From a virus (lineage: Duplodnaviria > Caudoviricetes), in the IMG/VR virus record IMGVR_UViG_3300027804_000063, positions 1-64,000 of that record: 64,000 nucleotides of DNA; one strand, given 5' to 3'. A model generated the notes under the pieces. That model was not told the DNA's origin, ran no database searches, and saw nothing but the letters and a program-made list of their open reading frames with translations. This document shows, piece after piece, positions 1 to 64,000 of the stretch (position 1 is the first letter of the stretch; the number at the start of each line of letters is the position of its first letter). Position numbers and translations under genes: made by a program.

Positions 1-68
1 AAAGTAGCCAACAAACTTAAGGAAGACGCCATAGTCGGACCTAAAGTAAAAGAACTGCTGGGTCTCAA

Positions 69-194
69 ATGAGTCGCTACGCGCAAGGTGAAGCACAAGT
101 GAAGGAGGTTCGCAACGCTGACTTTCTATCGTCTGTAGTCACCGAAGTTAAGCCAGCCAAAAAGTCAACCGCGAAGAAAAAGAAGCAGAAGTAA
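69..194 (+). CDS. small Lys-rich hypothetical protein (41 aa)
   Basis: ATG 69 overlaps the upstream TGA; MSRYAQGEAQVKEV...KKKKQK; not in ORF track. Confidence 0.5.
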   Translation: MSRYAQGEAQVKEVRNADFLSSVVTEVKPAKKSTAKKKKQK

Positions 195-199
195 AAAGC

Positions 200-424
200 A
201 TGGACGCGACGATGGCTGCTGTTGTAACTGGTGCATTTGGTCTTTTAATGTTCCTTATAGAGCGTGGGCGCAGAGAAAATGTTCGTGATCATGGTTATGT
301 GAAAGAAAAACTTGCAGACCTTAAAGCAGATATCAAAGATATTGACGCAGACATCGCTGTAGTAGAACACAAACTGGATGCACATCTGAACGATCCACGG
401 TCTCATGGCGGGAAAAAGAAATGA
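200..424 (+). CDS. membrane protein with C-terminal coiled coil
   Basis: N-terminal hydrophobic helix, then heptad LKADIKDIDADIAVVEHKL. Confidence 0.6.
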   Translation: MDATMAAVVTGAFGLLMFLIERGRRENVRDHGYVKEKLADLKADIKDIDADIAVVEHKLDAHLNDPRSHGGKKK

Positions 425-651
425 GCAAAAAGCCCGCCAAGAAACGCAATACCGAGTCTGCCGTGCCTGTCAAAAAAATTGATACAGGGTTCAATGTTCG
501 CTATATCGGCTCACAAGGGTGCCATCATGTTTGTCCAGTGTGCAGTAGTAGTCGTGGTAAGGGAATGGTGCGCGAATATAAAAACATTCTTTACTGTGGC
601 GTTGGATGTGTGATGAAACATAAGAAACTTACAGAGGTTGAAACCGTATGA
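421..651 (+). CDS. small Cys-rich (putative Zn-binding) protein
   Basis: CPVC and CGVGC motifs; ATGA overlaps with both neighbours. Confidence 0.55.
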   Translation: MSKKPAKKRNTESAVPVKKIDTGFNVRYIGSQGCHHVCPVCSSSRGKGMVREYKNILYCGVGCVMKHKKLTEVETV

Positions 652-923
652 AAAAAGACTTGGTTGTAAATGTCCTTCTTAGAATTCTTGCTACTTTCGC
701 CGCATCTGGTCTTGGCGTTATCGGTGCAGGAACTATCGCTGGCGTTCCAGTACTCAAGGCTGTCTTCATGGCTGGAATTGCAGGGGTTGCAGTCGTAATT
801 GAAGGTCTCTCACGCGCATTCCTTGAAGACGGAAAACTTTCAAGTTCCGAAATCAATGATGTGTTTAACAAGGTTGACAAAAAAGCACCAGCGAAAGCAA
901 AGGAAAATGATGCCCCCCGGTAG
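648..923 (+). CDS. holin-like two-TM membrane protein
   Basis: two hydrophobic helices and a charged C-terminal tail; holin role is inference. Confidence 0.5.
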   Translation: MKKDLVVNVLLRILATFAASGLGVIGAGTIAGVPVLKAVFMAGIAGVAVVIEGLSRAFLEDGKLSSSEINDVFNKVDKKAPAKAKENDAPR

Positions 924-1016
924 CCACGAAAAGTCTGAGTGCCAATGTGCACATTGCAGTTGTGAAACTTGGTGCGCGAACGATTGTCCTTGCGCCGAAT
1001 TGATGGGTGCCAGTGC

Positions 1017-1253
1017 ATGCACAAGTCAACACGATTAATCAAACTTCTTCCAATCATGCTGATTGCAGTTTCAGCCTGTGGTTATGACGGAAAGTATCGT
1101 TATGAATGTCAAGACCCTGTAAATTGGGGAAAAGAGGAGTGTAATCCACCGATATGCGAAGTAGATGGCGCGTGTACAAAAACGCTTCTTGGATGGGATC
1201 CGAGCGAAACAACCGTAGAAACAATTCCAGTGGAGGAGACAACCGCGCCATGA
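1017..1253 (+). CDS. putative lipoprotein
   Basis: from ATG 1017: MHKSTRLIKLLPIMLIAVSAC lipobox, Cys-rich body. Confidence 0.6.
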   Translation: MHKSTRLIKLLPIMLIAVSACGYDGKYRYECQDPVNWGKEECNPPICEVDGACTKTLLGWDPSETTVETIPVEETTAP

Positions 1254-1537
1254 AAAAGCGTCTTACACCAGCAGAACTAGATGCTCGTCTTAAATTCATT
1301 ATTGGTTGCATGCTTGGTTTCGTATTGATGATTACAACAATCGGAGTGCTCTGGGCACTCGTGTTCGTAACGCAACCAATTGGTGCTCAGGCGGAAAATG
1401 ACAAGATGTTCTTTGGTGTTCTTTCATCTGTTGCGACATTCATTACAGGAACGCTCGCTGGATTGATGATTTCTACAGGTCGTAACGCTGAAGACAAAGA
1501 TGGAAACGGAATTCCCGATCATTTAGAAGGAAAATAA
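1250..1537 (+). CDS. two-TM membrane protein with DKDGNG Ca-binding-like tail
   Basis: ATG 1250 overlaps upstream stop; two TM segments; DxDGNG motif. Confidence 0.6.
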   Translation: MKKRLTPAELDARLKFIIGCMLGFVLMITTIGVLWALVFVTQPIGAQAENDKMFFGVLSSVATFITGTLAGLMISTGRNAEDKDGNGIPDHLEGK

Positions 1538-1785
1538 TGCGAGTCTGGATTGATCAGGACTTATGCACTGGAGATGGACTGTGCGCAGAGATAGCCCCAG
1601 ATGTTTTTCACATGATGCCAGACGGTCTTGCGTATGTAAAAGAAGGGGACAAGATTTATGCGGACGCTGTGGGGAACCCTCAGGGCGCCGCTGGTTTGGC
1701 ATCTTTCAACGAAAATAGACTTGATGATGTTATTGAGGCTGCTGAGGAATGTCCGGGGGAATGCATTTTCTTAGAAGCGGACTGA
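1537..1785 (+). CDS. ferredoxin (Fer4_13/15, actinobacterial type)
   Basis: IDQDLCTGDGLCAEIAPDVF and EECPGECI Fe-S motifs. Confidence 0.92.
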   Translation: MRVWIDQDLCTGDGLCAEIAPDVFHMMPDGLAYVKEGDKIYADAVGNPQGAAGLASFNENRLDDVIEAAEECPGECIFLEAD

Positions 1786-1880
1786 GTGGTAGAATAGAGA
1801 GCAGGAAAGGATCCTTCCCCCTTCTGCGCGTAGGGGTGCTGATTGGGTTTTTTGTAGTTTAAACGAAGTAGTCTTTTTCT

Positions 1881-2216
1881 ATGGTTAATACCGATGAAGA
1901 AATAAAGTGGCACAACGACGGTCATGTTGTCTCATTGCTGTTAAGCAAAGACAAATTGGAAATTGTCGGTACTCAATGCCCGAACAAGGGGGTGACCGAC
2001 TCACCTTGCGCCCATGATGATGCACCGTGTGTGGTTGAGTATTTTCTAACTGTTTACGGTCTTGACTGTAATGTTGGGGTTGTGAGTCCGAGCGCCGAGA
2101 TGGCTGTCGCGTGGGCTTTTATTGGCGATAGACACAAGGATCTTGGTTCTTGTCAGGTTTGGATTATCCCGACAGAGGATGAGGCATTCTCGGCGTGGAT
2201 AGCAACACAAGGCTAA
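1881..2216 (+). CDS. hypothetical protein
   Basis: clean 111 aa ORF in a + strand run. Confidence 0.6.
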   Translation: MVNTDEEIKWHNDGHVVSLLLSKDKLEIVGTQCPNKGVTDSPCAHDDAPCVVEYFLTVYGLDCNVGVVSPSAEMAVAWAFIGDRHKDLGSCQVWIIPTEDEAFSAWIATQG

Positions 2217-2220
2217 TTGT

Positions 2221-2829
2221 GTGGAAGAGAATATTCATATCGTCTCAAATTTTGTTAGTAGAGAGTTTTTAGATGAAATACGACCCTTGTTTGCCGACGG
2301 TCTAGATAGTTTAAATATTGATAATGTAAGTAATCGTGAAGTACTAAGTCCGTTTGAAATAGCAAAACTAGAAGCGGCTAAAGCACACTATGGGAATAAT
2401 ATTTTCAAACTTCCCCATGCAGTAAATGGGGTTAATGCTGAACTTTACGAAATTGTTTCTAAACATATTGTCAAAGATCAAATATGTATAGAAAGTGTAT
2501 TCGGCGACCTTCAACCAGAGACAAAATTTAATATTACGGTCATGCTAAAGGGGAGTTCAGTCCCACCTCATACAGACGAGCAGATATTTCCAGAACATGT
2601 TGGAACAATAAATAAAACTGTTTTACGAGACATAACCTCAGTTTTTTATTTGAATGATGATTTTGATGGTGGAGAGTTATATTTTGATTGTCTTAATAAA
2701 ACAATCAAACCAGAAGCGGGAATGCTCGTGTTTTTCCCTACAGCAAAGATTTACAGGCATGCTGTTTTAACCGTTAGAAATGGTCAAAGATTTTCTGTTT
2801 CGCGGTTTTGGAATTTTAAATCCTCTTAA
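2221..2829 (+). CDS. 2OG-Fe(II) oxygenase (prolyl-4-hydroxylase-like)
   Basis: HTD, YLNDDFDGGEL, HAV...GQRFS. Confidence 0.9.
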   Translation: MEENIHIVSNFVSREFLDEIRPLFADGLDSLNIDNVSNREVLSPFEIAKLEAAKAHYGNNIFKLPHAVNGVNAELYEIVSKHIVKDQICIESVFGDLQPETKFNITVMLKGSSVPPHTDEQIFPEHVGTINKTVLRDITSVFYLNDDFDGGELYFDCLNKTIKPEAGMLVFFPTAKIYRHAVLTVRNGQRFSVSRFWNFKSS

Positions 2830-3499
2830 AATAGAGAATTAAAGACTGATCGTTATAAATATCGTTGTCGTAGATATCTACTGTTTCGGTTGTAAATTCT
2901 GAAATAATACCCGCACAAAATGCGCTTGTTAATCGTTTTTCAAATTCTTCATCCTCATAAACATTCTTTTTTACGGTAACGGCAATTATTCCGTTGCTGA
3001 CTACGCATGGCAGAAGGTTCATTAAATCATTAAATCCTAAATGACCTGTCGTGAAAACCCCTGTGCTCACCATCATGTCGTATCTTTCTTCGTTGATTAT
3101 TCTGAAGTCAGTGGTGAGATCTGTTTTTATTAAAGATCTATAAATCGGTTTCCCTGCGTCTGGTCTAAGACATAGTGGGTCAACTCGTTTTTCTCCAGCA
3201 ATTTTTATCATTTCCAACGAGAAATCTACACCCTCTAAAATGAAATACGGGTTTGATTTATTTAGCAATTCTCCCAACATTCCAGAACCGCATCCAACAT
3301 CAAGTATCCGTTTTTTATTTAACTGTATTTTAGGAAGAAGAAAATTTACAAGGTGATGTGGGAGCGCATACCCTGTTTCTTTAATGTAGTTCTCATATCC
3401 ATTAGCAGTGTCGTCGTAGAACCTTTGAAGGTCAGCGGATTTGGTGTAACCATATGCAGTTTGAAGCCCCAGTTCATTAGGGTCTTTGTTTGCTGTCAT
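2816..3499 (-). CDS. class I SAM-dependent methyltransferase
   Basis: ILDVGCGSG, GVDFSLEM, STGVFT. Confidence 0.88.
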   Translation of the reverse strand: MTANKDPNELGLQTAYGYTKSADLQRFYDDTANGYENYIKETGYALPHHLVNFLLPKIQLNKKRILDVGCGSGMLGELLNKSNPYFILEGVDFSLEMIKIAGEKRVDPLCLRPDAGKPIYRSLIKTDLTTDFRIINEERYDMMVSTGVFTTGHLGFNDLMNLLPCVVSNGIIAVTVKKNVYEDEEFEKRLTSAFCAGIISEFTTETVDIYDNDIYNDQSLILYFKRI

Positions 3500-3501
3500 T
3501 T

Positions 3502-4611
3502 TTAATATTTGTGTATGAACTTGACGAAATCGTCTTCGGTTTCACCTACAGCGTTTTCAAATTCAATGATTCCTAGTTCCTCAAACTTTCTGCGTAAATA
3601 CTTGTTGTTTCCGTCAAGCAACCCAAGTTTTGAACAGTTGGGAACTATTTTTGCGAGAAGCATTTTGCGGATCATGATTTGCCCGGGGTCACGCAAAAGG
3701 ACGGGCGTTATATCTTTTGAAGCAACACCCATCCGTTCATATACTTCCTGCTGAATGAGCCTGTTGTTTAGGTGCACTACTGCTTGTAAAGCAAATTCTT
3801 GGCGTTCCATCATTTCGCTGTCGGATAGTTCGGCGTAAATATCTTTGAGTGCAATAACACCGAATGCAACATGGCGCGCTTCGTCTGCCATCACTCCTTT
3901 TAGGATTGATTTCAATAGCGGTTCGCATGTAATTTCTCGCAGGTAACCGAAGATACCTAATCCTAAGCATTCAATAATGAGTTGCATTCCAAGGTAGGTG
4001 ACATCCCATCTGCTGTCCTCAATGGTGAGATCAACAAGTTGCCTGAAATGCCAGTTTGATTGATACATTCCACCAGTTTTTTCGGTGATGTAGCGGGAGA
4101 AAACATCTGCGTGGCGTGCCTCGTCCAAAGCCTGTGTGGTAGCAAACATTTTCGCATCAAAAGAGGGGGCGGTTTCTATGAGTTTGGCTGCACATATCAT
4201 CGCGGCTTGTTCGCCATGCAGGAAGTTTGAGAGCATCCATCGGCGTGTTTCAAGACCGAAGTCGTTCCACTCTTTATCTTTCCATTTTGCGATAGGAGTG
4301 CCGTCATAGAATGAGTCGTCGCGTGTTTGTCCTAGGTCTGCGCGATCATGGGCAATTACTCTTTCGTTGTCTACATCTATTGACCAGTCAATTTCTGATG
4401 CTAGCCATTGGCTTCGGAGGGCTTTATCGTAAATACGGTTTAGAGCACCGTTGTTTCGTTCGTAATCCCATACAAATAGGTTGTCTACGTTGTTTGTTAC
4501 TGTGTGAAACTTTTCCGAGTCGGGGACTAAGGGCGCGTTAACTATCTCGTCAATTTCGGCTTCATTGACTAGAACGCTTTGATTTTGAAAAGACTTTTTT
4601 GTGAGGGACAT
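3502..4611 (-). CDS. ferritin-like diiron oxygenase (AurF-like)
   Basis: HGEQ...DEARH...IIEC...DEARH diiron carboxylate ligands. Confidence 0.8.
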   Translation of the reverse strand: MSLTKKSFQNQSVLVNEAEIDEIVNAPLVPDSEKFHTVTNNVDNLFVWDYERNNGALNRIYDKALRSQWLASEIDWSIDVDNERVIAHDRADLGQTRDDSFYDGTPIAKWKDKEWNDFGLETRRWMLSNFLHGEQAAMICAAKLIETAPSFDAKMFATTQALDEARHADVFSRYITEKTGGMYQSNWHFRQLVDLTIEDSRWDVTYLGMQLIIECLGLGIFGYLREITCEPLLKSILKGVMADEARHVAFGVIALKDIYAELSDSEMMERQEFALQAVVHLNNRLIQQEVYERMGVASKDITPVLLRDPGQIMIRKMLLAKIVPNCSKLGLLDGNNKYLRRKFEELGIIEFENAVGETEDDFVKFIHKY

Positions 4612-4731
4612 TATCTAATGATATCAAAGGTTAATCGTCGTCTTCCGCGCCCTTATCACCACATTCGGGGTTTTCAGGCACAGGAATGTTGCAAGGACAT
4701 TTGTAATCTCTCACACCGATGACGATCATAA

Positions 4732-5193
4732 CTATTTTTGTGTTTCTTGATATCCCAATACGCGTCCGAGTGTCGGTTCCATGGTTTTATACCATCCGCC
4801 TCGTTTCATAAGCGTTCCTTTGGCGCCCGTAATTTCGCAGATACGGGAAGAAAGTTGTTCATATTTATCTATGATTTCTCTAAACCTGTCTGAGTATTGA
4901 GGTTGTGAAGGTTCGGCATAGTAACGCAGGGTTCCGAATTTTTGTTTAATTTGGAAGATCGTGTAGTTAGGATCCACCGAAAGCAGTTCGCTGTGGCAGT
5001 CGGCGATAATTTCAATCCAACCGTTTTCGCATTCAATTTGTTTCATCCACCCTTTGCCGAAACTTCGGTAGATGTTTTCTTTGATTGCTTCGTTGTCGCG
5101 CATGTATTCGTTTGTGCCTTCTTCTGCTTGTTGCCATTGGGGTGGTGTTTGAGCCACGAATGAGCGGAAAAATTTTTCTATGAGTTTGAACAC
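4732..5193 (-). CDS. hypothetical phage protein
   Basis: QIKQKFGTLRYY and CEITGAKG pattern recalled from phage hypothetical proteins. Confidence 0.65.
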   Translation of the reverse strand: MFKLIEKFFRSFVAQTPPQWQQAEEGTNEYMRDNEAIKENIYRSFGKGWMKQIECENGWIEIIADCHSELLSVDPNYTIFQIKQKFGTLRYYAEPSQPQYSDRFREIIDKYEQLSSRICEITGAKGTLMKRGGWYKTMEPTLGRVLGYQETQK

Positions 5194-5198
5194 GGTTT

Positions 5199-5969
5199 TT
5201 ACAGTTCTGTGATGATGATCATGTGGTCATCGTAGACGTATTGTGTTTCGGGTGGCATTTTGGATATTACGAGCATTCTGAGGAGCCATCTGTCTGTTCC
5301 GTCATATTTTGCTTTAAATGATTTTCTTCCATGAACAAGTTTTCTGTTGTCCAAAATCAAGACATCGCCTGTTTGCAGAACTATTTCTTTGGTGTGTTCT
5401 TTGATGGATTTGAGTAATTTGTCTAGTGCTTCTTGGGCTTGAAAGGTTTTCCCTCGCATGAAGAACTCGTCAAAACAGATGTTGAGACCTTCTGCTGTTT
5501 CAGTCAATATCGGTAAAAGTATATTCTTGTTTGGTTCTCCGTGTGTTCGGAAACTTTCATCAATTGCTGTAACGAACAACGGTTCTTTTAAGTAAAAGAT
5601 TGTTTCTTCGTCTAGAGATGAAACAATGTCGTCTACGGTTGCAAATGTTGTAGCGGCGTTTAGATCTTCCCGTAAGCACATTAGTAATACATGCGATGGC
5701 GAGTAGACGTGGAATGCTGTTTCTGTGTGTAGTTCTAGATCTATTTTAGATGAGGACGATATTTGAGTTGATTCTGTTTTCTGTATAGGGAATATATGTT
5801 GTACGAGTCTGCCTCTTTGTTCTTGTTTGTATGCGGTTGGTAGACCGTGACGGTAGGCGATCTTTTTAAGTTCTTTGTAGGCGTGTGAGAGTTCGGGTAT
5901 TTCGTCTAGGGACGTGGGGGTAGGGGGTATTTCCCCTATGTTTACGCCTTTTATCAATGTCCAACTCAT
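5199..5969 (-). CDS. TauD/clavaminate-synthase-like 2OG-Fe(II) dioxygenase
   Basis: LHTE (HxE), DNRKLVHGR, RWLLR. Confidence 0.85.
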   Translation of the reverse strand: MSWTLIKGVNIGEIPPTPTSLDEIPELSHAYKELKKIAYRHGLPTAYKQEQRGRLVQHIFPIQKTESTQISSSSKIDLELHTETAFHVYSPSHVLLMCLREDLNAATTFATVDDIVSSLDEETIFYLKEPLFVTAIDESFRTHGEPNKNILLPILTETAEGLNICFDEFFMRGKTFQAQEALDKLLKSIKEHTKEIVLQTGDVLILDNRKLVHGRKSFKAKYDGTDRWLLRMLVISKMPPETQYVYDDHMIIITEL

Positions 5970-6409
5970 GGTGATATCACTGTAGACGATGAGGTGGCTT
6001 CTGAAATTGTGCGTATGAGCCTACGTAAGTCGGGGTGATATATCGCGTTATTTAGGTTTATCCGATATTCGTAGCGTCCTTTGACTTTTGTTCTTGTTAC
6101 TAGTTTGTTTTTGCTCAATAAAGATATGGCTTTTATGATTGAGGTGTTCGTTACCCCCAATGTGGTGGCGAGTTCACGGACGGTCAGACCGGGTGTTTGC
6201 ATCAGGTAAAGCAGAACTCTGCCCGGTGGGGTTAACAGATTGACATTGCTTTTAGGTGTGTAAGCAATGATGTTTTGTTCGTCTAGTTCTTCAAGGATTG
6301 CTTCAACAAGTTGTTTGGCGGAAAGGTTCTTTGTTTGGGCGTCTTTGACAACTCTTTCTAGTGGTCCGCGTATCGCATGATCTCGTCTGTTGTCATGATT
6401 GGACGCCAC
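5966..6409 (-). CDS. MarR-like winged-helix regulator
   Basis: LTVRELATTLGVTNTSIIKAISLLSKNKLV HTH. Confidence 0.75.
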   Translation of the reverse strand: MASNHDNRRDHAIRGPLERVVKDAQTKNLSAKQLVEAILEELDEQNIIAYTPKSNVNLLTPPGRVLLYLMQTPGLTVRELATTLGVTNTSIIKAISLLSKNKLVTRTKVKGRYEYRINLNNAIYHPDLRRLIRTISEATSSSTVISP

Positions 6410-6565
6410 ATTTTTTACATTATCACAGTGATATCAGTGACATTTTTTCAAAAAAACCTTTTTTGTTTTATTACTTTACTTTTGTATTTGTTCGCACCGA
6501 ATAACAGTGCTTGACAAAAGAAGAATACTGTAGAAATATGTCATACTAGAAAGACAGGAGAACAC

Positions 6566-6862
6566 ATGACTAGTCCAGATAAGTCAAAGAAAGACCTGCT
6601 CAACAAACTTTCGCAGATGTCTAAAACAGTAAGCGCACCATGCCCAGTAGGCAAAATACACAAGCAATTAGACCCTGAAACACAGATCGCTTTGCTTAAC
6701 GCATTGCAGTCACCAGCATCAAATTCGCAAATACACCGAGCCCTCATTGATGAAGGTTTTTCTATTTCGCGAACAACCATCAACCAAAAACGAGGATGCT
6801 TCAGAGAAGGCGGACATAAAGAATGCCAATGCTTCCCGAACAATCTAGGAGGCTCAAAATGA
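6566..6862 (+). CDS. hypothetical protein (possible DNA-binding)
   Basis: CAGGAG RBS; CPVG and terminal Cys; HTH-like middle. Confidence 0.6.
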   Translation: MTSPDKSKKDLLNKLSQMSKTVSAPCPVGKIHKQLDPETQIALLNALQSPASNSQIHRALIDEGFSISRTTINQKRGCFREGGHKECQCFPNNLGGSK

Positions 6863-8067
6863 GCAAACTTAAAAATACTTTGACTGATATCGCCTTGGAT
6901 GCGGATGGTCACCCGAACGGAGACAAAGCATGGGCGACCGTCTCACCAGACGGCGGAGAGTTATCCACAGGGGCGATGCCGACAGAACTTGGTTCAGATT
7001 GGGACACTGTTCTCAAAGGATTTGGACTAGATCCAAATATTTTTGAAATAGTAGATGACACTGTCAAAATGTCTAAATGGCAGTCATCTAAACGCCTAGA
7101 GAACGGCGACCGCGACTTGATATGGCTTTACTCGTACAAGGCACGATTCCGACGCAAAAGTCTTACAGGTTTAAACGAGGAGCAAGTAAACGAAATCCGT
7201 AATTATGTACAGAAATGGAAACCTGTCAATAAGCCTACGGTTCCTGTCTCCAAGGAGGCGGGCGCAACAATGGTTGTTTGTTGGGCGGATCAACAGTTAG
7301 GCAAATCCGCTGGTGGCGGTGTAGACGCAACGGTTGAAAGAATTCTTGACAGTTACACGGCGACTATTGAGCGGGTTAAGGAACTTCGCAAAATAGGGCG
7401 CAATATAGAGAAGATCGCCATCGTGAACATGGGTGACCCTGTGGAAGGATGCGACGGGCAGTATTCAAGTCAATTGTTTACAGTGGAACTCACTCAACGG
7501 GAACAACTCCTGTTGGCGATAGATCTTTGGTCTCAAGGTTTACGACAACTAGCCCCATTAGCAGAGCAAGCAGAGTTCATTTCTGTTCATTGTAACCACG
7601 GTGAGTGGATGCGTCGTAACGGGAAACAGGTAACTAGTGACTCTGACAATGTGGGCGGGTTTCTTGCTGACACTGTGAAACGGATTGTAGAGGACAGACC
7701 AGAGTTAGATAAACTACAATGGAAAATTCCGCACGACGAGATGGTTATCACCTCCGTGCTATCAGGTGTCAAAGTTGCTTTCCATCACGGTCACAAGATC
7801 AGTGGTAAAGAGGTGGAATGGTTGCGCGGGCAGTCAATCAAGATTCTGCGCGAAGAAGGACGCGAACCCGATATTTGGGTGACAGCACACAGACATCATT
7901 TACAGGTACAAGATTTCGGACCTTGGTACAGGTTTCAATGCCCATCTAATGATGGTGGTTCCAAATGGTATACGGATATGACTGGTAACTGGTCTACACC
8001 GGGAACTCTTACTTTCCTTGTAGGGAAACATGACCCTAAAGGTTGGTCAGATATGGCGGTTCTTTAA
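6859..8067 (+). CDS. metallophosphoesterase-like protein
   Basis: DxQ, GD, NHGE, HHGH, AHRHH metal-binding motifs; start at ATG 6859 after GGAGG. Confidence 0.7.
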   Translation: MSKLKNTLTDIALDADGHPNGDKAWATVSPDGGELSTGAMPTELGSDWDTVLKGFGLDPNIFEIVDDTVKMSKWQSSKRLENGDRDLIWLYSYKARFRRKSLTGLNEEQVNEIRNYVQKWKPVNKPTVPVSKEAGATMVVCWADQQLGKSAGGGVDATVERILDSYTATIERVKELRKIGRNIEKIAIVNMGDPVEGCDGQYSSQLFTVELTQREQLLLAIDLWSQGLRQLAPLAEQAEFISVHCNHGEWMRRNGKQVTSDSDNVGGFLADTVKRIVEDRPELDKLQWKIPHDEMVITSVLSGVKVAFHHGHKISGKEVEWLRGQSIKILREEGREPDIWVTAHRHHLQVQDFGPWYRFQCPSNDGGSKWYTDMTGNWSTPGTLTFLVGKHDPKGWSDMAVL

Positions 8068-9341
8068 TGACGGCACAAATCATTAATGGGGACTGTCGCG
8101 AGGTTTTAAAAACTTTAAAAACAAACTCTGTAGACAGCATTGTTACAGACCCACCATATGAACTGGGTTTTATGGGTAAGTCTTGGGATTCAACAGGGAT
8201 TGCTTACAATATAGAAGTTTGGCAGGAATGTTTACGGGTTCTTAAACCCGGCGGTCATCTGCTTGCTTTTGGTGGTTCTCGCACCTACCATCGTCTTGCT
8301 TGCGCTATTGAGGATGCAGGGTTTCAGATTCGTGATCAGATTATGTGGGTGTATGGGTCAGGTTTCCCTAAGTCGTTGAACATCAGTAAGTCTATTGAAG
8401 GGCTACTGACAACTGGTTCGGCGAACAAAACAGCGTTCAAAAATCTATCTGGTGAGCAGGTAGATCGCGGTAATTGGGGGATTGCTAAACAACAGTTCAC
8501 GCACGGTCAGCGTGACACTAACTATGACGAAACCGCTGGTGGGCAACGGTTAGGGAAACTTGAACCAACCACCGATGAGGCTAAGCAATGGGAGGGTTGG
8601 GGAACTGCATTGAAGCCTGCTCACGAACCGATTGTGATGGCACGAAAACCATTGGAAGGAACTGTGGCACAAACCGTTCTTGAACACGGCACAGGTGGCA
8701 TCAACATAGATGGATGCCGTATCGGATCAGGAACAGGTGAAACAAAAACTGTTCAATACCCAGATATCCGAGGCAACAACTACAACAACGCTGAAGGCAC
8801 AGTTGAATATCAGGTGATATCGCAGGGTCGGTTTCCTGCGAACTTCATTCATGACGGTTCAGACGAAGTACTAGAACTATTCCCCGACAGCAAAGGTGGT
8901 GCTTATCCTGCCAAACGAGGTCAGGCTGTGAACACCTCATTTGCTAGTGGACAAGAAACTGAAGGCGGGTTCAGATCAATGGGCGATTCTGGTTCTGCTG
9001 CACGGTTCTTTTATTGTGCTAAAGCCAGCAAGAAAGATCGCAACGAAGGCTTAGACGGATTTGAGGAGAAACGACCCGATGAGCGCAGCGTGACTGGTAT
9101 GGGAACTTTTGAGGAGAAGGGTGTTGCCAAACAAGCCAATCACCACCCAACGGTGAAACCCACAGACCTGATGCGCTATCTGTGCAGACTGGTAACACCA
9201 CCAAACGGCACAGTCCTAGACCCATTCACAGGATCAGGCTCAACAGGTAAAGCGGCGAAACTAGAAGGCTTCAGTTTTATTGGTATAGAACAATCAGCCG
9301 AATATGTACAGATAGCCACAGCCCGCATAAAAGCCGTATAA
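8067..9341 (+). CDS. beta-class amino (m6A/m4C) DNA methyltransferase
   Basis: TDPPY before LDPFTGSG; long insert between motifs. Confidence 0.92.
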   Translation: MTAQIINGDCREVLKTLKTNSVDSIVTDPPYELGFMGKSWDSTGIAYNIEVWQECLRVLKPGGHLLAFGGSRTYHRLACAIEDAGFQIRDQIMWVYGSGFPKSLNISKSIEGLLTTGSANKTAFKNLSGEQVDRGNWGIAKQQFTHGQRDTNYDETAGGQRLGKLEPTTDEAKQWEGWGTALKPAHEPIVMARKPLEGTVAQTVLEHGTGGINIDGCRIGSGTGETKTVQYPDIRGNNYNNAEGTVEYQVISQGRFPANFIHDGSDEVLELFPDSKGGAYPAKRGQAVNTSFASGQETEGGFRSMGDSGSAARFFYCAKASKKDRNEGLDGFEEKRPDERSVTGMGTFEEKGVAKQANHHPTVKPTDLMRYLCRLVTPPNGTVLDPFTGSGSTGKAAKLEGFSFIGIEQSAEYVQIATARIKAV

Positions 9342-9364
9342 ACCTAAACGACAGGAACTTACAC

Positions 9365-9649
9365 ATGGCATTCAACCCCAACTACACACGAGATGACATC
9401 AACTGGTATTTAGAACAAACAGACCAAACAGCCGTACTCATGGACGGCTTTGAACACGCAATCATCGGTTTCTCCCAACGCATAAACGAACCACTCCTAG
9501 CCGTCTACAACCACGACCTCATGATCCAAACACTCATGCAACGAGACGGCATGACCTACCAAGAAGCCGACGAATACATAGAGTACAACTGCATCGGCGC
9601 ATGGATCGGCGAACAAACCCCCATCATCGTAAAACCCATAGCGATGTAA
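9365..9649 (+). CDS. hypothetical phage protein
   Basis: DGFEHAIIG...YNCIGAWIGEQTP, a pattern recalled from phage hypothetical proteins. Confidence 0.7.
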   Translation: MAFNPNYTRDDINWYLEQTDQTAVLMDGFEHAIIGFSQRINEPLLAVYNHDLMIQTLMQRDGMTYQEADEYIEYNCIGAWIGEQTPIIVKPIAM

Positions 9650-9651
9650 CC

Positions 9652-10275
9652 ATGACAACAATCATCGGAATACAAGGAGACGGATACTGTCTCATAGCAG
9701 GAGACACACGAATAGCATCAGTAGACAGCAACGGTGTCGCCTACCAAATCAACACCCTCAAAACCGAAACCTCCAAAATAGCGGTAAACGGCAAATACCT
9801 GATCGGCACAGCAGGAGACCTCAGAGCCATCAACCTCCTCACCCACACCCTCAACCCACCCGTCTGCCCACCAAACCTCAAAGGCAAAAAACTAGACGAA
9901 TTCATCACCAACAAACTCATCCCCACCATCAAAGAAATGTTTGAAAAAAACGGTTACACCGTCAACGAACCAAACACCAACACAAACAAAGCCGAACACG
10001 ACTCAGAACTACTCGTAGCCATCAACCAAACCCTCTACCTCATAGACGGCGACTACTCATGGTTCACAGACCAAACAGGAATCTACGCCCTCGGCACAGG
10101 AGCAGCCTACGCACTCGGCGCCCTACACAACATGCCAACCCCCAAAAACCCTGCACAAGCCAAAAAACACGCCCTCAAAGCCCTAGCCACAGCATCCAAA
10201 TACGACCCAAACACAGGAAACCCATACCACACCCACATACAACAAACACAACAGAAAACAGATAAACCTAAATGA
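9652..10275 (+). CDS. proteasome-beta/HslV-like Ntn peptidase
   Basis: MTTIIG N-terminal Thr nucleophile, IAGDTR, SKI, GTAG, ALGTGAAYALG. Confidence 0.75.
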   Translation: MTTIIGIQGDGYCLIAGDTRIASVDSNGVAYQINTLKTETSKIAVNGKYLIGTAGDLRAINLLTHTLNPPVCPPNLKGKKLDEFITNKLIPTIKEMFEKNGYTVNEPNTNTNKAEHDSELLVAINQTLYLIDGDYSWFTDQTGIYALGTGAAYALGALHNMPTPKNPAQAKKHALKALATASKYDPNTGNPYHTHIQQTQQKTDKPK

Positions 10276-10586
10276 AACAACAACACCACAAACCCCAAGA
10301 CGATACACAAACAAAACGCTGGCAAACCCACGCAGCCTGCCGCGGAAAAACAAACCTCATGTTCCCCCAACACCACAAAGACATCACCTACATACTCCAA
10401 GCACGAGAAATATGCGCCCACTGCACCGTCAGACCACAATGCCTCAAAGAAGCCCTAGAATACCACCCAATAGACATGCACGGAGTCTGGGCAGGCTTAA
10501 CATCACGACAACTAGCCGCCGAACAAAAACGCCGAGGCATCAAACCAATCCGACCATCAATCAGCCAAATGTGGGATCTATCCTAA
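10272..10586 (+). CDS. whiB: WhiB-family Fe-S transcription factor
   Basis: C...C-x2-C-x5-C and GVWAG. Confidence 0.92.
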   Translation: MKQQHHKPQDDTQTKRWQTHAACRGKTNLMFPQHHKDITYILQAREICAHCTVRPQCLKEALEYHPIDMHGVWAGLTSRQLAAEQKRRGIKPIRPSISQMWDLS

Positions 10587-10877
10587 ACAAACCCCACACA
10601 CATCACAAAAAACAGAACCCAAAACCTCAACAGGCTTCTTACCACAAGACGGCAAACCACAAGGCTCCAACCTACGCTCACCCCGCAAATAAGCCACCAC
10701 CCCCGACAAAGGCTCAACAGGATCCGAAACCTCCAACAAAGCCCGACCCTCACTATCACGCAAACCATTCACCAACAACAAACCCACAAGTTTCTGAAAC
10801 GAAACACCCGAACCCTCAGCCAAATCCACCAAACCATTCTTCAACCACCCCGGCAAAGGAACAGTCACAAAAACCAT
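10578..10877 (-). CDS. RHH-like protein with C-terminal Zn ribbon
   Basis: ATG 10877; VTVPLPGWLKNGLVDLA then CxxxxC and CxxC; the longer track start lies in low-complexity sequence. Confidence 0.55.
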   Translation of the reverse strand: MVFVTVPLPGWLKNGLVDLAEGSGVSFQKLVGLLLVNGLRDSEGRALLEVSDPVEPLSGVVAYLRGERRLEPCGLPSCGKKPVEVLGSVFCDVCGVCLG

Positions 10878-10902
10878 ATCCCCATCCCGAGCACGCCTAG
10901 AC

Positions 10903-11088
10903 CTAAACCCCAACAGAACCACCCCAATCCCGAACCACCAACATCCCCAAATACTCACCAATAGACAAATCAAAAGCATCCGCCTGATCAACCATCAAAT
11001 TCTTGATGTCTGCGTCTATTTTTATGGTTAGGGTTGTTTTTGTGTTTGGTTGTGCGCGGTGTGGTGGGCGTCCGTGTCGTTTTTTCAT
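10903..11088 (-). CDS. ribbon-helix-helix DNA-binding protein
   Basis: GRPP hook, TLTIKIDADIKNLM...LSIGEYL. Confidence 0.7.
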   Translation of the reverse strand: MKKRHGRPPHRAQPNTKTTLTIKIDADIKNLMVDQADAFDLSIGEYLGMLVVRDWGGSVGV

Positions 11089-11202
11089 TTTGGTTTGTCT
11101 CCGGCTGGTGGGTGTTTGGCATTTTTTCGTGCGAGGTATAGTCCGAGGAGGATTCCGTGTGAGAGTCCGATGATGATGCCGTGTATGTATTGGGTCATTA
11201 TG

Positions 11203-11631
11203 TTATTGCTTTGTTATATGTTGGTTGTATGTTTGTTTGAAGTGGTCTCTGTCTGCGCCTGTGGTGAGGTTGAGTCCGACTATTCGTATTACTTGTTGTA
11301 GTTTAACTGGGATTTGGGTGTCGGGTTGTGCTGTTCCTGAGTTGACGGTGTCTCGTATGTGGCAGTACAGGTTCCATGCTTGTGTGGCGGTTGGTTCTGC
11401 GTCTGGTTGGGTTTGTTGCCATTCTTCGTGGATCATGCCGGGTGTGGGGAGGAAGCGTTCTGTTCTGTTTAGTTTAACTAGGATGAGTTCTAGTTGTTTG
11501 TATGGGCAGTCTTGGAGGACAAGATCCCATGCTGTGTAGATGGTTTGTTTTTGTTTGGGGTCGTTGGGGAGTTCTTTGTTCCACATAGAGTAGGCGAGGT
11601 TGACTAGTTCTGTGGATTGTTGTTGATCCAT
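11203..11631 (-). CDS. replicative helicase loader/inhibitor (G39P-like)
   Basis: W..VL.D.PY...FLPTPG...AWN pattern; directly downstream of the rep-like gene. Confidence 0.65.
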   Translation of the reverse strand: MDQQQSTELVNLAYSMWNKELPNDPKQKQTIYTAWDLVLQDCPYKQLELILVKLNRTERFLPTPGMIHEEWQQTQPDAEPTATQAWNLYCHIRDTVNSGTAQPDTQIPVKLQQVIRIVGLNLTTGADRDHFKQTYNQHITKQ

Positions 11632-12053
11632 TATTCGCCTGCTTTGCGTCGTGGGCTGTTGATGAAATCTTGTTGGGCGTCGCGTTTCTCTGATCGTTGG
11701 ATGAAGCCTTCTATTTTGTCGGCGTCTCGGAATATCAAATCTATACCGTTATATTTTTTTTGTTGCGGGTTGTCGCCCATATGGAATGGGGAGGATGCAC
11801 AGCCGTCTATGGCTTGGCAGGATGCTTCTATGCCGTAGTCGTGGATTGATGCGGCGATTTTGACTTTGCGTTCGTGGTCTAGGACGGCACGGGTGGAGCC
11901 CATTGTTTTAACCCAGTAGTCCCATACGATTTTGACTGCTTCGTCGGAAATTTCTTTGGCTTTGGCGTTGCGTTGTTTTGTGGAGATCCGTGGACGGGTT
12001 TGTTTAGGTTTATTTACGCCACCGTTCGGATTGGGAAACAGTTCTTCAACCAT
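11631..12053 (-). CDS. phage replication-initiator C-terminal-like protein
   Basis: VWDYW...AIDGC..SPFHMG.N...YN.IDLIFRD pattern; coupled to the loader-like gene. Confidence 0.55.
   Translation of the reverse strand: MVEELFPNPNGGVNKPKQTRPRISTKQRNAKAKEISDEAVKIVWDYWVKTMGSTRAVLDHERKVKIAASIHDYGIEASCQAIDGCASSPFHMGDNPQQKKYNGIDLIFRDADKIEGFIQRSEKRDAQQDFINSPRRKAGE
12010..12034 (-). repeat. CGCCACCGTT box copy 1 (inside rep-like gene)
   Basis: tattta-CGCCACCGTT-cggattgg. Confidence 0.85.
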
Positions 12054-12317
12054 CGCAGACACTTTACATCCTTTTACTGAAAAGGTCAACATTGGAATCT
12101 ATAAATATCTGGTCCGGCCGGACCGGACGTTGTGGCAGTAATCATCTGTGGTAGCCACGTTGATTTAACTAAAGAGGAAAAACCACTAGTGGGTTTAAAA
12201 CTTTGGAGAGTGTGAGAACCTTTACCAAATCTTTTTTGGCGGACGCGCAGCCGAAACAAGATCCGCGATTTTGGGTAGTCGCAGATTAAGATTTGATTAT
12301 TGATCGCGCGCGAAAGG

Positions 12318-12342
12318 TTGTATACGCCACCGTTGCAGTTGG
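12318..12342 (-). repeat. CGCCACCGTT box copy 2
   Basis: tgtata-CGCCACCGTT-gcagttgg. Confidence 0.85.
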
Positions 12343-12606
12343 GTCACGAACTGCTTTATTGCGCTTACTATTTCATTCGGCGCAGTCCCGATGTGGTTGT
12401 ACAAGATAGCAGACGATCAGTCCCGCTACACGCACATTTAAAAGAAAAACCACTAGTAACGTTATATATCGTTATGTTGTGGTTTTTGTTGGTGTGCGGG
12501 GCTCCCGACCACAATATGTGGGGTAACGCTTATTGGGGGGCGGGACTTGCTAACCTTCCTTGTATCGGCGGGGCTTTGAAGACCCCCATCTAAAAAACTC
12601 GTCGTT

Positions 12607-12665
12607 GTAGTGGAGCGGGACTACGAACCCTTCTGTCGGGTTGGGTGTCGTAGCCCGCTCACTAC
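12607..12665. other. long bulged hairpin
   Basis: GTAGTGGAGCGGGACTACGA pairs with TCGTAGCCCGCTCACTAC with two extrahelical bases. Confidence 0.65.
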
Positions 12666-12728
12666 TTAACCAACTTCAACACAGGTTTTCTGTAGGTCGG
12701 ATGGTTACGCATTGAGCGTGACAGATCA

Positions 12729-12753
12729 TTGTTTCCGCCACCGTTCAGTTTGG
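12729..12753 (-). repeat. CGCCACCGTT box copy 3
   Basis: tgtttc-CGCCACCGTT-cagtttgg. Confidence 0.85.
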
Positions 12754-12770
12754 ATAACTTCGGTTTGGTT

Positions 12771-13115
12771 TTAGAACGGTTCTTCTGTGCCATCTTCATC
12801 ATCTTCTAGTTGATCTATCTTCTGTTGCCATTCCATCAAAATGTAAAACGCATCTGATCGTCGTTTAATTGCGTTACTGGTCATTATCGGCCAGTCTTTG
12901 ATTGGTGTTGCGAAACCTTCAAAGTGTTCTTGCATCCCTTCTTCAGTTCCACAGTCTGAACAGATCTCTATCGGTTTAGAGTGCTTGTCTCGTGTGAGAC
13001 GCGATATTGCGCCCATGTATTGTTTGTGATGTTCGTTGGAGGGAATTAGCCCTTCACATCGTGGGCATACACCCATGTCTATTTGTTTTGAATGGATCTT
13101 GTTAAACGGTTTCAT
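12771..13115 (-). CDS. Zn-finger hypothetical protein
   Basis: CPRC...ALSR-like...ICSDCG. Confidence 0.65.
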   Translation of the reverse strand: MKPFNKIHSKQIDMGVCPRCEGLIPSNEHHKQYMGAISRLTRDKHSKPIEICSDCGTEEGMQEHFEGFATPIKDWPIMTSNAIKRRSDAFYILMEWQQKIDQLEDDEDGTEEPF

Positions 13116-13260
13116 TATGTGTTCTTTCTTCTAGTGGTATATGTGGAGATTTTCTGTTTTCCCATCCGCAGATTTCTTCAAACCATTCATCCATCCATGA
13201 TGTGCGGGATGAATAGTTTACTTCTGTTATTGCCCACCCGCAGTATTTACAAGTTTTCAT
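13102..13260 (-). CDS. small Cys-containing hypothetical protein (52 aa)
   Basis: MKTCKYCG; ATG immediately after the repeat box at 13269. Confidence 0.55.
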   Translation of the reverse strand: MKTCKYCGWAITEVNYSSRTSWMDEWFEEICGWENRKSPHIPLEERTHNETV

Positions 13261-13261
13261 T

Positions 13262-13286
13262 TTATATACGCCACCGTTCAGTTTGG
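13262..13286 (-). repeat. CGCCACCGTT box copy 4 (spans a stop-start junction)
   Basis: ttatata-CGCCACCGTT-cagtttgg. Confidence 0.9.
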
Positions 13287-13469
13287 AATAGGGGTTTGTT
13301 TGAATGTCAGGTATCCGCCGTCGCAATCTGATGCGATTCCTGTTACCCAACATTCTTGTTCGTCGCCGACGATTGCGCGGATCTTCTGTATCGCGTTTGT
13401 CATTGCGTCGGTGTCGTATTCGCCGTCTACATCTGTTGTGACCATGACGGTGACTCTGTAGGTGGACAT
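13278..13469 (-). CDS. hypothetical protein
   Basis: co-oriented small ORF; its TGA lies inside the repeat box. Confidence 0.6.
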   Translation of the reverse strand: MSTYRVTVMVTTDVDGEYDTDAMTNAIQKIRAIVGDEQECWVTGIASDCDGGYLTFKQTPIPN

Positions 13470-13792
13470 TATTGGTTGTTCTCCAAATACTGTTCAACCG
13501 CTTTCAGACCTTTGTTGAGGAGAAGGGAGATTGGGAGGAACGCTGATGCGTGCTTCCCGTAGGTGTCACCGTTCTTCTCAATAGACTCTGCGATCAGTCG
13601 CTCTATGATGTCTTCGTTGAACGCGACACAAATGCTGTTATCGCCAATCCCATACACCAATGGTTCAAGTTCGTCCCTCTGAGGGAATACTTCTGGTGGT
13701 GCTGTCAAGAATGTGACGGTAGTTCCGTCTTCGTGTTGCATACGGATAAGAACATCTTTGTTGTCGTCGTCTGTAAACTCTGTGAAGTCCAT
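13469..13792 (-). CDS. hypothetical protein
   Basis: ORF coupled to neighbour by TAATG. Confidence 0.65.
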   Translation of the reverse strand: MDFTEFTDDDNKDVLIRMQHEDGTTVTFLTAPPEVFPQRDELEPLVYGIGDNSICVAFNEDIIERLIAESIEKNGDTYGKHASAFLPISLLLNKGLKAVEQYLENNQ

Positions 13793-13810
13793 TTTGTTTT
13801 CTTTCTGATG

Positions 13811-13835
13811 GCATATACGCCACCGTTCGGTTTGG
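13811..13835 (-). repeat. CGCCACCGTT box copy 5
   Basis: gcatata-CGCCACCGTT-cggtttgg. Confidence 0.9.
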
Positions 13836-13850
13836 ATAAAGCCACTTCGT

Positions 13851-14375
13851 TTAGAAGTGGTAGTCCACGATCACAATCCACTGCTTGTCAGGATTGGTTT
13901 CTGCTCGTTTGTGAACCCACTCAGGGTTGGGTGTGTATTCCACTGTGTCGTAGAACATGGTGTCTGAGTCGTATTCCCTGTTGAGGACTTTCAACGCTCG
14001 TGTGATCTTGAAGACCGCGAGACTTTCCTTCAGGTATGTGTCACGCTGTTCTTCTGTGAGTCCACCTAAAGGTTGGTTGAAACTTCCGAAAGTGTATTTC
14101 GGGTTGGTGAGGATTTCGCTCAACGGAATATCTCCGTAAAGTTCAACCGCTTTCGTGATCGTTTCTTGTGTCCATCCGCACGCAACCGTTATGAGTTCGT
14201 TGAATGCTTCAGGGTTGTCTTTGTAGTTTGTTGCGATCTTGCCGTCTTGCATACGCGAGTCGTCAGGGATTGAACACCAATCAGACCATCCTTGCGCTTC
14301 CGCAAAATCAAGTGCTATGTGCTTTGCGTCGTCTTCGTTGTCTGCTTCTACTGCTAGTCGGTGATATGTGTGCAT
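13851..14375 (-). CDS. hypothetical protein
   Basis: 174 aa ORF in the leftward operon. Confidence 0.7.
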   Translation of the reverse strand: MHTYHRLAVEADNEDDAKHIALDFAEAQGWSDWCSIPDDSRMQDGKIATNYKDNPEAFNELITVACGWTQETITKAVELYGDIPLSEILTNPKYTFGSFNQPLGGLTEEQRDTYLKESLAVFKITRALKVLNREYDSDTMFYDTVEYTPNPEWVHKRAETNPDKQWIVIVDYHF

Positions 14376-14638
14376 TATTTGTTCTCCTTACTGAGATAAA
14401 CGCGGTGTAGTGCTTCTTCCACGATTTCGTGGAGTTGTTCCCAAATGCCGTCCATGCCCTTGAAACTCATTGCTTCAAGTGCTTTCGCCCAATCTTCATC
14501 AGAGATGAGATATGGTTCTTCGCTCTCAAACATTGGTTCAGGTCGCTCAAAGTCTTCTTTGGTGAGAAACAACCCAAAGATGTCTTGATCGGGAAGTGTG
14601 TGTTCTTGTAGTTTGTTGCTGAAGTCGCGCGCTTTCAT
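14375..14638 (-). CDS. hypothetical protein
   Basis: TAATG overlaps at both ends. Confidence 0.65.
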   Translation of the reverse strand: MKARDFSNKLQEHTLPDQDIFGLFLTKEDFERPEPMFESEEPYLISDEDWAKALEAMSFKGMDGIWEQLHEIVEEALHRVYLSKENK

Positions 14639-15072
14639 TAGATTGTCCTCCCCATGATGTCGCTTGCGTAGTTACGGATACCCGAAACAAGTTCCTCGCT
14701 GTAAACATTCCACAAATAGTCAGATGACAAAATGTATTGCCCCAACTCGTTCAGTTGGTCGTCTGTGAGTTCTTTTGCGAACTGATATTCTTCGCTCCTG
14801 TAACCGCTATCAAGACGATCGTTGATTTCGTCACGCAACGCCTTCACGCTGAACGCGATTGAGTTCGCATAGGTGAGATCGTTGTCGGTGTATCGGTCTA
14901 AGTCCACGCCGTATTTCTCTCCGAGTTCACACGCGGTGCTGTCGTTGCCACCGTTGTTCCACTCCTCTAAGAGTGCTTTGCCTGCGTCGTCTAGGGTTTC
15001 GGTGTCTACGATCACCGTTCCTGCGAGGTCACAAACAGTGCCGTCGTGGGTGTTGATAAGAAACTTACCCAT
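14638..15072 (-). CDS. hypothetical acidic protein
   Basis: GGAG RBS and sigma-A-type promoter upstream. Confidence 0.7.
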   Translation of the reverse strand: MGKFLINTHDGTVCDLAGTVIVDTETLDDAGKALLEEWNNGGNDSTACELGEKYGVDLDRYTDNDLTYANSIAFSVKALRDEINDRLDSGYRSEEYQFAKELTDDQLNELGQYILSSDYLWNVYSEELVSGIRNYASDIMGRTI

Positions 15073-15104
15073 ATTTTGTTACTCCATTTCTAGTAGGTGT
15101 ATTT

Positions 15105-15133
15105 ATTGTAGCGGTTACAAAAATGTTTTGCAA
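15105..15133 (-). promoter_or_regulatory. sigma-A-type promoter
   Basis: TTGCAA-N17-TACAAT. Confidence 0.65.
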
Positions 15134-15151
15134 CCTAAAGCGGTTGGGTTT

Positions 15152-15508
15152 TTACACCCGAACCGCCCTACTAAGGATTTCTGCCTCAATCTCTTTTACA
15201 GGACGAGGACTCCAATGACAATCACGCTCAACCATAGGGATCGTGCCACCGAACCCACAGACTTGCTCTAGTTCTGAATACGAGAAGTATCCATACTCCA
15301 TCTCAAAACCGTCCACGAGACCCCAAAAGGTGTCCTCGCCGTCAAACTCAACCGCATACCAAGTCCATTGGGAATACGGTGAGAAGAACTTGACCATTGC
15401 GATCGCTTCCTTCTCAGGGTGCTTCTCGCTGTTGTAAAGAGGAGGGAGTTTTTCCCTAATCTCTTGTGTCAAGAGTAGGTGCTTCCGTTTTGCTCTTTGT
15501 GTTTCCAT
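15152..15508 (-). CDS. DUF2958-like protein
   Basis: KFFSPYSQWTWYAVE...FWGLVDGFEMEYGYFSYSEL...ERD. Confidence 0.8.
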   Translation of the reverse strand: METQRAKRKHLLLTQEIREKLPPLYNSEKHPEKEAIAMVKFFSPYSQWTWYAVEFDGEDTFWGLVDGFEMEYGYFSYSELEQVCGFGGTIPMVERDCHWSPRPVKEIEAEILSRAVRV

Positions 15509-15660
15509 CAGTTGATCTCCTTGTAGTCGCCGTTCCTGAGTTCCCTCAGGTTCGTGTAAATGATTACTTGTCCCTCGTTATCAACATCCATGTCACAAGT
15601 TGGGATAAGTTTTTCCAACTGCTTACGGAGTTTGTTCCCGTCAATCGTTTTCGTTTTCAT
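15508..15660 (-). CDS. hypothetical protein (50 aa)
   Basis: ATG 15660 coupled by TAATG; MKTKTIDGNKL. Confidence 0.55.
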   Translation of the reverse strand: MKTKTIDGNKLRKQLEKLIPTCDMDVDNEGQVIIYTNLRELRNGDYKEIN

Positions 15661-15767
15661 TATTTTTGCTCCTCGCAATCGTGACCATACCAATAGTCGT
15701 TTGCTTCATCCTCGTCACGCATATCAAATACGCGATCACATTCCTGACACTTCGCAACGGTTTTCAT
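15660..15767 (-). CDS. micro-protein (35 aa, CxxC...HxC)
   Basis: MKTVAKCQECDRVF...GHDCEEQK; TAATG overlaps both sides; not in ORF track. Confidence 0.55.
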   Translation of the reverse strand: MKTVAKCQECDRVFDMRDEDEANDYWYGHDCEEQK

Positions 15768-16102
15768 TACGCCGTCTCAATCGTGTCTGTGTTTTGTTCA
15801 ACGATCATTGCCCAAGTGGTCGCCCACCCTGCAACATCACGCAACCCAACGATCTCGCCTTCGGGTTCACGCTCTAACACATGAAGAAGTGTCGCCATGC
15901 GTGCGGTTGCGACAGAAAGAAGATCAAACTCCTCTTCCCACACATTCGCAACATAGTCGCCCCAAATCAACACAAACTTGTTGAAGTATTCGTCGTCGCG
16001 ATCGGTTGTGACCACATAGACCTCCGCCGAGTCTGCTTGTAACTCAAACAGGATGTCCCCGAGTGGATACTTTTCAATGATCCCTTGCTTTAGTAATGAC
16101 AT
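15767..16102 (-). CDS. hypothetical protein
   Basis: ATG 16102 after AAGGAG leader; the longer track start crosses a promoter. Confidence 0.65.
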   Translation of the reverse strand: MSLLKQGIIEKYPLGDILFELQADSAEVYVVTTDRDDEYFNKFVLIWGDYVANVWEEEFDLLSVATARMATLLHVLEREPEGEIVGLRDVAGWATTWAMIVEQNTDTIETA

Positions 16103-16152
16103 TCTTTTCTCCTTGTTTAGTAGTTCTAGTTTCGGGTTTCCCCTCACCCATA

Positions 16153-16173
16153 AGAATAGGTGAGGGGTGTAAC
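16153..16173 (-). promoter_or_regulatory. ACACC-box promoter P1
   Basis: GTTACACCC-N6-TATTCT. Confidence 0.75.
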
Positions 16174-16178
16174 ACGGT

Positions 16179-16535
16179 TTAGATGTCTTCGTCTTCTTGA
16201 TCTTCGTCGTCTTCGTAGTCTTCCCAATCCGCGCCTTGTGGGATGAGATTTGTGAAACCGTCGTTCGGGTTTTCTTCGTTGGTTTCAACCGCGTGAACGA
16301 AACGCAAACTGCACGACTCGTTATACCACTTGACGATCATGTCATACATTTCTTGCGGTGTTCCCGTGAAGTTGCGATCATCACAACTCACGCCGTTGTA
16401 GTTATCACGAAACCATTGCGCCTGACCTTCGTCCATTGCGACATAGATTTTGTGACAACCATCAAACGCGATCAGTTTCGCGGTTTCGGTTGCCTGTCTG
16501 ACATCCTCAAACAGTTCGGTGAGTGTTGCATTCAT
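16179..16535 (-). CDS. hypothetical protein
   Basis: AAGGAG RBS; FDGCHKIY; acidic tail. Confidence 0.7.
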   Translation of the reverse strand: MNATLTELFEDVRQATETAKLIAFDGCHKIYVAMDEGQAQWFRDNYNGVSCDDRNFTGTPQEMYDMIVKWYNESCSLRFVHAVETNEENPNDGFTNLIPQGADWEDYEDDEDQEDEDI

Positions 16536-16586
16536 TTTCTGCTCCTTTGTTTAGTAGGTTTATTCGGGTGTTTGCCCTTCCCCCAT

Positions 16587-16607
16587 ATTGTAGGGGAAGG
16601 GTGTAAC
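16587..16607 (-). promoter_or_regulatory. ACACC-box promoter P2
   Basis: GTTACACCC-N6-TACAAT. Confidence 0.75.
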
Positions 16608-16615
16608 ACGGTTAT

Positions 16616-17251
16616 TTAGACGGACACTTCCTCGTCTTCCAACATTGCTTTGCATTGCGCTTCAATGCCGTCAAGGACATTCGTGACACGCTCATATTGT
16701 GCGTCATAATCGTCTGCCTCAATCTCTGCGTCGCTCATTGACGGATATTCGCCCTCAATGTCTGCCACGACCACACCGTTGCGGATCGCCACACCACCTA
16801 AGAACGCCATACCGCCCTCCTCGTAAGAGAGAACAAAGTCAAGTGTTGGGAACTGTTTGGACACATTGCGTATGCCCTCACAAATCGGAGACCATGCGGT
16901 CATGAAAGTCATGTTCAGTTCGGTATCTGCGATCTGTCCGAACACACCGTCAAAGTCTGCCCACTTAGAACCGTAGTTCTTGCAGTTCCACTCATACCAA
17001 TCGGGTGCGCCGAACTTTTCCATGTTCTTCTTGTTCATTGCTTCCATCTTGAGTTGCTTTTCTGAACCCTCACCATAGAAACCTTTTGGTGTTGCTGTCA
17101 GTTCCTCAGGTGTCGGGAACAAGTTGTCAAGAATACTGAACTGATTGTATTCCTTGCGTTCGTCCTCGTTCTTGATGATCGCTTCGTGGAAACGCTTGAT
17201 CTCAGTCGCCTCCCCTGAAACGGTCAGGTTGTTAGTGCAATAGTTTGGCAT
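16616..17251 (-). CDS. DUF1281/YubB ferredoxin-like-fold protein
   Basis: MPNYCTN...WYEWNCKNYGSKW...FMTAWSP...YEE.G. Confidence 0.8.
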   Translation of the reverse strand: MPNYCTNNLTVSGEATEIKRFHEAIIKNEDERKEYNQFSILDNLFPTPEELTATPKGFYGEGSEKQLKMEAMNKKNMEKFGAPDWYEWNCKNYGSKWADFDGVFGQIADTELNMTFMTAWSPICEGIRNVSKQFPTLDFVLSYEEGGMAFLGGVAIRNGVVVADIEGEYPSMSDAEIEADDYDAQYERVTNVLDGIEAQCKAMLEDEEVSV

Positions 17252-17292
17252 TACTTCTCCTTGTTTAGTTAGGTTTATTTGCTTGCCCCAAC

Positions 17293-17313
17293 ATTATGCA
17301 TGATGGGTGTAAC
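17293..17313 (-). promoter_or_regulatory. ACACC-box promoter P3
   Basis: GTTACACCC-N6-CATAAT. Confidence 0.65.
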
Positions 17314-17351
17314 ACAGTTATTTTTTAGTAGGTATTTTTTATTACTCTCAC

Positions 17352-17380
17352 ATTATATATCCGACAAAAACAAAAAGCAA
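17352..17380 (-). promoter_or_regulatory. sigma-A-type promoter
   Basis: TTGCTT-N17-TATAAT. Confidence 0.7.
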
Positions 17381-17478
17381 CTATTCCCCAAAACTATTTA
17401 GACCTAAATACGGAGCGATATTTAGAGCGAAATCTAGAGCGATCACTCAGCCCGACCAAATGCGATCCGTATTCAGGT

Positions 17479-17503
17479 TTATATGCGCCACCGTTCAGGT
17501 TAG
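17479..17503 (-). repeat. CGCCACCGTT box copy 6
   Basis: ttatatg-CGCCACCGTT-caggttag. Confidence 0.9.
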
Positions 17504-17574
17504 ATGCGAACAACCAACCATTGCTAACTAACAATCGTTGCAAACTAGTCCCGCATCAACAAAGCCCACCCCAC

Positions 17575-17605
17575 AGCCCCGCCCCCCGCCGCAAGGCGCG
17601 GGACT
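17575..17605. repeat. AGYCCCG dyad 1
   Basis: AGCCCCGC-N15-GCGGGACT. Confidence 0.8.
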
Positions 17606-17610
17606 AATGC

Positions 17611-17639
17611 TTGCGAACGGCTGTTCGCCCTACTACTAT
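17611..17639 (+). promoter_or_regulatory. sigma-A-type leaderless promoter of the HA-HTH gene
   Basis: TTGCGA-N17-TACTAT-N7-ATG. Confidence 0.65.
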
Positions 17640-17646
17640 CGGGGCT

Positions 17647-18033
17647 ATGACAATCTCACGAACAGACAGATGGCAATACCGTTTCAATGCGCTCGTGCAA
17701 TACACCAACAGAACAGGAACATCACTCGTTCCCGCGACACAGGTTGAAGTGTACGAAGGGAAGAATGTCGCGCTCGGCGCATGGGTCGCGTACAACCGTC
17801 AGCAGTATCGCGCAGGAGAACTACCGCTTGAGCGAAAGCAAGCGTTGGAGCAACTCGCAGGTTGGCATTGGGAGAAGCAGAAACCTGGCAGACGCTACGA
17901 CATGACGCGAGACGCAGAGATCGCGAAGCGTTATCAGAGTGGTGAGCGCGTAGGAATGATCGCAGACAGTTTCAATCTGTCACGCCAACGGGTTCATCAA
18001 ATCTTGAAAAAGGTTTCATCACCAAATGTCTGA
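17647..18033 (+). CDS. helicase-associated (HA) domain plus C-terminal HTH protein
   Basis: W...F.AL..Y....G...VP...LG.WV...R...L..ERK..LE.L..W, then IADSFNLSRQRVHQI; apparently leaderless ATG. Confidence 0.75.
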   Translation: MTISRTDRWQYRFNALVQYTNRTGTSLVPATQVEVYEGKNVALGAWVAYNRQQYRAGELPLERKQALEQLAGWHWEKQKPGRRYDMTRDAEIAKRYQSGERVGMIADSFNLSRQRVHQILKKVSSPNV

Positions 18034-18370
18034 TTACGGTCATCAACACGACAAGCGCGATCATAACGCTTGGAAAAAGATGAGCGAATGGTCTCACAGC
18101 GTTCCTGATTACGAACTTGACGCATTGTGGGATGAAGACATTTGGAGCACAAATCTGCCACCTGTTGAGACGGGCGCACAGAAGTTTGGGAAGTTTCTTG
18201 TTGCGACACTCGGTCTCTTTATTGGTATCGCGCTCGTATCGGTTGTTTTCTATCAACTTGTTTTAGCGTTGGGTTTCACTGACATCACTTTCCGTGAAGC
18301 GGTGATCGCAACTGTGTGTGTCGCGTTTATTCGTTACGCCGACGCAGGAGTGATGAAACAACTCCGATAA
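18026..18370 (+). CDS. membrane protein
   Basis: two C-terminal TM helices. Confidence 0.6.
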   Translation: MSDYGHQHDKRDHNAWKKMSEWSHSVPDYELDALWDEDIWSTNLPPVETGAQKFGKFLVATLGLFIGIALVSVVFYQLVLALGFTDITFREAVIATVCVAFIRYADAGVMKQLR

Positions 18371-18499
18371 ACACATCAGGACGCACCCTTGCGAGTGCGC
18401 CCTGAGCGGAGAAGCGAAAGGTGAAAGGAGAAGTCCTTTCGTTCCTCTAGCGATACAGAATAACACATGAGTTATATGTCGTTCTGAAGCGATTAGGTT

Positions 18500-19993
18500 T
18501 TACCCCAATCGCTTTCCATTTAGTTTGAGATATGTTTCCTGCCAACATCTCGGATACCAACGGTTCGGTTTCTTGCCGACTGACAGTTGCTTCAACACCG
18601 CGAGACCGTCAGTGACATTGTGTGCCATAAACACTTTGTGCTTCAAGACTTCTTTTATGCAGTCCATTGCCAAGATGTCGTGGTATCCACCGTATTGACC
18701 ACCTGTGCCAAGACCGTGAACCTTGCCGTCAGTCACCCACACGATCGGTGTGGACGAACGCTTGCGTTGCTTCACTGCCCAACGGATTGCTTCTCCGTCT
18801 ACGCCGTTACCGCCGTTACGCTCGGGAAGTTTGTCAATCATTTTCCCGTTTTGTGCGAGAACGAGAAGGTTCGGTTTGACATTGTTTCGGTCTGCTGAAT
18901 AAACCGCAACCGTGCAACCTGGACTTGCTTCCGTGATGTCAAGGATGTCTTTGTTAGTGAAAGACATTGAACCTGAACCGTCAATCAGAACGATACCGCC
19001 GTTGCCTTTCTTGTATCGGTCAAACACACGCTTTTCGGGATCTGCGAGTGCGTTACCAATCCTGCGAGGGTTGCGACCCATGTTGCTCGCGACACGCTTG
19101 CGACCGAGACCGCCGTGCGCCTTGCGAGTGAGTGGGAGTGTTCCGACAATGAGTTTGCCCCAACTTGGAACAACACCATTGTTGCCCTTGCCGACTTCCG
19201 TAGGTCGTACCTTCTTTGGGTCTGCCTTTGGTTGTGCGTTGGTTGCGCCAACACCGCCCTTCCCGTCTTTCGTTGGGTCGTCCTTCTTTGGTTCGCCTTC
19301 GCCTTCCTTCTGACCGTTAGGTTCGTCCTGTTGCTCGTCCTCATCCTGTTGTGGTGGGTTCGCAAGACGATCTACCCACTCCGCAATACGCTCGGTGTGA
19401 GAGAAACCGAAAGGTGCAAGACCGTGACGAGGGTCTACTTCGGTTGAACCGAGTGTTCCCGTCTTGAACGCCTTGACAAACTCTTTCTCAACCGCCTTGA
19501 TGATCTCGCGCAATGTTTTCGCCCACGCAGGGTTCACACGCTTGACACCCGTGAGAAAATCTTTGCCACCACCACAGATTGAGTAACCGACCGCGATATA
19601 AACCGCCTGTGTCCAATCACCTGCTTCTGCGATACGAACGCCTGACGCTTTCTCACTTCCGTCCGCGAGGAGATCAACATCAAATCCTGCTTTCTTGATA
19701 AGAAAGTTCACGCGCACTTCCTCAACGACAGTCATTGCTTCCTCTGTCGCAATGCCACGCGCAATCCATTTCGGAAAATCATCCGCAGGTGAAAATCGTG
19801 CGTGTGCCATTTCGTGCGCACGGATAACTCGGTCAATCTGCTCGTCACCAACAGGAACAACCATGTGCTTCGTGACGACATTCGTCATTGGTTTGCCACG
19901 CACAGGTGCGCAAGTGTCTACGCGCCATACACCTGCGTCCTTATCTTTACGACCCAACATTTCGGGAAGTGGTCTGATTTCTACTTTCTGCAT
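18500..19993 (-). CDS. HExxH peptidase-like plus VWA domain protein (CobT-like partner)
   Basis: AHEMAH; LIDGSGSM MIDAS; VTDG. Confidence 0.8.
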   Translation of the reverse strand: MQKVEIRPLPEMLGRKDKDAGVWRVDTCAPVRGKPMTNVVTKHMVVPVGDEQIDRVIRAHEMAHARFSPADDFPKWIARGIATEEAMTVVEEVRVNFLIKKAGFDVDLLADGSEKASGVRIAEAGDWTQAVYIAVGYSICGGGKDFLTGVKRVNPAWAKTLREIIKAVEKEFVKAFKTGTLGSTEVDPRHGLAPFGFSHTERIAEWVDRLANPPQQDEDEQQDEPNGQKEGEGEPKKDDPTKDGKGGVGATNAQPKADPKKVRPTEVGKGNNGVVPSWGKLIVGTLPLTRKAHGGLGRKRVASNMGRNPRRIGNALADPEKRVFDRYKKGNGGIVLIDGSGSMSFTNKDILDITEASPGCTVAVYSADRNNVKPNLLVLAQNGKMIDKLPERNGGNGVDGEAIRWAVKQRKRSSTPIVWVTDGKVHGLGTGGQYGGYHDILAMDCIKEVLKHKVFMAHNVTDGLAVLKQLSVGKKPNRWYPRCWQETYLKLNGKRLG

Positions 19994-20054
19994 TTTTCCT
20001 TCTTTCGTTTCTAGGTTTATGTCTCTTGCTTAGGGAGACTTACTTACACCCCCC

Positions 20055-20075
20055 ACTTTAGGTGAGGGGTGTAGT
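20055..20075 (-). promoter_or_regulatory. ACACC-box promoter P4
   Basis: ACTACACCC-N6-TAAAGT. Confidence 0.7.
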
Positions 20076-20083
20076 GGGGTTTA

Positions 20084-20827
20084 TTAGACCGCGACCTTGT
20101 TGATCGCGATTGCGTCCAAGACGCTTTCTGCCTGTCGCCCGAACACCATTCGTGCGCTGTCCTTGTCACCAAGTGTCTTTCGCAGTTGGTCAAATGCGTA
20201 GAAGGTGCGGAGTGAAATCCTGCGCTCTCCTGCGTCTGCCATACGAACCGCATACTCACGCAAGTCTGCCGACAACTTCTTGAGTGCGTCAGGGTGAGGT
20301 TGGTTGATACGGATTGCGACAGGGAAACGGTCTTTCAACGCTTCAGGGAGTTCCTCCATTGTCTCAATGTTTGTAGTCATAACGACACTGAAACCGTCTT
20401 TCGGAGTGATCGTGCGTCCGTTTTCAGGACTTTCCCACTTCGCGCTTTCAGGACTATCGGTGAACGCGAGAAGTGTTGCGAACACATCCGCACCTGCCTT
20501 GTCAATCTCGTCAATGACGAGACGACCACCACGCAAACCGTCACCCTTCCATGCGGACACTGCCTTACCGTCCACCCAAGACCAACCGCCTTCGCCGTTC
20601 ATCTTGTAGTGACCCTCAACTTGCGCATTGGACATATCCTCTGTGCAAATGAGACGGAACGCTCCTGCGGTGACATCACCGTAGTTGAGACCTGCGAAGG
20701 TCTTGCCCGTTCCTGGGGGTCCGAACAGGATGAGACGATCTACTCCTGCCTTGAGTGCGTTCTCAACATCCTTCCAACACTGCGGAAGGTCGTTGCGCAC
20801 CTCTCTCTCTGCGACTTGCTGTTCCAT
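20084..20827 (-). CDS. MoxR/CbbQ-NorQ-type AAA+ ATPase
   Basis: GPPGTGKT, VIDEID, TTN, ALKDRF. Confidence 0.88.
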   Translation of the reverse strand: MEQQVAEREVRNDLPQCWKDVENALKAGVDRLILFGPPGTGKTFAGLNYGDVTAGAFRLICTEDMSNAQVEGHYKMNGEGGWSWVDGKAVSAWKGDGLRGGRLVIDEIDKAGADVFATLLAFTDSPESAKWESPENGRTITPKDGFSVVMTTNIETMEELPEALKDRFPVAIRINQPHPDALKKLSADLREYAVRMADAGERRISLRTFYAFDQLRKTLGDKDSARMVFGRQAESVLDAIAINKVAV

Positions 20828-20899
20828 TACTTTCCTTCTTTCTCCGAACCTTGTTCGGTCTAGTTGCTTATTTCTAGGTTTACTTGCCTTACACCCCCA

Positions 20900-20920
20900 A
20901 CATTACATTGGGGGTGTAAC
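20900..20920 (-). promoter_or_regulatory. ACACC-box promoter P5
   Basis: GTTACACCC-N6-TAATGT. Confidence 0.75.
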
Positions 20921-20929
20921 AGGGTTTGA

Positions 20930-21337
20930 TTACGCGACTTGCGCTTCTGCGTCTGCGTTGCTCTCGGACTTTGCGCCCTTGAGTTCCGTGACACGGATTT
21001 GCTCGTATGCGGTGATCGTGGTTACTGCGTCTGCGACATCTGCCTTGATGACACCGACTTCCACTGCTGACTTGAACTTCTTTCCGTCCACTGCGAACTT
21101 GGTGACAGTCTTGAACACCTTGTCCGAAACGAGACCCTTCAAGAGTTCCACGCTGTATGAAGGACGCTCGCCCCTCACAACCGCGACCTTTACTCCGTCC
21201 ACGACTGCGTAGTCCACGCCTTCCTTTGCGAGTTCCAACTTGAAACTTGCTTCCGCTTGTGCGAGTTCCTGCTCTGCGATCGCCAATGCTTCACGCTTTG
21301 CGAGAACTGACTTCGCTGTTGAGGTGATTAGTGCCAT
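20930..21337 (-). CDS. hypothetical protein
   Basis: AAGGAG RBS, promoter upstream. Confidence 0.7.
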   Translation of the reverse strand: MALITSTAKSVLAKREALAIAEQELAQAEASFKLELAKEGVDYAVVDGVKVAVVRGERPSYSVELLKGLVSDKVFKTVTKFAVDGKKFKSAVEVGVIKADVADAVTTITAYEQIRVTELKGAKSESNADAEAQVA

Positions 21338-21384
21338 TTGATTTTCTCCTTATGTTTAGTTGGTTTATTTGCTTCTTGTCCACC

Positions 21385-21405
21385 ACTCTATATGAGGGGT
21401 GTAAC
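21385..21405 (-). promoter_or_regulatory. ACACC-box promoter P6
   Basis: GTTACACCC-N6-TAGAGT. Confidence 0.75.
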
Positions 21406-21448
21406 ACGGTTATTTCTATTTCGTACTGACTAACTATCTATGATAGAT

Positions 21449-21477
21449 AGTCTAGTACCACTTTTGGGGGATTGCAA
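21449..21477 (-). promoter_or_regulatory. sigma-A-type promoter
   Basis: TTGCAA-N17-TAGACT. Confidence 0.6.
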
Positions 21478-21480
21478 CCT

Positions 21481-21756
21481 TTATTCCAAGATTTTTGAGA
21501 TTTCTTGATCCATATTGGTCACAAACTCCTGAACCACATTTTCCTCATATTCCGCAACGATTTGTCGCGCAATCGGGTTCAAGACCCGTGCGAGTTCCTG
21601 TGCTGTCCCTAACCGTTCTAACAGGGTTTCCTTGCGGTCGCTGTCGGTGTCAGGGTTCGTGGACTCTTTTGCGTCCTTGATTACCTGCCCACCTAATGCG
21701 GTTTGCAGAAGGAATACCTGATCTGCTGTTAGTCGGACTTCGTATCGCTTTGCCAT
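21481..21756 (-). CDS. hypothetical protein
   Basis: ATG 21756 after AAGGA. Confidence 0.6.
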   Translation of the reverse strand: MAKRYEVRLTADQVFLLQTALGGQVIKDAKESTNPDTDSDRKETLLERLGTAQELARVLNPIARQIVAEYEENVVQEFVTNMDQEISKILE

Positions 21757-21838
21757 TCTGTTTCCTTTCGGGTTGTTGTTGTTCATACCTTTATTACGCA
21801 ATGAGCCCCCAAAAGTGTGCGGTGTTTTTTAGAAAATC

Positions 21839-21871
21839 TTTTCCACAGGGTTATCCTCAACCTGTGGATAA
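21839..21871. promoter_or_regulatory. DnaA-box cluster (3 boxes)
   Basis: TTTTCCACA, TTATCCTCA, TGTGGATAA (perfect). Confidence 0.6.
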
Positions 21872-21882
21872 CTCGTTGAGGT

Positions 21883-21907
21883 TTATATACGCCACCGTCC
21901 ATGTTGG
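21883..21907 (-). repeat. box copy 7 (CGCCACCGTC variant)
   Basis: ttatata-CGCCACCGTC-catgttgg. Confidence 0.85.
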
Positions 21908-21981
21908 GAGATCACAGTCAGGATCGCTGATTCGTGCGCGCGCCCGCGCGTGAGCCCCGCATGGTTCTTCGCGAGAAGAAG

Positions 21982-22013
21982 AGCCCCGCACCCGCATCTT
22001 CAAACGCGGGACT
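21982..22013. repeat. AGYCCCG dyad 2
   Basis: AGCCCCGC-N16-GCGGGACT. Confidence 0.8.
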
Positions 22014-22017
22014 AGGC

Positions 22018-22057
22018 AAAAAGAAAGGGGAGGCTTTCGCCCCCCCTCTTATTTTTT
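22018..22057. terminator. intrinsic terminator (bidirectional)
   Basis: purine/pyrimidine stem with TTTC loop flanked by A and T tracts. Confidence 0.7.
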
Positions 22058-22059
22058 GA

Positions 22060-22197
22060 TTACTCCCAAGTAATCATTCCGTTTTCTGAGATGTAGGTTG
22101 GGAGTCCCATACTTTTGAGTTCCTCGTATGTGTAGGGATCTTTTTGGTTTTTGTTGATGTGATCAACATATCCCTTGTTTCTTTCTGCTTCTGTCAT
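22060..22197 (-). CDS. micro-protein (45 aa)
   Basis: MTEAERNKGY...ITWE; AAGGAG RBS, own promoter and terminator; not in ORF track. Confidence 0.65.
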   Translation of the reverse strand: MTEAERNKGYVDHINKNQKDPYTYEELKSMGLPTYISENGMITWE

Positions 22198-22236
22198 TTC
22201 TTCTCCTTGTTTTAGTTGTTCTTCCTTACATATATA

Positions 22237-22257
22237 ACATTACTGTAAGGGTGTTGC
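22237..22257 (-). promoter_or_regulatory. ACACC-box promoter P7
   Basis: GCAACACCC-N6-TAATGT. Confidence 0.75.
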
Positions 22258-22366
22258 ACAGTATTGACGCACGGAGAACCTCAAAATGTGTATGTCACAC
22301 TTTATCTAACTAAGTGCGTTATATGTATGTAGGCAACAACGCCTACCAAAGCGTTAGGAGACGCAG

Positions 22367-22510
22367 TTGGAAATCAACTACGAAGCAATAAAAGAAATGC
22401 GAAAAGCGTTGAAGCAAGAAATTGCAAGAAACGGGATCAACGAAAACAACAGGCAGTGGGTTCACGAACTGCGAGTTGCGATTGAACTTCGCGAAAGCGG
22501 TGTTTACTAA
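22367..22510 (+). CDS. micro-protein (47 aa)
   Basis: AGGAG RBS, TTG start, followed by a terminator; not in ORF track. Confidence 0.55.
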   Translation: MEINYEAIKEMRKALKQEIARNGINENNRQWVHELRVAIELRESGVY

Positions 22511-22517
22511 AACCACA

Positions 22518-22557
22518 AAGAAAACCCCAACTCAGAAATGGGTTGGGGTTCTTTTTT
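22518..22557 (+). terminator. intrinsic terminator
   Basis: AAGAAAACCCCAAC/GTTGGGGTTCTT stem then T-run. Confidence 0.75.
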
Positions 22558-22591
22558 GCGTTAGCCCCGCGTCTGATGCACGCATTCGCGT

Positions 22592-22622
22592 AGTCCCGAC
22601 ATCCGATGCGCGTAACGGGACT
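22592..22622. repeat. AGYCCCG dyad 3
   Basis: AGTCCCGA-N15-ACGGGACT. Confidence 0.7.
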
Positions 22623-22632
22623 GAGACAAAAT

Positions 22633-22671
22633 AAAACCCGCAGAAGATGGCTGAGTTCTTCTGCGGGTTTT
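22633..22671. terminator. intrinsic terminator (bidirectional)
   Basis: AAAACCCGCAGAAGA/TCTTCTGCGGGTTTT. Confidence 0.8.
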
Positions 22672-22674
22672 GAT

Positions 22675-22884
22675 TTAGTTGGTTGTTTCGCGGACTACCT
22701 GAAACCGATCGCCTTCTTCGGTGATCATTCCGAGAGTGCTTCCGTTGTCCCATTTGATGTGAACCGTGCCAAGTCCGTCAATATGGGTGACGACACCTTC
22801 GTCTCCCCACTTCAACTTCGTGTACGGGTCGCCTGACCGCATAAACATTACGCGCTTACCGACATAACTTTCTTTGTCTGACAT
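22675..22884 (-). CDS. DUF4314-like small protein
   Basis: D.Y..L..G..G.V..ID.LG.VH..WDNGS.LG. Confidence 0.75.
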   Translation of the reverse strand: MSDKESYVGKRVMFMRSGDPYTKLKWGDEGVVTHIDGLGTVHIKWDNGSTLGMITEEGDRFQVVRETTN

Positions 22885-23108
22885 TAGTAGACCCCGAACG
22901 ATATTCCGTCTGATGTCAGTCCGAACAACGCACCTGCGTCGTTTCCTTCTGTGTCCATTGACGGGTAAAGAATAGTTCCGCTAGAGAGAACGAGAACCAT
23001 TGGTATCTCATTCTTGCGCCAACCTTCTTTGTCCATTTCTGCTTGTGTCATTGGTCGGATATCAACAACTGTTGATCCGACAATGGTGTCGTCTATTGTG
23101 TCGCTCAT
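22884..23108 (-). CDS. hypothetical phage protein
   Basis: AAGGAG RBS; DTEGNDAGALF. Confidence 0.7.
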   Translation of the reverse strand: MSDTIDDTIVGSTVVDIRPMTQAEMDKEGWRKNEIPMVLVLSSGTILYPSMDTEGNDAGALFGLTSDGISFGVY

Positions 23109-23151
23109 TTACTTTCTCCTTTTGTTTAGGTTTATGTGAAGCGTCTCGCTG

Positions 23152-23406
23152 TTATGCGGACGCTTTTGGAAGTTTGAGACCTTTGAGTTCGCGTTCCAAC
23201 TCTGCGCCCTCAACATTGTTCATTAGGTCAATGAGTTCATCTAACCAAGTCGCAACGGGGATAGGTAGTGGTGTGACACGGAGATAGTCGTCGTACTTGG
23301 TGAGAACGCTATCTATCTCGCTCACTAATCCTGCGCCTTCAACATTGCGAACAATGTCAAAGATGTCGCGCAACAACTGTTTCCAATCTTGGTTTACTGT
23401 TTTCAT
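23152..23406 (-). CDS. hypothetical protein with internal repeat
   Basis: NVEGA(G/E)L repeated; RBS and promoter upstream. Confidence 0.65.
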   Translation of the reverse strand: MKTVNQDWKQLLRDIFDIVRNVEGAGLVSEIDSVLTKYDDYLRVTPLPIPVATWLDELIDLMNNVEGAELERELKGLKLPKASA

Positions 23407-23439
23407 TTGTGCTTCTCCTTTGTCTAGGTTTATATAACT

Positions 23440-23460
23440 ATCTTACTGAAGCGGTGTGAC
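23440..23460 (-). promoter_or_regulatory. ACACC-box promoter P8
   Basis: GTCACACCG-N6-TAAGAT. Confidence 0.75.
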
Positions 23461-23464
23461 AGGG

Positions 23465-23596
23465 TTATCCTGCCATCACCCGACTTGCTCCCACGATCCA
23501 CAACAACGACACTTCCAACGCCCAATCCTTTTCAGGGTTCTGAGTGTAGAACTCGTACCATTGCTTCGCTTCGTTGAGACATTCGCTGACTGACAT
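23465..23596 (-). CDS. micro-protein (43 aa)
   Basis: MSVSECLNEAKQW; TAATG coupling; not in ORF track. Confidence 0.45.
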   Translation of the reverse strand: MSVSECLNEAKQWYEFYTQNPEKDWALEVSLLWIVGASRVMAG

Positions 23597-23736
23597 TATT
23601 GACCATCTCCATTCCATCTGAACCCACGACATTCTTGCTTGTTACGCTTCTTGCGCTTGTCTGCGACACGCTGTGCCTTCAGGATATTCCTATCCGCGAA
23701 CGCTTGACGGTCTGCGTCATTCCATTTCTTATTCAT
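23596..23736 (-). CDS. basic micro-protein (46 aa)
   Basis: MNKKWNDADRQAFADRNILKAQRVADKRKK; TAATG both ends; not in ORF track. Confidence 0.6.
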   Translation of the reverse strand: MNKKWNDADRQAFADRNILKAQRVADKRKKRNKQECRGFRWNGDGQ

Positions 23737-24218
23737 TAGAACCTTCTCCTGTTTCTCCGCCACTCGTGGCAGTCGTGCTTTGCTTGCTCATCTACTTCTG
23801 CTTGCGTCATCTTTGCCGTGATCAACGGACGGTATCCGCACGAGTTACACGCGATACCGAGATATTCGGTGACACCTTGTGCCAACTGATATCCGTGAAC
23901 CGCCGTGTTGCCGTGTGTTCGTTCGTTGAGATAAACCGTGATGAACACTTCACAGTTCGCGCAACCGATGATCTTGACATCTTTGCCGTTTGTCGGTGCT
24001 TGCTTCGTAAAGAAGTCAAACTTGAAGTGCTTACAGGTTTCGCATTTGTCGTCAAGTTTGCGTGACTTGACGATTTCTGTTTTGCCCTCTGTGATTACTG
24101 AATACTCTTGTGGGAGTATTCCTTTCAAGGTCGCTTGATGAATGAGGTGATTTCGCACCAACCATTCCGTGTAAGGCTTTGCAACCTTTGCGACTTTGGT
24201 CTTTCCTTTCTTTGCCAT
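23736..24218 (-). CDS. multi-CxxC Zn-binding protein
   Basis: three CxxC pairs plus HDC; AAGGAG RBS. Confidence 0.7.
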   Translation of the reverse strand: MAKKGKTKVAKVAKPYTEWLVRNHLIHQATLKGILPQEYSVITEGKTEIVKSRKLDDKCETCKHFKFDFFTKQAPTNGKDVKIIGCANCEVFITVYLNERTHGNTAVHGYQLAQGVTEYLGIACNSCGYRPLITAKMTQAEVDEQAKHDCHEWRRNRRRF

Positions 24219-24261
24219 TTCTAGTTTCTCCTTGTTTAGGTTTATCTAACTCGCTACTTAC

Positions 24262-24282
24262 ACTATATACGCACGGTGTCAT
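24262..24282 (-). promoter_or_regulatory. ACACC-box promoter P9
   Basis: ATGACACCG-N6-TATAGT. Confidence 0.7.
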
Positions 24283-24353
24283 ATAGTTTGTGTCATTTAT
24301 AGACCTAATAATAAATATACTTCTAATATATCAGGGGCATAATATACCCACAC

Positions 24354-24374
24354 TTATCCACAGGCTGTGAATAA
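24354..24374. promoter_or_regulatory. inverted DnaA-box pair
   Basis: TTATCCACA (perfect)-ggc-TGTGAATAA. Confidence 0.65.
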
Positions 24375-24420
24375 CTAGATCACCCAACTCCACTTAGCAC
24401 TAAATACAAAAACACAGCAG

Positions 24421-24445
24421 TTATATACGCCACCGTTCAAGTTGG
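24421..24445 (-). repeat. CGCCACCGTT box copy 8
   Basis: ttatata-CGCCACCGTT-caagttgg. Confidence 0.9.
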
Positions 24446-24494
24446 GGTTGATGTCACGACATCACGACAGCAGATCCGCGATCCGCCAGCCCAC

Positions 24495-24526
24495 AGCCCC
24501 GCGCCCATCTTCCGATGCGCGGGACT
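24495..24526. repeat. AGYCCCG dyad 4
   Basis: AGCCCCGC-N16-GCGGGACT. Confidence 0.8.
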
Positions 24527-24801
24527 CACAAGTCTCGGCTTGTTCTTCGGGACTGTAGGATGCGTTTATGCCCCATCCATTCCGTCCGCGTAAAGAATCC
24601 CATAACTTGCAGATCGTTGAGATCATTGACGCGATCGCTCAAACTGAGCCCGAACTATTTGGCGTTGGGACTGCAACACTTATGCCCGTCAAGCACTCCG
24701 CACGGCTCACACTTGCAGACGATCTGCACCCCTACTATCAGCCCCTAACGCAAAATAGCCCGCCTACCGAACGGCAGACGGGCTAATTGTTTGAGTGCTA
24801 G

Positions 24802-25053
24802 TTACTTCGGTTGCGCCTCACTCCATAGGTGTCTAAATACGAACTTCGGAATCGGATGCCCGTCGTTCGTAAAGTAGTAACCATTCTCAAGTGTTGAATG
24901 ATCGGGAATAGTTACGATCTGACGCTTGCTAACACGCCCACCATACCAATACCCAACGATAAAGATATTGTGATCGCTTGTCGTCTCCCATTGCCAACGC
25001 GACTTACCGACATACCCCTTATAGGTAAGTTGAGTGCTCACGACTGCACCCAC
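24802..25053 (-). CDS. hypothetical protein
   Basis: co-oriented ORF; start uncertain (GTG 25041 possible). Confidence 0.5.
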   Translation of the reverse strand: MGAVVSTQLTYKGYVGKSRWQWETTSDHNIFIVGYWYGGRVSKRQIVTIPDHSTLENGYYFTNDGHPIPKFVFRHLWSEAQPK

Positions 25054-25289
25054 CCGTTAGGTGTGCGCATTGCGTATAGATACGGTATGACGCTCAGAAT
25101 GAGATCGGTAAGTGCCTGCGACACTTCATCCCGACTAGTTGCCATACCGTGAATGAAGTCGTCGTCAATGCGCCCATGAATGAGATCATCCACGATCGCG
25201 CCAATAACTCCGATACCTATCGCACCTATGCCGAGATAATTCTCCGCAAGGACTTCGCTAATAGATACCGTCTCCGTAATGTCTGACAT
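25038..25289 (-). CDS. hypothetical protein
   Basis: GAAGGG RBS-like sequence upstream. Confidence 0.55.
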   Translation of the reverse strand: MSDITETVSISEVLAENYLGIGAIGIGVIGAIVDDLIHGRIDDDFIHGMATSRDEVSQALTDLILSVIPYLYAMRTPNGWVQS

Positions 25290-25393
25290 AAATTGCCCTT
25301 CGTGTAGTAGTTGCTTAGTAATCGGCTTACGCCTTGTGCCTAGTTGGAATTGAATCCCACGCCGAACGCGCTAGGCGACTCACCTAGTGAGTG

Positions 25394-25831
25394 TTACGCA
25401 CCGTGTGCGCCGTCTCCACCCATTGAGATAAGTGTCGCACGCTCCCACACTTCACGCACTTGCTCACTCGCACCCGAGAGACCATTGTTGAGATAGTCAA
25501 TGACACGACTCTCAAACTCGCCCAACGCCTTCGCGCTATAACGCGCGATCGGTTGAGTTGCAACCGTGCCACACGGATAGTTCACCGTGTCAAAAATTGT
25601 GAACTTCACGACTTCGTAACCGTTGCCACGATCGTAGTGTGCATAACGGATATGCGCACTGAATTGCTTGCGATCTGAATCATGCGAGATACTCAACTTG
25701 ACTAGTCCGCCAACTTGCTCACCGTCAAACTGAATTGACTGCGAAGGACTGCGCCAAGTGTAAGAGACTTCACGATCGCCCACCTTGCGAGTGGCTTGTG
25801 CGAAGTTCGCACCTTGAGTAATAACCGACAT
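25394..25831 (-). CDS. hypothetical protein
   Basis: AAGGGAG RBS and promoter upstream. Confidence 0.7.
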   Translation of the reverse strand: MSVITQGANFAQATRKVGDREVSYTWRSPSQSIQFDGEQVGGLVKLSISHDSDRKQFSAHIRYAHYDRGNGYEVVKFTIFDTVNYPCGTVATQPIARYSAKALGEFESRVIDYLNNGLSGASEQVREVWERATLISMGGDGAHGA

Positions 25832-25880
25832 TATTTGCTCCCTTGTCTAGTAAATATAAGCGGAATTGCTTATACAAATA

Positions 25881-25901
25881 ACTATACGCAAGGGGTGTTG
25901 C
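25881..25901 (-). promoter_or_regulatory. ACACC-box promoter P10
   Basis: GCAACACCC-N6-TATAGT. Confidence 0.75.
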
Positions 25902-25988
25902 ATAGTGTGACTGCACACGATCAGGTAAATAAGTGAGATATCGCTCATCCGCCATAGCCCGAGATCGGTATCTACGATCGTAGATATT

Positions 25989-26013
25989 TTGTATCCGCCA
26001 CCGTTCAGGTTGG
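25989..26013 (-). repeat. CGCCACCGTT box copy 9
   Basis: ttgtatc-CGCCACCGTT-caggttgg. Confidence 0.9.
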
Positions 26014-26058
26014 GGACTTCAGATCCGCCCCTCCCCGCGACGCGCGTCCGCGCCCGCG

Positions 26059-26090
26059 AGCCCCGCGCGCTGAATTGTTGGCGCGGGACT
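26059..26090. repeat. AGYCCCG dyad 5
   Basis: AGCCCCGC-N16-GCGGGACT. Confidence 0.8.
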
Positions 26091-26139
26091 GATGCGGTTT
26101 ATGCCATCTTCAGACAGTTGATCTTCAGATCAGATCAAA

Positions 26140-26170
26140 AGCCCCGCGCGCGTCTTCGTGTGACGGGGCT
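26140..26170. repeat. AGYCCCG dyad 6
   Basis: AGCCCCGC-N15-ACGGGGCT. Confidence 0.75.
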
Positions 26171-26171
26171 G

Positions 26172-26495
26172 TCAAGTCCAAATGATCTTCGCAACTCCCC
26201 AGCGCTGCAGAGCCGCTTCGCATCTTTTACACGGCTTTGAGTTGGCGGGCAAACCATTGGCAAGAACTCGGGCAACATACACAGTCGCACCCGATATTTG
26301 AGACCCTGCCGATATCGCTCCTGCTATCTCTGCGTGGATATGCGACCTACGCCAAGCGTGGTGAACATCTCCGACACGCTTATTGGTGGCTTTGGCTACA
26401 ACACGCCCGTTACGCACCACAACGCACCCGTGGCGGTGTCTACACCTGCTCTGAAGGGCTGTAGCGACCGCTGTGCGGAGATGATGCTTGGACAT
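26172..26495 (-). CDS. Zn-dependent cytidine/dCMP deaminase-family protein
   Basis: HAE and PCKRC motifs. Confidence 0.85.
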   Translation of the reverse strand: MSKHHLRTAVATALQSRCRHRHGCVVVRNGRVVAKATNKRVGDVHHAWRRSHIHAEIAGAISAGSQISGATVYVARVLANGLPANSKPCKRCEAALQRWGVAKIIWT

Positions 26496-26531
26496 AGGTT
26501 GGCATAGTTTATATGCCGACCCTAGAAACGC

Positions 26532-26567
26532 AAAAAGCCCCCACCCCGACAGAAGGGTGAGGGCTTG
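26532..26567 (-). terminator. intrinsic terminator
   Basis: GC stem followed by TTTTT on the - strand after gene 26582. Confidence 0.7.
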
Positions 26568-26581
26568 CGCCTGTGTGTGGA

Positions 26582-26998
26582 TTACGCCGAGAGTGCTTCC
26601 ACCTTCGCGCGAACATTCGCGATATTGGTGAAATGCTTGTCACCTGCGGGGGTGGTGAAACCGACCTTGATGACACCGTAACCGTCCTCTTGGGGTGCGA
26701 CCCAAAAGACCACGCCGACCGTGCCCTTAGGAACTTTGCGCCCCTTGAACACCTCAACGGTTTGACCCTTGACGATTTCGCCGTTCGCGATCGCCTGTGC
26801 GAGACGCTCCTCGTTGAGACGGACGACTTCCGCCCAACGCGCGACCTGCTCCTCCGTGTGCCTGTGTGGTTGCTTCCAACGACCCACACCACCCTCGTAT
26901 ACCTGACCTGCGCGCTCCGCGAGATAACGCACACCGTTACGGTTAGTGTCCCAAAACACCTCCGCACCGCACCCGCGACAACTGATTACTTTGCTCAT
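26582..26998 (-). CDS. hypothetical protein (CxxC, C-terminal SH3-like)
   Basis: AAGGAGG RBS; own promoter and terminator. Confidence 0.7.
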   Translation of the reverse strand: MSKVISCRGCGAEVFWDTNRNGVRYLAERAGQVYEGGVGRWKQPHRHTEEQVARWAEVVRLNEERLAQAIANGEIVKGQTVEVFKGRKVPKGTVGVVFWVAPQEDGYGVIKVGFTTPAGDKHFTNIANVRAKVEALSA

Positions 26999-27031
26999 AT
27001 GCCCTCCTTAGGGGTCTAGTAGTTACTACAG

Positions 27032-27052
27032 ACATTACGCACAGGGTGTCAC
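27032..27052 (-). promoter_or_regulatory. ACACC-box promoter P11
   Basis: GTGACACCC-N6-TAATGT. Confidence 0.75.
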
Positions 27053-27079
27053 AGAGTGTGACTTGGATAAACCTAAACG

Positions 27080-27174
27080 GCGAAGCCGCTTTGTGACCGT
27101 GCGAAGCCGCTCGGCAGCGTCACCAAGCCGCTCGGCAGCGCTGGCTTTCCGCGTTCCGCAGCGCTGGCTTTCCC
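27080..27174 (+). repeat. overlapping short direct repeats
   Basis: GCGAAGCCGCT x2, AAGCCGCTCGGCAGCG x2, GCAGCGCTGGCTTTCC x2. Confidence 0.75.
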
Positions 27175-27181
27175 TCCTCAC

Positions 27182-27212
27182 AGCCCCGCAAACCGCGTAA
27201 CTACGCGGGACT
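27182..27212. repeat. AGYCCCG dyad 7
   Basis: AGCCCCGC-N15-GCGGGACT. Confidence 0.8.
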
Positions 27213-27289
27213 AGCAGGTTGGCGACAAACAGTAGCGTTTGGGGAGGACCTCCCGCAGGACCTGACGCGGAGGACCCGACGAAACGTTC

Positions 27290-27410
27290 AAAAAACGTCA
27301 GTTTTTGCACGTTTTTGCTGGTTTTAGAAAAACGCGTTTTTACAACTTTTTTTGCGGTTTTTGAAAGCCTTATTTTATAAGGGTTTTACGGAGGGTGTTT
27401 TTGGGAACTT
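27290..27410. other. phased A/T-tract array (intrinsically bent DNA)
   Basis: T-tracts at about 27302, 27312, 27322, 27337, 27347, 27358, 27374, 27384, 27397. Confidence 0.65.
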
Positions 27411-27499
27411 TCCCACCCAACTCAGAAAACCATCAAAAACGTCACTTTTTGATCAACCCGGCTGCCAGGTCCGTCTTCAGCCCGGGAAGATGCGGTTAC

Positions 27500-27530
27500 A
27501 GTCCCGAAGATCTGTCGCTGATGCGGGGCT
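27500..27530. repeat. AGYCCCG dyad 8
   Basis: AGTCCCGA-N15-GCGGGGCT. Confidence 0.75.
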
Positions 27531-27730
27531 CAGAAGAGAGTTGGTGCGTCATCAAACGCGTTACGCGACTCTGTGCAGATGCGGTGGGCGTAACCAAGTG
27601 GGGTTGAAGGGTTGCGAGGTGCGCCAATGTATCTTCCGTCTTTGTGTTCTATCCAAGACAGTATCTTGACGCAGTATTGGGTGTTGAGGGTGTCAAACTC
27701 TATGTTGCAGATGGAGCAGGCGACTTTCAT
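27530..27730 (-). CDS. small Zn-binding hypothetical protein
   Basis: CSIC...HRIC. Confidence 0.55.
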   Translation of the reverse strand: MKVACSICNIEFDTLNTQYCVKILSWIEHKDGRYIGAPRNPSTPLGYAHRICTESRNAFDDAPTLF

Positions 27731-27749
27731 GCCTGTCAGACTAGCGGAT

Positions 27750-27914
27750 TTAGTTTTGTGGTGCGCTGTCTACGGACAGTTCGTTGTGTGACCGTAGGTC
27801 TAACAGCAGATCAACCATCTCTGCGGAGGACACTAGTTCCCGACCCGAGATGGTTTTGATCGCGTTGTCAATGACCTGAACAACTGTGAGTTCTTTTACT
27901 GTATCTGTGACCAT
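27750..27914 (-). CDS. micro-protein (54 aa)
   Basis: MVTDTVKELTVVQVIDNAIK; not in ORF track. Confidence 0.5.
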   Translation of the reverse strand: MVTDTVKELTVVQVIDNAIKTISGRELVSSAEMVDLLLDLRSHNELSVDSAPQN

Positions 27915-28351
27915 TGTTCATCGTCCTCAATGATTTCTGATGCGCTGAGAACCATGCCGTCTAGTTCAAAATCAACACAGTTCAACCAACCATCAACTAT
28001 ACCGTCTCCGTATGCGTAGAGATCAAACCACGCATTATTGACCCACTCAATGCGCTCTGCTTCATCTGCTTCACGCAACTTTTGGTCGGTGTCAATACCT
28101 GCGCGCATGAGACGGTCGCAGTAACGGATAACTTCAGGGTCGTCACCACGCTCTCGTGCTTCTTTGCTTTCCCAAAGGTTGAGACGCATTTCGCCGTCGC
28201 AGAACACTCTGACTTCACGGTCGCCCATTGTGACGGTCGCGATGTGTTGATGTGCGTTTGCGTCCCAAACATAGAACGCAGGGTCTTGTCGGTGCTTCCG
28301 ATCTTCGTCTGTCACCTCATAGGTGATTTTGATGTCGGGTTTAGTTTCCAT
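27896..28351 (-). CDS. hypothetical protein
   Basis: AAGGAG RBS; WVNNAWFDL. Confidence 0.7.
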   Translation of the reverse strand: METKPDIKITYEVTDEDRKHRQDPAFYVWDANAHQHIATVTMGDREVRVFCDGEMRLNLWESKEARERGDDPEVIRYCDRLMRAGIDTDQKLREADEAERIEWVNNAWFDLYAYGDGIVDGWLNCVDFELDGMVLSASEIIEDDEQWSQIQ

Positions 28352-28380
28352 TTACTTCTCCTTGTCTAGTAGTTGATGCA

Positions 28381-28401
28381 AGAATACCCGAAGGGTGTCG
28401 C
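28381..28401 (-). promoter_or_regulatory. ACACC-box promoter P12
   Basis: GCGACACCC-N6-TATTCT. Confidence 0.75.
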
Positions 28402-28405
28402 AGGG

Positions 28406-28561
28406 TTATTCGTAAAAAGGTTCAGCGGGTTTCTGTCTCGGGGTCGGGTTGTTTCGTGCGAGTTTGCGTATCTGATACAACGCAAACAAAATAGGGACAC
28501 CGAAGAACGCCACCAAGATCATCTTGATACCCAAGACGACACCTAAGACACGCTTATTCAC
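28406..28561 (-). CDS. small single-TM protein
   Basis: GTG start; VLGVVLGIKMILVAFFGVPILFALY; not in ORF track. Confidence 0.5.
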   Translation of the reverse strand: MNKRVLGVVLGIKMILVAFFGVPILFALYQIRKLARNNPTPRQKPAEPFYE

Positions 28562-28766
28562 GGACACCAACCAAGTTCAACGCTTCGTCTAGTTGCATTG
28601 TGGTTTTGATGGAGTGATCGCCGTCGTATGCGACTGTCACAAAGTTCGCACCTTGTGACGGGTCTTTCGCTAACGCACAGATTTCTCCGTATGCCTGAAC
28701 GATCGCGTCTAAATGATCGTCTGCCTCATACACCATCTGCCAAGTGACCAAGTATGATTTGCTCAT
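28554..28766 (-). CDS. hypothetical protein
   Basis: ATGA overlap at 28763-28766. Confidence 0.6.
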   Translation of the reverse strand: MSKSYLVTWQMVYEADDHLDAIVQAYGEICALAKDPSQGANFVTVAYDGDHSIKTTMQLDEALNLVGVRE

Positions 28767-28975
28767 ACGCTGAGGTCTGCCTGCCACGCGAACATTGGGG
28801 AAACGCCAAGTTCATCTTTGATACAACGGAGGGTAACTTCTGTATCAACTTTGTACTGTTCCAACAACGCGAGGGTGTCTGCGAGTTTGAGTTTGTCGCT
28901 CTCTATCTGAGAACGAAGTTCATAAACTTGCTTTGACAAACTCTCAAATGTTTGCTTGTTTCTACGGAGTTTCAT
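28763..28975 (-). CDS. coiled-coil hypothetical protein
   Basis: heptad pattern; TAATG coupling. Confidence 0.6.
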   Translation of the reverse strand: MKLRRNKQTFESLSKQVYELRSQIESDKLKLADTLALLEQYKVDTEVTLRCIKDELGVSPMFAWQADLSV

Positions 28976-29361
28976 TACTTGTCTGCCTTTCGGTCTGCTT
29001 GTGGATCTCTTACTTCATACCGACGACCCTCACGCTTGATGAAGATGTCGGGTCTATCTGTAACAACCTTGCGTGCTGTCGCTTCGGATACTTCTCCGAT
29101 TTCTGCGAGTTGCTTGATAGTCACCAACTCAAAGACATTGTCTTTCGCCCACGACAAAATGTCGTTCTTGCCGTCTTGCGCCGTGCGCCAACCTTCGCTG
29201 TGCTCTGCGTTCGCCAACAGTTCCGCTTTGATGTGTGACGGAACAATGTCACGGACACGCTTCGCCACATGTGCAACCCAAACGGGTGTTCCGTATACAC
29301 GGATCGCTTCTGTGACTTCGCGTATCGCGCTGTCAAGTTCTGTGTCTAGTTCGTTACTCAT
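28975..29361 (-). CDS. hypothetical protein with C-terminal HTH-like segment
   Basis: ATG 29361 lies 7 nt after TATAGT (leaderless); TIKQLAEIGEVSEATARK. Confidence 0.65.
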   Translation of the reverse strand: MSNELDTELDSAIREVTEAIRVYGTPVWVAHVAKRVRDIVPSHIKAELLANAEHSEGWRTAQDGKNDILSWAKDNVFELVTIKQLAEIGEVSEATARKVVTDRPDIFIKREGRRYEVRDPQADRKADK

Positions 29362-29368
29362 AGTATCT

Positions 29369-29389
29369 ACTATACGCAACGGGTGTGAC
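29369..29389 (-). promoter_or_regulatory. ACACC-box promoter P13 (leaderless)
   Basis: GTCACACCC-N6-TATAGT-N7-ATG. Confidence 0.8.
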
Positions 29390-29405
29390 AAAGTGTGCGA
29401 TGCCA

Positions 29406-29669
29406 TTAGAACAAGTCCTTTTCGTCTTGAAGAAAGTCAGGAACAACTAGTCCCTTTTGCGCCTCTATACACGCACTCTCCGCTTCGTATATTGACTTCT
29501 TGACTTGCGCCAATGCGTTCTTGTATACCGCACTTTGGTTTGCTTCGTCGGTTCGTAAAAGTTCCGACACAACAAGATCGTATGCAGTATTCAGAGATCG
29601 CAATACCCGACTAAGACTGAGATAGTCCTCGTCAAAGATTTGTTTGATCGTGTTCTGTGTTTCAGTCAC
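29406..29669 (-). CDS. hypothetical protein
   Basis: GTG start below a sigma-A-type promoter. Confidence 0.6.
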   Translation of the reverse strand: MTETQNTIKQIFDEDYLSLSRVLRSLNTAYDLVVSELLRTDEANQSAVYKNALAQVKKSIYEAESACIEAQKGLVVPDFLQDEKDLF

Positions 29670-29716
29670 TATCTTTTTATACCCCTTTCAGAGTTCTAGG
29701 TTTATCTAACACTACC

Positions 29717-29745
29717 ATTATATATACCCCCACAACAAAAAGCAA
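29717..29745 (-). promoter_or_regulatory. sigma-A-type promoter
   Basis: TTGCTT-N17-TATAAT. Confidence 0.7.
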
Positions 29746-29786
29746 CCCCACCCCAAACATTTGTTTGCCCACCTCCCCAAAAACTT

Positions 29787-29811
29787 TTATATCCGCCACC
29801 GTTCGGTTTGC
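29787..29811 (-). repeat. CGCCACCGTT box copy 10
   Basis: ttatatc-CGCCACCGTT-cggtttgc. Confidence 0.9.
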
Positions 29812-29861
29812 AGAACACTTCTGAGATCCCTCCGCGCCCCCGCCCGTCGGCTCAGGCTCAC

Positions 29862-29892
29862 AGCCCCGCGTTTCTCTTCAGATGACGGGGCT
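29862..29892. repeat. AGYCCCG dyad 9
   Basis: AGCCCCGC-N15-ACGGGGCT. Confidence 0.75.
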
Positions 29893-29965
29893 CCCGGGTT
29901 TGATCCCGGCTTGCATTCTGGTTGGGAGTCAGATAAACTACAAGAACTAGAAAAAGGGGGTCGTT

Positions 29966-30565
29966 TTGGCTCAAATTGAGTTAGAAATATTAGAAGAAGT
30001 CAGCAAATATTGGGTTTCCTTCCGCAAAAAGGAAAATATTCAGCAGAACTCGTGCATCTTGGCGTGCAACTTCGTGCGTCAAATCTTGATCCGCATGGGT
30101 GTAGACCACGAGGTTGTCCCCATCGGGACTACGGTCTTCAACCGCAGAGGTTGGGAACTGTTCGGTCTTGCAAACAACCAACTGCCTGACGACGCATGGC
30201 AAGTCCATTGTTCAAGCGCATCTTTGGGCAGAGGTTTCGGTGGTCATGTTGTAATCCAAACGAAGAACTATTTTTTTGATCCGACAGCAGGCGCGTTCTC
30301 CCGACCTGAGCACGGCATGACCGTCCCCGAAACTTTGATAGTCCCGTTGGCGAAGATGGAAGTTCACAAACGGGACTCCAACACTCACCCTGTTCATGTT
30401 GTGTTTCGTACCAACAAGTTTTGGACTTTCCCGATCGGGTCGGGGTTGTATTCGTATTACTTTGAGAAGTGGAACACGATTTATCGTAAGTCACCCGATT
30501 GGCAGGTCTCACCGAAGCAGTTAGGGATACCTGACATAGTTGCGGAGATGCGTAAGGGTTCTTGA
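29966..30565 (+). CDS. transglutaminase/papain-like Cys-His-Asp fold protein
   Basis: SCILAC...GHVV...FDPT. Confidence 0.55.
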   Translation: MAQIELEILEEVSKYWVSFRKKENIQQNSCILACNFVRQILIRMGVDHEVVPIGTTVFNRRGWELFGLANNQLPDDAWQVHCSSASLGRGFGGHVVIQTKNYFFDPTAGAFSRPEHGMTVPETLIVPLAKMEVHKRDSNTHPVHVVFRTNKFWTFPIGSGLYSYYFEKWNTIYRKSPDWQVSPKQLGIPDIVAEMRKGS

Positions 30566-30590
30566 CTTTATAACACCCCACCCATATAAT
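30562..30590 (+). promoter_or_regulatory. ACACC-box promoter P14 with canonical -35
   Basis: TTGACT-N5-ACACCC-N6-TATAAT (17-nt spacer). Confidence 0.8.
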
Positions 30591-30628
30591 GGTACTTGTA
30601 ATATAGAACTACTAAACAAGGAGACGAA

Positions 30629-30961
30629 ATGACCGAGAACACTTACCGAACAGTCAAGACTGTTCTAATCACAGCGACAGTCACTATCGCATCAGTATTC
30701 GCTTTCAGTTATCTGAAAGAACAGAACCGACAAGACAACGAGTTCTTTTGTAACGGAGCACCTATCACCATTGAACAAGGCGACACCTTGTATTGGATCG
30801 CACGCACAAACTGTGAAGGCAACACCATGAATGTTGTGGACGAACTTGTGCGAGTTTACGGAACTGATCTCACGGTTGGTGACACGATCTACCTACCAAC
30901 ACACCCGAACTGCGAACTACGCATGACAGACGGCGGACAAGTAATGGAAGAGTGCAAGTAA
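30629..30961 (+). CDS. membrane-anchored LysM-domain protein
   Basis: N-terminal TM; IEQGDTLYWIA...LTVGDTIYLP. Confidence 0.8.
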   Translation: MTENTYRTVKTVLITATVTIASVFAFSYLKEQNRQDNEFFCNGAPITIEQGDTLYWIARTNCEGNTMNVVDELVRVYGTDLTVGDTIYLPTHPNCELRMTDGGQVMEECK

Positions 30962-31131
30962 TGGGAATAGAGAAACTAGATAACCCATACACAACGGAGT
31001 GTCTTGACTGCGGAATAAACCTGTGGTCACAATACCTGCACTATTTAGGTATGGACAACGACACCGCACAATGCGCAAACTGTCTAACAGCAAACCCTAC
31101 TAAATACGAAAGAGAGATAGAAATAGCGTGA
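30961..31131 (+). CDS. small double-CxxC protein
   Basis: CLDC and CANC; TAATG coupling; not in ORF track. Confidence 0.55.
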   Translation: MGIEKLDNPYTTECLDCGINLWSQYLHYLGMDNDTAQCANCLTANPTKYEREIEIA

Positions 31132-31253
31132 GCGAACAAAACGGACAACTACCGACCTTCGGAGAATGGTGCGACCTGCACCGAATGAACCCCGACAACG
31201 ACGACAACTACGAACTTTATTGTAAGTGGTTAGAAAGAGAGAAAAAGTCATGA
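31128..31253 (+). CDS. micro-protein (41 aa)
   Basis: GTGA and ATGA overlaps; not in ORF track. Confidence 0.5.
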   Translation: MSEQNGQLPTFGEWCDLHRMNPDNDDNYELYCKWLEREKKS

Positions 31254-31435
31254 GCATCACCGAACTAATCCCATCTACCGCCCGAGCGTGGAAAGCAGGG
31301 AAATACATTTACTGTCTTTCACACGGGCGAAGTCAAGTGATTAGCACCATAGAGTTTCTGAACGAAGATAGCGAACACCTATACGACGGCAAGAAATGCG
31401 ATTGGTGCGGAAAGAACTTAGGTAAAAAGTCATGA
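31250..31435 (+). CDS. small Zn-binding protein
   Basis: CLSH and CDWC. Confidence 0.55.
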   Translation: MSITELIPSTARAWKAGKYIYCLSHGRSQVISTIEFLNEDSEHLYDGKKCDWCGKNLGKKS

Positions 31436-31563
31436 GCGACACCGAAGTCACCCTAGAGGACTTAGACGAAACAGTCAGCGAACTAGACCGCCTAATGGCG
31501 TTACTAGCGGAGCGTCTAGGCGCACGACCCGTAACCAAAGCACCTCACTACGAAGACAAATAG
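31432..31563 (+). CDS. micro-protein (43 aa)
   Basis: ATGA overlap; coiled-coil; not in ORF track. Confidence 0.5.
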   Translation: MSDTEVTLEDLDETVSELDRLMALLAERLGARPVTKAPHYEDK

Positions 31564-31576
31564 ATAAACTATCTAG

Positions 31577-33523
31577 GTGTCAGAGAAATATCTTTTCCTA
31601 GCCGACGACCATCTCGTTTCAACCTCGCCATACGACCGAGAAGAAGTTGAACAGATCAAAGCGATTGACGGCGCAAAGTGGGACAAAATCGCTAAAGCGT
31701 GGCGTATCCCAATGTCTTCAGTTGTTGAAGCGCGGGACTTCGCAACCCGAAACGGGTTCACCATAGATCCTCAGGTTCTGACCTTTGATCTTCCCGAGAA
31801 ACTCAACCCAACCAACGGAATAACTTTAGAAAAAGAGTTCATTTACCTGTCTTTTGCTTATGACCCCGTAAAAGTCAAAGCAGTCAAGCAAATCCCGAGC
31901 GTAACTTGGCACGCAAAAACGAAAGCGTGGCGTGCACCCGTAGCAAGCATCACCGAATGTATTGAATGGGCGGAGAAGTTCAACCAACAAGTCCCAACAA
32001 ACCTAAAAGAGATGGCGACCCAACTGAAGGAAGTGCATGATGCGTCCGTGCAACAGTCCCGATCAACAGATGCGGATCTAGAAGTCGCGGGACTGCCACT
32101 TCTTCCATACCAGCGAGCCGGAGTGAAATACGCGTCGGAGGCAAAAAGATGCTTCATCGCAGACGACATGGGGTTGGGAAAAACTTTGCAAGCGATCGCA
32201 ACTTTGGAATATGTGTGGGGTTCCTACCCTGCTGTTGTGGTTTGCCCACCGAACTTGGTGTTGAATTGGCAGAAAGAATACGCCAAATGGCTACCCGAAA
32301 GGACAGTCGTAACGGTTGTAGACCGTAAAACTTTTCCTGAACACAAAGACTTTGATGTTCTTGTTATTGGTTACTCTAACATCTCGCATTGGCAAAAGCA
32401 AATCACCAACCTCAACTTCAGGTCAGTCGTCTTTGATGAGTCACATTATGTGAAATCTCCGACGTCGCAGCGAACCAAAGCCGCGATCAAGATCGCCAGA
32501 ACAGCCCCGCGTGATGGCATCGTGTTGTGTCTGACCGGGACTCCTGTGACGAACAGACCAGCAGAGTACGCATCTCAGTTGGATGTGTTGGGGAAATTAA
32601 ACGCGTTCGGCGGACTTTGGGGTTTTTACCGAAGGTATTGCGGTGCTTTCCGCGACAGATTCGGTCAATGGAACATCAACGGCAACTCAAACTTAGATGA
32701 ACTCAACGAAAGATTGCGTGGGAACTGCTACATCCGAAGAACCAAAGAACAGGTCCTGAAGGATCTTCCTCCCGTGCGGCACGCCAATATCGTCGTGTCC
32801 GGGAGCCCCGCGCAGATGGAAGAGTACCGTAAAGCAGAGCGGGACATCGTGGAATATTTGGTGGAACGCGCCAAACAGATCGCGTTGGAGATCGGTAAAT
32901 CACCCGGGTCCGCTGCGGTTGTTGCACGCATCAAAGCCGAATCAAACGAACATTTGGTTCGTATTTCTGTGTTACGACGGCTAGCAGCAAAAGCAAAAAT
33001 GGACTCAGTTGTTGAGTTTATTGAGGCGCACCGAGACGCAGGTTTGAAAGTTGTTGTCGCAGCACATCACCGAGACGTTGTTGATGAACTCGCAAACAAG
33101 TTTGGGGGACTCAAGATCCAAGGAGGGATGCTGGTCTCAGATGTTGAAGAAGCGAAGTCCCGTTTCCAAGAAGAACCAACCGAAGATGCACCCGTGATTG
33201 TGCTCAGCATCCAAGCCGCCAAAACTGGACACACGTTGACGGCAGCCCAAGACGTTCTTTTTGTTGAACTTCCGTGGACACCCGCAGATGTAGACCAAAC
33301 ATATAGTCGTTGCCACCGCTTGGGACAGCAGGGTTCTGTGACCGCAACATATTTGTTGTGCGAAGGAACTGTTGATGAGGAGATCTACAACCTGATCAGC
33401 CGCAAACGCGGGGTTGTTGATGCGGCGACGGATGGCGGGGCTGTGGAGCGAAAGCAGGAGTCGGTTGGTCAGATGATCGTCGGATTGTTTGCACGGAGGG
33501 GACTTGATGGCATACAGTTCTGA
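31577..33523 (+). CDS. SNF2-family helicase with two N-terminal HARP-like domains
   Basis: LLPYQ, ADDMGLGKT, DESH, LTGTP, QTYSRCHRLGQ; duplicated PYD...K.I....W....KAWR. Confidence 0.9.
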   Translation: MSEKYLFLADDHLVSTSPYDREEVEQIKAIDGAKWDKIAKAWRIPMSSVVEARDFATRNGFTIDPQVLTFDLPEKLNPTNGITLEKEFIYLSFAYDPVKVKAVKQIPSVTWHAKTKAWRAPVASITECIEWAEKFNQQVPTNLKEMATQLKEVHDASVQQSRSTDADLEVAGLPLLPYQRAGVKYASEAKRCFIADDMGLGKTLQAIATLEYVWGSYPAVVVCPPNLVLNWQKEYAKWLPERTVVTVVDRKTFPEHKDFDVLVIGYSNISHWQKQITNLNFRSVVFDESHYVKSPTSQRTKAAIKIARTAPRDGIVLCLTGTPVTNRPAEYASQLDVLGKLNAFGGLWGFYRRYCGAFRDRFGQWNINGNSNLDELNERLRGNCYIRRTKEQVLKDLPPVRHANIVVSGSPAQMEEYRKAERDIVEYLVERAKQIALEIGKSPGSAAVVARIKAESNEHLVRISVLRRLAAKAKMDSVVEFIEAHRDAGLKVVVAAHHRDVVDELANKFGGLKIQGGMLVSDVEEAKSRFQEEPTEDAPVIVLSIQAAKTGHTLTAAQDVLFVELPWTPADVDQTYSRCHRLGQQGSVTATYLLCEGTVDEEIYNLISRKRGVVDAATDGGAVERKQESVGQMIVGLFARRGLDGIQF

Positions 33524-33527
33524 TCTC

Positions 33528-33603
33528 GCCCTCGTATCGGCTCACTCTTATAAGGTGTTGAAACCGTAGCGGTGACACGGTGGTTCAAATCCACCCGAGG
33601 GCA
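33528..33603 (+). tRNA. non-canonical tRNA-Ile(UAU)-like gene lacking a standard D-arm
   Basis: 7-bp acceptor GCCCTCG/CGAGGGC plus A73; T-arm GGTGG-TTCAAAT-CCACC; anticodon loop CT-TAT-AA; 8-nt D region, 20-nt variable region; CCA not encoded. Confidence 0.7.
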
Positions 33604-33741
33604 CAAAACCCTTACCCAGTATGGCGTTCATTGTTTGTTTGCGGTTTGTTTACAATCTTTGCTATACTGGAGATACAAGATTACTTGACATAGACGGGCA
33701 CAAGAGACCCGAGACCTATCCCCAAACCGAAGGACAATCTT

Positions 33742-34308
33742 TTGATACGCAAAGCAACTTTACTTATCATTTCCATATATGCCCTAACCTTCTTTGCCTC
33801 GGTCGCAAAAGCAAGCGCACCAGATGACTCCGTAAAACCGAAGTTCATCGCGTTAGCCCCGCTGTCGTCGGTAACCGCGGATCGCTTCAAAAACCCTGAA
33901 AAACCAGTGGTTTTTAGACATGGAGATATAAGTTGGTTGCCAGAACTGGCTTTGCAAGCCGGTTGGGAGCCGAAGCATCTCAGGAAACTCGGCGAAATCA
34001 TTCTTCGCGAGTCGGGTGGATGCCCGAACCGCATCGGAAGTTCCATCGTTGATGCGAACTGCAACATCACTGGGTACACGAAGGCGACCAACAAGTCCGA
34101 TACGGGGCTGTTGCAGATCAACGGCGTGAACTACAACCCCGAACGAAACAAGTGGGCGATTGCGTGCAGGGAAATGAACATTTGCACCCAAGAGCCTTTG
34201 CTTGACCCGATTAATAATCTCAAGGTTGGGAAGTTGCTGTTTGATGAGGCGGGCTGGGGTCCGTGGAATGTGTGCAACTGGAACCCGAAGGCAAAAGGCT
34301 GTAAATAA
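33742..34308 (+). CDS. secreted lytic transglycosylase (SLT-like)
   Basis: signal peptide; ILRESGG, DTGLLQIN, GWGPW. Confidence 0.85.
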   Translation: MIRKATLLIISIYALTFFASVAKASAPDDSVKPKFIALAPLSSVTADRFKNPEKPVVFRHGDISWLPELALQAGWEPKHLRKLGEIILRESGGCPNRIGSSIVDANCNITGYTKATNKSDTGLLQINGVNYNPERNKWAIACREMNICTQEPLLDPINNLKVGKLLFDEAGWGPWNVCNWNPKAKGCK

Positions 34309-34332
34309 AGGGAAATATTTTATTTTTATAGG

Positions 34333-34361
34333 TTGACATCAACCCTTTCCTCGTATAAACT
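34333..34361 (+). promoter_or_regulatory. sigma-A-type promoter of the DUF932 gene
   Basis: TTGACA-N17-TAAACT. Confidence 0.7.
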
Positions 34362-34399
34362 ATTCTGTATAAACTAAACAGAAGCCGAGGAGGTATCTG

Positions 34400-35425
34400 A
34401 TGGCAGCAAATATAGAAGTAAACAAGGACGGAACAGCACGATTCGCATACGCGGGTCCGCAAACACCGTGGCACCGACTAGGAAAGTCAATGAACGGTCT
34501 CCAAACCATTGACGCAATGTTGGAAGCGGCACAAGCGGACTATCAGGTGTTACTCACCAAGATCGCAGTCGTGGACGACGACGGCAACCTAATCCGAAAC
34601 CCTGACGGCACACCCGTAGTCCTAGAGGACAACAAGGCAACCGTCCGAATGAACGACGACGGTTCTTTCTCCCCATTCGCAACAGTCGGCAATCGTTACG
34701 ATGTCCGACAGAACCGAGAAGTACTTGAGCGTGCGATGGCAGTCGTAGGCGCATCTAGGGGCGACGCAGTGATTGACACTTGCGGTGTTCTCAAGGGCGG
34801 AGCACGATTCTTTGCGGGTATTGACTTGGGAACCCTTGTCATTGACCCAACGGGTGTGAACGACAAGATCGCACGATACCTCGTGGTCTCACACGGACAC
34901 GACGGTTACTGGCCGATTCGGTACGCAAATACCGATGTTCGGGCAGTATGTCAAAACACCGTAATCATGGGTATCAAGAACGCAGAGCGTCTTTTCACCG
35001 CACGACACACCCGTAACGCAGACGAATATCTCAACACCGCACAAGAGGCGTTGCAGATCTCTACCGAATGGGCAAAGAACTTCAAAATCATGGCAGAACA
35101 AATGTTGGCAATCCCCGTCCCTCAAGCATCACAGCGAGTGGACAAGGTTCTCAACACAGTGTTCCCAATCAAAGCAACGGAAACAGATTCTCAGCGACGC
35201 AACCGTGAAGAAATCACAGGAACTATCCGTGCGTTGTACGGTTCACAGAAGAACGCAGGCGGTTACGGTTTCAACGGTTGGAGTATCTACAACTCTGTAG
35301 TTGAATATCTTGACCACCATCGCAAGGGCGACGCAAGTGACCGAGCATTGGCAACCATTGAAGAATATTCTTGGGTGAACAAAGCAAAAATCACAGCACA
35401 GCACGCAGTGTTGGAACTCGCATAA
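34400..35425 (+). CDS. DUF932 (phage/plasmid TIGR03299-like) protein
   Basis: PWHRLG, VGNRY...QN, RAVCQNT, WSIYNSVVEYLDH. Confidence 0.9.
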   Translation: MAANIEVNKDGTARFAYAGPQTPWHRLGKSMNGLQTIDAMLEAAQADYQVLLTKIAVVDDDGNLIRNPDGTPVVLEDNKATVRMNDDGSFSPFATVGNRYDVRQNREVLERAMAVVGASRGDAVIDTCGVLKGGARFFAGIDLGTLVIDPTGVNDKIARYLVVSHGHDGYWPIRYANTDVRAVCQNTVIMGIKNAERLFTARHTRNADEYLNTAQEALQISTEWAKNFKIMAEQMLAIPVPQASQRVDKVLNTVFPIKATETDSQRRNREEITGTIRALYGSQKNAGGYGFNGWSIYNSVVEYLDHHRKGDASDRALATIEEYSWVNKAKITAQHAVLELA

Positions 35426-35451
35426 ATCTCACATCTCCTTGTTGAGACTTG

Positions 35452-35487
35452 GATGCCACCCCTTAATCGGGGTGGTATTCTTGTTTT
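35452..35487 (+). terminator. intrinsic terminator
   Basis: GATGCCACCCC/GGGGTGGTATT stem, T-rich tail. Confidence 0.65.
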
Positions 35488-35934
35488 ATGGACGACGCTG
35501 AGTGGGACGAGTTCAAAGGCGAAAAGATAGAACTCCCACCCGTCGCAATACCCAAAGACCTACTGAAAGAGTTAGCAGAGTTCGTGCAGAACGCTTTAGA
35601 GAAAGAAAACAAAGTGATGAGCCTCACCACCGAAGTATTAGACGAACTATACCGAGAGATACAAGACGAAGATATAGCCGCCTCACACATCATCTCTTAC
35701 ATACAACGCAGACACCATTGGGATATTGAACTGCTCGCCGAACGCCAAGATGTAGACAATATGCTGATGGCACAGTTCAACCTGTTTGATGAACATATGT
35801 GGGATAAAGTGATGAATACCACCGCCATCTCAGATCTACACCACGAGACCTACAAACTGTCCCAAAAATATATTGCACGCGCGATCGCCGAAGTGCTCGC
35901 CAAAGACGGGACTGGCGAACAACCAGCGTTCTAA
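35488..35934 (+). CDS. hypothetical protein
   Basis: 148 aa ORF. Confidence 0.65.
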   Translation: MDDAEWDEFKGEKIELPPVAIPKDLLKELAEFVQNALEKENKVMSLTTEVLDELYREIQDEDIAASHIISYIQRRHHWDIELLAERQDVDNMLMAQFNLFDEHMWDKVMNTTAISDLHHETYKLSQKYIARAIAEVLAKDGTGEQPAF

Positions 35935-36182
35935 GCGAGATCCTCCTCAAGCGGATCGCCGTCAATAATCTCCAAAGAAGCAGTAAACCGAGTTCCTTCT
36001 TCGTTATCTACAGATGTAACCGTAAAACCAAGCGAATCAAGCATCAAATCAGCCACCCCACCCATGTCGTCCTCAAACTGTGCGACTTCTTCGTCGGTGG
36101 TTTCATCATCAACTGCGAGGGACACGAGGATCTCCATCAGCAGATCGCGGACTTTTAGGCGGGTTTCTTCAGGTGTTGGCAT
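35931..36182 (-). CDS. acidic hypothetical protein
   Basis: convergent ORF; ATG 6-7 nt after a TANNNT-like hexamer. Confidence 0.6.
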   Translation of the reverse strand: MPTPEETRLKVRDLLMEILVSLAVDDETTDEEVAQFEDDMGGVADLMLDSLGFTVTSVDNEEGTRFTASLEIIDGDPLEEDLA

Positions 36183-36265
36183 GGTTGCATCATAGTCCCG
36201 CGTCGGCTATAGTGATTGCAACTACCCAACCAAAAGGGTTGGGATTTACACTAGGAGGATCCGAA

Positions 36266-36733
36266 GTGAGTGCATCACCCGTAACGCTGGTTGGGAATCT
36301 AACCGCCGACCCAGAACTGAAGTTTCTACCAACAGGAGTTGGTAAGTTGGCTTTCAGTATCGCAGTAAACCATTATTGGACTGACCAAGATGGTGAAAAG
36401 CAGGAGAAAACCTCCTTTTTCAATGTTGTTGCATGGCGCAACCTTGCCGAAGATGCCGCGAATGTGCTCGCCAAAGGCGTGCGTGTTGTGGTGACGGGAC
36501 GGTTGGAGCAACGCTCGTGGGACGACAAAGAGTCAGGTGCAAAGCGATCAACAGTTGAAGTTCTCGCCGACAACATTGGTTTGTCTGTTGGGAACATTGA
36601 CTCGTTCGTCAGGAAGCAGAAGGCTGAAGGCGGTGCTCAGTTCACCCCGAAAGCAAAGACCGCAACCGCGCCTGCACGCAACAAACCACAGCCGATGGCT
36701 CAAGTCCAACTTGAAGAAGAAGAGGCTTGGTAA
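36266..36733 (+). CDS. ssb: single-stranded DNA-binding protein
   Basis: GTG after AGGAGG; VTLVGNLTADPELKF, KGVRVVVTGRLEQRSW, acidic EEEAW tail. Confidence 0.95.
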   Translation: MSASPVTLVGNLTADPELKFLPTGVGKLAFSIAVNHYWTDQDGEKQEKTSFFNVVAWRNLAEDAANVLAKGVRVVVTGRLEQRSWDDKESGAKRSTVEVLADNIGLSVGNIDSFVRKQKAEGGAQFTPKAKTATAPARNKPQPMAQVQLEEEEAW

Positions 36734-36886
36734 AAGATGCGTCCGCAACCAACTCTTGTGAGTTGGGGTAAACCACGATCCATGTGGCGGAGGACGTTGG
36801 GCGTGCTAGTCCCGTTCGCGTTCTTCTGCTTCGTGTTTGCGCTGGTTATGTGCGCGTGTTTTTTACTTTTGGTGAAGTAAGTCTGT

Positions 36887-36923
36887 CCCCCAATAAACCC
36901 TACCCGTGAGTGGGTTTGGGGGG
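36887..36923. terminator. hairpin between convergent genes
   Basis: CCCCCAA.AAACCC/GGGTTTGGGGGG. Confidence 0.55.
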
Positions 36924-36927
36924 CGCA

Positions 36928-37320
36928 TCAAATGGTTTCAATCTTGAATGATGTGTCAATGCTTTCCATCAACGGTCGGAGGTTTTCTTTTGCCTGTTCG
37001 TTGGTGTTACACCTCGTGTAGAGGTCTATTGTCGCTTCGTCTACTGCGAAGTCCGCTTCGTGTCCGTCTGCTGTTCCGCGACTGAGAACAATGTCGCCGA
37101 CGAGTACTTGGTTGAACAGGTATGTCATCGCGACATTTATTTCCTGCTTGCGAAGTAAACCTTCGTCGTGGACATATGCGTGTAAATCTTTGCGGAGTGG
37201 GTGTCTGACGAGATCAAACCATCCGCCAACCATGTGATGGATCATGATGTGTGCGTCGTCCACGGGGAGTTCAATGTGTCGGACTTCGCCGTTTGCTCTA
37301 ACTAGTAGTGCTGATGTCAT
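36928..37320 (-). CDS. DUF3846-like protein
   Basis: VGGWFDLV...YVHDEGL...N...LVGDIV. Confidence 0.75.
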   Translation of the reverse strand: MTSALLVRANGEVRHIELPVDDAHIMIHHMVGGWFDLVRHPLRKDLHAYVHDEGLLRKQEINVAMTYLFNQVLVGDIVLSRGTADGHEADFAVDEATIDLYTRCNTNEQAKENLRPLMESIDTSFKIETI

Positions 37321-37672
37321 TTGCTGTTTCCTTTATTGTGTGATCGTATTCTTTGTCTAGGTTTTCCATGCGTTCGGGGAGATAGAACTCGTGTGTTGCG
37401 CGCGCAATGTAAGGGTTGCGCAACGGTTGCCATACGAGATGAACGCCTCGTGGGAGATAGTTTTTACACCATTCTGACGCTTCCACGCCGTCTTGGAACG
37501 GACCGTACATTTTCATTGTTCTGTCCATATAGATCAACGCGACTAACGGTATGTCAATGAAATGTTTTGTGAGATGTTCTGTTACGCGTTGTATTACTTT
37601 TTGGTGTTCTGCGAATGTGTCCCATTCATTGAAGTATGTTTCGCTCAGTTCGTCAAAGTATTGGTCGCTCAT
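37298..37672 (-). CDS. hypothetical protein
   Basis: ATGA overlap at 37669-37672. Confidence 0.6.
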   Translation of the reverse strand: MSDQYFDELSETYFNEWDTFAEHQKVIQRVTEHLTKHFIDIPLVALIYMDRTMKMYGPFQDGVEASEWCKNYLPRGVHLVWQPLRNPYIARATHEFYLPERMENLDKEYDHTIKETANDISTTS

Positions 37673-37938
37673 TTGATTGCGTTTGCCCATTCTTCTTCTG
37701 TTGGTGGTTGTGGTGTTGCTATCACAACGGTTTCGTTTTTGAGGTTATGTGCGACTACCCGTTCACGCTGAACAAGCAGTGTGATATCACCCGAGTATTC
37801 GTAGTAGTAGTCACCGAGGTCTACCGCACCGCATTTTGTATCTGCTACAAACTGTGCGTATGCGAGTAGACGATCGGCTTCTGTCTCGTATTCGTCTTTG
37901 GGACGAGCGAGTGGCATCTGCTCTTTTGGTTTACGCAT
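37669..37938 (-). CDS. hypothetical protein
   Basis: ATG 37938 overlapping the upstream stop. Confidence 0.55.
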   Translation of the reverse strand: MRKPKEQMPLARPKDEYETEADRLLAYAQFVADTKCGAVDLGDYYYEYSGDITLLVQRERVVAHNLKNETVVIATPQPPTEEEWANAIK

Positions 37939-38704
37939 ATTCCACTTCGTTGTATGCGTCAAGGTCTGCTTCGCCGAGATCAAAGATGAGAACACTGTCC
38001 TCACCCATTGTGTCGCGTCCGAGAACGCTGACTTCGGTTTCGCCGTCCTTCCAATCAACCCGTGTGTGGTGGTGTCCGCAGATGTGGAACTGTGGTGTCA
38101 CCTTGTCAAGGATTTCTTTTACAAGATGTCGCTGTGCGATAGATACTTGAATGTCGTCCTTGTAGGTGATTTTGTTCCCGTTGTCATACGGTGCTTCGTG
38201 GGTCATCAAGATATCAACGGGTTCGTTGCTGATGAGATCAACATCAAACGGGTTGATGAGTTCGCCACGCCACCACGATTCGCCTTCCACACGGTCTAAC
38301 CAATCAACTGAGTACGCACCTCCGTAACCCATAAAGGTTGTTTCGTTGATTTGGAAACGACATCCACGAGGAATGTACTGTAACCATTCGTTAGGTGTTG
38401 GTATCGGGTTGTTGCGTCCGTTGCAAGTTGTGAGGTCACGAATGATGTCGTGGTTCTCATGGTTTCCGTCAATCCACAGAAACTTGATCTGTGCTTGTTC
38501 TGCGAGTTCTGCGACACGGTTCACGAACTTGCGTCCGAATGGTTTGTGTACCCAATATCCGAAGTCGCCTACCGAGATGATGTGCGTTACTTCGTTCTGT
38601 TGTGCGTGCCTGATTACCCACTCGGCGTGTTCAATGTTGCCGTGGATGTCGCCTGCGAACATTACCCGTTGGTTGTTCTGTTTAGGGTTTAGTAGTTGTT
38701 TCAT
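37931..38704 (-). CDS. calcineurin-like metallophosphoesterase
   Basis: GDIHG, VGDFG, DGNHENH, THEAP, CGHHH; leaderless start. Confidence 0.9.
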   Translation of the reverse strand: MKQLLNPKQNNQRVMFAGDIHGNIEHAEWVIRHAQQNEVTHIISVGDFGYWVHKPFGRKFVNRVAELAEQAQIKFLWIDGNHENHDIIRDLTTCNGRNNPIPTPNEWLQYIPRGCRFQINETTFMGYGGAYSVDWLDRVEGESWWRGELINPFDVDLISNEPVDILMTHEAPYDNGNKITYKDDIQVSIAQRHLVKEILDKVTPQFHICGHHHTRVDWKDGETEVSVLGRDTMGEDSVLIFDLGEADLDAYNEVEYA

Positions 38705-38711
38705 ATATATA

Positions 38712-38740
38712 AGTATATACGGGTACTGTCATATTGTCAA
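38712..38740 (-). promoter_or_regulatory. sigma-A-type leaderless promoter
   Basis: TTGACA-N17-TATACT-N7-ATG. Confidence 0.8.
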
Positions 38741-38805
38741 CCCCATAAATGCCCTATTTTTAGCGGTTTCCCGTGATATATCCACAAGTAAGGTAGTGTA
38801 TTTAT

Positions 38806-39234
38806 ATGGCTGAAACCCCCACCCCCCAAGAACTGATCTCCCGAATGCCCGAGGATTTCGTAGACCTAATCGGAAGATTTATCGGCGACCCCGACATAAA
38901 CACCGACCATCTTGACGTTCAAGAACTGATGCCGTCCCAACCGTGCGTAGCGTTGATCGCCAACCATTTAGGACTAGGAAAAGAACTACTCGGGACTGCT
39001 GAGTTGGATCAAGCAAAAGCATGGCTAGATGAGCAAATCAGTTGGCAAGACAGGTCTGTTGCGGTACAAAAGAAACTCGCAGAAAAAGCCCCCTTCGGTG
39101 AAGAACAAGCAATAAAAGGCGAAATCCCTATGTGGATGAACGCAAAATGGGCTCCGATGCTGTTGTTCCAATGGTCAGACGGCTTGCGTGACGCAGTTCT
39201 CCAAGCAGAAGAATATGTAGAGGAAGTTCTATGA
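38806..39234 (+). CDS. hypothetical protein
   Basis: ATG 6 nt after TAGTGT. Confidence 0.65.
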   Translation: MAETPTPQELISRMPEDFVDLIGRFIGDPDINTDHLDVQELMPSQPCVALIANHLGLGKELLGTAELDQAKAWLDEQISWQDRSVAVQKKLAEKAPFGEEQAIKGEIPMWMNAKWAPMLLFQWSDGLRDAVLQAEEYVEEVL

Positions 39235-39605
39235 GCGACACCCCCGACAACCTAGAAGTAGCAATGAACAAAGTCGCCGAGGACTTGACTCCGACGCGAT
39301 CGCGTGCAGTTGGGAAAAAGAAGAAAAGTGAAGACGGGACTGAACTTTCTTCAACAGCACAAGAACAGGTGTTGTTTCGCGCTTCAACTGAGGACAAACA
39401 GAAATGGGAGGAATGCGCCAAACATTTGGGTATTTCTTTGGCTGAGTTTCTGCGTGTTTCCGCAAACGAAAAGGCTGAAAATGCGATGAAAGGTTGCGAA
39501 CACCCGTTGGCTTTCCGCCGATCTTTCCCGTGGATGGAAGAATGCTTGAAATGCGGTGTACGACTCCGCAACGAAGACAGAACAACTTATCAAAATCGTC
39601 GCTAG
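39231..39605 (+). CDS. RHH-like DNA-binding protein with Zn ribbon
   Basis: VLFRASTEDKQKWEECAKHLGISLAEFLR; CEH...CLKC. Confidence 0.65.
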   Translation: MSDTPDNLEVAMNKVAEDLTPTRSRAVGKKKKSEDGTELSSTAQEQVLFRASTEDKQKWEECAKHLGISLAEFLRVSANEKAENAMKGCEHPLAFRRSFPWMEECLKCGVRLRNEDRTTYQNRR

Positions 39606-39958
39606 TGAAGCCCCGCAAACCGCTCAAACGAACGCCACTCAAACGATCAACTAAACCGATCAAGAAGAAGTCGGCTAAACGGGAAGTCGCTGATGTAGAA
39701 CGACGCATCTTTGTTGCAATGATGCTGAAAAAACACCCGTATTGTGTTGCGTGTCCTGTGTTCGCTGAACATGATGGCTTAGTTGCGTATGTTCGCCGTC
39801 CTTCGCGTGACATTCACGAGTTGGTGCGACGATCTCAGGGCGGATCAGTGGTTAGTGAAGATAACTGTATTGCTGTGTGTCGGGACTGTCACAACAGGAT
39901 CGGCAACTATCCTCAGTTGGCTTTTGATTTGGGGTTAGCGAAACACTCGTGGGAATAA
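39605..39958 (+). CDS. HNH endonuclease-like protein
   Basis: GTG 39605; CVAC...DIHE...SQGG...NCIAVCRDCHN. Confidence 0.8.
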   Translation: MKPRKPLKRTPLKRSTKPIKKKSAKREVADVERRIFVAMMLKKHPYCVACPVFAEHDGLVAYVRRPSRDIHELVRRSQGGSVVSEDNCIAVCRDCHNRIGNYPQLAFDLGLAKHSWE

Positions 39959-40055
39959 CACCCGTAGCGTTATCGGCGGTGACGGCGGTTGTAGCGAACA
40001 CCTTTGTTGTATAGCCACACACCCACTATCACAAGTAGTAAACCCGTCACGAAGT

Positions 40056-40592
40056 TCATTGTGTTTTCCCTCTCTTACAGAACTCTATATATCTAGACAT
40101 TACGAAGTCTACGAACTCAGACTTTACCACTCCGTCCTCAATATCTTTGAGAACAGTGAACTCAGGTAAACCATTGTCATCATAAACATAGGTGACACAC
40201 TTACCTGCGCTACCCCCATCATACCCATAGGTCGCTACAGTCAATGCCTCAGAAACAGGTGCGTTCGGGTTGTTCTTGTACTCACGCTCTAGATCACCAC
40301 GCTTATAACCCGTGACACTATCCACCTTTTTGAGACGAACATAACTATCCACAACGATACTTACAGTGTCAAACTCATCTAAACCATCATTGTATGCGTC
40401 ACTCAACACATCAGGTAACGACTCAAAAGGGTGACCATCTTTACCACTTTGACGACACTCAAACATATCGCCCTTCTGAAACACAACGAAAGACTGCATA
40501 TCGCTAATGCCATTGTCTTCCTTACATATCTCAGTCTTACGAAGTTGTGCGATCTTCGCTATCTTCTCTACCTCTACAAGTACATCTATCAC
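40056..40592 (-). CDS. hypothetical protein
   Basis: 178 aa globular-looking ORF. Confidence 0.65.
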   Translation of the reverse strand: MIDVLVEVEKIAKIAQLRKTEICKEDNGISDMQSFVVFQKGDMFECRQSGKDGHPFESLPDVLSDAYNDGLDEFDTVSIVVDSYVRLKKVDSVTGYKRGDLEREYKNNPNAPVSEALTVATYGYDGGSAGKCVTYVYDDNGLPEFTVLKDIEDGVVKSEFVDFVMSRYIEFCKRGKTQ

Positions 40593-40861
40593 TTTACCCG
40601 TGTGCTCCTTTTTCGTTCAACGCTAAGACACGCTCTCAACGCTTCTTGTCTAGTTTCATGTGTAGACAACGGCATATTGCCACACTGTGTATCTATCACC
40701 AACCATTTAGTAGATGGATATCTATCAGGTGATATGTCGTATCTGTCGTTCATTGTGCTCCTATCAGTAACACGATCAGGCATAGCGTCATTGTCGCTAC
40801 ACCTATCAGTGCGTCTGTGTGTATGTCTAGTAACCAACTCATATGACAAACTATATAACAC
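40589..40861 (-). CDS. hypothetical protein (start uncertain)
   Basis: GTGA overlap with the downstream gene. Confidence 0.4.
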   Translation of the reverse strand: MLYSLSYELVTRHTHRRTDRCSDNDAMPDRVTDRSTMNDRYDISPDRYPSTKWLVIDTQCGNMPLSTHETRQEALRACLSVERKRSTRVK

Positions 40862-40904
40862 TATCAGTCATATGTCAAGTATCACCCGCAAACCACCCGT
40901 AGCA

Positions 40905-41123
40905 CTACCGCTCAACCCTCCACCTCAACCCCAAACCCCTACGCCTCGCATTCGCCTCCAACCTACGAGACCGCTCAGGCTCAGGCAACAACAAATACTG
41001 CGCCACACGCTTAGCATTCTTTCTCTCACGCTCATACTCACGCCTATGCAAACGCTTCGCCTCAGAATCCTCACGATGACACCGTTGCCACTCCCTATGA
41101 TCTGAAATATTTTTGTAAGGCAC
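40905..41123 (-). CDS. Arg/Glu-rich hypothetical protein
   Basis: GTG 41123; PYKN...REWQR...RREYERER. Confidence 0.5.
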   Translation of the reverse strand: MPYKNISDHREWQRCHREDSEAKRLHRREYERERKNAKRVAQYLLLPEPERSRRLEANARRRGLGLRWRVER

Positions 41124-41355
41124 AACACCCCCTATACAAAACAAAAACAATACAAACAATCACAACACTTGCAACAACATTCTCAAAGTTCGTCACAAAC
41201 ACAAAATGCAACAACTGCAACAACCAATACACGGCGACCATCACAAACAACAAAGGCACAAGGACACGCATCACAAAACCCTTACAACATAAGGGTTATA
41301 CGACAACACACACTGCAACAAGATCATAAGCGGGGCTGTCAACCTTTTGAACACG

Positions 41356-41541
41356 TCAGATAGCAGGGGGCGGTGGTGCGACAATTTTTTTGGTCGGGTT
41401 TTGTTTTTTAGGTTTATCTGTCGTGGGGCTGTTTGGTTTTGGTTTGTAGATTTTTTCTAGTTGTTGGATTTCTTTTTGGAGTTGTTGGATTTCTTTTTCT
41501 AGTTGTTTGATTTGTTGGTCTAGGTTTTTTGGTGGTGTCAT
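41356..41541 (-). CDS. coiled-coil micro-protein (or overlap artefact)
   Basis: heptad KEIQQL repeats encoded by a 21-bp tandem repeat. Confidence 0.4.
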   Translation of the reverse strand: MTPPKNLDQQIKQLEKEIQQLQKEIQQLEKIYKPKPNSPTTDKPKKQNPTKKIVAPPPPAI

Positions 41542-41854
41542 TGGGTGTGCTTTCTGTTTGGTGGATCATGTTGATGCAGGTGAGGTAGCCGATGGTGTCT
41601 AGGAGTGTGTCGTAGTGGAGTTTTCCTTGGTCTAGGTTGGTTTTTAGTCGTGCGAGTTTGACGGAGACCATGAAGAGTAGTGCGTCGTTGAGGGTGAGTT
41701 GGTGTCCTGTGAGTGTTTTGTAGATGTTGATGACTTTGGTGTAGTCGTCTTTGGGGTGTCCGTAGGTGTTTTGTCTGTCTTGGTTGACGATTTTGTGGGC
41801 GTGTTGGAGGATTTCGGTTCCGGGGGTGGGTTGTTTTTTATTTGTGTTGGTCAT
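41414..41854 (-). CDS. DUF6378-like protein
   Basis: A..IVN.DRQ..YG.P...MV.VKLARL...H.D...D..GY. Confidence 0.75.
   Translation of the reverse strand: MTNTNKKQPTPGTEILQHAHKIVNQDRQNTYGHPKDDYTKVINIYKTLTGHQLTLNDALLFMVSVKLARLKTNLDQGKLHYDTLLDTIGYLTCINMIHQTESTPNDTTKKPRPTNQTTRKRNPTTPKRNPTTRKNLQTKTKQPHDR
41460..41510 (-). repeat. 21-bp tandem repeat
   Basis: AGTTGTTGGATTTCTTTTT repeated with period 21. Confidence 0.7.
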
Positions 41855-41861
41855 GGTTGTT

Positions 41862-42032
41862 TTAGTTTATCTGTGCTGGGTGTGTTGGGGTGTTTTTAAA
41901 AAATGGGCGCGGCTTTTGTGGGTTTTTTGTTTTGTGTATTGTGCAGTGTTTTTCTGTGGGGGCGGTTTGTCGTCGGCATGGTGTTCCGCTGTATGCGGTT
42001 TTTGCGGTGCATTTTCTGCGGTTTTGGTTCAT
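41862..42032 (-). CDS. small C3H Zn-ribbon protein
   Basis: CTAK...GTPC...HCTIH; ATGA overlap at 42029-42032. Confidence 0.5.
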   Translation of the reverse strand: MNQNRRKCTAKTAYSGTPCRRQTAPTEKHCTIHKTKNPQKPRPFFKNTPTHPAQIN

Positions 42033-42562
42033 AGGTGTGTGAGTTGTTGTTCGTTTAGGGTGAGTCTTGGTCCGTAACCGTAGTCGGTTTTTTGGGCGTT
42101 TGCGAAAAAGTTTTCGCGGGTTGTTCCGCCGATTATTTGGAATTGGGTGTTGGTGCCGATGTTTTCCCATTGGTTTTTGGGTTGGTTGCACCATACGACT
42201 AGGCATTGTTCGGTTTCGGGTTTCCATAAACCGTATTTGCAGTGTTGGGGGTCGTTGATGATCAGGTTTTTTTGGCTTGATGTTTTTATTTCGGTTGTTT
42301 TGCCGTTGATGGTGGTGTCAAAGCCGTGGTCTGCGCCTATATAGATTTCCCAGTCTATTTCGGTGTTGTAGTAGCGGGAGACGATGACTTCTCCTGCTTT
42401 GCCGAGCATGATGATGCCTTTTTCGGTTGCTCCTGCCGTGTATTTTCGGTCGGTTACTTGGTGTTCGTTTTTGTTTGCTTTACATAGGTTGGTGAATTGG
42501 CGTAGTTGTAGTACTTCTCGGGCGGTGAGGTGCATCAACGGATATTTAGTAGCAGTTTCCAT
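42029..42562 (-). CDS. PD-(D/E)xK nuclease-like protein
   Basis: GKAGE...GFD...TEIKT. Confidence 0.55.
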   Translation of the reverse strand: METATKYPLMHLTAREVLQLRQFTNLCKANKNEHQVTDRKYTAGATEKGIIMLGKAGEVIVSRYYNTEIDWEIYIGADHGFDTTINGKTTEIKTSSQKNLIINDPQHCKYGLWKPETEQCLVVWCNQPKNQWENIGTNTQFQIIGGTTRENFFANAQKTDYGYGPRLTLNEQQLTHL

Positions 42563-42588
42563 TGCGTTGTAGTTTATCTAGCGTGGGG

Positions 42589-42858
42589 CTATTTTGTTTT
42601 TGAGATGATCTGGTAACCCTCGTCGGTAACTGCCACCTGCCATTGGACTTCGCTGAATCGTTGACGCAACCCGTACACCTCTATGGTGATTTTGTTGAGT
42701 GGTTGGGTTTGTCCCACGAAATTTTTGTATACGACCCATTGGTTTGGGTTTTGTTTTACTTGTTCTACGAACAGTTGGACTCGTCCTCGTGTTTGTTTTC
42801 TTGTTACGAATGTGGGGTTTTCCACAAATTCAAGTTGGCTGAATGTTTCGGTAATCAT
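42589..42858 (-). CDS. hypothetical protein
   Basis: ATG 42858 after CAGGAG and a promoter. Confidence 0.6.
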   Translation of the reverse strand: MITETFSQLEFVENPTFVTRKQTRGRVQLFVEQVKQNPNQWVVYKNFVGQTQPLNKITIEVYGLRQRFSEVQWQVAVTDEGYQIISKTK

Positions 42859-42900
42859 TGTTATTTCTCCTGTATTTCTAGGTTTATTTATTGTGTGATT

Positions 42901-42929
42901 AGTGTAGCGGGTATTTAAACAAAAAGCAA
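42901..42929 (-). promoter_or_regulatory. sigma-A-type promoter
   Basis: TTGCTT-N17-TACACT. Confidence 0.65.
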
Positions 42930-42932
42930 CTT

Positions 42933-43649
42933 TTATTTGCCTTGTATTTGTGCTTCTTTCACATATTTTTCGTCTATATCGTATCCGATATATTTTCTGC
43001 CGAGTTTTTGGGCGGTTGTTGTGGTTGTTCCGATCCCGTTGAAGGGGTCTAGGACGATGTCGTTGGGTTGTGTGGTGAGAAGGATGCAGTTTTCTACGAG
43101 TTGTGTGGGGAATGGTGCGGGGTGGATTGTTTGCCGTTGTGGGGGGATGTCCCATATTTCGCCAAGATATTTGGGGTCTATGTTGTCACGGAATGTTTTT
43201 GGCTTGTCTTTGGATAGCCAGTAGATGTGTTCGGTGTTTGGAAGCAGATGGTCTTTGCGTATGTTGGGGCTGTTTTTGCGGTTCCAGATGATCAGTTGAT
43301 ATATGTGTGCGTTTGTTTTGTGTATGAATTCGGTGGGTAGCCGTGCTTGGTTGTTGTGTCGGCGTGGTTTGTGGTTGAAAAAGATTGATCCGTCGGGGGT
43401 GATGATTCGGTGTAGTTCGTTGATTATTTCTATTATCCAGTTTTGGTATTCGTTTTCTGGCATGTTGTCGTGGTATTCGTTGTAGTCAATATTGTGTTTC
43501 TGCCAGATTTGGTTGCTGTTTTGTGTTTTGCCGTTTTGGATACCTTTTTTGTTGTATGGCGGTGAGGTGATAATGGTGTTTATGCTGTTATCTGCAAGGT
43601 TTTTGAGTTCTTGTAGGGCGTCACCGCATTTTATGATGTTGGTCTCCAC
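42933..43649 (-). CDS. beta-class amino (m4C/m6A) DNA methyltransferase
   Basis: TSPPYN, HPAPFP, VLDPFNGIGT. Confidence 0.92.
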   Translation of the reverse strand: METNIIKCGDALQELKNLADNSINTIITSPPYNKKGIQNGKTQNSNQIWQKHNIDYNEYHDNMPENEYQNWIIEIINELHRIITPDGSIFFNHKPRRHNNQARLPTEFIHKTNAHIYQLIIWNRKNSPNIRKDHLLPNTEHIYWLSKDKPKTFRDNIDPKYLGEIWDIPPQRQTIHPAPFPTQLVENCILLTTQPNDIVLDPFNGIGTTTTTAQKLGRKYIGYDIDEKYVKEAQIQGK

Positions 43650-43676
43650 GCGGTTTAGTTTATCCAGCGTGGGACG

Positions 43677-44195
43677 TTAGAACGGTTCTCTGTTGACCGA
43701 TTTAGCGTTTCTGGTTGTTTTCTGTATGCGCCAAATTGTGTTGCTAAAAAGCGTTTCGGCTTGATCAGCGTTTTGTCCTGATAAGAGCATAATGTGGTGT
43801 TCTGATGTTTCTGGAAGTGTGTCAAACGGGTACCCCTGTAACGCACCTTCCGCATATTGGCAGTTGGATATTTCCATAAGGAACCGCCAGTCTTTTTCTT
43901 CTTGTGGGGTGTGGAGCGAGTTGAAATCTATGTAGAGACCTTTGAATGATTGAAGCGCTATTTGTGATGCTGTGTTGAATGCGATTCCGCCTGTACCAAT
44001 ACAGATGATTGTGTCGCATTGGTTTTGGAGTGCCGTAATGTCGGGGAGTTCTATGATCCCTGCTTGTTTTGCAAGTTGAACGGTTTCTGTTTTTCGGCTT
44101 TGGCTAGCGAAATAGGTTTTGTGTCCGTTCATGTGAAGGGTGAGCGCAAGTGTGCGACCCATTTTGCCGGGTGAGATTATTCCTATGTGGTTCAT
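43677..44195 (-). CDS. 6-phosphogluconate/3-hydroxyisobutyrate-dehydrogenase-type NAD-binding domain protein
   Basis: IGIISPGKMG Rossmann motif, YIDFNS; appears to lack the C-terminal domain. Confidence 0.7.
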   Translation of the reverse strand: MNHIGIISPGKMGRTLALTLHMNGHKTYFASQSRKTETVQLAKQAGIIELPDITALQNQCDTIICIGTGGIAFNTASQIALQSFKGLYIDFNSLHTPQEEKDWRFLMEISNCQYAEGALQGYPFDTLPETSEHHIMLLSGQNADQAETLFSNTIWRIQKTTRNAKSVNREPF

Positions 44196-44488
44196 CGCCA
44201 AGGTGTTGTGTCGTCTCGTGTTTTTTGTAGCGCTCCGCTTATCGCAAGGTTTTTGCCGAATGTGTTGATGGCGTGTATTACGCCAAGAGGTTCAGGAAAC
44301 CCCAATTTTTTTGTCACAACATCTAAGGTTTTTTGTTCTATTTCTTTCCAAGCGTTGAGTACGGCTTGTGCTCCTGTTGTGTGTTCGTTGTAGTAGTTGT
44401 TGGCGATGATGTCTATGCCTTGTATTTCCCATAGTTCAGGGTCGTGTTTTGTTGCCATTTGTACTCGGGTTATTTTTTCCGTATTCAT
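44192..44488 (-). CDS. hypothetical protein
   Basis: ATGA overlaps both ends. Confidence 0.6.
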   Translation of the reverse strand: MNTEKITRVQMATKHDPELWEIQGIDIIANNYYNEHTTGAQAVLNAWKEIEQKTLDVVTKKLGFPEPLGVIHAINTFGKNLAISGALQKTRDDTTPWR

Positions 44489-45237
44489 CGCGTGTTGCTG
44501 ACTCCTCCGTCAACGATGAGGGTTGATCCTAGGACATAATCTCCAGCCTGAGACGCTAGGTACACGACAGCACCAACGATGTCTTCGGGTGTTCCCGTTC
44601 TCCCAACAGGGATATATTTTGCTGTTTCATATGGGTAGTCGCGCGCGTATTGGTTCATGTTTGACGGGAATGCGCCGGGGCAGATTGCGTTTACGGATAT
44701 TCCATCTTTGATGAGTTCTATTGACATTTGGCGGGTGAGATGCAGTAATCCTGCTTTGCTTGCGTGATATCCGTAAGAATGGTCTTGATCTAAAGTAAGC
44801 CCGTTGATGGATGAAATGTTGATTACTTTTGCTAAACGATTATTTTGCTTGTATGACTTTGTCAACATTTTATAAAATCGTTGTGTAAGAAATAGTGGCG
44901 TTTTCATATTTATGTCTACTGCTGTTTCCCAATTTTCTTCCGCATATTCAGTAAAACTTTTTGCGCCTGCGCTACGACCAGCGTTATTTACGAGGATATC
45001 TATGTGGGTTTCTTTTTCTTCTATTTGTGAAACAGCCCGATCTATCCCGTCAAGGGTTGAGAGATCTTCTTTTATGTAGGTCACACTTGTTCGCTCTTGC
45101 AGAGGGTCATGAACGGAAATGTTGTAGACACGAGTGCACCCGAATTTGACTAGTCCCCTCGTAATCATTTCGCCAATTCCGCTTGAACCCCCTGTTACGA
45201 CGGCTACGCGACCTTCAAGAGAAAATAGATTTTTCAT
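44485..45237 (-). CDS. classical SDR oxidoreductase
   Basis: TGGSSGIG, NNAG, ISS, YHASK. Confidence 0.92.
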   Translation of the reverse strand: MKNLFSLEGRVAVVTGGSSGIGEMITRGLVKFGCTRVYNISVHDPLQERTSVTYIKEDLSTLDGIDRAVSQIEEKETHIDILVNNAGRSAGAKSFTEYAEENWETAVDINMKTPLFLTQRFYKMLTKSYKQNNRLAKVINISSINGLTLDQDHSYGYHASKAGLLHLTRQMSIELIKDGISVNAICPGAFPSNMNQYARDYPYETAKYIPVGRTGTPEDIVGAVVYLASQAGDYVLGSTLIVDGGVSNTR

Positions 45238-46028
45238 CCTCTGATCTCTGAAACACCACCATCTAGAACGATGTGTGTGCCCACACAGTAATCACCTGCT
45301 CGTGACGCAAGATAGGTGATTGCCGCGACGATGTCGTCTTTATGTCCAAGTCGTTTTGCGGGGATTCGTTGTGTAACTTGCAGACGGTTTGCGGGGTTGA
45401 CTTCGTTTGGGGTGGTGTTAAACAATCCAACGGTTATAGATGAGGCAACTATTTTGTGGCGGATGTATTGTACGGCGAATGATTTTGTTGCGTGATTTAT
45501 TCCCGCGTTGCTTGAACTGAAGGCGAAGTTGGATATTTGTGGAGGATTGATTCCGTCAACGGTAGAGATGTTGATTATTTTTCCGTAAAGTTGTTCAGTT
45601 GAAATGCTTGTTCCTTCATCTGGGTTAGTTGATGCTTTCAGTAGCGGAAGGAATTTTTCGGTGAGTTTGATTGGGGCTTCCAAGTTGTATTTGATTACCT
45701 GATCCCAATCTTCGGCGTTGTAGAGCGATGAGTTGACAAGAATATTAATGAATGGTTCAAGGGTGCTGATTTCGCAGAATAGTTTTTCTCGTCCTTCTTC
45801 TGTGGTTATGTCGCACTCTATGTGGATAATGTTTTTGTAAATATCGTTCAGTTTGGCTTGTTCTTCTTCGTCTATGACTGTCCGAGGGGTGAACGCTTCT
45901 TTATCGGCAACATATACGCGAGCAACACCTTGCTCTACTAAGCCCTCAGCGATCATCCATCCGTAACCAGTAAATCCACCAGTCAGCAGGGCTATACGGT
46001 TATCTAATGAAAATAGCGTGCTCATCAT
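45234..46028 (-). CDS. degenerate SDR paralogue (probable pseudo-enzyme)
   Basis: TGGFTGYG; YxxxK replaced by FSSSN; NNAG replaced by NSSL. Confidence 0.75.
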   Translation of the reverse strand: MMSTLFSLDNRIALLTGGFTGYGWMIAEGLVEQGVARVYVADKEAFTPRTVIDEEEQAKLNDIYKNIIHIECDITTEEGREKLFCEISTLEPFINILVNSSLYNAEDWDQVIKYNLEAPIKLTEKFLPLLKASTNPDEGTSISTEQLYGKIINISTVDGINPPQISNFAFSSSNAGINHATKSFAVQYIRHKIVASSITVGLFNTTPNEVNPANRLQVTQRIPAKRLGHKDDIVAAITYLASRAGDYCVGTHIVLDGGVSEIRG

Positions 46029-46033
46029 TTCTC

Positions 46034-46447
46034 CTATTTGGTTTGTATCTGAAATCCTAATACTTTTTGCTCACCCCTCCAGCGAGACAGACCGTTGTTG
46101 TATGCGCTTTGTTTTCTGATCTTTTCTTCACGCATACGCTGACTTCTGCCAAGAACCATCAAAGCGTGGCTCCCGTTCAGCGTTATTTTGTAAAGATATT
46201 TGGCAAAACCGTATGTGTTTGTTATCTGCGGGTTGGGGTGTGCGACCTTTTCTAGGTACCCAATTTTTGTCAGGAATAAGAGATTGGCGTCTAGCCTTTT
46301 GCGCGAAACATTACCTAGAACAAAGTTTCGGTAATCAACCGAAGTGAAGGCTTGGTCTTTTCTGAAACGGGCATAACACAAAATTTTGTAAGCACCTGAT
46401 CCGTAGCGAAGGTATTTTGTTGGGCTGTTTAAGGGTGTACTTTCCAT
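46034..46447 (-). CDS. winged-helix-like hypothetical protein
   Basis: LLFLTKIGYLEK...YKITLNG. Confidence 0.5.
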   Translation of the reverse strand: MESTPLNSPTKYLRYGSGAYKILCYARFRKDQAFTSVDYRNFVLGNVSRKRLDANLLFLTKIGYLEKVAHPNPQITNTYGFAKYLYKITLNGSHALMVLGRSQRMREEKIRKQSAYNNGLSRWRGEQKVLGFQIQTK

Positions 46448-46479
46448 GCCGTAAAGATATCGGGTGGTAGCCTATTTTC

Positions 46480-47409
46480 ATGGAGTTTTCTTTGGAGTCA
46501 CACGAAATTTTGCCTTATGTTCGTGTGTACACAGGCGCATTTCCTGATATTGAAGAAATGCTATCGGTGTTATTTGAACACGAAAAAACAACAACTGAAG
46601 ACCCCGAAGCACCACACCTATTTGAGCCTTACAGACCTTGGTATACCTTCGGTCGGGTTACTGATGTTTTAAGAACTCCAGACGACTCTTCCCACGAATA
46701 TATTCGTAAACAAACATATTTTTTTGATCGGGTGATGGATGTAAGAAAAGCAGTTATCGCAGATTATTGCGATAAATATAAGGTTTTTGATTTTATAAAT
46801 ACGGAGACTTGGATCCAATCGTCTGTGAATTTAGCAGAATACTTTGATGGCGCGTCAGTTTTAAGTCCGCAAATAGACGGTTTAAATATTTCATTAAAAC
46901 CAAAAGCAATGAATTACCATACGGATTTTGAAATAAAAAAAATGTGTGAAGATTCAGATAATTTTGTTCTTACTTGCAACATTTACTGGAATGACGACTA
47001 TGACAGCGGAGAGGTAGTTTTTTTTAATTCAGATCAATTGCTTCCATATAAACCCAAACGAGGCGAAGTGCTTATTTTCCCGTCTGGATCCCCCTTCTTC
47101 CCCGAAGACGGACAAGCGTTTTATCATTGCGCAAATACTGTATTCAAGGGGAAAAAGTATTTTTCAAGAAATTATTTGCAATACAAGCATGTGCCGACTG
47201 AGGAAATGCGTGAAGCACGAGGAGATTATCCTAGTGGTGATCGCGTGAAGGGGGATCACCACTATGACTCCCTATTTAATCAAATGATTGATATAAGCAC
47301 CGGCGGTGAAAAAAAATTTCTTGTTCACCCAATTGCAAAAAGGTTTTATAAAAAACTTGGTGAATCTATTTGTGTGAACGATTTCAGCAAAAACGATTTT
47401 TTTCAGTAG
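46480..47409 (+). CDS. 2OG-Fe(II) oxygenase
   Basis: YHTD, YWNDDYDSGEV, YHCA...GKKY. Confidence 0.85.
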   Translation: MEFSLESHEILPYVRVYTGAFPDIEEMLSVLFEHEKTTTEDPEAPHLFEPYRPWYTFGRVTDVLRTPDDSSHEYIRKQTYFFDRVMDVRKAVIADYCDKYKVFDFINTETWIQSSVNLAEYFDGASVLSPQIDGLNISLKPKAMNYHTDFEIKKMCEDSDNFVLTCNIYWNDDYDSGEVVFFNSDQLLPYKPKRGEVLIFPSGSPFFPEDGQAFYHCANTVFKGKKYFSRNYLQYKHVPTEEMREARGDYPSGDRVKGDHHYDSLFNQMIDISTGGEKKFLVHPIAKRFYKKLGESICVNDFSKNDFFQ

Positions 47410-48179
47410 TTGGCATGTGCGTCAACAAAATTAAGTACGCGTTCCGCTGTCGTATCACCATCTGTGCCGGGATCTGTTTTTAGCCAACGAATAAAGTCAT
47501 ACCATTTACGCTGTTGATCAGGGCTATCAAACACGAGCGTGTATTGCACAATTGTTTTTGACCCGTTGGCAACCACCGAAGGTGCTCCCTGTGTGACTGC
47601 TTGTTGCGTGTCTGTTCCTTGTGGGGCACTTAAAACGGTTTCACCGTTTTCAAGTTGAACACTTACTGCTTGCGGTGCTGTCTTTATCGGATCAGCGGTT
47701 AACGGCGTTATGGGCTGTATTACTGGTGGTTCGTATGGTGTGTCGTCTTCCTGATAGTAGTCGCCTTCCATAGCGGCTAAATCAAATTCGTCCCATCCAA
47801 GTGCGTCTATGAGCGTGTCGTATTGTTCGCCGACCTCTCCTAGTAGTTCAAAAATTAGGTTGCTGTCAGTTGTTCCGAGTTCATTGGTTCGGTTATCTGC
47901 TAGGGCATAGGCGATCGCGCTTTCAAGATCGCCTTCAAATTTTACGCAAGCAATTTTTTCCCAACCAAGTTTTTTCGCGGCTTCGTATTGGTGGTTCCCT
48001 GCGATTATGGTTGATGTTCCGTCGCCGTTATCTTTGATAACAATCGGTTTTACTTGCCCGAATTCTTTGTAGGAAGCGACGATTGCGTCTATGTTGCCCT
48101 TGCGTGGGTTGTTTTCTAGGTGGACAAGTTCTGTAAGTGGAACAGCCAAATGTTCAATGTTTTTATGAATATTAGACAT
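47403..48179 (-). CDS. ParB/Srx N-terminal domain protein
   Basis: NPRK...FGQVKPIV...IIAGNH...ADNRT. Confidence 0.85.
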   Translation of the reverse strand: MSNIHKNIEHLAVPLTELVHLENNPRKGNIDAIVASYKEFGQVKPIVIKDNGDGTSTIIAGNHQYEAAKKLGWEKIACVKFEGDLESAIAYALADNRTNELGTTDSNLIFELLGEVGEQYDTLIDALGWDEFDLAAMEGDYYQEDDTPYEPPVIQPITPLTADPIKTAPQAVSVQLENGETVLSAPQGTDTQQAVTQGAPSVVANGSKTIVQYTLVFDSPDQQRKWYDFIRWLKTDPGTDGDTTAERVLNFVDAHANY

Positions 48180-48524
48180 CTACGGTCCTGTCTGTATACG
48201 AACATTGGCGTTCAATGTTCTGAGTGCGTCCAATGATGTTCGCACGGTCAATAGTTTTTCTCGTTTGGATTTAACTAACGCCTCGCTGATCTTATATGAG
48301 TATGCTTCGTCGGAAAGTTTGTAGTCCGCCCACGCTTCACGCTCCTTGATGGATCCCTTGGCGGCTAGGTACTCTTTAGCCCAATTACTTTTCATTAGGG
48401 CATCTTTTTTGGCTGCGTCAACCGAAAGGACTTCAAATGCCTCGGTTTCTTCTTCAAGCATTCCCAATAAACGCATAATTTCAGATTCAATTTCAACTTG
48501 AGATATCGGTTGCGACCTAGCCAT
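48180..48524 (-). CDS. helical protein, UvsY-like
   Basis: all-helical; SLDALRTLNANVR; next to RuvC-like gene; UvsY similarity is tentative. Confidence 0.45.
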   Translation of the reverse strand: MARSQPISQVEIESEIMRLLGMLEEETEAFEVLSVDAAKKDALMKSNWAKEYLAAKGSIKEREAWADYKLSDEAYSYKISEALVKSKREKLLTVRTSLDALRTLNANVRIQTGP

Positions 48525-49044
48525 TTTGTTCCTTTTCTAATTCTGAGAAATCACATTTTTTGAGAGCCAACATTTGATCGTGTGTCCAAGTATAGGTTGA
48601 TAATCCCAAATATGTGAGCGTCATTTGTTCAAGGATCCACGCATCGCACCTGTCGTTGCCGTCGGCACTAGTAAAAGTTATTCCCGTTTTGGTGGTTATG
48701 GCGTTTATGACATCTGTTTTACCAGAGTTCCCTTTACCTGTGGCGAATTTTGCTCTACAGGTTGGCGGGATAATTACTATTTTTAGCCCAAGTTCTCTCA
48801 TGGCGACTTTTACGATTCCGCCAAGTTCTCCGATGGAGTGGGCTTGAGAGTATTGGGAAGCATACGAATATCCTTCTATGGCGACGATTTCTATCTGCTT
48901 TGTTTTGGCTATGGCGACTATTAAATCGCGTATTTCAATGAGGCGGGCTATGCTTTTTTGCTTGGATCGGATACTCGTCGTATCCCCGTCCACACTCACG
49001 CCAGTGCTTGTGAGCGAAAGATCCAAACCCATTATTTTCGCCAT
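48517..49044 (-). CDS. ruvC: RuvC-like Holliday junction resolvase
   Basis: GLDLS, AIEG, KFATGKG, DRCDA. Confidence 0.85.
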   Translation of the reverse strand: MAKIMGLDLSLTSTGVSVDGDTTSIRSKQKSIARLIEIRDLIVAIAKTKQIEIVAIEGYSYASQYSQAHSIGELGGIVKVAMRELGLKIVIIPPTCRAKFATGKGNSGKTDVINAITTKTGITFTSADGNDRCDAWILEQMTLTYLGLSTYTWTHDQMLALKKCDFSELEKEQNG

Positions 49045-49067
49045 TCCGTTGAGGTTACTATATTTTT

Positions 49068-50021
49068 ATGTCTCGTATTTTTATTGCTATCCCATCCTTT
49101 CAGGAAGAAGATTTACAAAATACAGTTGACAGCATTTTTTTGAATGCTTCAGATCCAAGCCGAATATTTGTTGGTATTTGCAATCAAAGAACGGATGGGC
49201 GCATGTTTGAAACATTTCAACGCTATGGCGATCATGTTCGTTCCGTAAACGTAAGTTCCCCACACCCGCTAGGTCTCGGTTTTGCGTACTATTCGGCATC
49301 ACGATTGCTTTCGGATGAAGAATTCGTTTTACGCATAGATGCCCATACAAGAATGAAACCTAATTGGGATGAAACATTGATCGCTCACTACGAACTAATT
49401 GCGTCAAGCGAAAACACGAAAAATATTATCATTAGTCAATTAACAGGCGGATTTTTAAAAACTAATCCAAATAAAGAAGACTTTTTAAAATCAGACAAAG
49501 AAGACATATGGCTTCACGAAAAAGAACCGCCTAATACAAATGAGTGGGTCAACGAACTTGTGCGCCAATTTAAAAAACACGTTTTAGGCTCCAACCATCA
49601 ATTTGCCGATAACTACTCGTGGACAGAAATTGATTTAGAAAAAGGTTATAAAGAAGTTCCCGTTATTTCTGGCTCATTTCATTTTAGTATTAACAAATTT
49701 TGGTTTGATTGTAGCCCTGACCCAAGAATAGAATTTTGGGGGGAGGAGCAGATCCTCGCCTTACGCGCATGGACGCGAGGGTATAAAATATTTTCCTTGA
49801 ATACAAACACCCAGTTCACTAGCGGGAAACCCGATGATTACCTGAAAACAATAGGGGGCTCAGATTGGAGAAACAGTCAAACAACTTTTAGCAATACCAC
49901 AGCCATCAGTATTCTTGGCGGTTGCGAAATTGGCTATTACGGAGCAAAAAACATAAACCTATACACAGAATTCATTAAAAAGTTAGGTCTTGAAGGGATT
50001 GAGAACAGTGTCGGTCAATAA
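49068..50021 (+). CDS. GT60/GT2-like glycosyltransferase (Skp1 GlcNAc-transferase-like)
   Basis: IFIAIPSF, RIFVGI, LRIDAH, WGEE..LALRAWTRGY. Confidence 0.75.
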   Translation: MSRIFIAIPSFQEEDLQNTVDSIFLNASDPSRIFVGICNQRTDGRMFETFQRYGDHVRSVNVSSPHPLGLGFAYYSASRLLSDEEFVLRIDAHTRMKPNWDETLIAHYELIASSENTKNIIISQLTGGFLKTNPNKEDFLKSDKEDIWLHEKEPPNTNEWVNELVRQFKKHVLGSNHQFADNYSWTEIDLEKGYKEVPVISGSFHFSINKFWFDCSPDPRIEFWGEEQILALRAWTRGYKIFSLNTNTQFTSGKPDDYLKTIGGSDWRNSQTTFSNTTAISILGGCEIGYYGAKNINLYTEFIKKLGLEGIENSVGQ

Positions 50022-50445
50022 AAAATCTGCACCGCAAAAAACAGTTCTTTCCATTGAAAGACAAGGGGCGTGGGGGGATGTTTCGTATTACCATAGGCTT
50101 GAGTGTGGACACATTGAGGTAAGAAAACGGGCTTCTCCAAAACCAAAGATTGCATGTGCTTGGTGTGTGGTCGGCGAAGAAAAAGGCAAAGAACTTAAAG
50201 CGCTGACACTAATACAGCCCCCGACCGTTGAAGAGGTATGGGATTTCTATGACGATTTCAGCAACGAAGAAGTTGATGTTGCCCAATTACGAGCAGGTGT
50301 TGCCAGCGCAATTGGTTGTCCACAGGACAGTATTGAAGTGATATCCGAGGTCGGTGAAGACAATGTGTTGCGTGTCAACTATGTGAGAATTTTCTTGGAT
50401 ATTGAGTTGGCGAAAAAAATCGGTAAATACTCAAAGAATATTTGA
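49990..50445 (+). CDS. hypothetical protein
   Basis: LECGH...CAWC; start uncertain. Confidence 0.6.
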   Translation: MKGLRTVSVNKKSAPQKTVLSIERQGAWGDVSYYHRLECGHIEVRKRASPKPKIACAWCVVGEEKGKELKALTLIQPPTVEEVWDFYDDFSNEEVDVAQLRAGVASAIGCPQDSIEVISEVGEDNVLRVNYVRIFLDIELAKKIGKYSKNI

Positions 50446-50509
50446 AATTTCAATATTCTGGTTGTAGCGTAAGGCAGACATCGGACGACCAAAATAGATC
50501 GGGGGAATT

Positions 50510-50863
50510 TTGAAGACTAAAGAAATTGACGATTTTTTTGATACAAAAAAAGCCGCGTGTAGAGGAGAAGACATTACCTTGTTTTTTCCTAATTTGCCTG
50601 CTGGTCAAACTCGTAAAGATGTTCAGTTGGCAAAACAATTGTGTGATCAATGTGAAGTTGTTGAAGGCTGTTTAGAGTATTCACTTCACTTTGAGCCAAT
50701 GGGTTTTTGGGGCGGCAAAACTGAAGTAGAGAGAGAAGTTTTACGAAGAAGTAAAAATATTTCTTTACCAATGGATCGCCGACCCTCGCCCTCTGCTCGC
50801 AGAGCCGCCAACGCAGGACGATTGCGTAAAACCGCGAAACGACTAGACTTAGCGAATGGGTAA
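50510..50863 (+). CDS. whiB: WhiB-family transcription factor
   Basis: C...C-x2-C-x5-C, GFWGG, basic tail. Confidence 0.9.
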   Translation: MKTKEIDDFFDTKKAACRGEDITLFFPNLPAGQTRKDVQLAKQLCDQCEVVEGCLEYSLHFEPMGFWGGKTEVEREVLRRSKNISLPMDRRPSPSARRAANAGRLRKTAKRLDLANG

Positions 50864-52610
50864 TGTTTCAGTCCCACAGCATGTTGACAAATTCCTTTCT
50901 AGATTAAACGGGGTTCGTCCAACTAGTAACGGGTGGGAAGCACGATGCCCATGTCGCAACGACGACGAAAACCCTTCCCTGTCTGTGGGACTCGGCAACG
51001 AAGAAAAGATTTTAGTTACCTGCCACCGCGGTCAGGGTTGCTCGGTTGATGAGGTTTGTAAATCCGTTGGATTGCAATTGTCTGATTTGTATCCACCTAA
51101 AAAAGAAGAACGAAAATTATCTCTCGTCGCAACATATGACTATCGCGACGAGCGTGGGCAACTTCTTTTTCAGAAACAGCGATTCGTGGATCAATGGGGT
51201 AAGAAAACTTTCCGCCAACGACGTCCAGACCCTGTCAATAAGGGTAGATACATTTTTTCTCTTGATGACACACCGAAAGTTTTATATCGCCTTCCCGATG
51301 TTCTTCATGCCAAAGCGAACAACGAAGTTATCTGGCTTGTGGAGGGCGAGAAAGATGCGGACAATTTAGTCAAGTTGGGTATCTGCGCCACAACCCCTCC
51401 GAACGGTGCGGGGAAGTGGCTTGATATTCATACGCGCGCTCTTGAGGGCGCCCATGTTTACATCATTGCGGACAATGACGCCGTTGGTCGTGAACACGCA
51501 CAGATGGTATCTCGGACACTTGAACAGAACGGTTGCACTGTAGTTAGTTGGGTTCCGCCTAATGGTTTTAAAGATGTTTCGGATTTGTTGGCTGCTCGCG
51601 GGTCAATTGATGACCTTGTGGAAATGAAATTTGCTGAACCGCTAGATGACATAGTTGATCATGAGGAAGAGGAACAGCAAACTGACGCAATCATTGAGGC
51701 GACAACGCCACTAAGTGCTCTTGCTGAAAGAATAAGTGACCTGCTTCAGCGAGAAGATATTTCCGAAAATGTGAGGCTTACGAAAGCATCAATGCTTATC
51801 GGCTCATTCGGACATGAAGACGAGATTGACCGAGGCAGGCTAGTTAATTGGTCGGATTTTCTTCTTGAAAACGAAAACGATGAATACGATTGGGTTATCC
51901 CAAATGTTTTGGAGCGTGGAGAGCGTGTAATTGTTGTTGCTGCGGAGGGTGTGGGTAAAACCATGCTTGCAAGACAGATAGCGATTTGCAGTTCTTTTGG
52001 TATTAACCCGTTCAATTTCTCGCGGATGAAGCCGATCAGAACATTAACTATTGACCTTGAAAACCCTGAGCGAATTATTCGCAGGACTTCAGCAAACATT
52101 ATGGGCGCAGCCCGTAATCTCGGCTACCTGCAAGGCGACCCAGAGTGCCATATTTTGATAAAGCCGTCAGGTGTTGACTTGATGCGTGCATCTGATAGGT
52201 CAATTATTGAAGAGGCAGTTGAGACGGTGAAACCAGATTTAATCCTTCTCGGTCCTATTTATAAGTCTTTTGTTGATCCCGGCGGAAGAACTTCAGAATC
52301 AATCACTGTTGAAGTAGCCAAATATTTTGACATGCTACGCGACTACTATAACTGTTCCCTTTGGCTTGAACACCACGCCCCTTTAGGCACATCTTCATCA
52401 ACACGAGATTTACGACCTTTCGGTTCCGCTGTTTGGTCACGCTGGCCGGAATTCGGTCTCTCTCTAACTCCCGACCCAACGGCGGTGGGTGAATATGTTT
52501 ATGATGTGCGCCATTTCCGCGGTGCGCGAGACCTCCGTGCTTTTCCGACTAAAATGAGAAGAGGGAAAGTGTTCCCATTTGAAGTTATTGAATTTATGAA
52601 AGCGTCCTGA
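50856..52610 (+). CDS. primase-helicase (Zn-binding, TOPRIM, RecA-like AAA_25)
   Basis: CPC...CH..C; VEGEKD; ADND; AAEGVGKT. Confidence 0.88.
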   Translation: MGNVSVPQHVDKFLSRLNGVRPTSNGWEARCPCRNDDENPSLSVGLGNEEKILVTCHRGQGCSVDEVCKSVGLQLSDLYPPKKEERKLSLVATYDYRDERGQLLFQKQRFVDQWGKKTFRQRRPDPVNKGRYIFSLDDTPKVLYRLPDVLHAKANNEVIWLVEGEKDADNLVKLGICATTPPNGAGKWLDIHTRALEGAHVYIIADNDAVGREHAQMVSRTLEQNGCTVVSWVPPNGFKDVSDLLAARGSIDDLVEMKFAEPLDDIVDHEEEEQQTDAIIEATTPLSALAERISDLLQREDISENVRLTKASMLIGSFGHEDEIDRGRLVNWSDFLLENENDEYDWVIPNVLERGERVIVVAAEGVGKTMLARQIAICSSFGINPFNFSRMKPIRTLTIDLENPERIIRRTSANIMGAARNLGYLQGDPECHILIKPSGVDLMRASDRSIIEEAVETVKPDLILLGPIYKSFVDPGGRTSESITVEVAKYFDMLRDYYNCSLWLEHHAPLGTSSSTRDLRPFGSAVWSRWPEFGLSLTPDPTAVGEYVYDVRHFRGARDLRAFPTKMRRGKVFPFEVIEFMKAS

Positions 52611-52611
52611 C

Positions 52612-53253
52612 ATGGCAGAAAAAGGGTTGACACGAGAGTTTCTTGCTGAGCGGGATTTGCGTATCTTCAAGATGCGTCAGGCTGGTGTGCCGATTGCGGA
52701 GATCGCACGTCGTTTCGGTATAGGAACTTCTAATGTCTCGCACTCTATTCGTAGACAGTTGGGGAAATTGAATCAAGAGGCTTTGCTTGCCTACCCTGAG
52801 GTGTTGCAAATGGAACTTGAACGATTGGATGCTTTGCAGTCCGCGATCTGGCCGCTAACGCAACATAGAAAACAAAAGATGGATGATGGGACAGAGGTTT
52901 CCATAGAGCCAGATATCAAGGCTGTGTCTACCGTTTTGTCAATTATTGATCGTCGCGCAAAACTTCTTGGCATGGAACAAACAAATGTCAATGTTCAGAT
53001 GGATGTTCGTGATTCTTCCCCAATTCGTGCCGTGTTGGCAGGTGCTCCCGGTGTTGTTCAAACAGAAAAATTTGATTCAGAGGCTGAAGCCAAAAAACTT
53101 TTGATGTTGATGGGTGATGCGGGGATCATGCCGAAAGAAACAATTAGGGAATTGCTTGGAGATCTTCCTGCGTTGAGCGACGGTGAAGATGACATTGAGG
53201 ATGGGGAGATTGTGGAGACGGAAAAATCTCCCACAGAGATAGAACCCATCTAA
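52612..53253 (+). CDS. HTH protein, terminase-small-subunit-like
   Basis: IAEIARRFGI HTH; IIDRRAKLLG. Confidence 0.6.
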   Translation: MAEKGLTREFLAERDLRIFKMRQAGVPIAEIARRFGIGTSNVSHSIRRQLGKLNQEALLAYPEVLQMELERLDALQSAIWPLTQHRKQKMDDGTEVSIEPDIKAVSTVLSIIDRRAKLLGMEQTNVNVQMDVRDSSPIRAVLAGAPGVVQTEKFDSEAEAKKLLMLMGDAGIMPKETIRELLGDLPALSDGEDDIEDGEIVETEKSPTEIEPI

Positions 53254-53488
53254 TTTCGTGAAGTGATGGTTTCGTTCAGATCATCACAAAAAAAGATGGC
53301 ATTATAGGTGCATGATTTTTTCACTTATTATAATTCTAGTTCTTGCCGTTTCCCTCCACCTGTTTGTCATGCGATCCATTGATTCGTTTGAAGGCTATGG
53401 CGGTGGCGGATCATTCCGCGAGTGGGAACAATTTGAGGCTAAATATCGGACATACCTCAACGACAATCATTCGTCACTGATTTAGTAT

Positions 53489-54247
53489 CTACCGAAAATC
53501 AAAATAGTATTTTCCATTCCATTGTTTTATTTTTGGGTTAGCGGCTAATTCAACCATCGTGTTGAAATATGTTTCGTCTTTAGCCTGCTCATTGTGAAGC
53601 GTATTTGTGTAGTGACCGATAATCGCTCGCCTCAAGATTGATGTATCAGTTGGTATTAGCGCACGGTGAAGCAGGTTTCCGTGCCATATCAATACGTCGC
53701 CTTTTTCGCCAAGAAAAGTGAATGGTTCTATATCACTATGATCTTGTATGGCTTGTTTAATGTATTTATTTACCCACCGCCCATCTATGATTTCGCCGCT
53801 ATCCTCCCCAAAGTAGGTGGAATATTTATCTAGTTCCCAGTTATGTGATGTCGGGATAAGTTGAAATGGTCCTGCTTCGGGATGTATTTTTTCTGAAGCA
53901 ACCCAAGCGCCAATGTAATTGTTGTATGCGGTCGGGTTTGAGAAAACCGAGTCTTGATGCCAAGGTTTTTGGCTACTTGTTCCCCATGTGTCAACTCTAT
54001 GTAAAGCAACAGCGAGTTGAATTTCATCAAAAAAGTTGTAGATGCTGTGGTGACACATTACATCCATGATTTCGGGATGGTTGAGATATTCAAACTCGTT
54101 TTTCCAGCCAAAATTGTTGCCATGTTCGTCAAAGTTGGAGGAGTTATCCCTATTCCACGCATCAAGGTATTTATCTAACAGTTCATGTTCTATTGCTTGT
54201 TTTAATACGACATAACCATTTGTTTTAAAAAATTCAAAGTGGTTCAT
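53489..54247 (-). CDS. phytanoyl-CoA dioxygenase-like 2OG-Fe(II) enzyme
   Basis: WHQD, GPFQLIPTSH, KGDVLIWHGNLLH. Confidence 0.88.
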   Translation of the reverse strand: MNHFEFFKTNGYVVLKQAIEHELLDKYLDAWNRDNSSNFDEHGNNFGWKNEFEYLNHPEIMDVMCHHSIYNFFDEIQLAVALHRVDTWGTSSQKPWHQDSVFSNPTAYNNYIGAWVASEKIHPEAGPFQLIPTSHNWELDKYSTYFGEDSGEIIDGRWVNKYIKQAIQDHSDIEPFTFLGEKGDVLIWHGNLLHRALIPTDTSILRRAIIGHYTNTLHNEQAKDETYFNTMVELAANPKIKQWNGKYYFDFR

Positions 54248-54249
54248 CG

Positions 54250-54447
54250 TTATTCTTCTCGTTTTTTGCGATTCTTCTTTCCGACTGGTCCGTGGATGTC
54301 GTGTGTGCGTAATGGGTCGTTTGGCGCTGTGCGTACACGCTTTTTCCCTGCTTTTCTTCCGGGGATCGTTTCCTGTTGTTTGGTGATCGGGTTTATACGG
54401 GTACGCTGATTACCACCAGATTTGCTTTTGTCACCAGATTTTGCCAT
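54250..54447 (-). CDS. small basic protein
   Basis: K/R-rich; TAATG coupling. Confidence 0.55.
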   Translation of the reverse strand: MAKSGDKSKSGGNQRTRINPITKQQETIPGRKAGKKRVRTAPNDPLRTHDIHGPVGKKNRKKREE

Positions 54448-55079
54448 TAAACATCGTCCCTATAGAAAATTTCAAATCCGCAGTGCATAACTGCTGATGC
54501 AAGTGTACCAAAGTACACTTCTCTGTCTATTGAGGTATCCAATGGTTCTGGTGGAAGTTTGAGTGATGCTTTAAGGGCTGCGGGATATTCAATGTCTCTC
54601 ATAACTTTCCCACCGTTGAACCAAAGGGCATCGCCAAAGTCAACTTTTCTTCCAAGTTTAACTTTGTATGGGAGTGCAACGAATATGTGATCATCAACTT
54701 TGAGATGGGTGAAAGATACACATTCGGTAACTGGTGAATTCGCTGATGCAAACAGATGGGCGAGGTTTTCCCCATAGGTTTGGGCTGGCGCCATTGAGCA
54801 GTACCCCTCGGCGGCGAGCGTGTATTCGGTTATGCCCCATCCTCGCCTCATGATTACTGAAGCCTCTATTACTGATTTTATGCGATCGTCTTTGGGGATT
54901 GAAAAGGTATCTTTAAGTTGAACAATTGTAGCCAACTCATTATCTTTCCACCCAAATATATTAATATTTAAATCAGAGCCAATTCCATCTTCTTCTATTA
55001 ATGATGCTTTAGCAGTTTTTATAGATTCGGCGCAGAGGGCTATTTTGTCCAAATCTGTTTCATAAAAACCTGTGTACAT
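54447..55079 (-). CDS. hypothetical protein
   Basis: 210 aa ORF. Confidence 0.65.
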   Translation of the reverse strand: MYTGFYETDLDKIALCAESIKTAKASLIEEDGIGSDLNINIFGWKDNELATIVQLKDTFSIPKDDRIKSVIEASVIMRRGWGITEYTLAAEGYCSMAPAQTYGENLAHLFASANSPVTECVSFTHLKVDDHIFVALPYKVKLGRKVDFGDALWFNGGKVMRDIEYPAALKASLKLPPEPLDTSIDREVYFGTLASAVMHCGFEIFYRDDV

Positions 55080-55161
55080 GTAAGGTAACCCTACCTTATT
55101 TGATGCGGGTCAAAATAAAGGGGTTGCATTTTGGCGTACGTCTTTGTACTAGGGTTTTTTT

Positions 55162-55473
55162 ATGGCAACAAAACAACCTAAAAAATCAAATAAAAAGAAG
55201 GCTCCTGTGACCAATAAAAAGAAGGCTCCTGCCAAGAAGGCTCCAGCAAAGAAGGCTCCAGCGAAGAAGGCATCTGCACCTAAAACCAAGGGGAAGGTTG
55301 CCTCTGTGGATCCATTTTTATTGGAAAAAGCCGTTGAAACTAAGCCTCAATTTGCTACCGCTGAGAAGTTAATGAAGACCATTGCACAGCAACCTACTGT
55401 TGTTCGCGCAAACGATCTGAAATCGTCTTCACTTCGTAAACGAATGCTTGCGTGGTTTAAACTTTCCAAGTAG
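55162..55473 (+). CDS. histone-H1/HlpA-like PAKK-repeat protein
   Basis: KKAPAKKAPAKKAPAKK encoded by 15-bp tandem repeats. Confidence 0.65.
   Translation: MATKQPKKSNKKKAPVTNKKKAPAKKAPAKKAPAKKASAPKTKGKVASVDPFLLEKAVETKPQFATAEKLMKTIAQQPTVVRANDLKSSSLRKRMLAWFKLSK
55219..55270 (+). repeat. 15-bp coding tandem repeat (KKAPA)
   Basis: AAGAAGGCTCCWGC repeated 3 times plus a partial copy. Confidence 0.8.
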
Positions 55474-55506
55474 TCTTTACCCCAATGTGGGGTCTACGAA
55501 AGGATA

Positions 55507-56889
55507 ATGATGAATGAGGCTGATAGTGGGCTGCGCATAGATATTGACAAGAATATTCTTCTCGGTGATGTCCGCGAAACATTGGCTTCACTGCCGGACA
55601 ACAGCGTTCATTGCGTTGTTACCTCCCCACCATATTGGGGTTTGCGGGATTACGGAACCGCAACTTGGATTGGCGGGGATCCGTCATGCTCTCATAAACG
55701 AGATAGTAAATTCAGTGAAAGTTGCTCCACTGGACAAAAACTTTTAGAGGGTGCAATCGGCGACGGTATATATAAAGTTCAATGCCCTCGTTGCGGTGCG
55801 ATGCGTGAGGATAGCCAACTCGGTCTTGAGCCAACTGTTGATGAATATGTTGAACACATGGTTCAAGTATTTCGTGAGGTTAGACGAGTTCTACGAGATG
55901 ATGGGACTCTTTGGTTGAATCTAGGCGACTCATACGCTGGTAGTAACGGCAACGGGTGGAAACAAAGCATTGCTTCAACCAACGCTTCAAATGCTGGCGG
56001 GGAGAATGAAGATTTTCGTGCCAAAATCGGCAGAGATGATGGAGATCTAAAGCCAAAAGATTTAGTCGGTGTGCCGTGGCGTGTTGCTTTTGCTCTGCAA
56101 GCAGATGGGTGGTATTTGCGTCAAGACATTATTTGGGCTAAACCAAACCCAATGCCAGAGTCTGTGCGCGATAGATGCACCAAAGCCCATGAATACATTT
56201 TTCTATTAACGAAGAAATCTCACTATTTCTTTGATAGTGAGGCAATCAAGGAACCAGCAAAATATGCTTACGATGACAGGGGGTCTCGTGCGGATAGCCG
56301 TAAGGAAGCAGGGATATCAAACGCGATGCACGGGTCAACTGGTGCATTCAAGAACAAGAGGTCGGTATGGACGGTAACAACGAAGCCTTTCAAGGGCGCA
56401 CATTTCGCTACATTTCCACAGGACTTGATAGAGCCTTGTATTGCTGCTGGTACGAGCGAGAAGGGGTGTTGTGCGCAATGTGGCTCACCAGTGGTGAGAC
56501 AAGTGTCAAGGAAACGGATCGCACGGAACGAGTTGCCGACGGACGATCCGAGGTATCGCCCAAACGATTACAACGGCGCGTATGGAGAAATCAATGGAAA
56601 AGGCGACGCAGGGTTTTCTCAGACCGAAACAGTGGGTTGGGCTAAAGAGTGTAAATGTGAAACAGAAGAGATTGTTCCGTGTACTGTATTAGATGTGTTT
56701 TTTGGTGCTGGTACTACAGGGGTTGTCGCGCAGAGGCTTGGTCGGGCGTATCTTGGGTGCGAACTAAACCCTGAATATGCGCAAATAGCCACAAATCGTT
56801 TGGTTGATGAGAAAGAAAAAAATCGGCTCCTGATTCTCGCGCGAGAAGCACAACAGTCTTTGTTTGAGGTTTCTTTTGATGGGCGATAA
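55507..56889 (+). CDS. beta-class amino (m4C/m6A) DNA methyltransferase with Cys-rich inserts
   Basis: TSPPYW, HFATFP, VLDVFFGAGT. Confidence 0.92.
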   Translation: MMNEADSGLRIDIDKNILLGDVRETLASLPDNSVHCVVTSPPYWGLRDYGTATWIGGDPSCSHKRDSKFSESCSTGQKLLEGAIGDGIYKVQCPRCGAMREDSQLGLEPTVDEYVEHMVQVFREVRRVLRDDGTLWLNLGDSYAGSNGNGWKQSIASTNASNAGGENEDFRAKIGRDDGDLKPKDLVGVPWRVAFALQADGWYLRQDIIWAKPNPMPESVRDRCTKAHEYIFLLTKKSHYFFDSEAIKEPAKYAYDDRGSRADSRKEAGISNAMHGSTGAFKNKRSVWTVTTKPFKGAHFATFPQDLIEPCIAAGTSEKGCCAQCGSPVVRQVSRKRIARNELPTDDPRYRPNDYNGAYGEINGKGDAGFSQTETVGWAKECKCETEEIVPCTVLDVFFGAGTTGVVAQRLGRAYLGCELNPEYAQIATNRLVDEKEKNRLLILAREAQQSLFEVSFDGR

Positions 56890-56948
56890 ATGATGTATTA
56901 TTTATTCCTGTAGTAAGCAACTAGTTTTAATTGACTTGGAGGTCAATA

Positions 56949-57380
56949 ATGTCAGCATCAGCCCCTCTTCTTCTCCCAATGACAGTTAACGGCGTTGTTG
57001 CAACGACCTCAACTGTTGTCGCTCGCACTCCTGTCGCAGGTCGTGTTCGTGGCATCACCGTTGCTGTTGGTACCGCACCTGCTGGTTCGGTTCTCAGTGG
57101 AACTGTCCGCAAGACTTCATCTTCGGGAACTGTTATCGGAACTTGGTCAATCGCAGCCGCTGGAACTTCAGCAGTAGCAACCATGTCGTCAACTGATGGC
57201 GCCGACGAACTTGCCGCTGACGATCTCATCGTGTTGGTTGTTGGTGCAGTCGGTTCGGGAACCGCTGGTTCAAACCTCACCGCACTTCTTCAAATTGATC
57301 AATCAGCCGACCAAGATGGTTCGGATGTTGTTTCAGTAGCAACACTTCGCGGTTCACACCCAGGTGGCGTTGTAGCCTGA
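56949..57380 (+). CDS. Ala/Gly/Thr/Val-rich putative virion (capsid decoration-like) protein
   Basis: strong GGAGG RBS, biased composition, own terminator; function is inference. Confidence 0.5.
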   Translation: MSASAPLLLPMTVNGVVATTSTVVARTPVAGRVRGITVAVGTAPAGSVLSGTVRKTSSSGTVIGTWSIAAAGTSAVATMSSTDGADELAADDLIVLVVGAVGSGTAGSNLTALLQIDQSADQDGSDVVSVATLRGSHPGGVVA

Positions 57381-57410
57381 TAATTAAGTAAGTAAAAATT
57401 TAAACCCGAC

Positions 57411-57460
57411 AAGTAGTTGGTCCCCCACATCCGTGCAGGTCTGTGGGGGATCAACTATTT
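57411..57460 (+). terminator. long intrinsic terminator hairpin
   Basis: AGTTGGTCCCCCACA/TGTGGGGGATCAACT. Confidence 0.75.
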
Positions 57461-57521
57461 ATGGCGTTAAAACTTGCGCAGATTGCAAGTTTTATGCCTT
57501 TAAAACCCATTAACGCAAGTT

Positions 57522-57914
57522 TTATGGTTTTAAAACCGTTATTGCGACTCTATCGCTTGCCTTCTTCAGAAGAGAAATTGCTTCATCTTTAGTATGAGCA
57601 TTACACCACTCTGCTATTTCTTTATTGATTATTAGTTCTAGATATTCACAAAAAAATCTTGCCCTTCCACACATAAATGGTGGGACACCGCATTCTTCGG
57701 GTTCTGTAAGACCTTCTGCAAGCAGTTTTTCTTTTGCTCCGCAGGCAAGAAGTATCGCACCCCAAATATCTATCTCTTTGGTGTATGGATCGTATGTATT
57801 GTGTTGGGAGAACCCATTTACCAATATGAGTTTAGATGCTTTGTCGTAGATGCGATGAGCGCCTAAATCTTTCAGTGTTGGAAACATTATTGCTGTAATC
57901 CATTTTTGAAACAA
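57522..57914 (-). CDS. hypothetical protein
   Basis: 130 aa ORF. Confidence 0.6.
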   Translation of the reverse strand: MFQKWITAIMFPTLKDLGAHRIYDKASKLILVNGFSQHNTYDPYTKEIDIWGAILLACGAKEKLLAEGLTEPEECGVPPFMCGRARFFCEYLELIINKEIAEWCNAHTKDEAISLLKKASDRVAITVLKP

Positions 57915-58141
57915 AGGTCGGCGTATGCTTCGTTAGGGTTCGCCCCTATGCCTACAGTTTGTTTGTACTCGTCGGTGAACAGATCATATGCTTCACAGTC
58001 ATCACCTTCAAAATAGTTAATCATCGGCTCGGTGAATTCATTGCATTCAGGGAATGCAATCCACTTGCCCCCCTCGTATATGCCCCCATACCGTGCTTCT
58101 CGTATAACAACTGGGTAAAGGTCAATAAGTTTTTTGGTCAT
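57887..58141 (-). CDS. hypothetical protein
   Basis: EARYGGIYEGGKW. Confidence 0.6.
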   Translation of the reverse strand: MTKKLIDLYPVVIREARYGGIYEGGKWIAFPECNEFTEPMINYFEGDDCEAYDLFTDEYKQTVGIGANPNEAYADLCFKNGLQQ

Positions 58142-58150
58142 GCGACTACT

Positions 58151-60106
58151 TTATTTTATTGGGCATGCTCCAGTTGCACAATTGTCAAGGTCAAGGTCAA
58201 TTCCGCTCGCTTGGCTCAATGGAACAGATGTATCAATTTTTTTCACAAGAGCCTCATAGTCGCTTTGCGAGATTTGCTCATACGGAGGAAGCGGGAAGTT
58301 GTGGTCAGCGTGCAAGAGGAAAGACACAGACTTCACTCCCGTATCGTAGTTTTTGGACAACCATTCACGGATGGAGTCAAGTTCTTCTTTACGGTAGTAG
58401 ACGGTAACCGAAACGGCATTATCCGCCCATTCGGTCTGCATCTTCTTAACCCATTCCAATTGTTCAACTGCTGTCATGTTTTCGGCGAGAACAGCGTTGT
58501 CTGGTGATTTACAAGGGAATTCAACGACATAGCGTGTGTGATCCTCTCTGCCATCAATGCCGATGTCCCATATAACCCTATGTCCTCGTGCCCGCAGACC
58601 AGCCACAAGCGCGTCAGATGCGCCGAAACGCACCCGACGGATGTAATACGGAGCGAACGCTGGATGAATGCCCGGTGTGATGCCGGGAAGCAATGAGAGG
58701 GTTCCTGACGGCTGAACAGTAGTGAGACGAACCGAACGAGGGAAACCCTTTTCCTTTGAGTAAGAAACATCAAACTCGTCTAGATTGCGATACACCTCAT
58801 CTAGCCATGAGACCTGCTCTTCTGAAGCCTGTAAAACACCTGAAATGCTTTGACCCAATCGTGCGTTCTTAGCGACGATTGTGTTCGTTTTTGCATATGG
58901 GTAAGAAAGTCGTGTTATTTGCTTCTGAACCATGTAAAGAAGTTGTGATAATTCTTTGAATTGTTCAATACTGCAAATATTGGGAAGAAAGATGGTGGAA
59001 AGATTGCAGGACTCACCATCACCTAAACCGATCTCTGCGCAAGGGTTGAAACCCTCAATTGATTTGTCGGCTCTTTCTTCTTTAAGTCTTCCGAACTTTC
59101 GTGCAAGACGGCGGTTGACAAGCCCGTATGGTTCTCCGCCTCCCGTGTAGCCCTTCCACAGTTCTGGCATGATGTGGTCGTAGTAGTCGGCGTAGATGCT
59201 GTTGTTTGAGTTGGCGCGATACCCCGGTATGTCTCCCGATGCCCAGTTTTTTGCACGCAGGAAAAGGACATCGTCTGGATCGCCAATAGCAATCTGTGCC
59301 GAGCGACGTGATGAGCCTGACACAACGATGCGCCCAATAATGTTGCAGATGTCAAGAACATCAATAGAACGAAGTTTTTTTCCTTCTCGTGCCTCCATTA
59401 CTTTGCAGATATCTGCAATCCCGTCAACGAGCGCACCGGGTCCGCTTGCCGTACCACCGAATGTCTTGAGCGGTGCACCGAATTCGCGGATGAGAATTGT
59501 GGAGTACGAGAAAGACTTTCCTGTATCAAAGTAAGACTTCAAGACGCTATGCAGTAGTCGCCTCCACCCTTGACGCGAGTCAGGGACAATGATGTCCGCG
59601 TCATTTGTTCGTTCATGTGTGATACGCACATTTGGAAGAACTTTTGGTAGATCATGGATTTTTGCTCGCTCTACAGAAAAACCAACACCGCCACCAAGCA
59701 TTAGGTGGTCAAAAAGAAATTCAAAATCTTCTACTTTTTCTATGTTGACGAAGTAACAATTATTTAATGAAGCGGCGTTGAATTGTTTGATAAGTGGTGT
59801 TCCTAGTTGCCAAAGAGCGCGACCAGAAAATGAGCCACGAAGATTAAATACATGATCAAAAAGTTTTTCCGCTTGCTCTGTGGTAAGTGGAGTACCAATA
59901 TCTATTGCTCCATTGACGCATCGTTGAACAGTCTCTACCCATGTTTCGTTACGGTTTAGTTCATCTATGCGACGCGAGTAGGTTCGCAAATAAACAACCT
60001 CACCTAGACCACTAAATCCCCATGGGGGTGTTTGGGTCTTGTATTGGTCTACAAATTCTTGAGATAGGTGAGCAGTCACTGAATCCTCTTTCGGCGCACA
60101 AGGCAA
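58151..60106 (-). CDS. nrdJ: class II adenosylcobalamin-dependent ribonucleotide reductase (monomeric RTPR type)
   Basis: SGRALW, NNC, NPCAE, QPSGT, C-terminal CATGAC; no intein evident. Confidence 0.93.
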   Translation of the reverse strand: MPCAPKEDSVTAHLSQEFVDQYKTQTPPWGFSGLGEVVYLRTYSRRIDELNRNETWVETVQRCVNGAIDIGTPLTTEQAEKLFDHVFNLRGSFSGRALWQLGTPLIKQFNAASLNNCYFVNIEKVEDFEFLFDHLMLGGGVGFSVERAKIHDLPKVLPNVRITHERTNDADIIVPDSRQGWRRLLHSVLKSYFDTGKSFSYSTILIREFGAPLKTFGGTASGPGALVDGIADICKVMEAREGKKLRSIDVLDICNIIGRIVVSGSSRRSAQIAIGDPDDVLFLRAKNWASGDIPGYRANSNNSIYADYYDHIMPELWKGYTGGGEPYGLVNRRLARKFGRLKEERADKSIEGFNPCAEIGLGDGESCNLSTIFLPNICSIEQFKELSQLLYMVQKQITRLSYPYAKTNTIVAKNARLGQSISGVLQASEEQVSWLDEVYRNLDEFDVSYSKEKGFPRSVRLTTVQPSGTLSLLPGITPGIHPAFAPYYIRRVRFGASDALVAGLRARGHRVIWDIGIDGREDHTRYVVEFPCKSPDNAVLAENMTAVEQLEWVKKMQTEWADNAVSVTVYYRKEELDSIREWLSKNYDTGVKSVSFLLHADHNFPLPPYEQISQSDYEALVKKIDTSVPLSQASGIDLDLDNCATGACPIK

Positions 60107-60153
60107 TATGGGTAAAGAACCATATTACAACACCGCGGATTTTAAGTAAAATG

Positions 60154-60453
60154 CTAATTACGTGTAAGGTTATATTTTCTCGCTTCGGATAGCGGTATTA
60201 CTTGTCCGACAGCAAACTTGCGTACTTTGGTGAAAATACCAGCAGATACTTCTTCGTCAACAAAAAAATCTTCTTCAACGCGAAATGTTTGTTTGTCGTC
60301 TAACGATTTGAATATGCCCAAACCAAAGATTTTGTTTGGTGGCTGATGCCCCTCAGGTATGCAGTTTCCTGTTGGATCGCCACAGACTATGCACGGTTCT
60401 GATGATGCGCGCAATATTTCTATGTCACCGAAAATGTATTCAGGCATAAGCAA
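60154..60453 (-). CDS. hypothetical protein
   Basis: CIVCGDPTGNC. Confidence 0.6.
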   Translation of the reverse strand: MLMPEYIFGDIEILRASSEPCIVCGDPTGNCIPEGHQPPNKIFGLGIFKSLDDKQTFRVEEDFFVDEEVSAGIFTKVRKFAVGQVIPLSEARKYNLTRN

Positions 60454-60469
60454 TTGTACATCAAGCCGT

Positions 60470-60517
60470 AAAAGGAAAAGGAGCGCTCAATGGCGCTCCT
60501 TTCCTTCTATGCGGGGG
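60470..60517 (-). terminator. intrinsic terminator
   Basis: AAGGAAAAGGAGCGC/GCGCTCCTTTCCTT. Confidence 0.7.
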
Positions 60518-60540
60518 GCATAGATCTTGTGCCCCAAGTA

Positions 60541-60786
60541 TTAGTTCTTGGGGGCGAACTTATTCTCCAATTTCATTGCCTTCATTTCCTCGGCAAAAAG
60601 TTCGTCAAATTCTTGACTGTATCTCGTCTGCAAGACAAAAGATGCTCGGCGCTTAGCCTCATTGCGACGCTTTGCCTCAATCTTGCGGAGTTCGGCTCGT
60701 CGGGCACGCTCTTCTGCGGGGAGTGGCTTACGCCCACGGGTGACCCCGAGTTTCTTCTTTAGTTGCTGATAAGTGGTTGTAGCCAT
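60541..60786 (-). CDS. basic helical protein
   Basis: RGRKP hook; AGGAG RBS; terminator downstream. Confidence 0.65.
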   Translation of the reverse strand: MATTTYQQLKKKLGVTRGRKPLPAEERARRAELRKIEAKRRNEAKRRASFVLQTRYSQEFDELFAEEMKAMKLENKFAPKN

Positions 60787-60955
60787 TATGGGCTCCTATT
60801 TCTGTCTAGTGGTTTATATCTTCTTGGATCAGAGAGTAACTACTATTTGAGGATAAAACAACCCCTGCTAATAAAAAAACCTAAACTTTATTTCTTTCTA
60901 TTTAAAGGGTTTGGGCGGGTTGCCAAACCTCCCCCTAGGGGACTACACTTACGGT

Positions 60956-61483
60956 ATGAGTAATATAACTACAAATACTAAAGAAAGTGGAAATATGGAA
61001 ACATCCCTGATAGCCCTACCAACCGTTAGAAACCTTAAAGAAGCACGATCTGAGTGCCTCTCGTATGATGCCGTTATAACCGCCGGTCCACACAAAGACG
61101 AGGTGCGCGATTTCGGTCACCCATGCCATAAGGTCGTTCAGTTCAGCGACACCATGTTTGAGCAAAATGGCGGACCGACCTATGGAGAAGTGGTTGAACT
61201 TATTGAGTTTGGCACAGGTGTGCCAAAACTACTAGTTCACTGCCATGCGGGTATCTCTAGGTCAACCGCAACAGCGTGGGGAGTGGCGATTGCCAATGGT
61301 TATGACCCACTTGAATCATTCCTACAGTTACAGGAAAACCACCCTATTGAGCATGGGTTGTTTCGTGGCGCGAAACGAACATTCGCACCAAATATTCTTA
61401 TCGTCAAGCATCTTGACAAGTATTTCAATCTGGGTACAACCCTCCTAGAAATACGAAGCAAGCACACCGAGATGGGTTGGTAA
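60956..61483 (+). CDS. protein-tyrosine/dual-specificity phosphatase
   Basis: VHCHAGISRS (CX5R), PN; leaderless ATG. Confidence 0.88.
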   Translation: MSNITTNTKESGNMETSLIALPTVRNLKEARSECLSYDAVITAGPHKDEVRDFGHPCHKVVQFSDTMFEQNGGPTYGEVVELIEFGTGVPKLLVHCHAGISRSTATAWGVAIANGYDPLESFLQLQENHPIEHGLFRGAKRTFAPNILIVKHLDKYFNLGTTLLEIRSKHTEMGW

Positions 61484-61487
61484 GAAA

Positions 61488-62438
61488 ATGCGCATATTTT
61501 GGAACGAAAACTACACGAGCATCAAACACAACTTTGATACTTCGCGCAAATCCAACAACATTATTGAGATGATTCAATCAGATCAAAACGACACCCCTAA
61601 TAGGGTTAAGTTGTTAAAAGATATCCCGAGTGTTCAGATCGTCAACCCTGAGCAAACAACGGATATTTCTATTACTGAACGACTTATTTCCAAATGGCTT
61701 GATTCGGAATATGTTGAAGCATTAAAAACAAACAACAACAGGTACTTGGCTGAAAGTCAAGGTTTCCCGTGGTGCACAAACACATACAAGTTTGCGCGCG
61801 CCCATACACACGGCTTGATCGCGTCAGTTGACGAAATTAAGGCTGGCGCAAAAAGGTGCGGGAGTTTGTCCTCAGGTCTACACCACGCCTCACGAAGCGG
61901 TGGTATGGGGTTCTGTACTATCAACGGGGTTGCGTTGTCTGCCATATATGCGTATGAGCAGGGATTTGAGCCAATTATTCTTGACTTTGATGCCCATTGT
62001 GGTGGCGGAACAATGGATTTCTTGAAGGCATTCAACAGCACATTTCAAACCTCTGAAAAACCAATACGCCACATTGATTTATCAACCAACGGATTTGACT
62101 CATATAACCCAACACAGACAGATCATTGGTCATATCTACACATCCTTGAACGCAACGAAAATTATTTGGAAGCGATCAGCAGGGCGTTGGCGGAAGCCAA
62201 ACCCTTCATTACCGATAAGACTTTGTTTATCTACAACGCAGGCATAGACCCAATAGGATCCCATGGGATAGATGACGATGTCATAGCGGATAGGGAAAGA
62301 ATGGTTTCTAGTTTTATAGGCGACAGTAAGGCTATTTTTGCTTTGGCTGGCGGATATTCTGGTAGAACTGTGTCGCGAGACGATGTCGCACGAACACACC
62401 TCAAAACGATTTACGGTTGGTCATGTCAGACGAAATAG
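61488..62438 (+). CDS. histone-deacetylase-family (class I/II/AcuC-like) protein
   Basis: GLHHA, GFC..N, DFDAHCG.GT, AG.D, GGY. Confidence 0.88.
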   Translation: MRIFWNENYTSIKHNFDTSRKSNNIIEMIQSDQNDTPNRVKLLKDIPSVQIVNPEQTTDISITERLISKWLDSEYVEALKTNNNRYLAESQGFPWCTNTYKFARAHTHGLIASVDEIKAGAKRCGSLSSGLHHASRSGGMGFCTINGVALSAIYAYEQGFEPIILDFDAHCGGGTMDFLKAFNSTFQTSEKPIRHIDLSTNGFDSYNPTQTDHWSYLHILERNENYLEAISRALAEAKPFITDKTLFIYNAGIDPIGSHGIDDDVIADRERMVSSFIGDSKAIFALAGGYSGRTVSRDDVARTHLKTIYGWSCQTK

Positions 62439-62689
62439 AACATGGGCTTTACGCCACATACACCAACATTAAATGCAGATGCGAATTGTGCAGGAAAGCC
62501 GCTGCGGAATATATGCGCAATTACAGGAAAACATCTGTTGGTAAATCGCAAGCGCGTTTTCATCAGGTCGTAGCAAATAAGCGATCACAAATTGCTATTC
62601 AATGGATCAAAGAAAACCATCCTGAGCAGTGGGATAAAATATGTTCACGCGCAATCAAACTCGTCAAAAAACAAGAAAGCGAAGATTAA
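62423..62689 (+). CDS. small Zn-binding protein
   Basis: HG.Y..Y....CRCELC. Confidence 0.65.
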   Translation: MSDEIEHGLYATYTNIKCRCELCRKAAAEYMRNYRKTSVGKSQARFHQVVANKRSQIAIQWIKENHPEQWDKICSRAIKLVKKQESED

Positions 62690-62690
62690 T

Positions 62691-62921
62691 ATGCCCTATG
62701 AAAGAAATGATTTAGAGGCTCGGTTTGATGATTTCGTTGAAGAAACAAATCAAAAAATTAAAGAACTTGAGTCAGTTATTCGCATTCTTCAAAATGAACT
62801 GAGTTTGACCAAAAAAGAAACAACTAAAATCAATATCACAAACCAAGACATAAAGTCATCGCTCGGAGCAACAATCAAAACAGTTGGCGATATTGTCAGA
62901 AAAAATGGATACCGTAAATGA
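62691..62921 (+). CDS. coiled-coil protein
   Basis: heptad repeats. Confidence 0.55.
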   Translation: MPYERNDLEARFDDFVEETNQKIKELESVIRILQNELSLTKKETTKINITNQDIKSSLGATIKTVGDIVRKNGYRK

Positions 62922-63505
62922 GTAAATATCAAGGCTCAAGCAACCAAGAGGCATTCGTTCTAGAACTTCTTGACTATAAAAGAGCAGGCTTCTATGTTGA
63001 ACTTGGGGCTTTCCATTCATCCGAAGGCAGTAATACCAAGATCTTGGAACAAGATTATGGATGGCAAGGTGTTTCCTTTGAGTTGGTTGATGAGCGCCGT
63101 TCCGAGTTCATTGAAAATAGGTTTAATCCATGTATGGGCGATGCTCTAAATTTTGATTATTTAGGCTACTTCCGCGACAATTTTTTCCCTAAGCAAATTG
63201 ATTATCTACAGGTAGACATAGATACGGGATATGACAGGGCGACAAGACCTAACGGAAATCACTACACAACCCTTCTAGGTTTGATTACCGTTCCGCTAAC
63301 CCAATATAGGTTTTCAATTATCACCTTTGAGCATGATGCAAACATGTACTTCCGCAACACTGGTCAAAGAGATGCGCAACGAGAAATCCTTGACTGCCTC
63401 GGCTATACATTGGTGGTGAGAACTATTCATGAAGATTGGTGGGTTGACCCAACAGTCATTAGCCCTGATGTCTATAAAAAGCACATGAGATGGGAAACCC
63501 TTTAG
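62918..63505 (+). CDS. FkbM-like methyltransferase
   Basis: FYVELGA, SNT..LE...WQG..FE, IDYLQVDID, ITFEH. Confidence 0.82.
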   Translation: MSKYQGSSNQEAFVLELLDYKRAGFYVELGAFHSSEGSNTKILEQDYGWQGVSFELVDERRSEFIENRFNPCMGDALNFDYLGYFRDNFFPKQIDYLQVDIDTGYDRATRPNGNHYTTLLGLITVPLTQYRFSIITFEHDANMYFRNTGQRDAQREILDCLGYTLVVRTIHEDWWVDPTVISPDVYKKHMRWETL

Positions 63506-64000
63506 TGGGTAGCAAAAAATTTTATCCGTTTGTTTATCTGACAGATTTCCTGCCAAAAACAGACCACGAAACGCTTCTGAATCAAGCACTACAAAGCGAA
63601 GGTAGTTCTGATCCGCAAACCACTCATTTGATAAATCTAAGAAACTTGAACACATGGTCTGTGCGTGAGAAAATAATTGAAATATATCCACGCCATTTCG
63701 GTGAAAAATTACTCAAGATAAAAGGCGGTAATGTTCTTGCGTTTTACGATCAAAGAGGCATGGATTATCATCAAGATTCGGTGCCGAATAAAGATTATCC
63801 TGATGATCCAGAAGTTGGTTTTCCGCCCAACGCATCAGCCGTGTTTTACCTTAATGACAACTACGAAGGTGGGGAAGTCTGTTTTTCAACCTCTCAGCCG
63901 TCTGAACCACAGCCACGAATCGGCGACGCGAACATTACGCATTTGATTACTATAAAACCAAAAGCGAATTCATGTCTGTTTTTTGACGCCGACATATGGC
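63490..64000 (+). CDS. 2OG-Fe(II) oxygenase, truncated by window end
   Basis: open frame from ATG 63490 or GTG 63505 with YHQD and YLNDNYEGGEV; absent from ORF track because there is no stop. Confidence 0.82.
   Translation, partial: MGNPLVGSKKFYPFVYLTDFLPKTDHETLLNQALQSEGSSDPQTTHLINLRNLNTWSVREKIIEIYPRHFGEKLLKIKGGNVLAFYDQRGMDYHQDSVPNKDYPDDPEVGFPPNASAVFYLNDNYEGGEVCFSTSQPSEPQPRIGDANITHLITIKPKANSCLFFDADIW

Follow-up and report, generated by a model that had tools for sequence, protein, structure and literature searches.

A conserved box and paired half-sites as a possible control module between transcription units of a large freshwater actinophage

The 64-kb stretch of DNA analysed here (the window) belongs to a large uncultured freshwater actinobacterial phage, and one block of its early and replication genes is punctuated by a recurring intergenic module. 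Whether this module serves a family of large freshwater actinophages as their standard control region, placed between the transcription units of the leftward early and replication block, we judge to be an evenly balanced question. The same even judgement applies to the composition of the module, which may consist of two independent sequence-specific cis-elements plus ordinary signals. Most likely, the set of DNA signals comprises docking sites for a phage regulator and a special promoter-like box. The elements are real, have a defined geometry and are conserved. A preliminary description of this DNA had proposed an undescribed multi-copy cis-element that serves as a regulatory hub, a cassette-shuffling site or a repeated origin. 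The first two parts of this interpretation stood, since the module order and positions are kept in every relative examined and a regulatory hub fits the data, whereas cassette shuffling was not supported and repeated origins had little support.

The box was detected as CGCCACCGTT on the plus strand, for which 13 matches with at most one mismatch were found against 3.8 expected, a number that was reached in 0 of 100 shuffles. Ten of these 13 matches have an extended consensus of ~27 nt in common, and all ten are on the same strand. Read on the leftward strand, the core is AACGGTGGCG and the full, asymmetric consensus is tCCAAaCyGAACGGTGGCGtATAtAAa. The ten boxes have the orientation of the leftward genes and are spread over 12.0-29.8 kb. 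The repeat had been presented as five-fold. Indeed, the five copies named, at 29794-29803 (where the ~27-nt motif spans ~29786-29812 and heads the first leftward unit), 25996-26005, 24428-24437, 21890-21899 (the variant GACGGTGGCG) and 17486-17495, are real and have the same orientation, but they represent only half of the family. The other five, likewise on the minus strand, are found at 13818-13827 (intergenic, 25 nt before the ATG at 13792), 13269-13278 (overlapping the TGA of gene 13278-13469, 8 nt before the ATG at 13260), 12736-12745 (inside a conserved 46-aa ORF, 12662-12802), 12325-12334 (inside a conserved 570-nt non-coding region, 12093-12662) and 12017-12026 (inside an O-like replication-initiator gene). 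Of the 10 boxes, 8 are non-coding, in a block that is densely coding, and the 2 inside coding sequence are both in frame as N-G-G. The initiator gene with its predicted leaderless promoter occupies 11631-12089 on the minus strand (TTGACC-N17-TAAAGT at 12061-12089, ATG at 12053), which places box 12017 at +28 to +37 of the predicted mRNA, 27 nt past the start codon.

Both elements are conserved among related phages. Each near-complete relative (133-145 kb) contains about 10 syntenic boxes in one block of 17-20 kb; the 9-mer core is present there in 9-10 copies on one strand, with only chance-level strays elsewhere, and the order of the ten boxes does not differ between relatives. Across three lineages (~80%, 57-66% and 47% protein identity), the core ACGGTGGCG does not vary, whereas its flanks do (tATAtAA to GAAAGC). 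Likewise, the half-site AGTCCCGC is unchanged across lineages while its flanks change. Dyad, spacer, box and promoter follow one another in this order even in lineages with only 47-66% protein identity. A search for the triple half-site pattern yielded 28 stretches in 18 viral contigs, compared with ~0.3 expected by chance according to a back-of-envelope estimate, and in most of the newly found contigs a box lies 53-88 nt downstream of the triple half-sites.

The order of box, spacer and half-site or dyad that had been described for the five named sites holds at all of them and also at box 12325, which thereby forms a sixth module. In these six modules the half-sites are to the right of the box, the first one starting 59-68 nt from the box start, with a spacer of 49-58 nt. 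As had been noted, the linker is often rich in GATC and GC (GC content of 60-77% in 4 of the 6 modules; 18.7 GATC per kb versus 4.5 genome-wide), and the segment to the left of the box is AT-rich (34-41% GC versus 49% for the block), which is attributable to promoters and 5' leaders. Promoter-like leftward sites are indeed located 49-166 nt to the left of four boxes. They include a host-type promoter downstream of box 29794 (TTGCTT-N17-TATAAT, 29717-29745), ACACC-class promoters downstream of boxes 25996 (25881-25898) and 24428 (24262-24279), and a predicted tandem pair downstream of box 17486 (TTGCTT-N17-TATAAT at 17352-17380, followed by ACACCC-N6-CATAAT at 17293-17310), all on the minus strand. 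The reported DnaA boxes in two copies were also recovered. Module 21890 contains the matches TTATCCACA (21863-21871, minus strand), kept in six relatives, and TTTTCCACA (21839-21847, plus strand); module 24428 contains the inverted pair TTATCCACA and TTATTCACA (24354-24374), which is kept in relatives. On the upstream side, the box usually follows a terminator. Canonical T-tract terminators on the minus strand end the unit upstream of module 25996 (26535-26566), precede module 24428 (24756-24785) and lie 11 nt upstream of the dyad 22013-21982 (22024-22049); another canonical terminator follows gene 18500-19993 (18376-18405, minus strand), and box 13818 is preceded by a small conserved hairpin with a T-run. 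Read leftward, the module would run from where the upstream unit ends, in many cases at a T-tract terminator, through AGYCCCGC half-sites (two or three, with a fixed arrangement), a spacer of ~50-60 bp conserved in length but not in sequence, and the 27-bp asymmetric box, to a leader with host-type promoters (and DnaA boxes in two modules) and then the genes.

AGYCCCG occurs 50 times against 9.4 expected, and all 50 copies lie between 12.0 and 41.4 kb of the 74-kb contig. There are 12 perfect dyads, 9 of them with an interior of 17-18 nt, an interior length that recurs in 41 of 50 distinct dyads. Expressed as the 8-bp half-site AGYCCCGC, the inverted pair has a fixed centre of 15-16 bp and spans 31-32 bp; extra half-sites are in direct repeat, 28-29 bp away. 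Beside the boxes are found the dyad AGCCCCG-N17-CGGGGCT (29862-29892), two dyads (26059-26090 and 26140-26170), a dyad with an extra half-site (24495-24526 and 24548-24554), an extra half-site with a dyad (21953-21959 and 21982-22013), a dyad between two half-sites (17547-17553, 17575-17605 and 17640-17646), and the half-sites of the sixth module (12384-12622). A half-site plus dyad (22563-22622) and two dyads (27182-27212 and 27500-27530, the latter starting at the stop codon of gene 27530-27730) have no box nearby. The dyad interior lengthens the stem by only 1.7 bp, compared with 0.7 bp in shuffles, and is barely self-complementary. Moreover, position 3 of the arms varies independently (3 C..A combinations observed, ~2.5 expected), without covariation. 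Together with the direct repeats, this suggests that a protein-binding site fits better than a hairpin. However, the dyads often start immediately behind a stop codon or terminator, and the T..G combination that dominates in the arms (30 of 50 dyads) allows a G.U pair on the sense-strand RNA only, so that a role as RNA 3'-end hairpins is possible.

A phage DNA-binding protein may use the half-sites as operators, and the strongest candidate would be the 128-aa product of gene 17647-18033 (plus strand), which has an HA domain and a C-terminal helix-turn-helix (the HA+HTH protein) and would autoregulate its own predicted leaderless promoter (TTGCGA at 17611-17616, N17, TACTAT at 17634-17639, N7, ATG at 17647). 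The half-sites at 17547-17646 bracket this promoter, being located just upstream of the -35 element and between the -10 element and the ATG. A dyad cluster is present at the promoter of this gene in every lineage, and the recognition helix LSRQRVHQI does not change even at 47% identity. We infer the link between protein and dyads from this adjacency and conservation. Further basic proteins, among them an RHH protein (10903-11088), may also be considered putative dyad binders.

The box would act on RNA polymerase in one direction, and we infer that it is either a promoter without a -35 element or a polar site of RNA polymerase control. In its most likely form, it would form the core of a class of phage-specific promoters that lack a -35 element: ACGGT would supply A(-11) and T(-7) of a -10-like element and GGCG the discriminator, transcription would start 7-8 nt downstream, and a phage factor would assist the promoter. 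A polar stop or pause site is a less likely alternative. The T4 middle (MotA-box), T4 late and T7-type 23-bp promoters are phage-specific classes that have no -35 element and depend on a phage factor. Like these, the box is a conserved 20-27 bp word that has the orientation of the genes, follows terminators and stands in tandem with promoters of the host type, but its sequence is unrelated. The position of the module boxes behind terminators corresponds to the classical order of terminator and then promoter. These boxes run straight into ATAAACCTnAAC, a word also present near the leader 5' ends of predicted standard promoters. In the 12-14 kb cluster, boxes lie 8-25 nt before start codons, intergenically or at a stop-codon overlap; this cluster and its equivalent in L010 have boxes 2-27 nt before start codons without another recognisable promoter. 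Gene D (ATG at 13260) has no Shine-Dalgarno sequence, and in four relatives the predicted transcription start is consistently 4-6 nt away from its start codon, which would be in line with a near-leaderless mRNA. Several observations speak against a promoter, however. ACGGT is a poor -10 element, and one orthologous site reads AACGGCGGCG, without the T of ACGGT. No phage sigma factor, NusG paralogue, T7-type RNA polymerase or activator that might read the box was found, the control of one of these searches being uninformative. The block already contains ~12 predicted ACACC-class and 3-4 consensus promoters, so that ten more are not obviously needed. Lastly, box 12017 lies so close behind the start codon of its own gene that a transcribed or polar element fits better there.

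The closest analogues are the stoperators, the SAS/ESAS and the PeSLs of other phages. By analogy with stoperators, the box could be a polar roadblock at which a phage protein binds and stops RNA polymerase from one side, thereby insulating units or shutting the block off late, with the dyads as separate operators; we regard this as rather unlikely. The GGTGGC in the core of the box is presumably also the start of the L5 stoperator consensus, which we count in favour of a roadblock. The boxes are asymmetric, all ten in one orientation relative to transcription, and lie in short intergenic spaces, over stop codons or inside ORFs, matching the rules reported for stoperators of L5 and Cluster A (PMC9283540), and the location at +28 of the initiator mRNA would suit a transcribed site. 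However, stoperators are 13-bp sites, present in more than 20 copies genome-wide and also serving as operators at promoters, in temperate phages with a gp71-type repressor, whereas the ~27-bp box is confined to 10 copies in one 18-kb block of a ~140-kb genome, and 0 of the 10 overlap a predicted promoter. The present phage has no integrase or gp71-like repressor that could be recognised, and no protein resembling the solved stoperator repressor is among the PDB matches of the HTH candidate. Moreover, the module boxes come directly after T-tract terminators and before the promoters of their own units, where a roadblock would encounter few polymerases and would be unable to silence the unit. A box acting in the mRNA, where it would be processed or be bound by a factor for translation or stability, with sense-strand hairpins protecting or defining 3' ends, seems improbable. 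It would recall the (extended) start-associated sequences of Cluster K mycobacteriophages (SAS/ESAS; Pope et al. 2011, PMC3203893), whose function was still untested in 2025 (PMC12699233). These are also short asymmetric actinobacteriophage repeats, of which some 10-19 copies, almost all with the same orientation, occur only in the non-structural genome part; about half of the copies are preceded by a conserved inverted-repeat pair with a variable centre, and sites are kept between subgroups even before different genes. The co-orientation of the elements with mRNAs, the boxes near start codons at 12-14 kb, and the location and sense-strand G.U pair of the dyads are consistent with such a role. 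Yet SAS (GGGATAGGAGCCC) is found 3-7 bp from the start codon and includes the Shine-Dalgarno core, whereas the box is unrelated in sequence, has neither this core nor Shine-Dalgarno complementarity, lies 2-235 nt from start codons and is twice inside ORFs. The ESAS repeats measure 17 bp, have a spacer of 4-13 bp and directly precede the SAS, while the half-sites are 8 bp with a fixed centre, include a third half-site and lie 50-60 bp from the box. Five boxes behind terminators and upstream of their units' predicted promoters would seldom be transcribed. The long, barely self-complementary dyad loops of fixed length (15-16 nt), the absent covariation and the direct repeats also argue against RNA hairpins, and no Rfam family matches the elements.

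Very improbable, in our view, is a function in replication or recombination, whether as multiple origins, at which a transcript from the box would prime into the AT-rich segment as at T4 and T7 origins, as shuffling joints, or as strand-specific nick or Chi-like sites. All copies being on one strand would agree with it, and terminators combined with regulatory repeats recall the T4-type promoter-early stem-loops (PeSLs; PMC2839356, PMC4122927), which are likewise conserved terminator-type and promoter-type composites repeated between small early genes of unknown function. However, a PeSL joins a stem-loop to a sigma-70 early promoter and marks indel or replacement joints between close relatives, whereas the repeated parts of the module are not a host-type promoter. 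Mosaic breakpoints were not enriched at the modules when compared with intergenic DNA: of 118 similarity breakpoints with five relatives, 15 fell in modules, compared with 7.3 expected under a uniform null and 10.9 when the null was restricted to intergenic DNA. Single-gene indels are not bounded by boxes, box order is constant, and four genomes, of which three are at least 91% complete, yielded no tyrosine or serine recombinase and no integrase. Neither the origin reading nor that of cassette shuffling is therefore supported. Homologous exchange would need more than the 27 nt plus 8 nt of sequence that the modules have in common, and Chi-like words would not be expected to show such a strong intergenic bias or a 27-nt context. 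The conserved DnaA-box pairs, the four-fold GATC enrichment in the spacers and iteron-like repeats at module 25996 and its orthologues would favour such a function, but 4 of the 6 modules have no DnaA boxes and tandem iterons are absent. An origin-like appearance is limited to the 12.1-12.7 kb region, where the highest box density and the conserved 570-nt non-coding region adjoin the O-like initiator gene.

The box, an asymmetric repeat of about 27 nt, and the AGYCCCG half-sites that accompany it constitute a real and strongly conserved element, of which our literature searches returned no account for these phages. Searching the window for the box as CGCCACCGTT with at most one mismatch gave 13 matches where 3.8 were expected, and 10 of the 13 fit a longer consensus on the leftward strand (tCCAAaCyGAACGGTGGCGtATAtAAa). 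These ten copies are located at positions 12017, 12325, 12736, 13269, 13818, 17486, 21890, 24428, 25996 and 29794, all on one strand. The preliminary description had reported a five-fold repeat; the five widely spaced copies are real, but the count was too low since the cluster of five boxes at 12.0-13.8 kb had been missed. The box is found on the gene-sense strand in 10 of 10 copies here, and in 9-10 copies per relative. Eight of the ten copies are non-coding; the two coding ones are read in the frame N-G-G, in the 46-aa ORF 12662-12802 and in the N-terminus of an O-like initiator, respectively. The distance from the box to the ATG ranges from 2 to 235 nt. The box is a DNA or RNA word rather than a coding feature.

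Six boxes (12325, 17486, 21890, 24428, 25996 and 29794) belong to modules composed of half-sites or a dyad (an inverted pair of half-sites), a spacer, the box and a promoter. The order of box, spacer and dyad that had been described at the last five of these boxes was indeed present there, and in addition at 12325; in all six, the box start and the start of the nearest half-site to its right are 59-68 nt apart. The AT-rich segment (34-41% GC), the leftward promoter to the left of four boxes (promoter-like sites 49-166 nt away) and the DnaA boxes in two copies (matches within modules 21890 and 24428) were likewise recovered. The spacer had been described as often GATC/CCGC-rich; four of the six modules have a spacer GC content of 60-77%, and GATC occurs in the spacers at four times the genome rate. 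The earlier description of the module was thus correct, though incomplete. The module boxes are located downstream of terminators and upstream of the unit's own promoters, and they continue straight into ATAAACCTnAAC, which occurs 18 times where 1.7 are expected and is otherwise found in the leaders of predicted promoters, 20-25 nt ahead of start codons.

When the 497-aa protein encoded at 18500-19993 was used as a query in IMG/VR, 13 related loci with 66-88% identity were retrieved, some of which are located on contigs of 133-145 kb that are rated 91-100% complete. The window forms the first 64 kb of one viral contig of 74,185 bp, which therefore covers roughly half the genome of a large uncultured actinophage. 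It encodes two WhiB proteins, DNA methylases, a class II ribonucleotide reductase and many small genes without known function, and its primase-helicase is about 30% identical to the counterparts of Arthrobacter phages, which are the closest by protein. A nucleotide search gave no near match between the window and isolated phages, the tRNA and Rfam scans of the window gave no match, and Pfam mostly gave no match for 30 small proteins of the block. Genes are directed leftward between 10.9 and 29.7 kb, and rightward from 30.6 kb onwards.

In the four relatives with long contigs (133-145 kb), the 9-mer core of the box occurs in 9-10 copies on one strand within a single block of 17-20 kb, and outside this block it is found at chance level only. 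The box positions in the relatives are syntenic with those in the window and their order is identical in all of them. As judged from the aligned orthologous modules, the module order, too, is the same in all six close genomes: it starts with a terminator, where present, followed by the dyad AGTCCCGC ... GCGGGGCT, often a third half-site (CGGGRCT) 28-29 nt further on, a spacer that has kept its length while its sequence cannot be aligned, the box, and finally DnaA boxes and promoters. Upstream half-sites are found at the same 6 of the 10 boxes in every genome, usually with 47-62 nt between the end of the nearest half-site and the box. In the more distant lineages L010 (66% identity) and L034 (about 47-50%), the half-site remains AGTCCCGC and the core remains ACGGTGGCG, with the box flanks altered to TGACGGTGGCGGAAAGC. 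The pattern of three half-sites was detected in 28 stretches on 18 viral contigs, where a rough chance estimate is about 0.3, and most of the newly found contigs carry a box 53-88 nt downstream of the triple half-sites. Strong selection acts on the box and the half-sites throughout a whole phage group.

AGYCCCG is present in 50 copies compared to 9.4 expected, all within the part of the contig between 12.0 and 41.4 kb, and it forms 12 perfect inverted pairs, 9 of which have an interior of 17-18 nt. Among 50 distinct dyads from seven genomes, the interior is 17-18 nt long in 41. These interiors lengthen the stem by a mean of 1.7 bp, as compared to 0.7 bp for shuffled interiors, and the two arms vary independently of each other at their third position (the combination C..A was observed 3 times, with about 2.5 expected). 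Additional half-sites are arranged in direct repeat. Because of the fixed spacing, the conserved arms, the indifferent centre and the direct repeats, the dyads point to sites of a protein on double-stranded DNA. Nevertheless, the dyads may act as RNA, since their arms differ consistently with respect to gene direction (AGTCCCG on the left in 82%, CGGGGCT on the right in 72%) and since many dyads start directly after a stop codon. They are not intrinsic terminators: they are followed by no T-run on either strand, and the T-tract terminators are separate and usually positioned just upstream. In one relative, L006 (IMGVR_UViG_3300027151_000013), the four dyads at 4553, 6277, 7982 and 12393 have CCCGT...ACGGG in place of CCCGC...GCGGG. 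Both arms have thus changed in concert throughout the genome, as would be expected of sites that track an altered binding protein.

Several conventional identities of the box could be dismissed. It is not a σ70-type or host-type promoter, because no -35 hexamer is located 16-18 nt from TATATA and because other lineages have GAAAGC instead of TATATA. As a Shine-Dalgarno sequence it would show poor pairing of GGUGG with the anti-Shine-Dalgarno sequence and variable spacing, and as the start of a small conserved ORF (GTG GCG ...) it would give peptides of 2-52 aa that lack conservation. Searching bacterial genomes with the 17-mer box of the GC-richer lineages yielded single, scattered matches in unrelated genomes, and the box is therefore not a word of a host regulon, nor is there any sign of a prophage. 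In the literature, searches for the motif strings gave nothing beyond primers and sequences without relation to the box. The ops element, which is recognised by a NusG paralogue of the RfaH type, consists of GGCGGTAGCGTG in the non-template strand of the 5' leader. The box matches the ops consensus at 8 of 12 positions; a single box is found downstream of a predicted promoter, and no NusG family gene was found in four genomes.

The closest described counterpart of the module is the SAS/ESAS repeats of Cluster K mycobacteriophages. The SAS has the consensus GGGATAGGAGCCC, which includes a Shine-Dalgarno core, and is positioned 3-7 bp from the start codon; the SAS/ESAS elements have one orientation, lie in the non-structural region, and in about half of the copies are preceded by conserved inverted repeats (PMC3203893). 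Their function is still untested (PMC12699233). Similarly, 10 of 10 boxes share one orientation and half-sites precede 6 of 10, which holds for every relative. However, the box has a different sequence, is found at 2-235 nt from the ATG and is located inside ORFs in two copies. Since sequence, start-codon distance and geometry differ, SAS/ESAS is an analogue of the module and not a fellow member. The stoperators of L5 and further phages in Cluster A are asymmetric sites whose orientation follows the direction of transcription; more than 20 are spread genome-wide, including operators at early promoters, in temperate phages with a gp71-type immunity repressor (PMC9283540). The orientation rule is common to both systems, but the ten sites here are confined to 17-20 kb of 133-145 kb genomes and none is located on a predicted promoter. 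The temperate life style is probably not shared, no tyrosine or serine integrase having been found here, and the comparison on the side of the repressor covered an HTH candidate, which has no sequence matches to solved repressors. In the PeSL cassettes of T4-type phages, the repeated unit is a stem-loop terminator joined to a conserved σ70 early promoter, and the breakpoints of indels and replacements between relatives coincide with these elements (PMC2839356, PMC4122927). The module resembles them in its repeated terminator-and-promoter punctuation of early genes. Unlike in PeSL, what recurs is the box and the AGYCCCGC half-sites, the host-type promoters vary from module to module and are located a further 49-166 nt along, and breakpoints are not tied to the modules. 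The module is best filed with the repeated regulatory motifs known from actinobacteriophages, as a new variety.

The proposal that the modules serve the shuffling of gene cassettes is not supported. Comparison of the window with five relatives gave 118 similarity breakpoints, of which 15 were located in modules, compared to 7.3 expected under a uniform null and 10.9 under an intergenic-DNA null. The box order never changes among the relatives, and clean single-gene indels occur without flanking boxes, for example at 14376-14635, 16180-16532 and 22674-22883. A site for site-specific recombination (attC, res or att-like) likewise gains no support, as no Phage_integrase or Resolvase domains of tyrosine or serine recombinases were found in four genomes and the box order does not vary. 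The idea of repeated replication origins is not supported either: conserved DnaA boxes are present in only 2 of 6 modules, the modules contain no tandem iterons, and the AT-rich segments (34-41% GC) contain promoters and leaders. Origins of the DnaA-box, iteron or hr-like type would call for clustered initiator sites and an unwinding element in each copy. In contrast, the suggestion of a regulatory hub is supported.

The only origin-like place that we noted is a non-coding region of 570 nt (12093-12662), which is conserved block-wise across six relatives and might serve as an origin or encode a non-coding RNA. It holds one box and six half-sites, and in some relatives a 43-nt insertion with an extra dyad. 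It adjoins the O-like initiator gene (11631-12089), of which only the C-terminal part matches the PHROG 'replication initiation O-like' (E 1e-17). A leaderless promoter is predicted for this gene (TTGACC-N17-TAAAGT, followed after 7 nt by the ATG) and is conserved in the relatives; the leader word ATAAACCT is present within the gene, too.

The best candidate for a protein that binds the dyads is the product of the rightward gene 17647-18033, which is encoded inside a module and combines an HA domain with a C-terminal helix-turn-helix (HA+HTH protein). The gene is real, as substitutions are in excess at the third codon position, and the protein model is confident (mean pLDDT of 84). Fold and sequence searches showed generic HTH likeness only, for example to the resolvase C-terminal domain, LuxR/RcsB, KorA and the Sleeping Beauty PAI domain. 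The gene adjoins a dyad cluster in three of three lineages, and its product keeps the recognition helix LSRQRVHQI unchanged even at 47% identity. Its predicted promoter (TTGCGA-N17-TACTAT, with the ATG 7 nt on) is kept in six genomes; in these, half-sites are located immediately upstream of the -35 and, in most, also between the -10 and the ATG. Based on this adjacency to dyads, we infer that the gene may be autoregulated from its half-sites. A second candidate DNA-binding factor could be a 61-aa protein with a ribbon-helix-helix-like sequence pattern, encoded at the far end of the block (10903-11088, minus strand); its conservation is 84-97% among close relatives and 44-50% among distant ones. 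One WhiB gene (10272-10586, plus strand) also adjoins the block. Its product is unusually conserved, with 93-96% amino acid identity in most close relatives and 86% in one, where other genes are 70-85% identical, and 63-80% identity in distant lineages.

As to function, we consider the chances evenly balanced that the module serves transcription control, combining operators with a directional site for RNA polymerase. Within this framework, we prefer a promoter to a roadblock as the role of the box. The box would then represent a phage-specific promoter class in which ACGGT provides two critical -10 bases and GGCG the discriminator, with transcription starting 7-8 nt downstream at a conserved A. 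This reading is suggested by the order of terminator, box and unit, the proximity to start codons, the lack of any other recognisable promoter in the 12-14 kb cluster, and the continuation into ATAAACCTnAAC. In that cluster, box 13269 is positioned 8 nt upstream of a start codon that has no ribosome site, a distance of 7-9 nt being kept in the relatives, and box 13818 is preceded by a small conserved hairpin with a T-run and followed by a short leader that includes a ribosome site. Four clustered boxes of L010 are located 8-26 nt ahead of start codons. However, the -10 would be very poor, the T is absent in one orthologue, and about 15 predicted promoters are already present in the block. Searches for a phage σ factor, a NusG paralogue (four genomes) and an RNA polymerase found none, although for the T7-type polymerase this absence is weak because the PF00940 control matched nowhere. 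Furthermore, the single box downstream of a predicted promoter lies 27 nt inside its gene, behind the gene's predicted leaderless promoter, which suits a transcribed or polar site better. These points are serious, and our confidence in transcription control is balanced for this reason.

A more specific proposal, which we regard as rather improbable, is that the box and dyads together make up a novel system by which uncultured freshwater actinophages control transcription, and in which ACGGTGGCG would capture or reprogram host RNA polymerase via a phage factor, gated by the HA+HTH protein. The site might be a promoter class that lacks a -35 and requires one or other of the phage's two WhiB proteins, both highly conserved, or ACGGTGGCG might be an ops-like loading site. 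In either case, the two-domain HA+HTH regulator, bound to resolvase-like dyads of 31-32 bp, would gate the site from a fixed distance of 50-60 bp. If true, this would be a form of σ appropriation in Actinobacteria that lacks any described counterpart. More generally, a factor-dependent promoter would mark out a temporal class of genes and a novel means of redirecting actinobacterial RNA polymerase, and a polar stop site would bring control of the stoperator type to phages for which the integrase searches found none. To our knowledge, the large phages of the abundant freshwater Actinobacteria are known almost solely from metagenomes, and the timing of their gene expression is wholly unexplored. 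The module offers an experimental handle here, with two invariant DNA words, a fixed geometry, a named candidate regulator and a putative regulon comprising about ten units, the replication initiator among them. It also provides an independent case alongside the unexplained SAS/ESAS repeats.

Lastly, several further features of the region were observed. A second promoter-like class, (GTGTT)ACACCC-N6/7-TAnnnT, which has no -35, counts about 12 members ahead of leftward genes (16153-29386), for example at 17293-17310, 20055-20072, 21385-21402, 24262-24279 and 25881-25898. These are often followed by the conserved leader word ATAAACCT, which also follows the module boxes and, as ATAAACCT(A)AAC, occurs 18 times in the window compared to 1.7 expected; nearly all copies are gene-sense and are located 20-25 nt ahead of start codons, just before the ribosome site (seven of the 18 are at 10262-10269, 16556-16563, 17271-17278, 20013-20020, 23128-23135, 24238-24245 and 29698-29705). 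The GC skew flips near 11 kb (from -0.50 to +0.34, at 9000-12000) and near 41-43 kb (from -0.33 to +0.36, at 40000-44000), both flips being strong, and the AGYCCCG half-sites of the contig all fall between these flips. The 47-codon ORF 22367-22510 (plus strand) has its own T-tract terminator (22523-22550) and a DNA identity of 86-91% in three relatives; as its substitutions show no clear codon-position bias, it may represent a small protein or a non-coding RNA. The GC-rich stretch 26092-26519 (58% GC in the 26-27 kb bin) contains the ORF 26172-26495 (minus strand), is flanked by a terminator and dyads, and aligns with none of the five relatives; it looks like a lineage-specific insertion.

Follow-up and report, generated by a model that had tools for sequence, protein, structure and literature searches.

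Two conserved strand-skew switches of one polarity in a phage genome as candidate start sites of outward DNA synthesis

Introduction

What writes an abrupt reversal of base composition into a phage DNA strand along which every neighbouring gene points the same way? We addressed this question in a window of 64,000 nucleotides from an uncultured freshwater phage, positions 1 to 64,000 of the IMG/VR record IMGVR_UViG_3300027804_000063 (Duplodnaviria; Caudoviricetes). An earlier note had described a switch at about 41.35 kb, where the + strand flips from A/C-rich to G/T-rich as it does near 11.0 kb, and had read the pair as multiple initiation points or recurrent sites that generate single-stranded DNA. 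Silent-site skews of G+T against A+C have been published for the GRINS of bacteria, and this phage may help to show what makes them.

Results

We found the switch at 41.3 kb (hereafter J2) to be real by its composition, by the cumulative keto skew, which reaches its minimum at 41,329, and by comparison with shuffled sequence. Between 41.33 and 41.39 kb the + strand passes from 68% A+C to 80% G+T, with base frequencies of A.35, C.33, G.13 and T.20 at 40,801-41,350, and of A.10, C.10, G.35 and T.44 at 41,360-42,100. In 400-nt windows, the switch at 41.3 kb scores 0.48 and that at 11.0 kb (J1) scores 0.545, and the highest score among 200 shuffles of 30-nt blocks is 0.24. As the earlier note had stated, both junctions have the same polarity, A/C-rich on the left and G/T-rich on the right (AC|GT).

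The transition at J2 occupies a mostly non-coding zone at 41,329-41,386 that is kept in about 30 related loci, and the wobble skew of the right arm, as read from the sequence, is saturated from near 41,386. This long G/T-rich arm (41,387-44,500, with a tail to about 46 kb) fades as had been claimed, to 69% G+T at 42,101-43,700, and its skew has faded by 44.5-46 kb. The A/C-rich left arm is much shorter than the proposed start at 40.05 kb would imply: it is extreme only at 40,880-41,328, and 40,050-40,800 has the ordinary composition of minus-strand genes (GC skew only). It stops abruptly near a promoter-like site at 40,878, and the relative G002 has a matching left arm of about 400 bp.

All credible genes at 39.2-46.4 kb lie on the minus strand, and they carry opposite wobble on either side of J2, bearing out the earlier statement that the direction of annotated gene transcription cannot explain the switch. 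To the right, the small coiled-coil ORF, DUF6378, a 177-aa ORF, an N6/N4 methylase and others have 85-90% A/C wobble. To the left, the minus-strand ORF 40,905-41,159, a homologue of which is kept in G002 and G005, has a wobble A/C of 0.08, i.e. G/T-rich wobble. The segment 41,125-41,355, described as nearly ORF-free, is so only in part, as it overlaps a possible minus-strand ORF of 59 codons (41,095-41,274) with G/T-rich wobble, weak wobble periodicity and no homologue in relatives.

DNA contigs from two independent studies span J2, which is thus not an assembly join. The same bridging contigs, with related contigs that stop at scattered places, led us to reject a physical genome end (cos or terminal-repeat boundary). 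Near J2 we additionally noted a 363-bp indel variant in two runs, and an HNH endonuclease gene lies 1.4 kb away. RNA-library contigs overlap parts of both arms, and carry no strand or start information. In run X7, the summed contig depth is about twice as high to the left of J2 as to the right; this figure sums strains and is not usable.

At J1, the switch point, at 11,002-11,005, falls between codons 28 and 29 of an RHH-like gene on the minus strand (10,903-11,088), in which codons 2-28 have A/C wobble in 27 of 27 cases and codons 29-61 G/T wobble in 33 of 33. The flip occurs at the identical codon in 10 diverged genomes and is sharp to 3 nt or less. The A/C-rich left arm (9,365-11,002) contains a 94-aa ORF, a proteasome-like gene and WhiB on the + strand and RHH genes on the minus strand, with equal strand bias in both orientations; the G/T-rich right arm extends over 11,005-12,100, with a weak tail to about 14.5 kb. 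Left-arm edges coincide with gene boundaries, and the methylase at 8,043-9,341 is an unskewed insertion missing from G002. A search for related loci with the 142-aa protein at 11,203-11,631 found no match. In G005, a WhiB-tRNA-Ile unit spans the J1 switch. We rejected the tRNA-Ile beside J1 in G005 and G003 as evidence of a rightward promoter, the simplest reading being that it is the last gene of the + strand WhiB unit.

We investigated the distribution of these switches by scanning G002 (100% complete), G003 (91%), G005 (78%) and the distant relative G004. Near-complete relatives (133-145 kb) have exactly two switches per genome, all of AC|GT polarity, and the scan of G004 returned none. Both junctions are collinear with G002, the switches hold their places between genomes of 70-80% nucleotide identity, and structures of the J1/J2 type occur in dozens of independent assemblies. 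The distance from methylase to switch varies among relatives from 55 bp to 4.8 kb, and the gene content beside J2 turns over fast. Megablast against GenBank phages gave no match, Rfam identified no family anywhere in the window, and a search for a phage-encoded NucS mismatch endonuclease found none. The host phylum is likely Actinobacteria.

The bias lies predominantly at silent sites. It amounts to 85-91% at wobble positions in the long arms, and overall to 85-100% at wobble positions against 55-78% at codon positions 1 and 2; the two transitions contribute in about equal measure, and the share of purines and pyrimidines does not change. What the skew tracks is the strand of the DNA, together with the side of the switch on which a gene lies; neither the direction of genes nor their amino-acid content nor an inversion accounts for it. 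The earlier note had named amino-acid composition and a recent inversion as possible refutations, and neither holds: wobble positions carry the bias, G002 is collinear across both junctions, and J1 lies inside an intact conserved gene. Sense transcription, or a coding-strand bias, is likewise excluded, given that genes of both orientations share one bias left of J1 and genes of one orientation differ across J2.

The strength of the bias depends on distance from the switch. In the orthologous methylase, wobble A/C is.97 at 55 bp,.83 at 1.3-1.6 kb and.60 at 4-4.8 kb, against.43 in loci without a switch (Spearman correlation with distance -0.83, p 8e-5, n=16). The corresponding values for the proteasome-like gene are.95-.97 at 0.3 kb,.64-.92 at 0.73 kb and.44-.50 without a switch. 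Under a simple equilibrium model, this would correspond to a one-way pressure of about 8-17 times background at the switch, with a decay length of about 1.5 kb. Side matters as well as distance: members of the RHH2 family have 97-99% G/T wobble left of J1 (in this genome and G002) and 3-6% right of J1 (in G005 and G003), and the protein is rich in Val/Gly/Leu on one side of the switch and in Thr/Asn/Gln/Pro on the other, indicating that a local mutational process can recode entire proteins.

We searched both junctions for common sequence elements. The two motifs named by the earlier note are present and conserved in relatives: GCGGGGCT at 41,330-41,337 and a near-box, GGCGGTGGTGCG, at 41,369-41,380. 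The former is not specific to the junction, as it is one of a family of motifs found throughout the genome; the corresponding Box A (CGGGRCT..CAACC; CGGGGCTGTCAACC, + strand, 41,331-41,344) has 18 genomic matches with up to two mismatches, against 7 expected, and was rejected as switch-specific. A different element, Box B, starts within the near-box (TGCGACAATTTTTTTGG, + strand, 41,377-41,393). Box B recurs at J1 (TGCGTCTATTTTTATGG, + strand, 11,011-11,027, within the RHH coding sequence) and at the junctions of G002, G003 and G005. Its pattern, TGCG-N2-4-T5-8-N0-1-KGG, has only two matches in the 74-kb record, one per junction, with a chance expectation of 0.0014 per 60 nt of G/T-rich sequence for a pattern that was defined after seeing the sequences. 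Box B (TGCG...T-run...GG) is the specific element common to J1 and J2, and the only one found at both. The junction alignment that had been proposed as a check recovers Box B (local alignment p ~0.02), and otherwise J1 and J2 show no similarity by blastn; with only chance-level short matches between them, they are not repeats of each other.

Other elements are particular to one junction. A leftward promoter-like site (TTCAAA-17-TATGAT, minus strand, 41,351-41,323) lies at the J2 switch, overlapping Box A, and a sigma-70 scan found no promoter-like site at J1. To its left, a conserved minus-strand hairpin read from the sequence (AACCCTTATGTTGTAAGGGTT, 41,283-41,303) is followed by a T-rich run, and is possibly a terminator or 5' stem-loop; the terminator scan did not call it. 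Three tandem 21-nt units at 41,452-41,513, within the small coiled-coil ORF (41,356-41,541), are also found in G002 and G005, and may be either iteron-like or merely the heptad coding of the coiled coil. J1 has only one 24-nt repeat, in two copies, and neither iterons nor DnaA boxes nor an AT-rich unwinding element could be clearly made out as common to both junctions. GGTTGA(N)CAG is weak as a shared motif, with an estimated chance of about 0.05-0.1, and is missing from J1 of G003 and G005. A search for a large palindrome or hairpin telomere returned only low-complexity partial complementarity, and there is no tRNA or attP-like site at the junctions in the window.

Discussion

From the observed anatomy, polarity, sharpness, distance dependence and conservation of J1 and J2, we tentatively infer that they are two fixed start sites of outward DNA synthesis, an event that, like its enzyme, is deduced from these observations. 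Each would be a fixed point at which new strands are begun outward on both sides in every generation, either an origin of replication or a specific site where priming or nicking has the equivalent effect. C>T and A>G changes would enrich the strand running 5' to 3' away from the point in G and T, for either of two reasons. Synthesis at initiation may be of low fidelity and prone to G.T mispairs over the initial few hundred to few thousand bases, or the opposite parental strand may remain single-stranded near the point. The equal effect on both transitions is what would be expected from an asymmetry between G.T and A.C mispairs. The effect would fade when the normal replisome takes over, or where other forks blur the direction, and purifying selection would hold the proteins, so that bias accumulates at silent positions and partly recodes amino acids. 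A concrete model would be a ColE1-like hand-over from Pol I to Pol III. We found no family A, B or C DNA polymerase in the near-complete relatives, which encode a Toprim/AAA primase-helicase; since no DNA polymerase gene is recognisable in the phage family, the synthesis would fall to polymerases of the host.

This reading has a published analogue. At ColE1, the nascent leading strand made by error-prone Pol I carries A>G and C>T changes at a frequency that decays exponentially from the exact RNA/DNA switch, and the replacement of Pol I extends over at least 1.3 kb (PMC3167613). In Corynebacterium, the leading strand has more A>G and C>T changes than changes of the complementary types (PMC6159521). 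When G/T-richness is mapped to the leading strand from these two sources, the G/T-rich strand at both junctions runs 5' to 3' away from the site, as at an origin. The priming promoter of a ColE1- or T4-type R-loop origin has a candidate only at J2, in the leftward promoter-like site at the switch. Fork direction over a whole replichore is excluded, as the skew dies within 0.5-5 kb. Against an origin, most genes of the long arms point towards the junction and would be head-on to outgoing forks, and against a simple gradient, the J2 left arm measures just 450 bp and has an abrupt end, at a place shared by G002. Bacterial GRINS have similar patchy skews (PMC8256042), and for these one origin per patch is implausible. 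The earlier proposal of initiation points or sites generating single-stranded DNA is partly supported: it agrees with the polarity, the base-sharp start and the decay, and it has rivals in break repair and outward transcription.

The first of these rivals, which we consider unlikely, places recurrent site-specific breaks or nicks, or hotspots of recombination or gene conversion, at the junctions, where resection, outward resynthesis and error-prone fill-in or strand-biased heteroduplex repair would write G and T. The strand resected 5' to 3' would be the + strand on the right and the - strand on the left, and tract length would set the extent, giving a single-copy counterpart of the GRINS of repeated genes. 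It predicts the same polarity, base-sharp centre and kilobase-scale decay, and could draw on the GRINS, which share the type of skew and are tied to gene conversion (PMC8256042), on the fast gene turnover by J2, seen in the shifting methylase and the indel variant, and on the nearby HNH endonuclease gene. However, no endonuclease is tied to the sites, and the contigs bridge J2 with no common terminal nucleotide. By our reasoning, 3' tails left by resection at a break would, if deaminated, acquire the reverse polarity, and this rival therefore requires fill-in or repair as the source of the bias. It also overlaps heavily with synthesis from fixed start sites, both being outward synthesis from a point. 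Improbable, in our view, is outward transcription from the junction, sense to the left and antisense to the right, in which the non-template strand, left unpaired in R-loops or open bubbles, would undergo C>T and A>G deamination; G-rich non-template DNA could in turn favour the R-loops. The non-template strand of outward transcripts would indeed be the G/T-rich one, and positive GC skew downstream of promoters is a published signature of R-loops (PMC3787257). The J2 left arm, which starts at the promoter-like site at 41,351-41,323 and ends just before that at 40,878, resembles one transcription unit. The near-consensus promoter at 40,878, however, has no downstream skew, indicating that strong transcription alone is not the cause; moreover, J1 has no promoter-like site and flips within 3 nt inside a gene, too little space for a pair of divergent promoters, the switch in G005 lies within the WhiB-tRNA-Ile unit, and the long arms would need kilobases of antisense transcription.

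Selection in place of mutation could act through mRNA ends kept unstructured by A/C-only sequence, through the removal of palindromic restriction sites or through strand-specific binding of a protein or primase at a functional site. It would account for the positional conservation at 70-80% nucleotide identity and for two-letter strands that would hold few palindromes and little secondary structure. The smooth distance dependence, the opposite recoding of RHH2 and the equal effect in either orientation would be hard to obtain in this way, and we regard it as very unlikely. An artefact or accident (assembly chimera, inversion, mosaic of acquired blocks or amino-acid composition) could be suspected from the left-arm edges at gene boundaries and the unskewed methylase insertion, and is already refuted by the dozens of independent assemblies, the bridging contigs of two studies, the collinearity with G002, the position of J1 inside an intact gene, the wobble signal and the distance dependence.

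In its type, the skew of the phage arms resembles that of the GRINS. These have in common with the phage arms intense GC and TA skews that vary closely together and peak at third codon positions, abrupt flips inside functional genes and a similar amino-acid drift (Gly/Val/Cys/Trp against Pro/Thr/His/Gln), and they are commonest in Actinobacteria, the likely host phylum. The arms exceed the defining 500 bp of mean |GC| and |TA| skew above 0.15 in 150-nt windows: mean |GC skew| is 0.354 and |TA skew| 0.45, against 0.121 and 0.171 in the rest of the record, and the two skews correlate with a Pearson r of 0.93 in the arms against 0.04 elsewhere. GRINS are repeated, whereas blastn of both arm sets against the 74-kb record gave only the self-match and no other region of >80% DNA identity, and the phage arms are anchored at two conserved points, with one polarity and decay. 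Skewed regions in single copy receive no more than brief mention in the GRINS paper, with no anchor point or gradient reported (PMC8256042).

The ColE1 Pol I footprint (Allen et al., NAR 2011, PMC3167613) resembles the phage in its exact start nucleotide, its excess of A>G and C>T on the strand made outward from there and its roughly exponential decay over about 1-3 kb, but is that of an engineered error-prone polymerase in a laboratory system, unidirectional and made of new mutations, in contrast to the natural, bidirectional equilibrium composition of the phage, for which an enzyme is only proposed. T4 oriF/oriG R-loop origins and GC-skewed R-loop promoters (PMC3016281; PMC3787257) recall the J2 promoter-like site with its G-rich non-template strand downstream, but J1 has no such site. 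Replication strand asymmetries (the bacterial oriC jump, the vertebrate mitochondrial heavy/light gradient and human origin up-jumps) agree with the phage in polarity, the leading or exposed strand being G/T-rich, in a bias made of transitions and, in mitochondria, in a gradient with exposure. The phage differs from bacterial chromosomes in a magnitude 5-20 times theirs and a range of only 0.5-5 kb, and from replication asymmetry generally in that two jumps of like polarity follow each other, no sharp jump of opposite sign intervenes and the rest of the genome is nearly unskewed. No such skews are known at the origins of the phages T4, T7 and lambda.

New here are the two switches per near-complete relative, the fixed J1 codon, the distance dependence in the methylase, the two-sided recoding of a family and the shared motif. 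This phage family is the cleanest case so far, with two sites, one polarity, a 3-nt start, a measurable decay length and natural experiments in which one gene lies at different distances from the switch or on either side of it; with it, a compositional oddity becomes a model, open to testing, of mutation that starts at a site and affects one strand. Should J1 and J2 prove to be origins or priming sites, sequence alone would suffice to map origins in uncultured phages. It is a more doubtful extension that low-fidelity initiating synthesis, e.g. by host Pol I before hand-over, writes silent sites in a decaying two-sided gradient, that phage start points can thus be read near single-nucleotide resolution, and that the same process at primed sites (origins, breaks and gene-conversion tracts) causes GRINS. 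Annotation and phylogeny are affected too, as the skew leaves the A/C-rich strand with long spurious ORFs and with extensions free of stop codons.

Nucleotide skew at the 41.35 kb junction

The plus strand changes abruptly in composition at about 41.35 kb (junction J2), from A.35, C.33, G.13 and T.20 over 40,801-41,350 to A.10, C.10, G.35 and T.44 over 41,360-42,100. The G+C content is ~45% on both sides, indicating that C>T-like and A>G-like shifts are both involved. To the right, the skew is strong up to ~44.5 kb and has faded by 46 kb; the left arm is short and box-like, with a conserved length of ~400-450 bp. The earlier note had the A/C-rich left arm begin at 40.05 kb, which holds for 40,880-41,330, where the skew is extreme, and not for 40,050-40,800, which shows only the excess of C over G usual for minus-strand genes. 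Switch scores were 0.48 at J2 and 0.545 at the flip of the same polarity at 11.0 kb (J1), against a maximum of 0.24 among 200 block shuffles.

The credible genes of 39.2-46.4 kb lie on the minus strand, as had been proposed, and include Pfam matches to DUF6378 (41,414-41,854), an N6/N4 methylase (42,933-43,649) and an NAD-binding protein (43,677-44,201), all minus. In two runs (one DNA and one RNA library) we identified a variant in which the 363 bp of 42,597-42,959 are replaced by 7 other letters, with loss of an 89-aa ORF of the long right arm.

Dependence on codon position and strand

In the right arm of J2, minus-strand genes carry A or C at 85-90% of third codon (wobble) positions. In the left arm, the minus ORF 40,905-41,159, homologues of which were found in the related phage contigs G002 and G005, has G or T at 92% of third positions, and at 59% and 54% of first and second positions respectively, a periodicity indicating that it is a real reading frame. 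Genes of the same orientation are thus oppositely biased across J2. At J1, plus-strand genes (9,365-10,586) and minus-strand RHH genes (10,578-11,088) show one common DNA-strand bias. The bias therefore tracks the DNA strand and the side of the junction, and not the coding strand or amino-acid content; amino-acid composition, raised earlier as a possible explanation, fails because the signal sits at silent sites and is tied to strand and side.

The J1 switch falls within the RHH-like gene at 10,903-11,088 (minus), in which the wobble base is A or C throughout codons 2-28 and G or T throughout codons 29-61; this places the switch between 11,002 and 11,005. The flip occurs at the identical codon in 10/10 genomes examined, weaker-bias lineages included. 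J2 is placed less finely, as its transition zone (41,329-41,386) is mostly non-coding, and conserved.

The A/C-rich strands lack stop codons, and stop-free extensions and long false ORFs arise on them (41,414-41,541; 10,412-10,900, plus; 40,431-41,105, plus; 42,859-43,155, minus). The 45-residue low-complexity tail of the DUF6378 ORF is such an extension, overlapping a real small ORF (41,356-41,541), and a 162-codon plus-strand ORF across RHH2, a nearby gene of the RHH family, is likewise false. Real frames in these regions are distinguished by wobble periodicity.

Number and polarity of switches in related phages

Searches of IMG/VR recovered 47 loci with the methylase as query and 23 with the proteasome-like protein, and the same ramp and switch were present in ~30 of the former and 17 of the latter. 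Whole-contig scans of three related contigs identified exactly two A/C-to-G/T switches in each, at 27,180 and 56,956 in G002, 68,096 and 103,381 in G003, and 6,696 and 112,589 in G005, with no comparable feature elsewhere in them. A scan of the distant relative G004 (37% GC) found no comparable switch. The only call of opposite polarity in the scans corresponds to the outer edge of J2's short arm. Both G005 (locus L092, 12,628-12,701) and G003 (locus L085, 3,268-3,341) have a gene for tRNA-Ile(UAU) ~40 nt away from the J1 switch; ARAGORN found no tRNA within the window, the tRNA-like stretch at 33,528-33,603 included.

Dependence on distance and side

The gene content between the methylase and J2 varies among relatives, and one orthologue can therefore be followed at different distances from the switch. 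The A/C fraction at methylase wobble positions is 0.97 at 55 bp, 0.82-0.84 at 1.3-1.6 kb, 0.74-0.78 at 1.7-2.7 kb, 0.67 at 2.85 kb and 0.60-0.63 at 4-4.8 kb, and 0.43 at loci without a switch (Spearman -0.83, p 8e-5, for 16 non-redundant values that are phylogenetically not independent). The proteasome-like gene at J1 behaves in the same way. A simple equilibrium model puts the additional one-way substitution pressure at ~8-17x background at the switch, with a decay length of ~1.5 kb.

The effect also depends on side. In this genome and G002, RHH2 is to the left of J1 and has 97-99% G/T at wobble positions, whereas a homologue (38% identical) to the right of J1 in G005 and G003 has only 3-6%. 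Codon positions 1 and 2 shift likewise (.70 on the left,.26-.30 on the right), and the protein is rich in Val, Gly and Leu on one side and in Thr, Asn, Gln and Pro on the other. Together with the distance dependence, this indicates that the skewing process is ongoing, positional and strong enough for protein recoding.

A 432-aa N6/N4 methylase gene (8,043-9,341) is unskewed, though it adjoins the left arm of J1. It is absent from G002, in which an 80-bp gap occupies the place, which fits a recently inserted gene that is yet to take on the bias.

Sequence elements at the junctions

J1 and J2 were considered as mutual repeats and as palindromes, and both possibilities were rejected: the arms are not repeats of each other, and the junctions are not palindromic. 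At J2 we identified a conserved hairpin and a conserved CGGGRCT..CAACC box (Box A, 41,331-41,344) overlapping a minus-strand promoter-like site. CGGGRCT-NN-CAACC-like motifs occur at 18 sites against 7 expected (e.g. 12,497; 12,616; 22,096; 26,164; 29,855; 36,801), so this family is not switch-specific; its members are probably half-sites of the AGYCCCG/CGGGRCT dyads of the 17-30 kb region and hence operator or promoter elements of this phage. Three 21-nt tandem units at J2, within a small coiled-coil ORF and conserved in G002 and G005, could be iterons or merely heptad coding. Two 21-nt direct repeats spaced 24 nt apart (11,140-11,184) lie in a 37-codon membrane ORF (11,088-11,198) ~140-180 nt right of the J1 switch, and the J2 repeats are at a similar distance from their own. 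A near-consensus sigma-70-type promoter (TTGACA-17-TATAGT, 11/12; 40,850-40,878, minus) sits exactly at the end of the J2 short arm, with no skew downstream.

Only one element, Box B (TGCG-N2-4-T5-8-N0-1-KGG), is shared by the two junctions, and it is on the plus strand just right of the switch. Its only matches in this record are at 11,011 and 41,377, and it was also found at J1 in G002, at J2 in G003 and at both junctions in G005, which has one further match, 1.6 kb from J2. The J1 switch of G005 is displaced ~420 nt from the position expected from this genome's gene order, and Box B is still adjacent to it. The chance expectation is 0.0014 per 60 nt of G/T-rich sequence, for a pattern defined after seeing the sequences; we thus treat Box B as a lead, a candidate site motif and not proof.

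Gene content and likely host

The IMG/VR source contig is 74,185 bp long, classed as linear and ~52% complete, the window being its first 64 kb; related contigs, 133-145 kb in length, reach 91-100% completeness. The record is present in runs from freshwater metagenomes. The window encodes a WhiB-like protein, several DNA methylases, an SNF2 helicase, a Toprim/AAA primase-helicase and a ribonucleotide reductase. The closest cultured matches of the primase-helicase are from actinophages (~30% identity), suggesting that the host is probably an actinobacterium. We recognised no DNA polymerase of family A, B or C (Pol III alpha) in the whole records G000-G003 and G005, and the genomes of 133-145 kb do encode the primase-helicase, the SNF2 helicase, an exonuclease and the ribonucleotide reductase. 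Either the polymerase has diverged beyond recognition or the phage relies on host polymerases. An HNH endonuclease gene (39,494-39,958, plus), 1.4 kb from J2, is on the strand opposite to its neighbours.

Possible origins of the skew

Any explanation must make the G/T-rich strand the one that runs 5' to 3' away from the point, define the start to a few bases, affect both transitions equally, be indifferent to gene orientation, and decay on a kb scale. Outward DNA synthesis from a fixed point, at a replication origin or another site of specific priming, would account for all five, and is the explanation we favour, tentatively and at slightly less than an even chance. It is supported by the ColE1 origin, where the nascent leading strand made by an error-prone Pol I bears A>G and C>T changes, at a frequency that falls exponentially from the RNA/DNA switch over at least 1.3 kb while Pol III takes over (PMC3167613), and by Corynebacterium mutation-accumulation lines, in which A>G and C>T are more frequent on the leading strand than the complementary changes (PMC6159521). 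Host polymerases presumably copy the phage. Actinobacterial Pol I is not known to proofread, and such an enzyme would suit a footprint of this kind. An exposed lagging-strand template or displaced strand would produce the same polarity and could contribute as well. Against outward synthesis, most long-arm genes are head-on to the outgoing forks, and the J2 left arm has a box-like form and conserved length. Since the patchy skews of bacteria cannot each be an origin, we favour the broader statement that such skew would arise wherever synthesis is repeatedly primed.

Recurrent breakage followed by resection and fill-in, or gene conversion with a strand bias, would yield the same geometry, differing mainly in what creates the 3' ends; it is possible, if rather unlikely, and would tie this case to GRINS, a published class of skewed repeats linked to gene conversion (PMC8256042). 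Outward transcription with R-loops agrees well with the J2 left arm, which has a promoter-like site at its start and ends before the next one. The explanation fails at J1, where a sigma-70 scan gave no promoter-like site and the flip leaves no space for two promoters. In addition, a transcription unit crosses the switch in G005, and no skew follows the near-consensus promoter at 40,878, all of which make R-loops a doubtful cause. Selection for two-letter strands is hard to reconcile with the dependence on distance and seems very improbable, and an artefact, an inversion or a mosaic origin is excluded with near certainty.

Relation to GRINS

The phage skew shares all the features that define GRINS apart from the repeat, which is absent. 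We would class it as a GRINS variant that is present in single copy and anchored at a point. New here are the rule of two sites per genome, the fixed polarity and the 3-nt resolution, as well as the decay length, the candidate site motif and the finding that one gene family is recoded according to its side of the switch.
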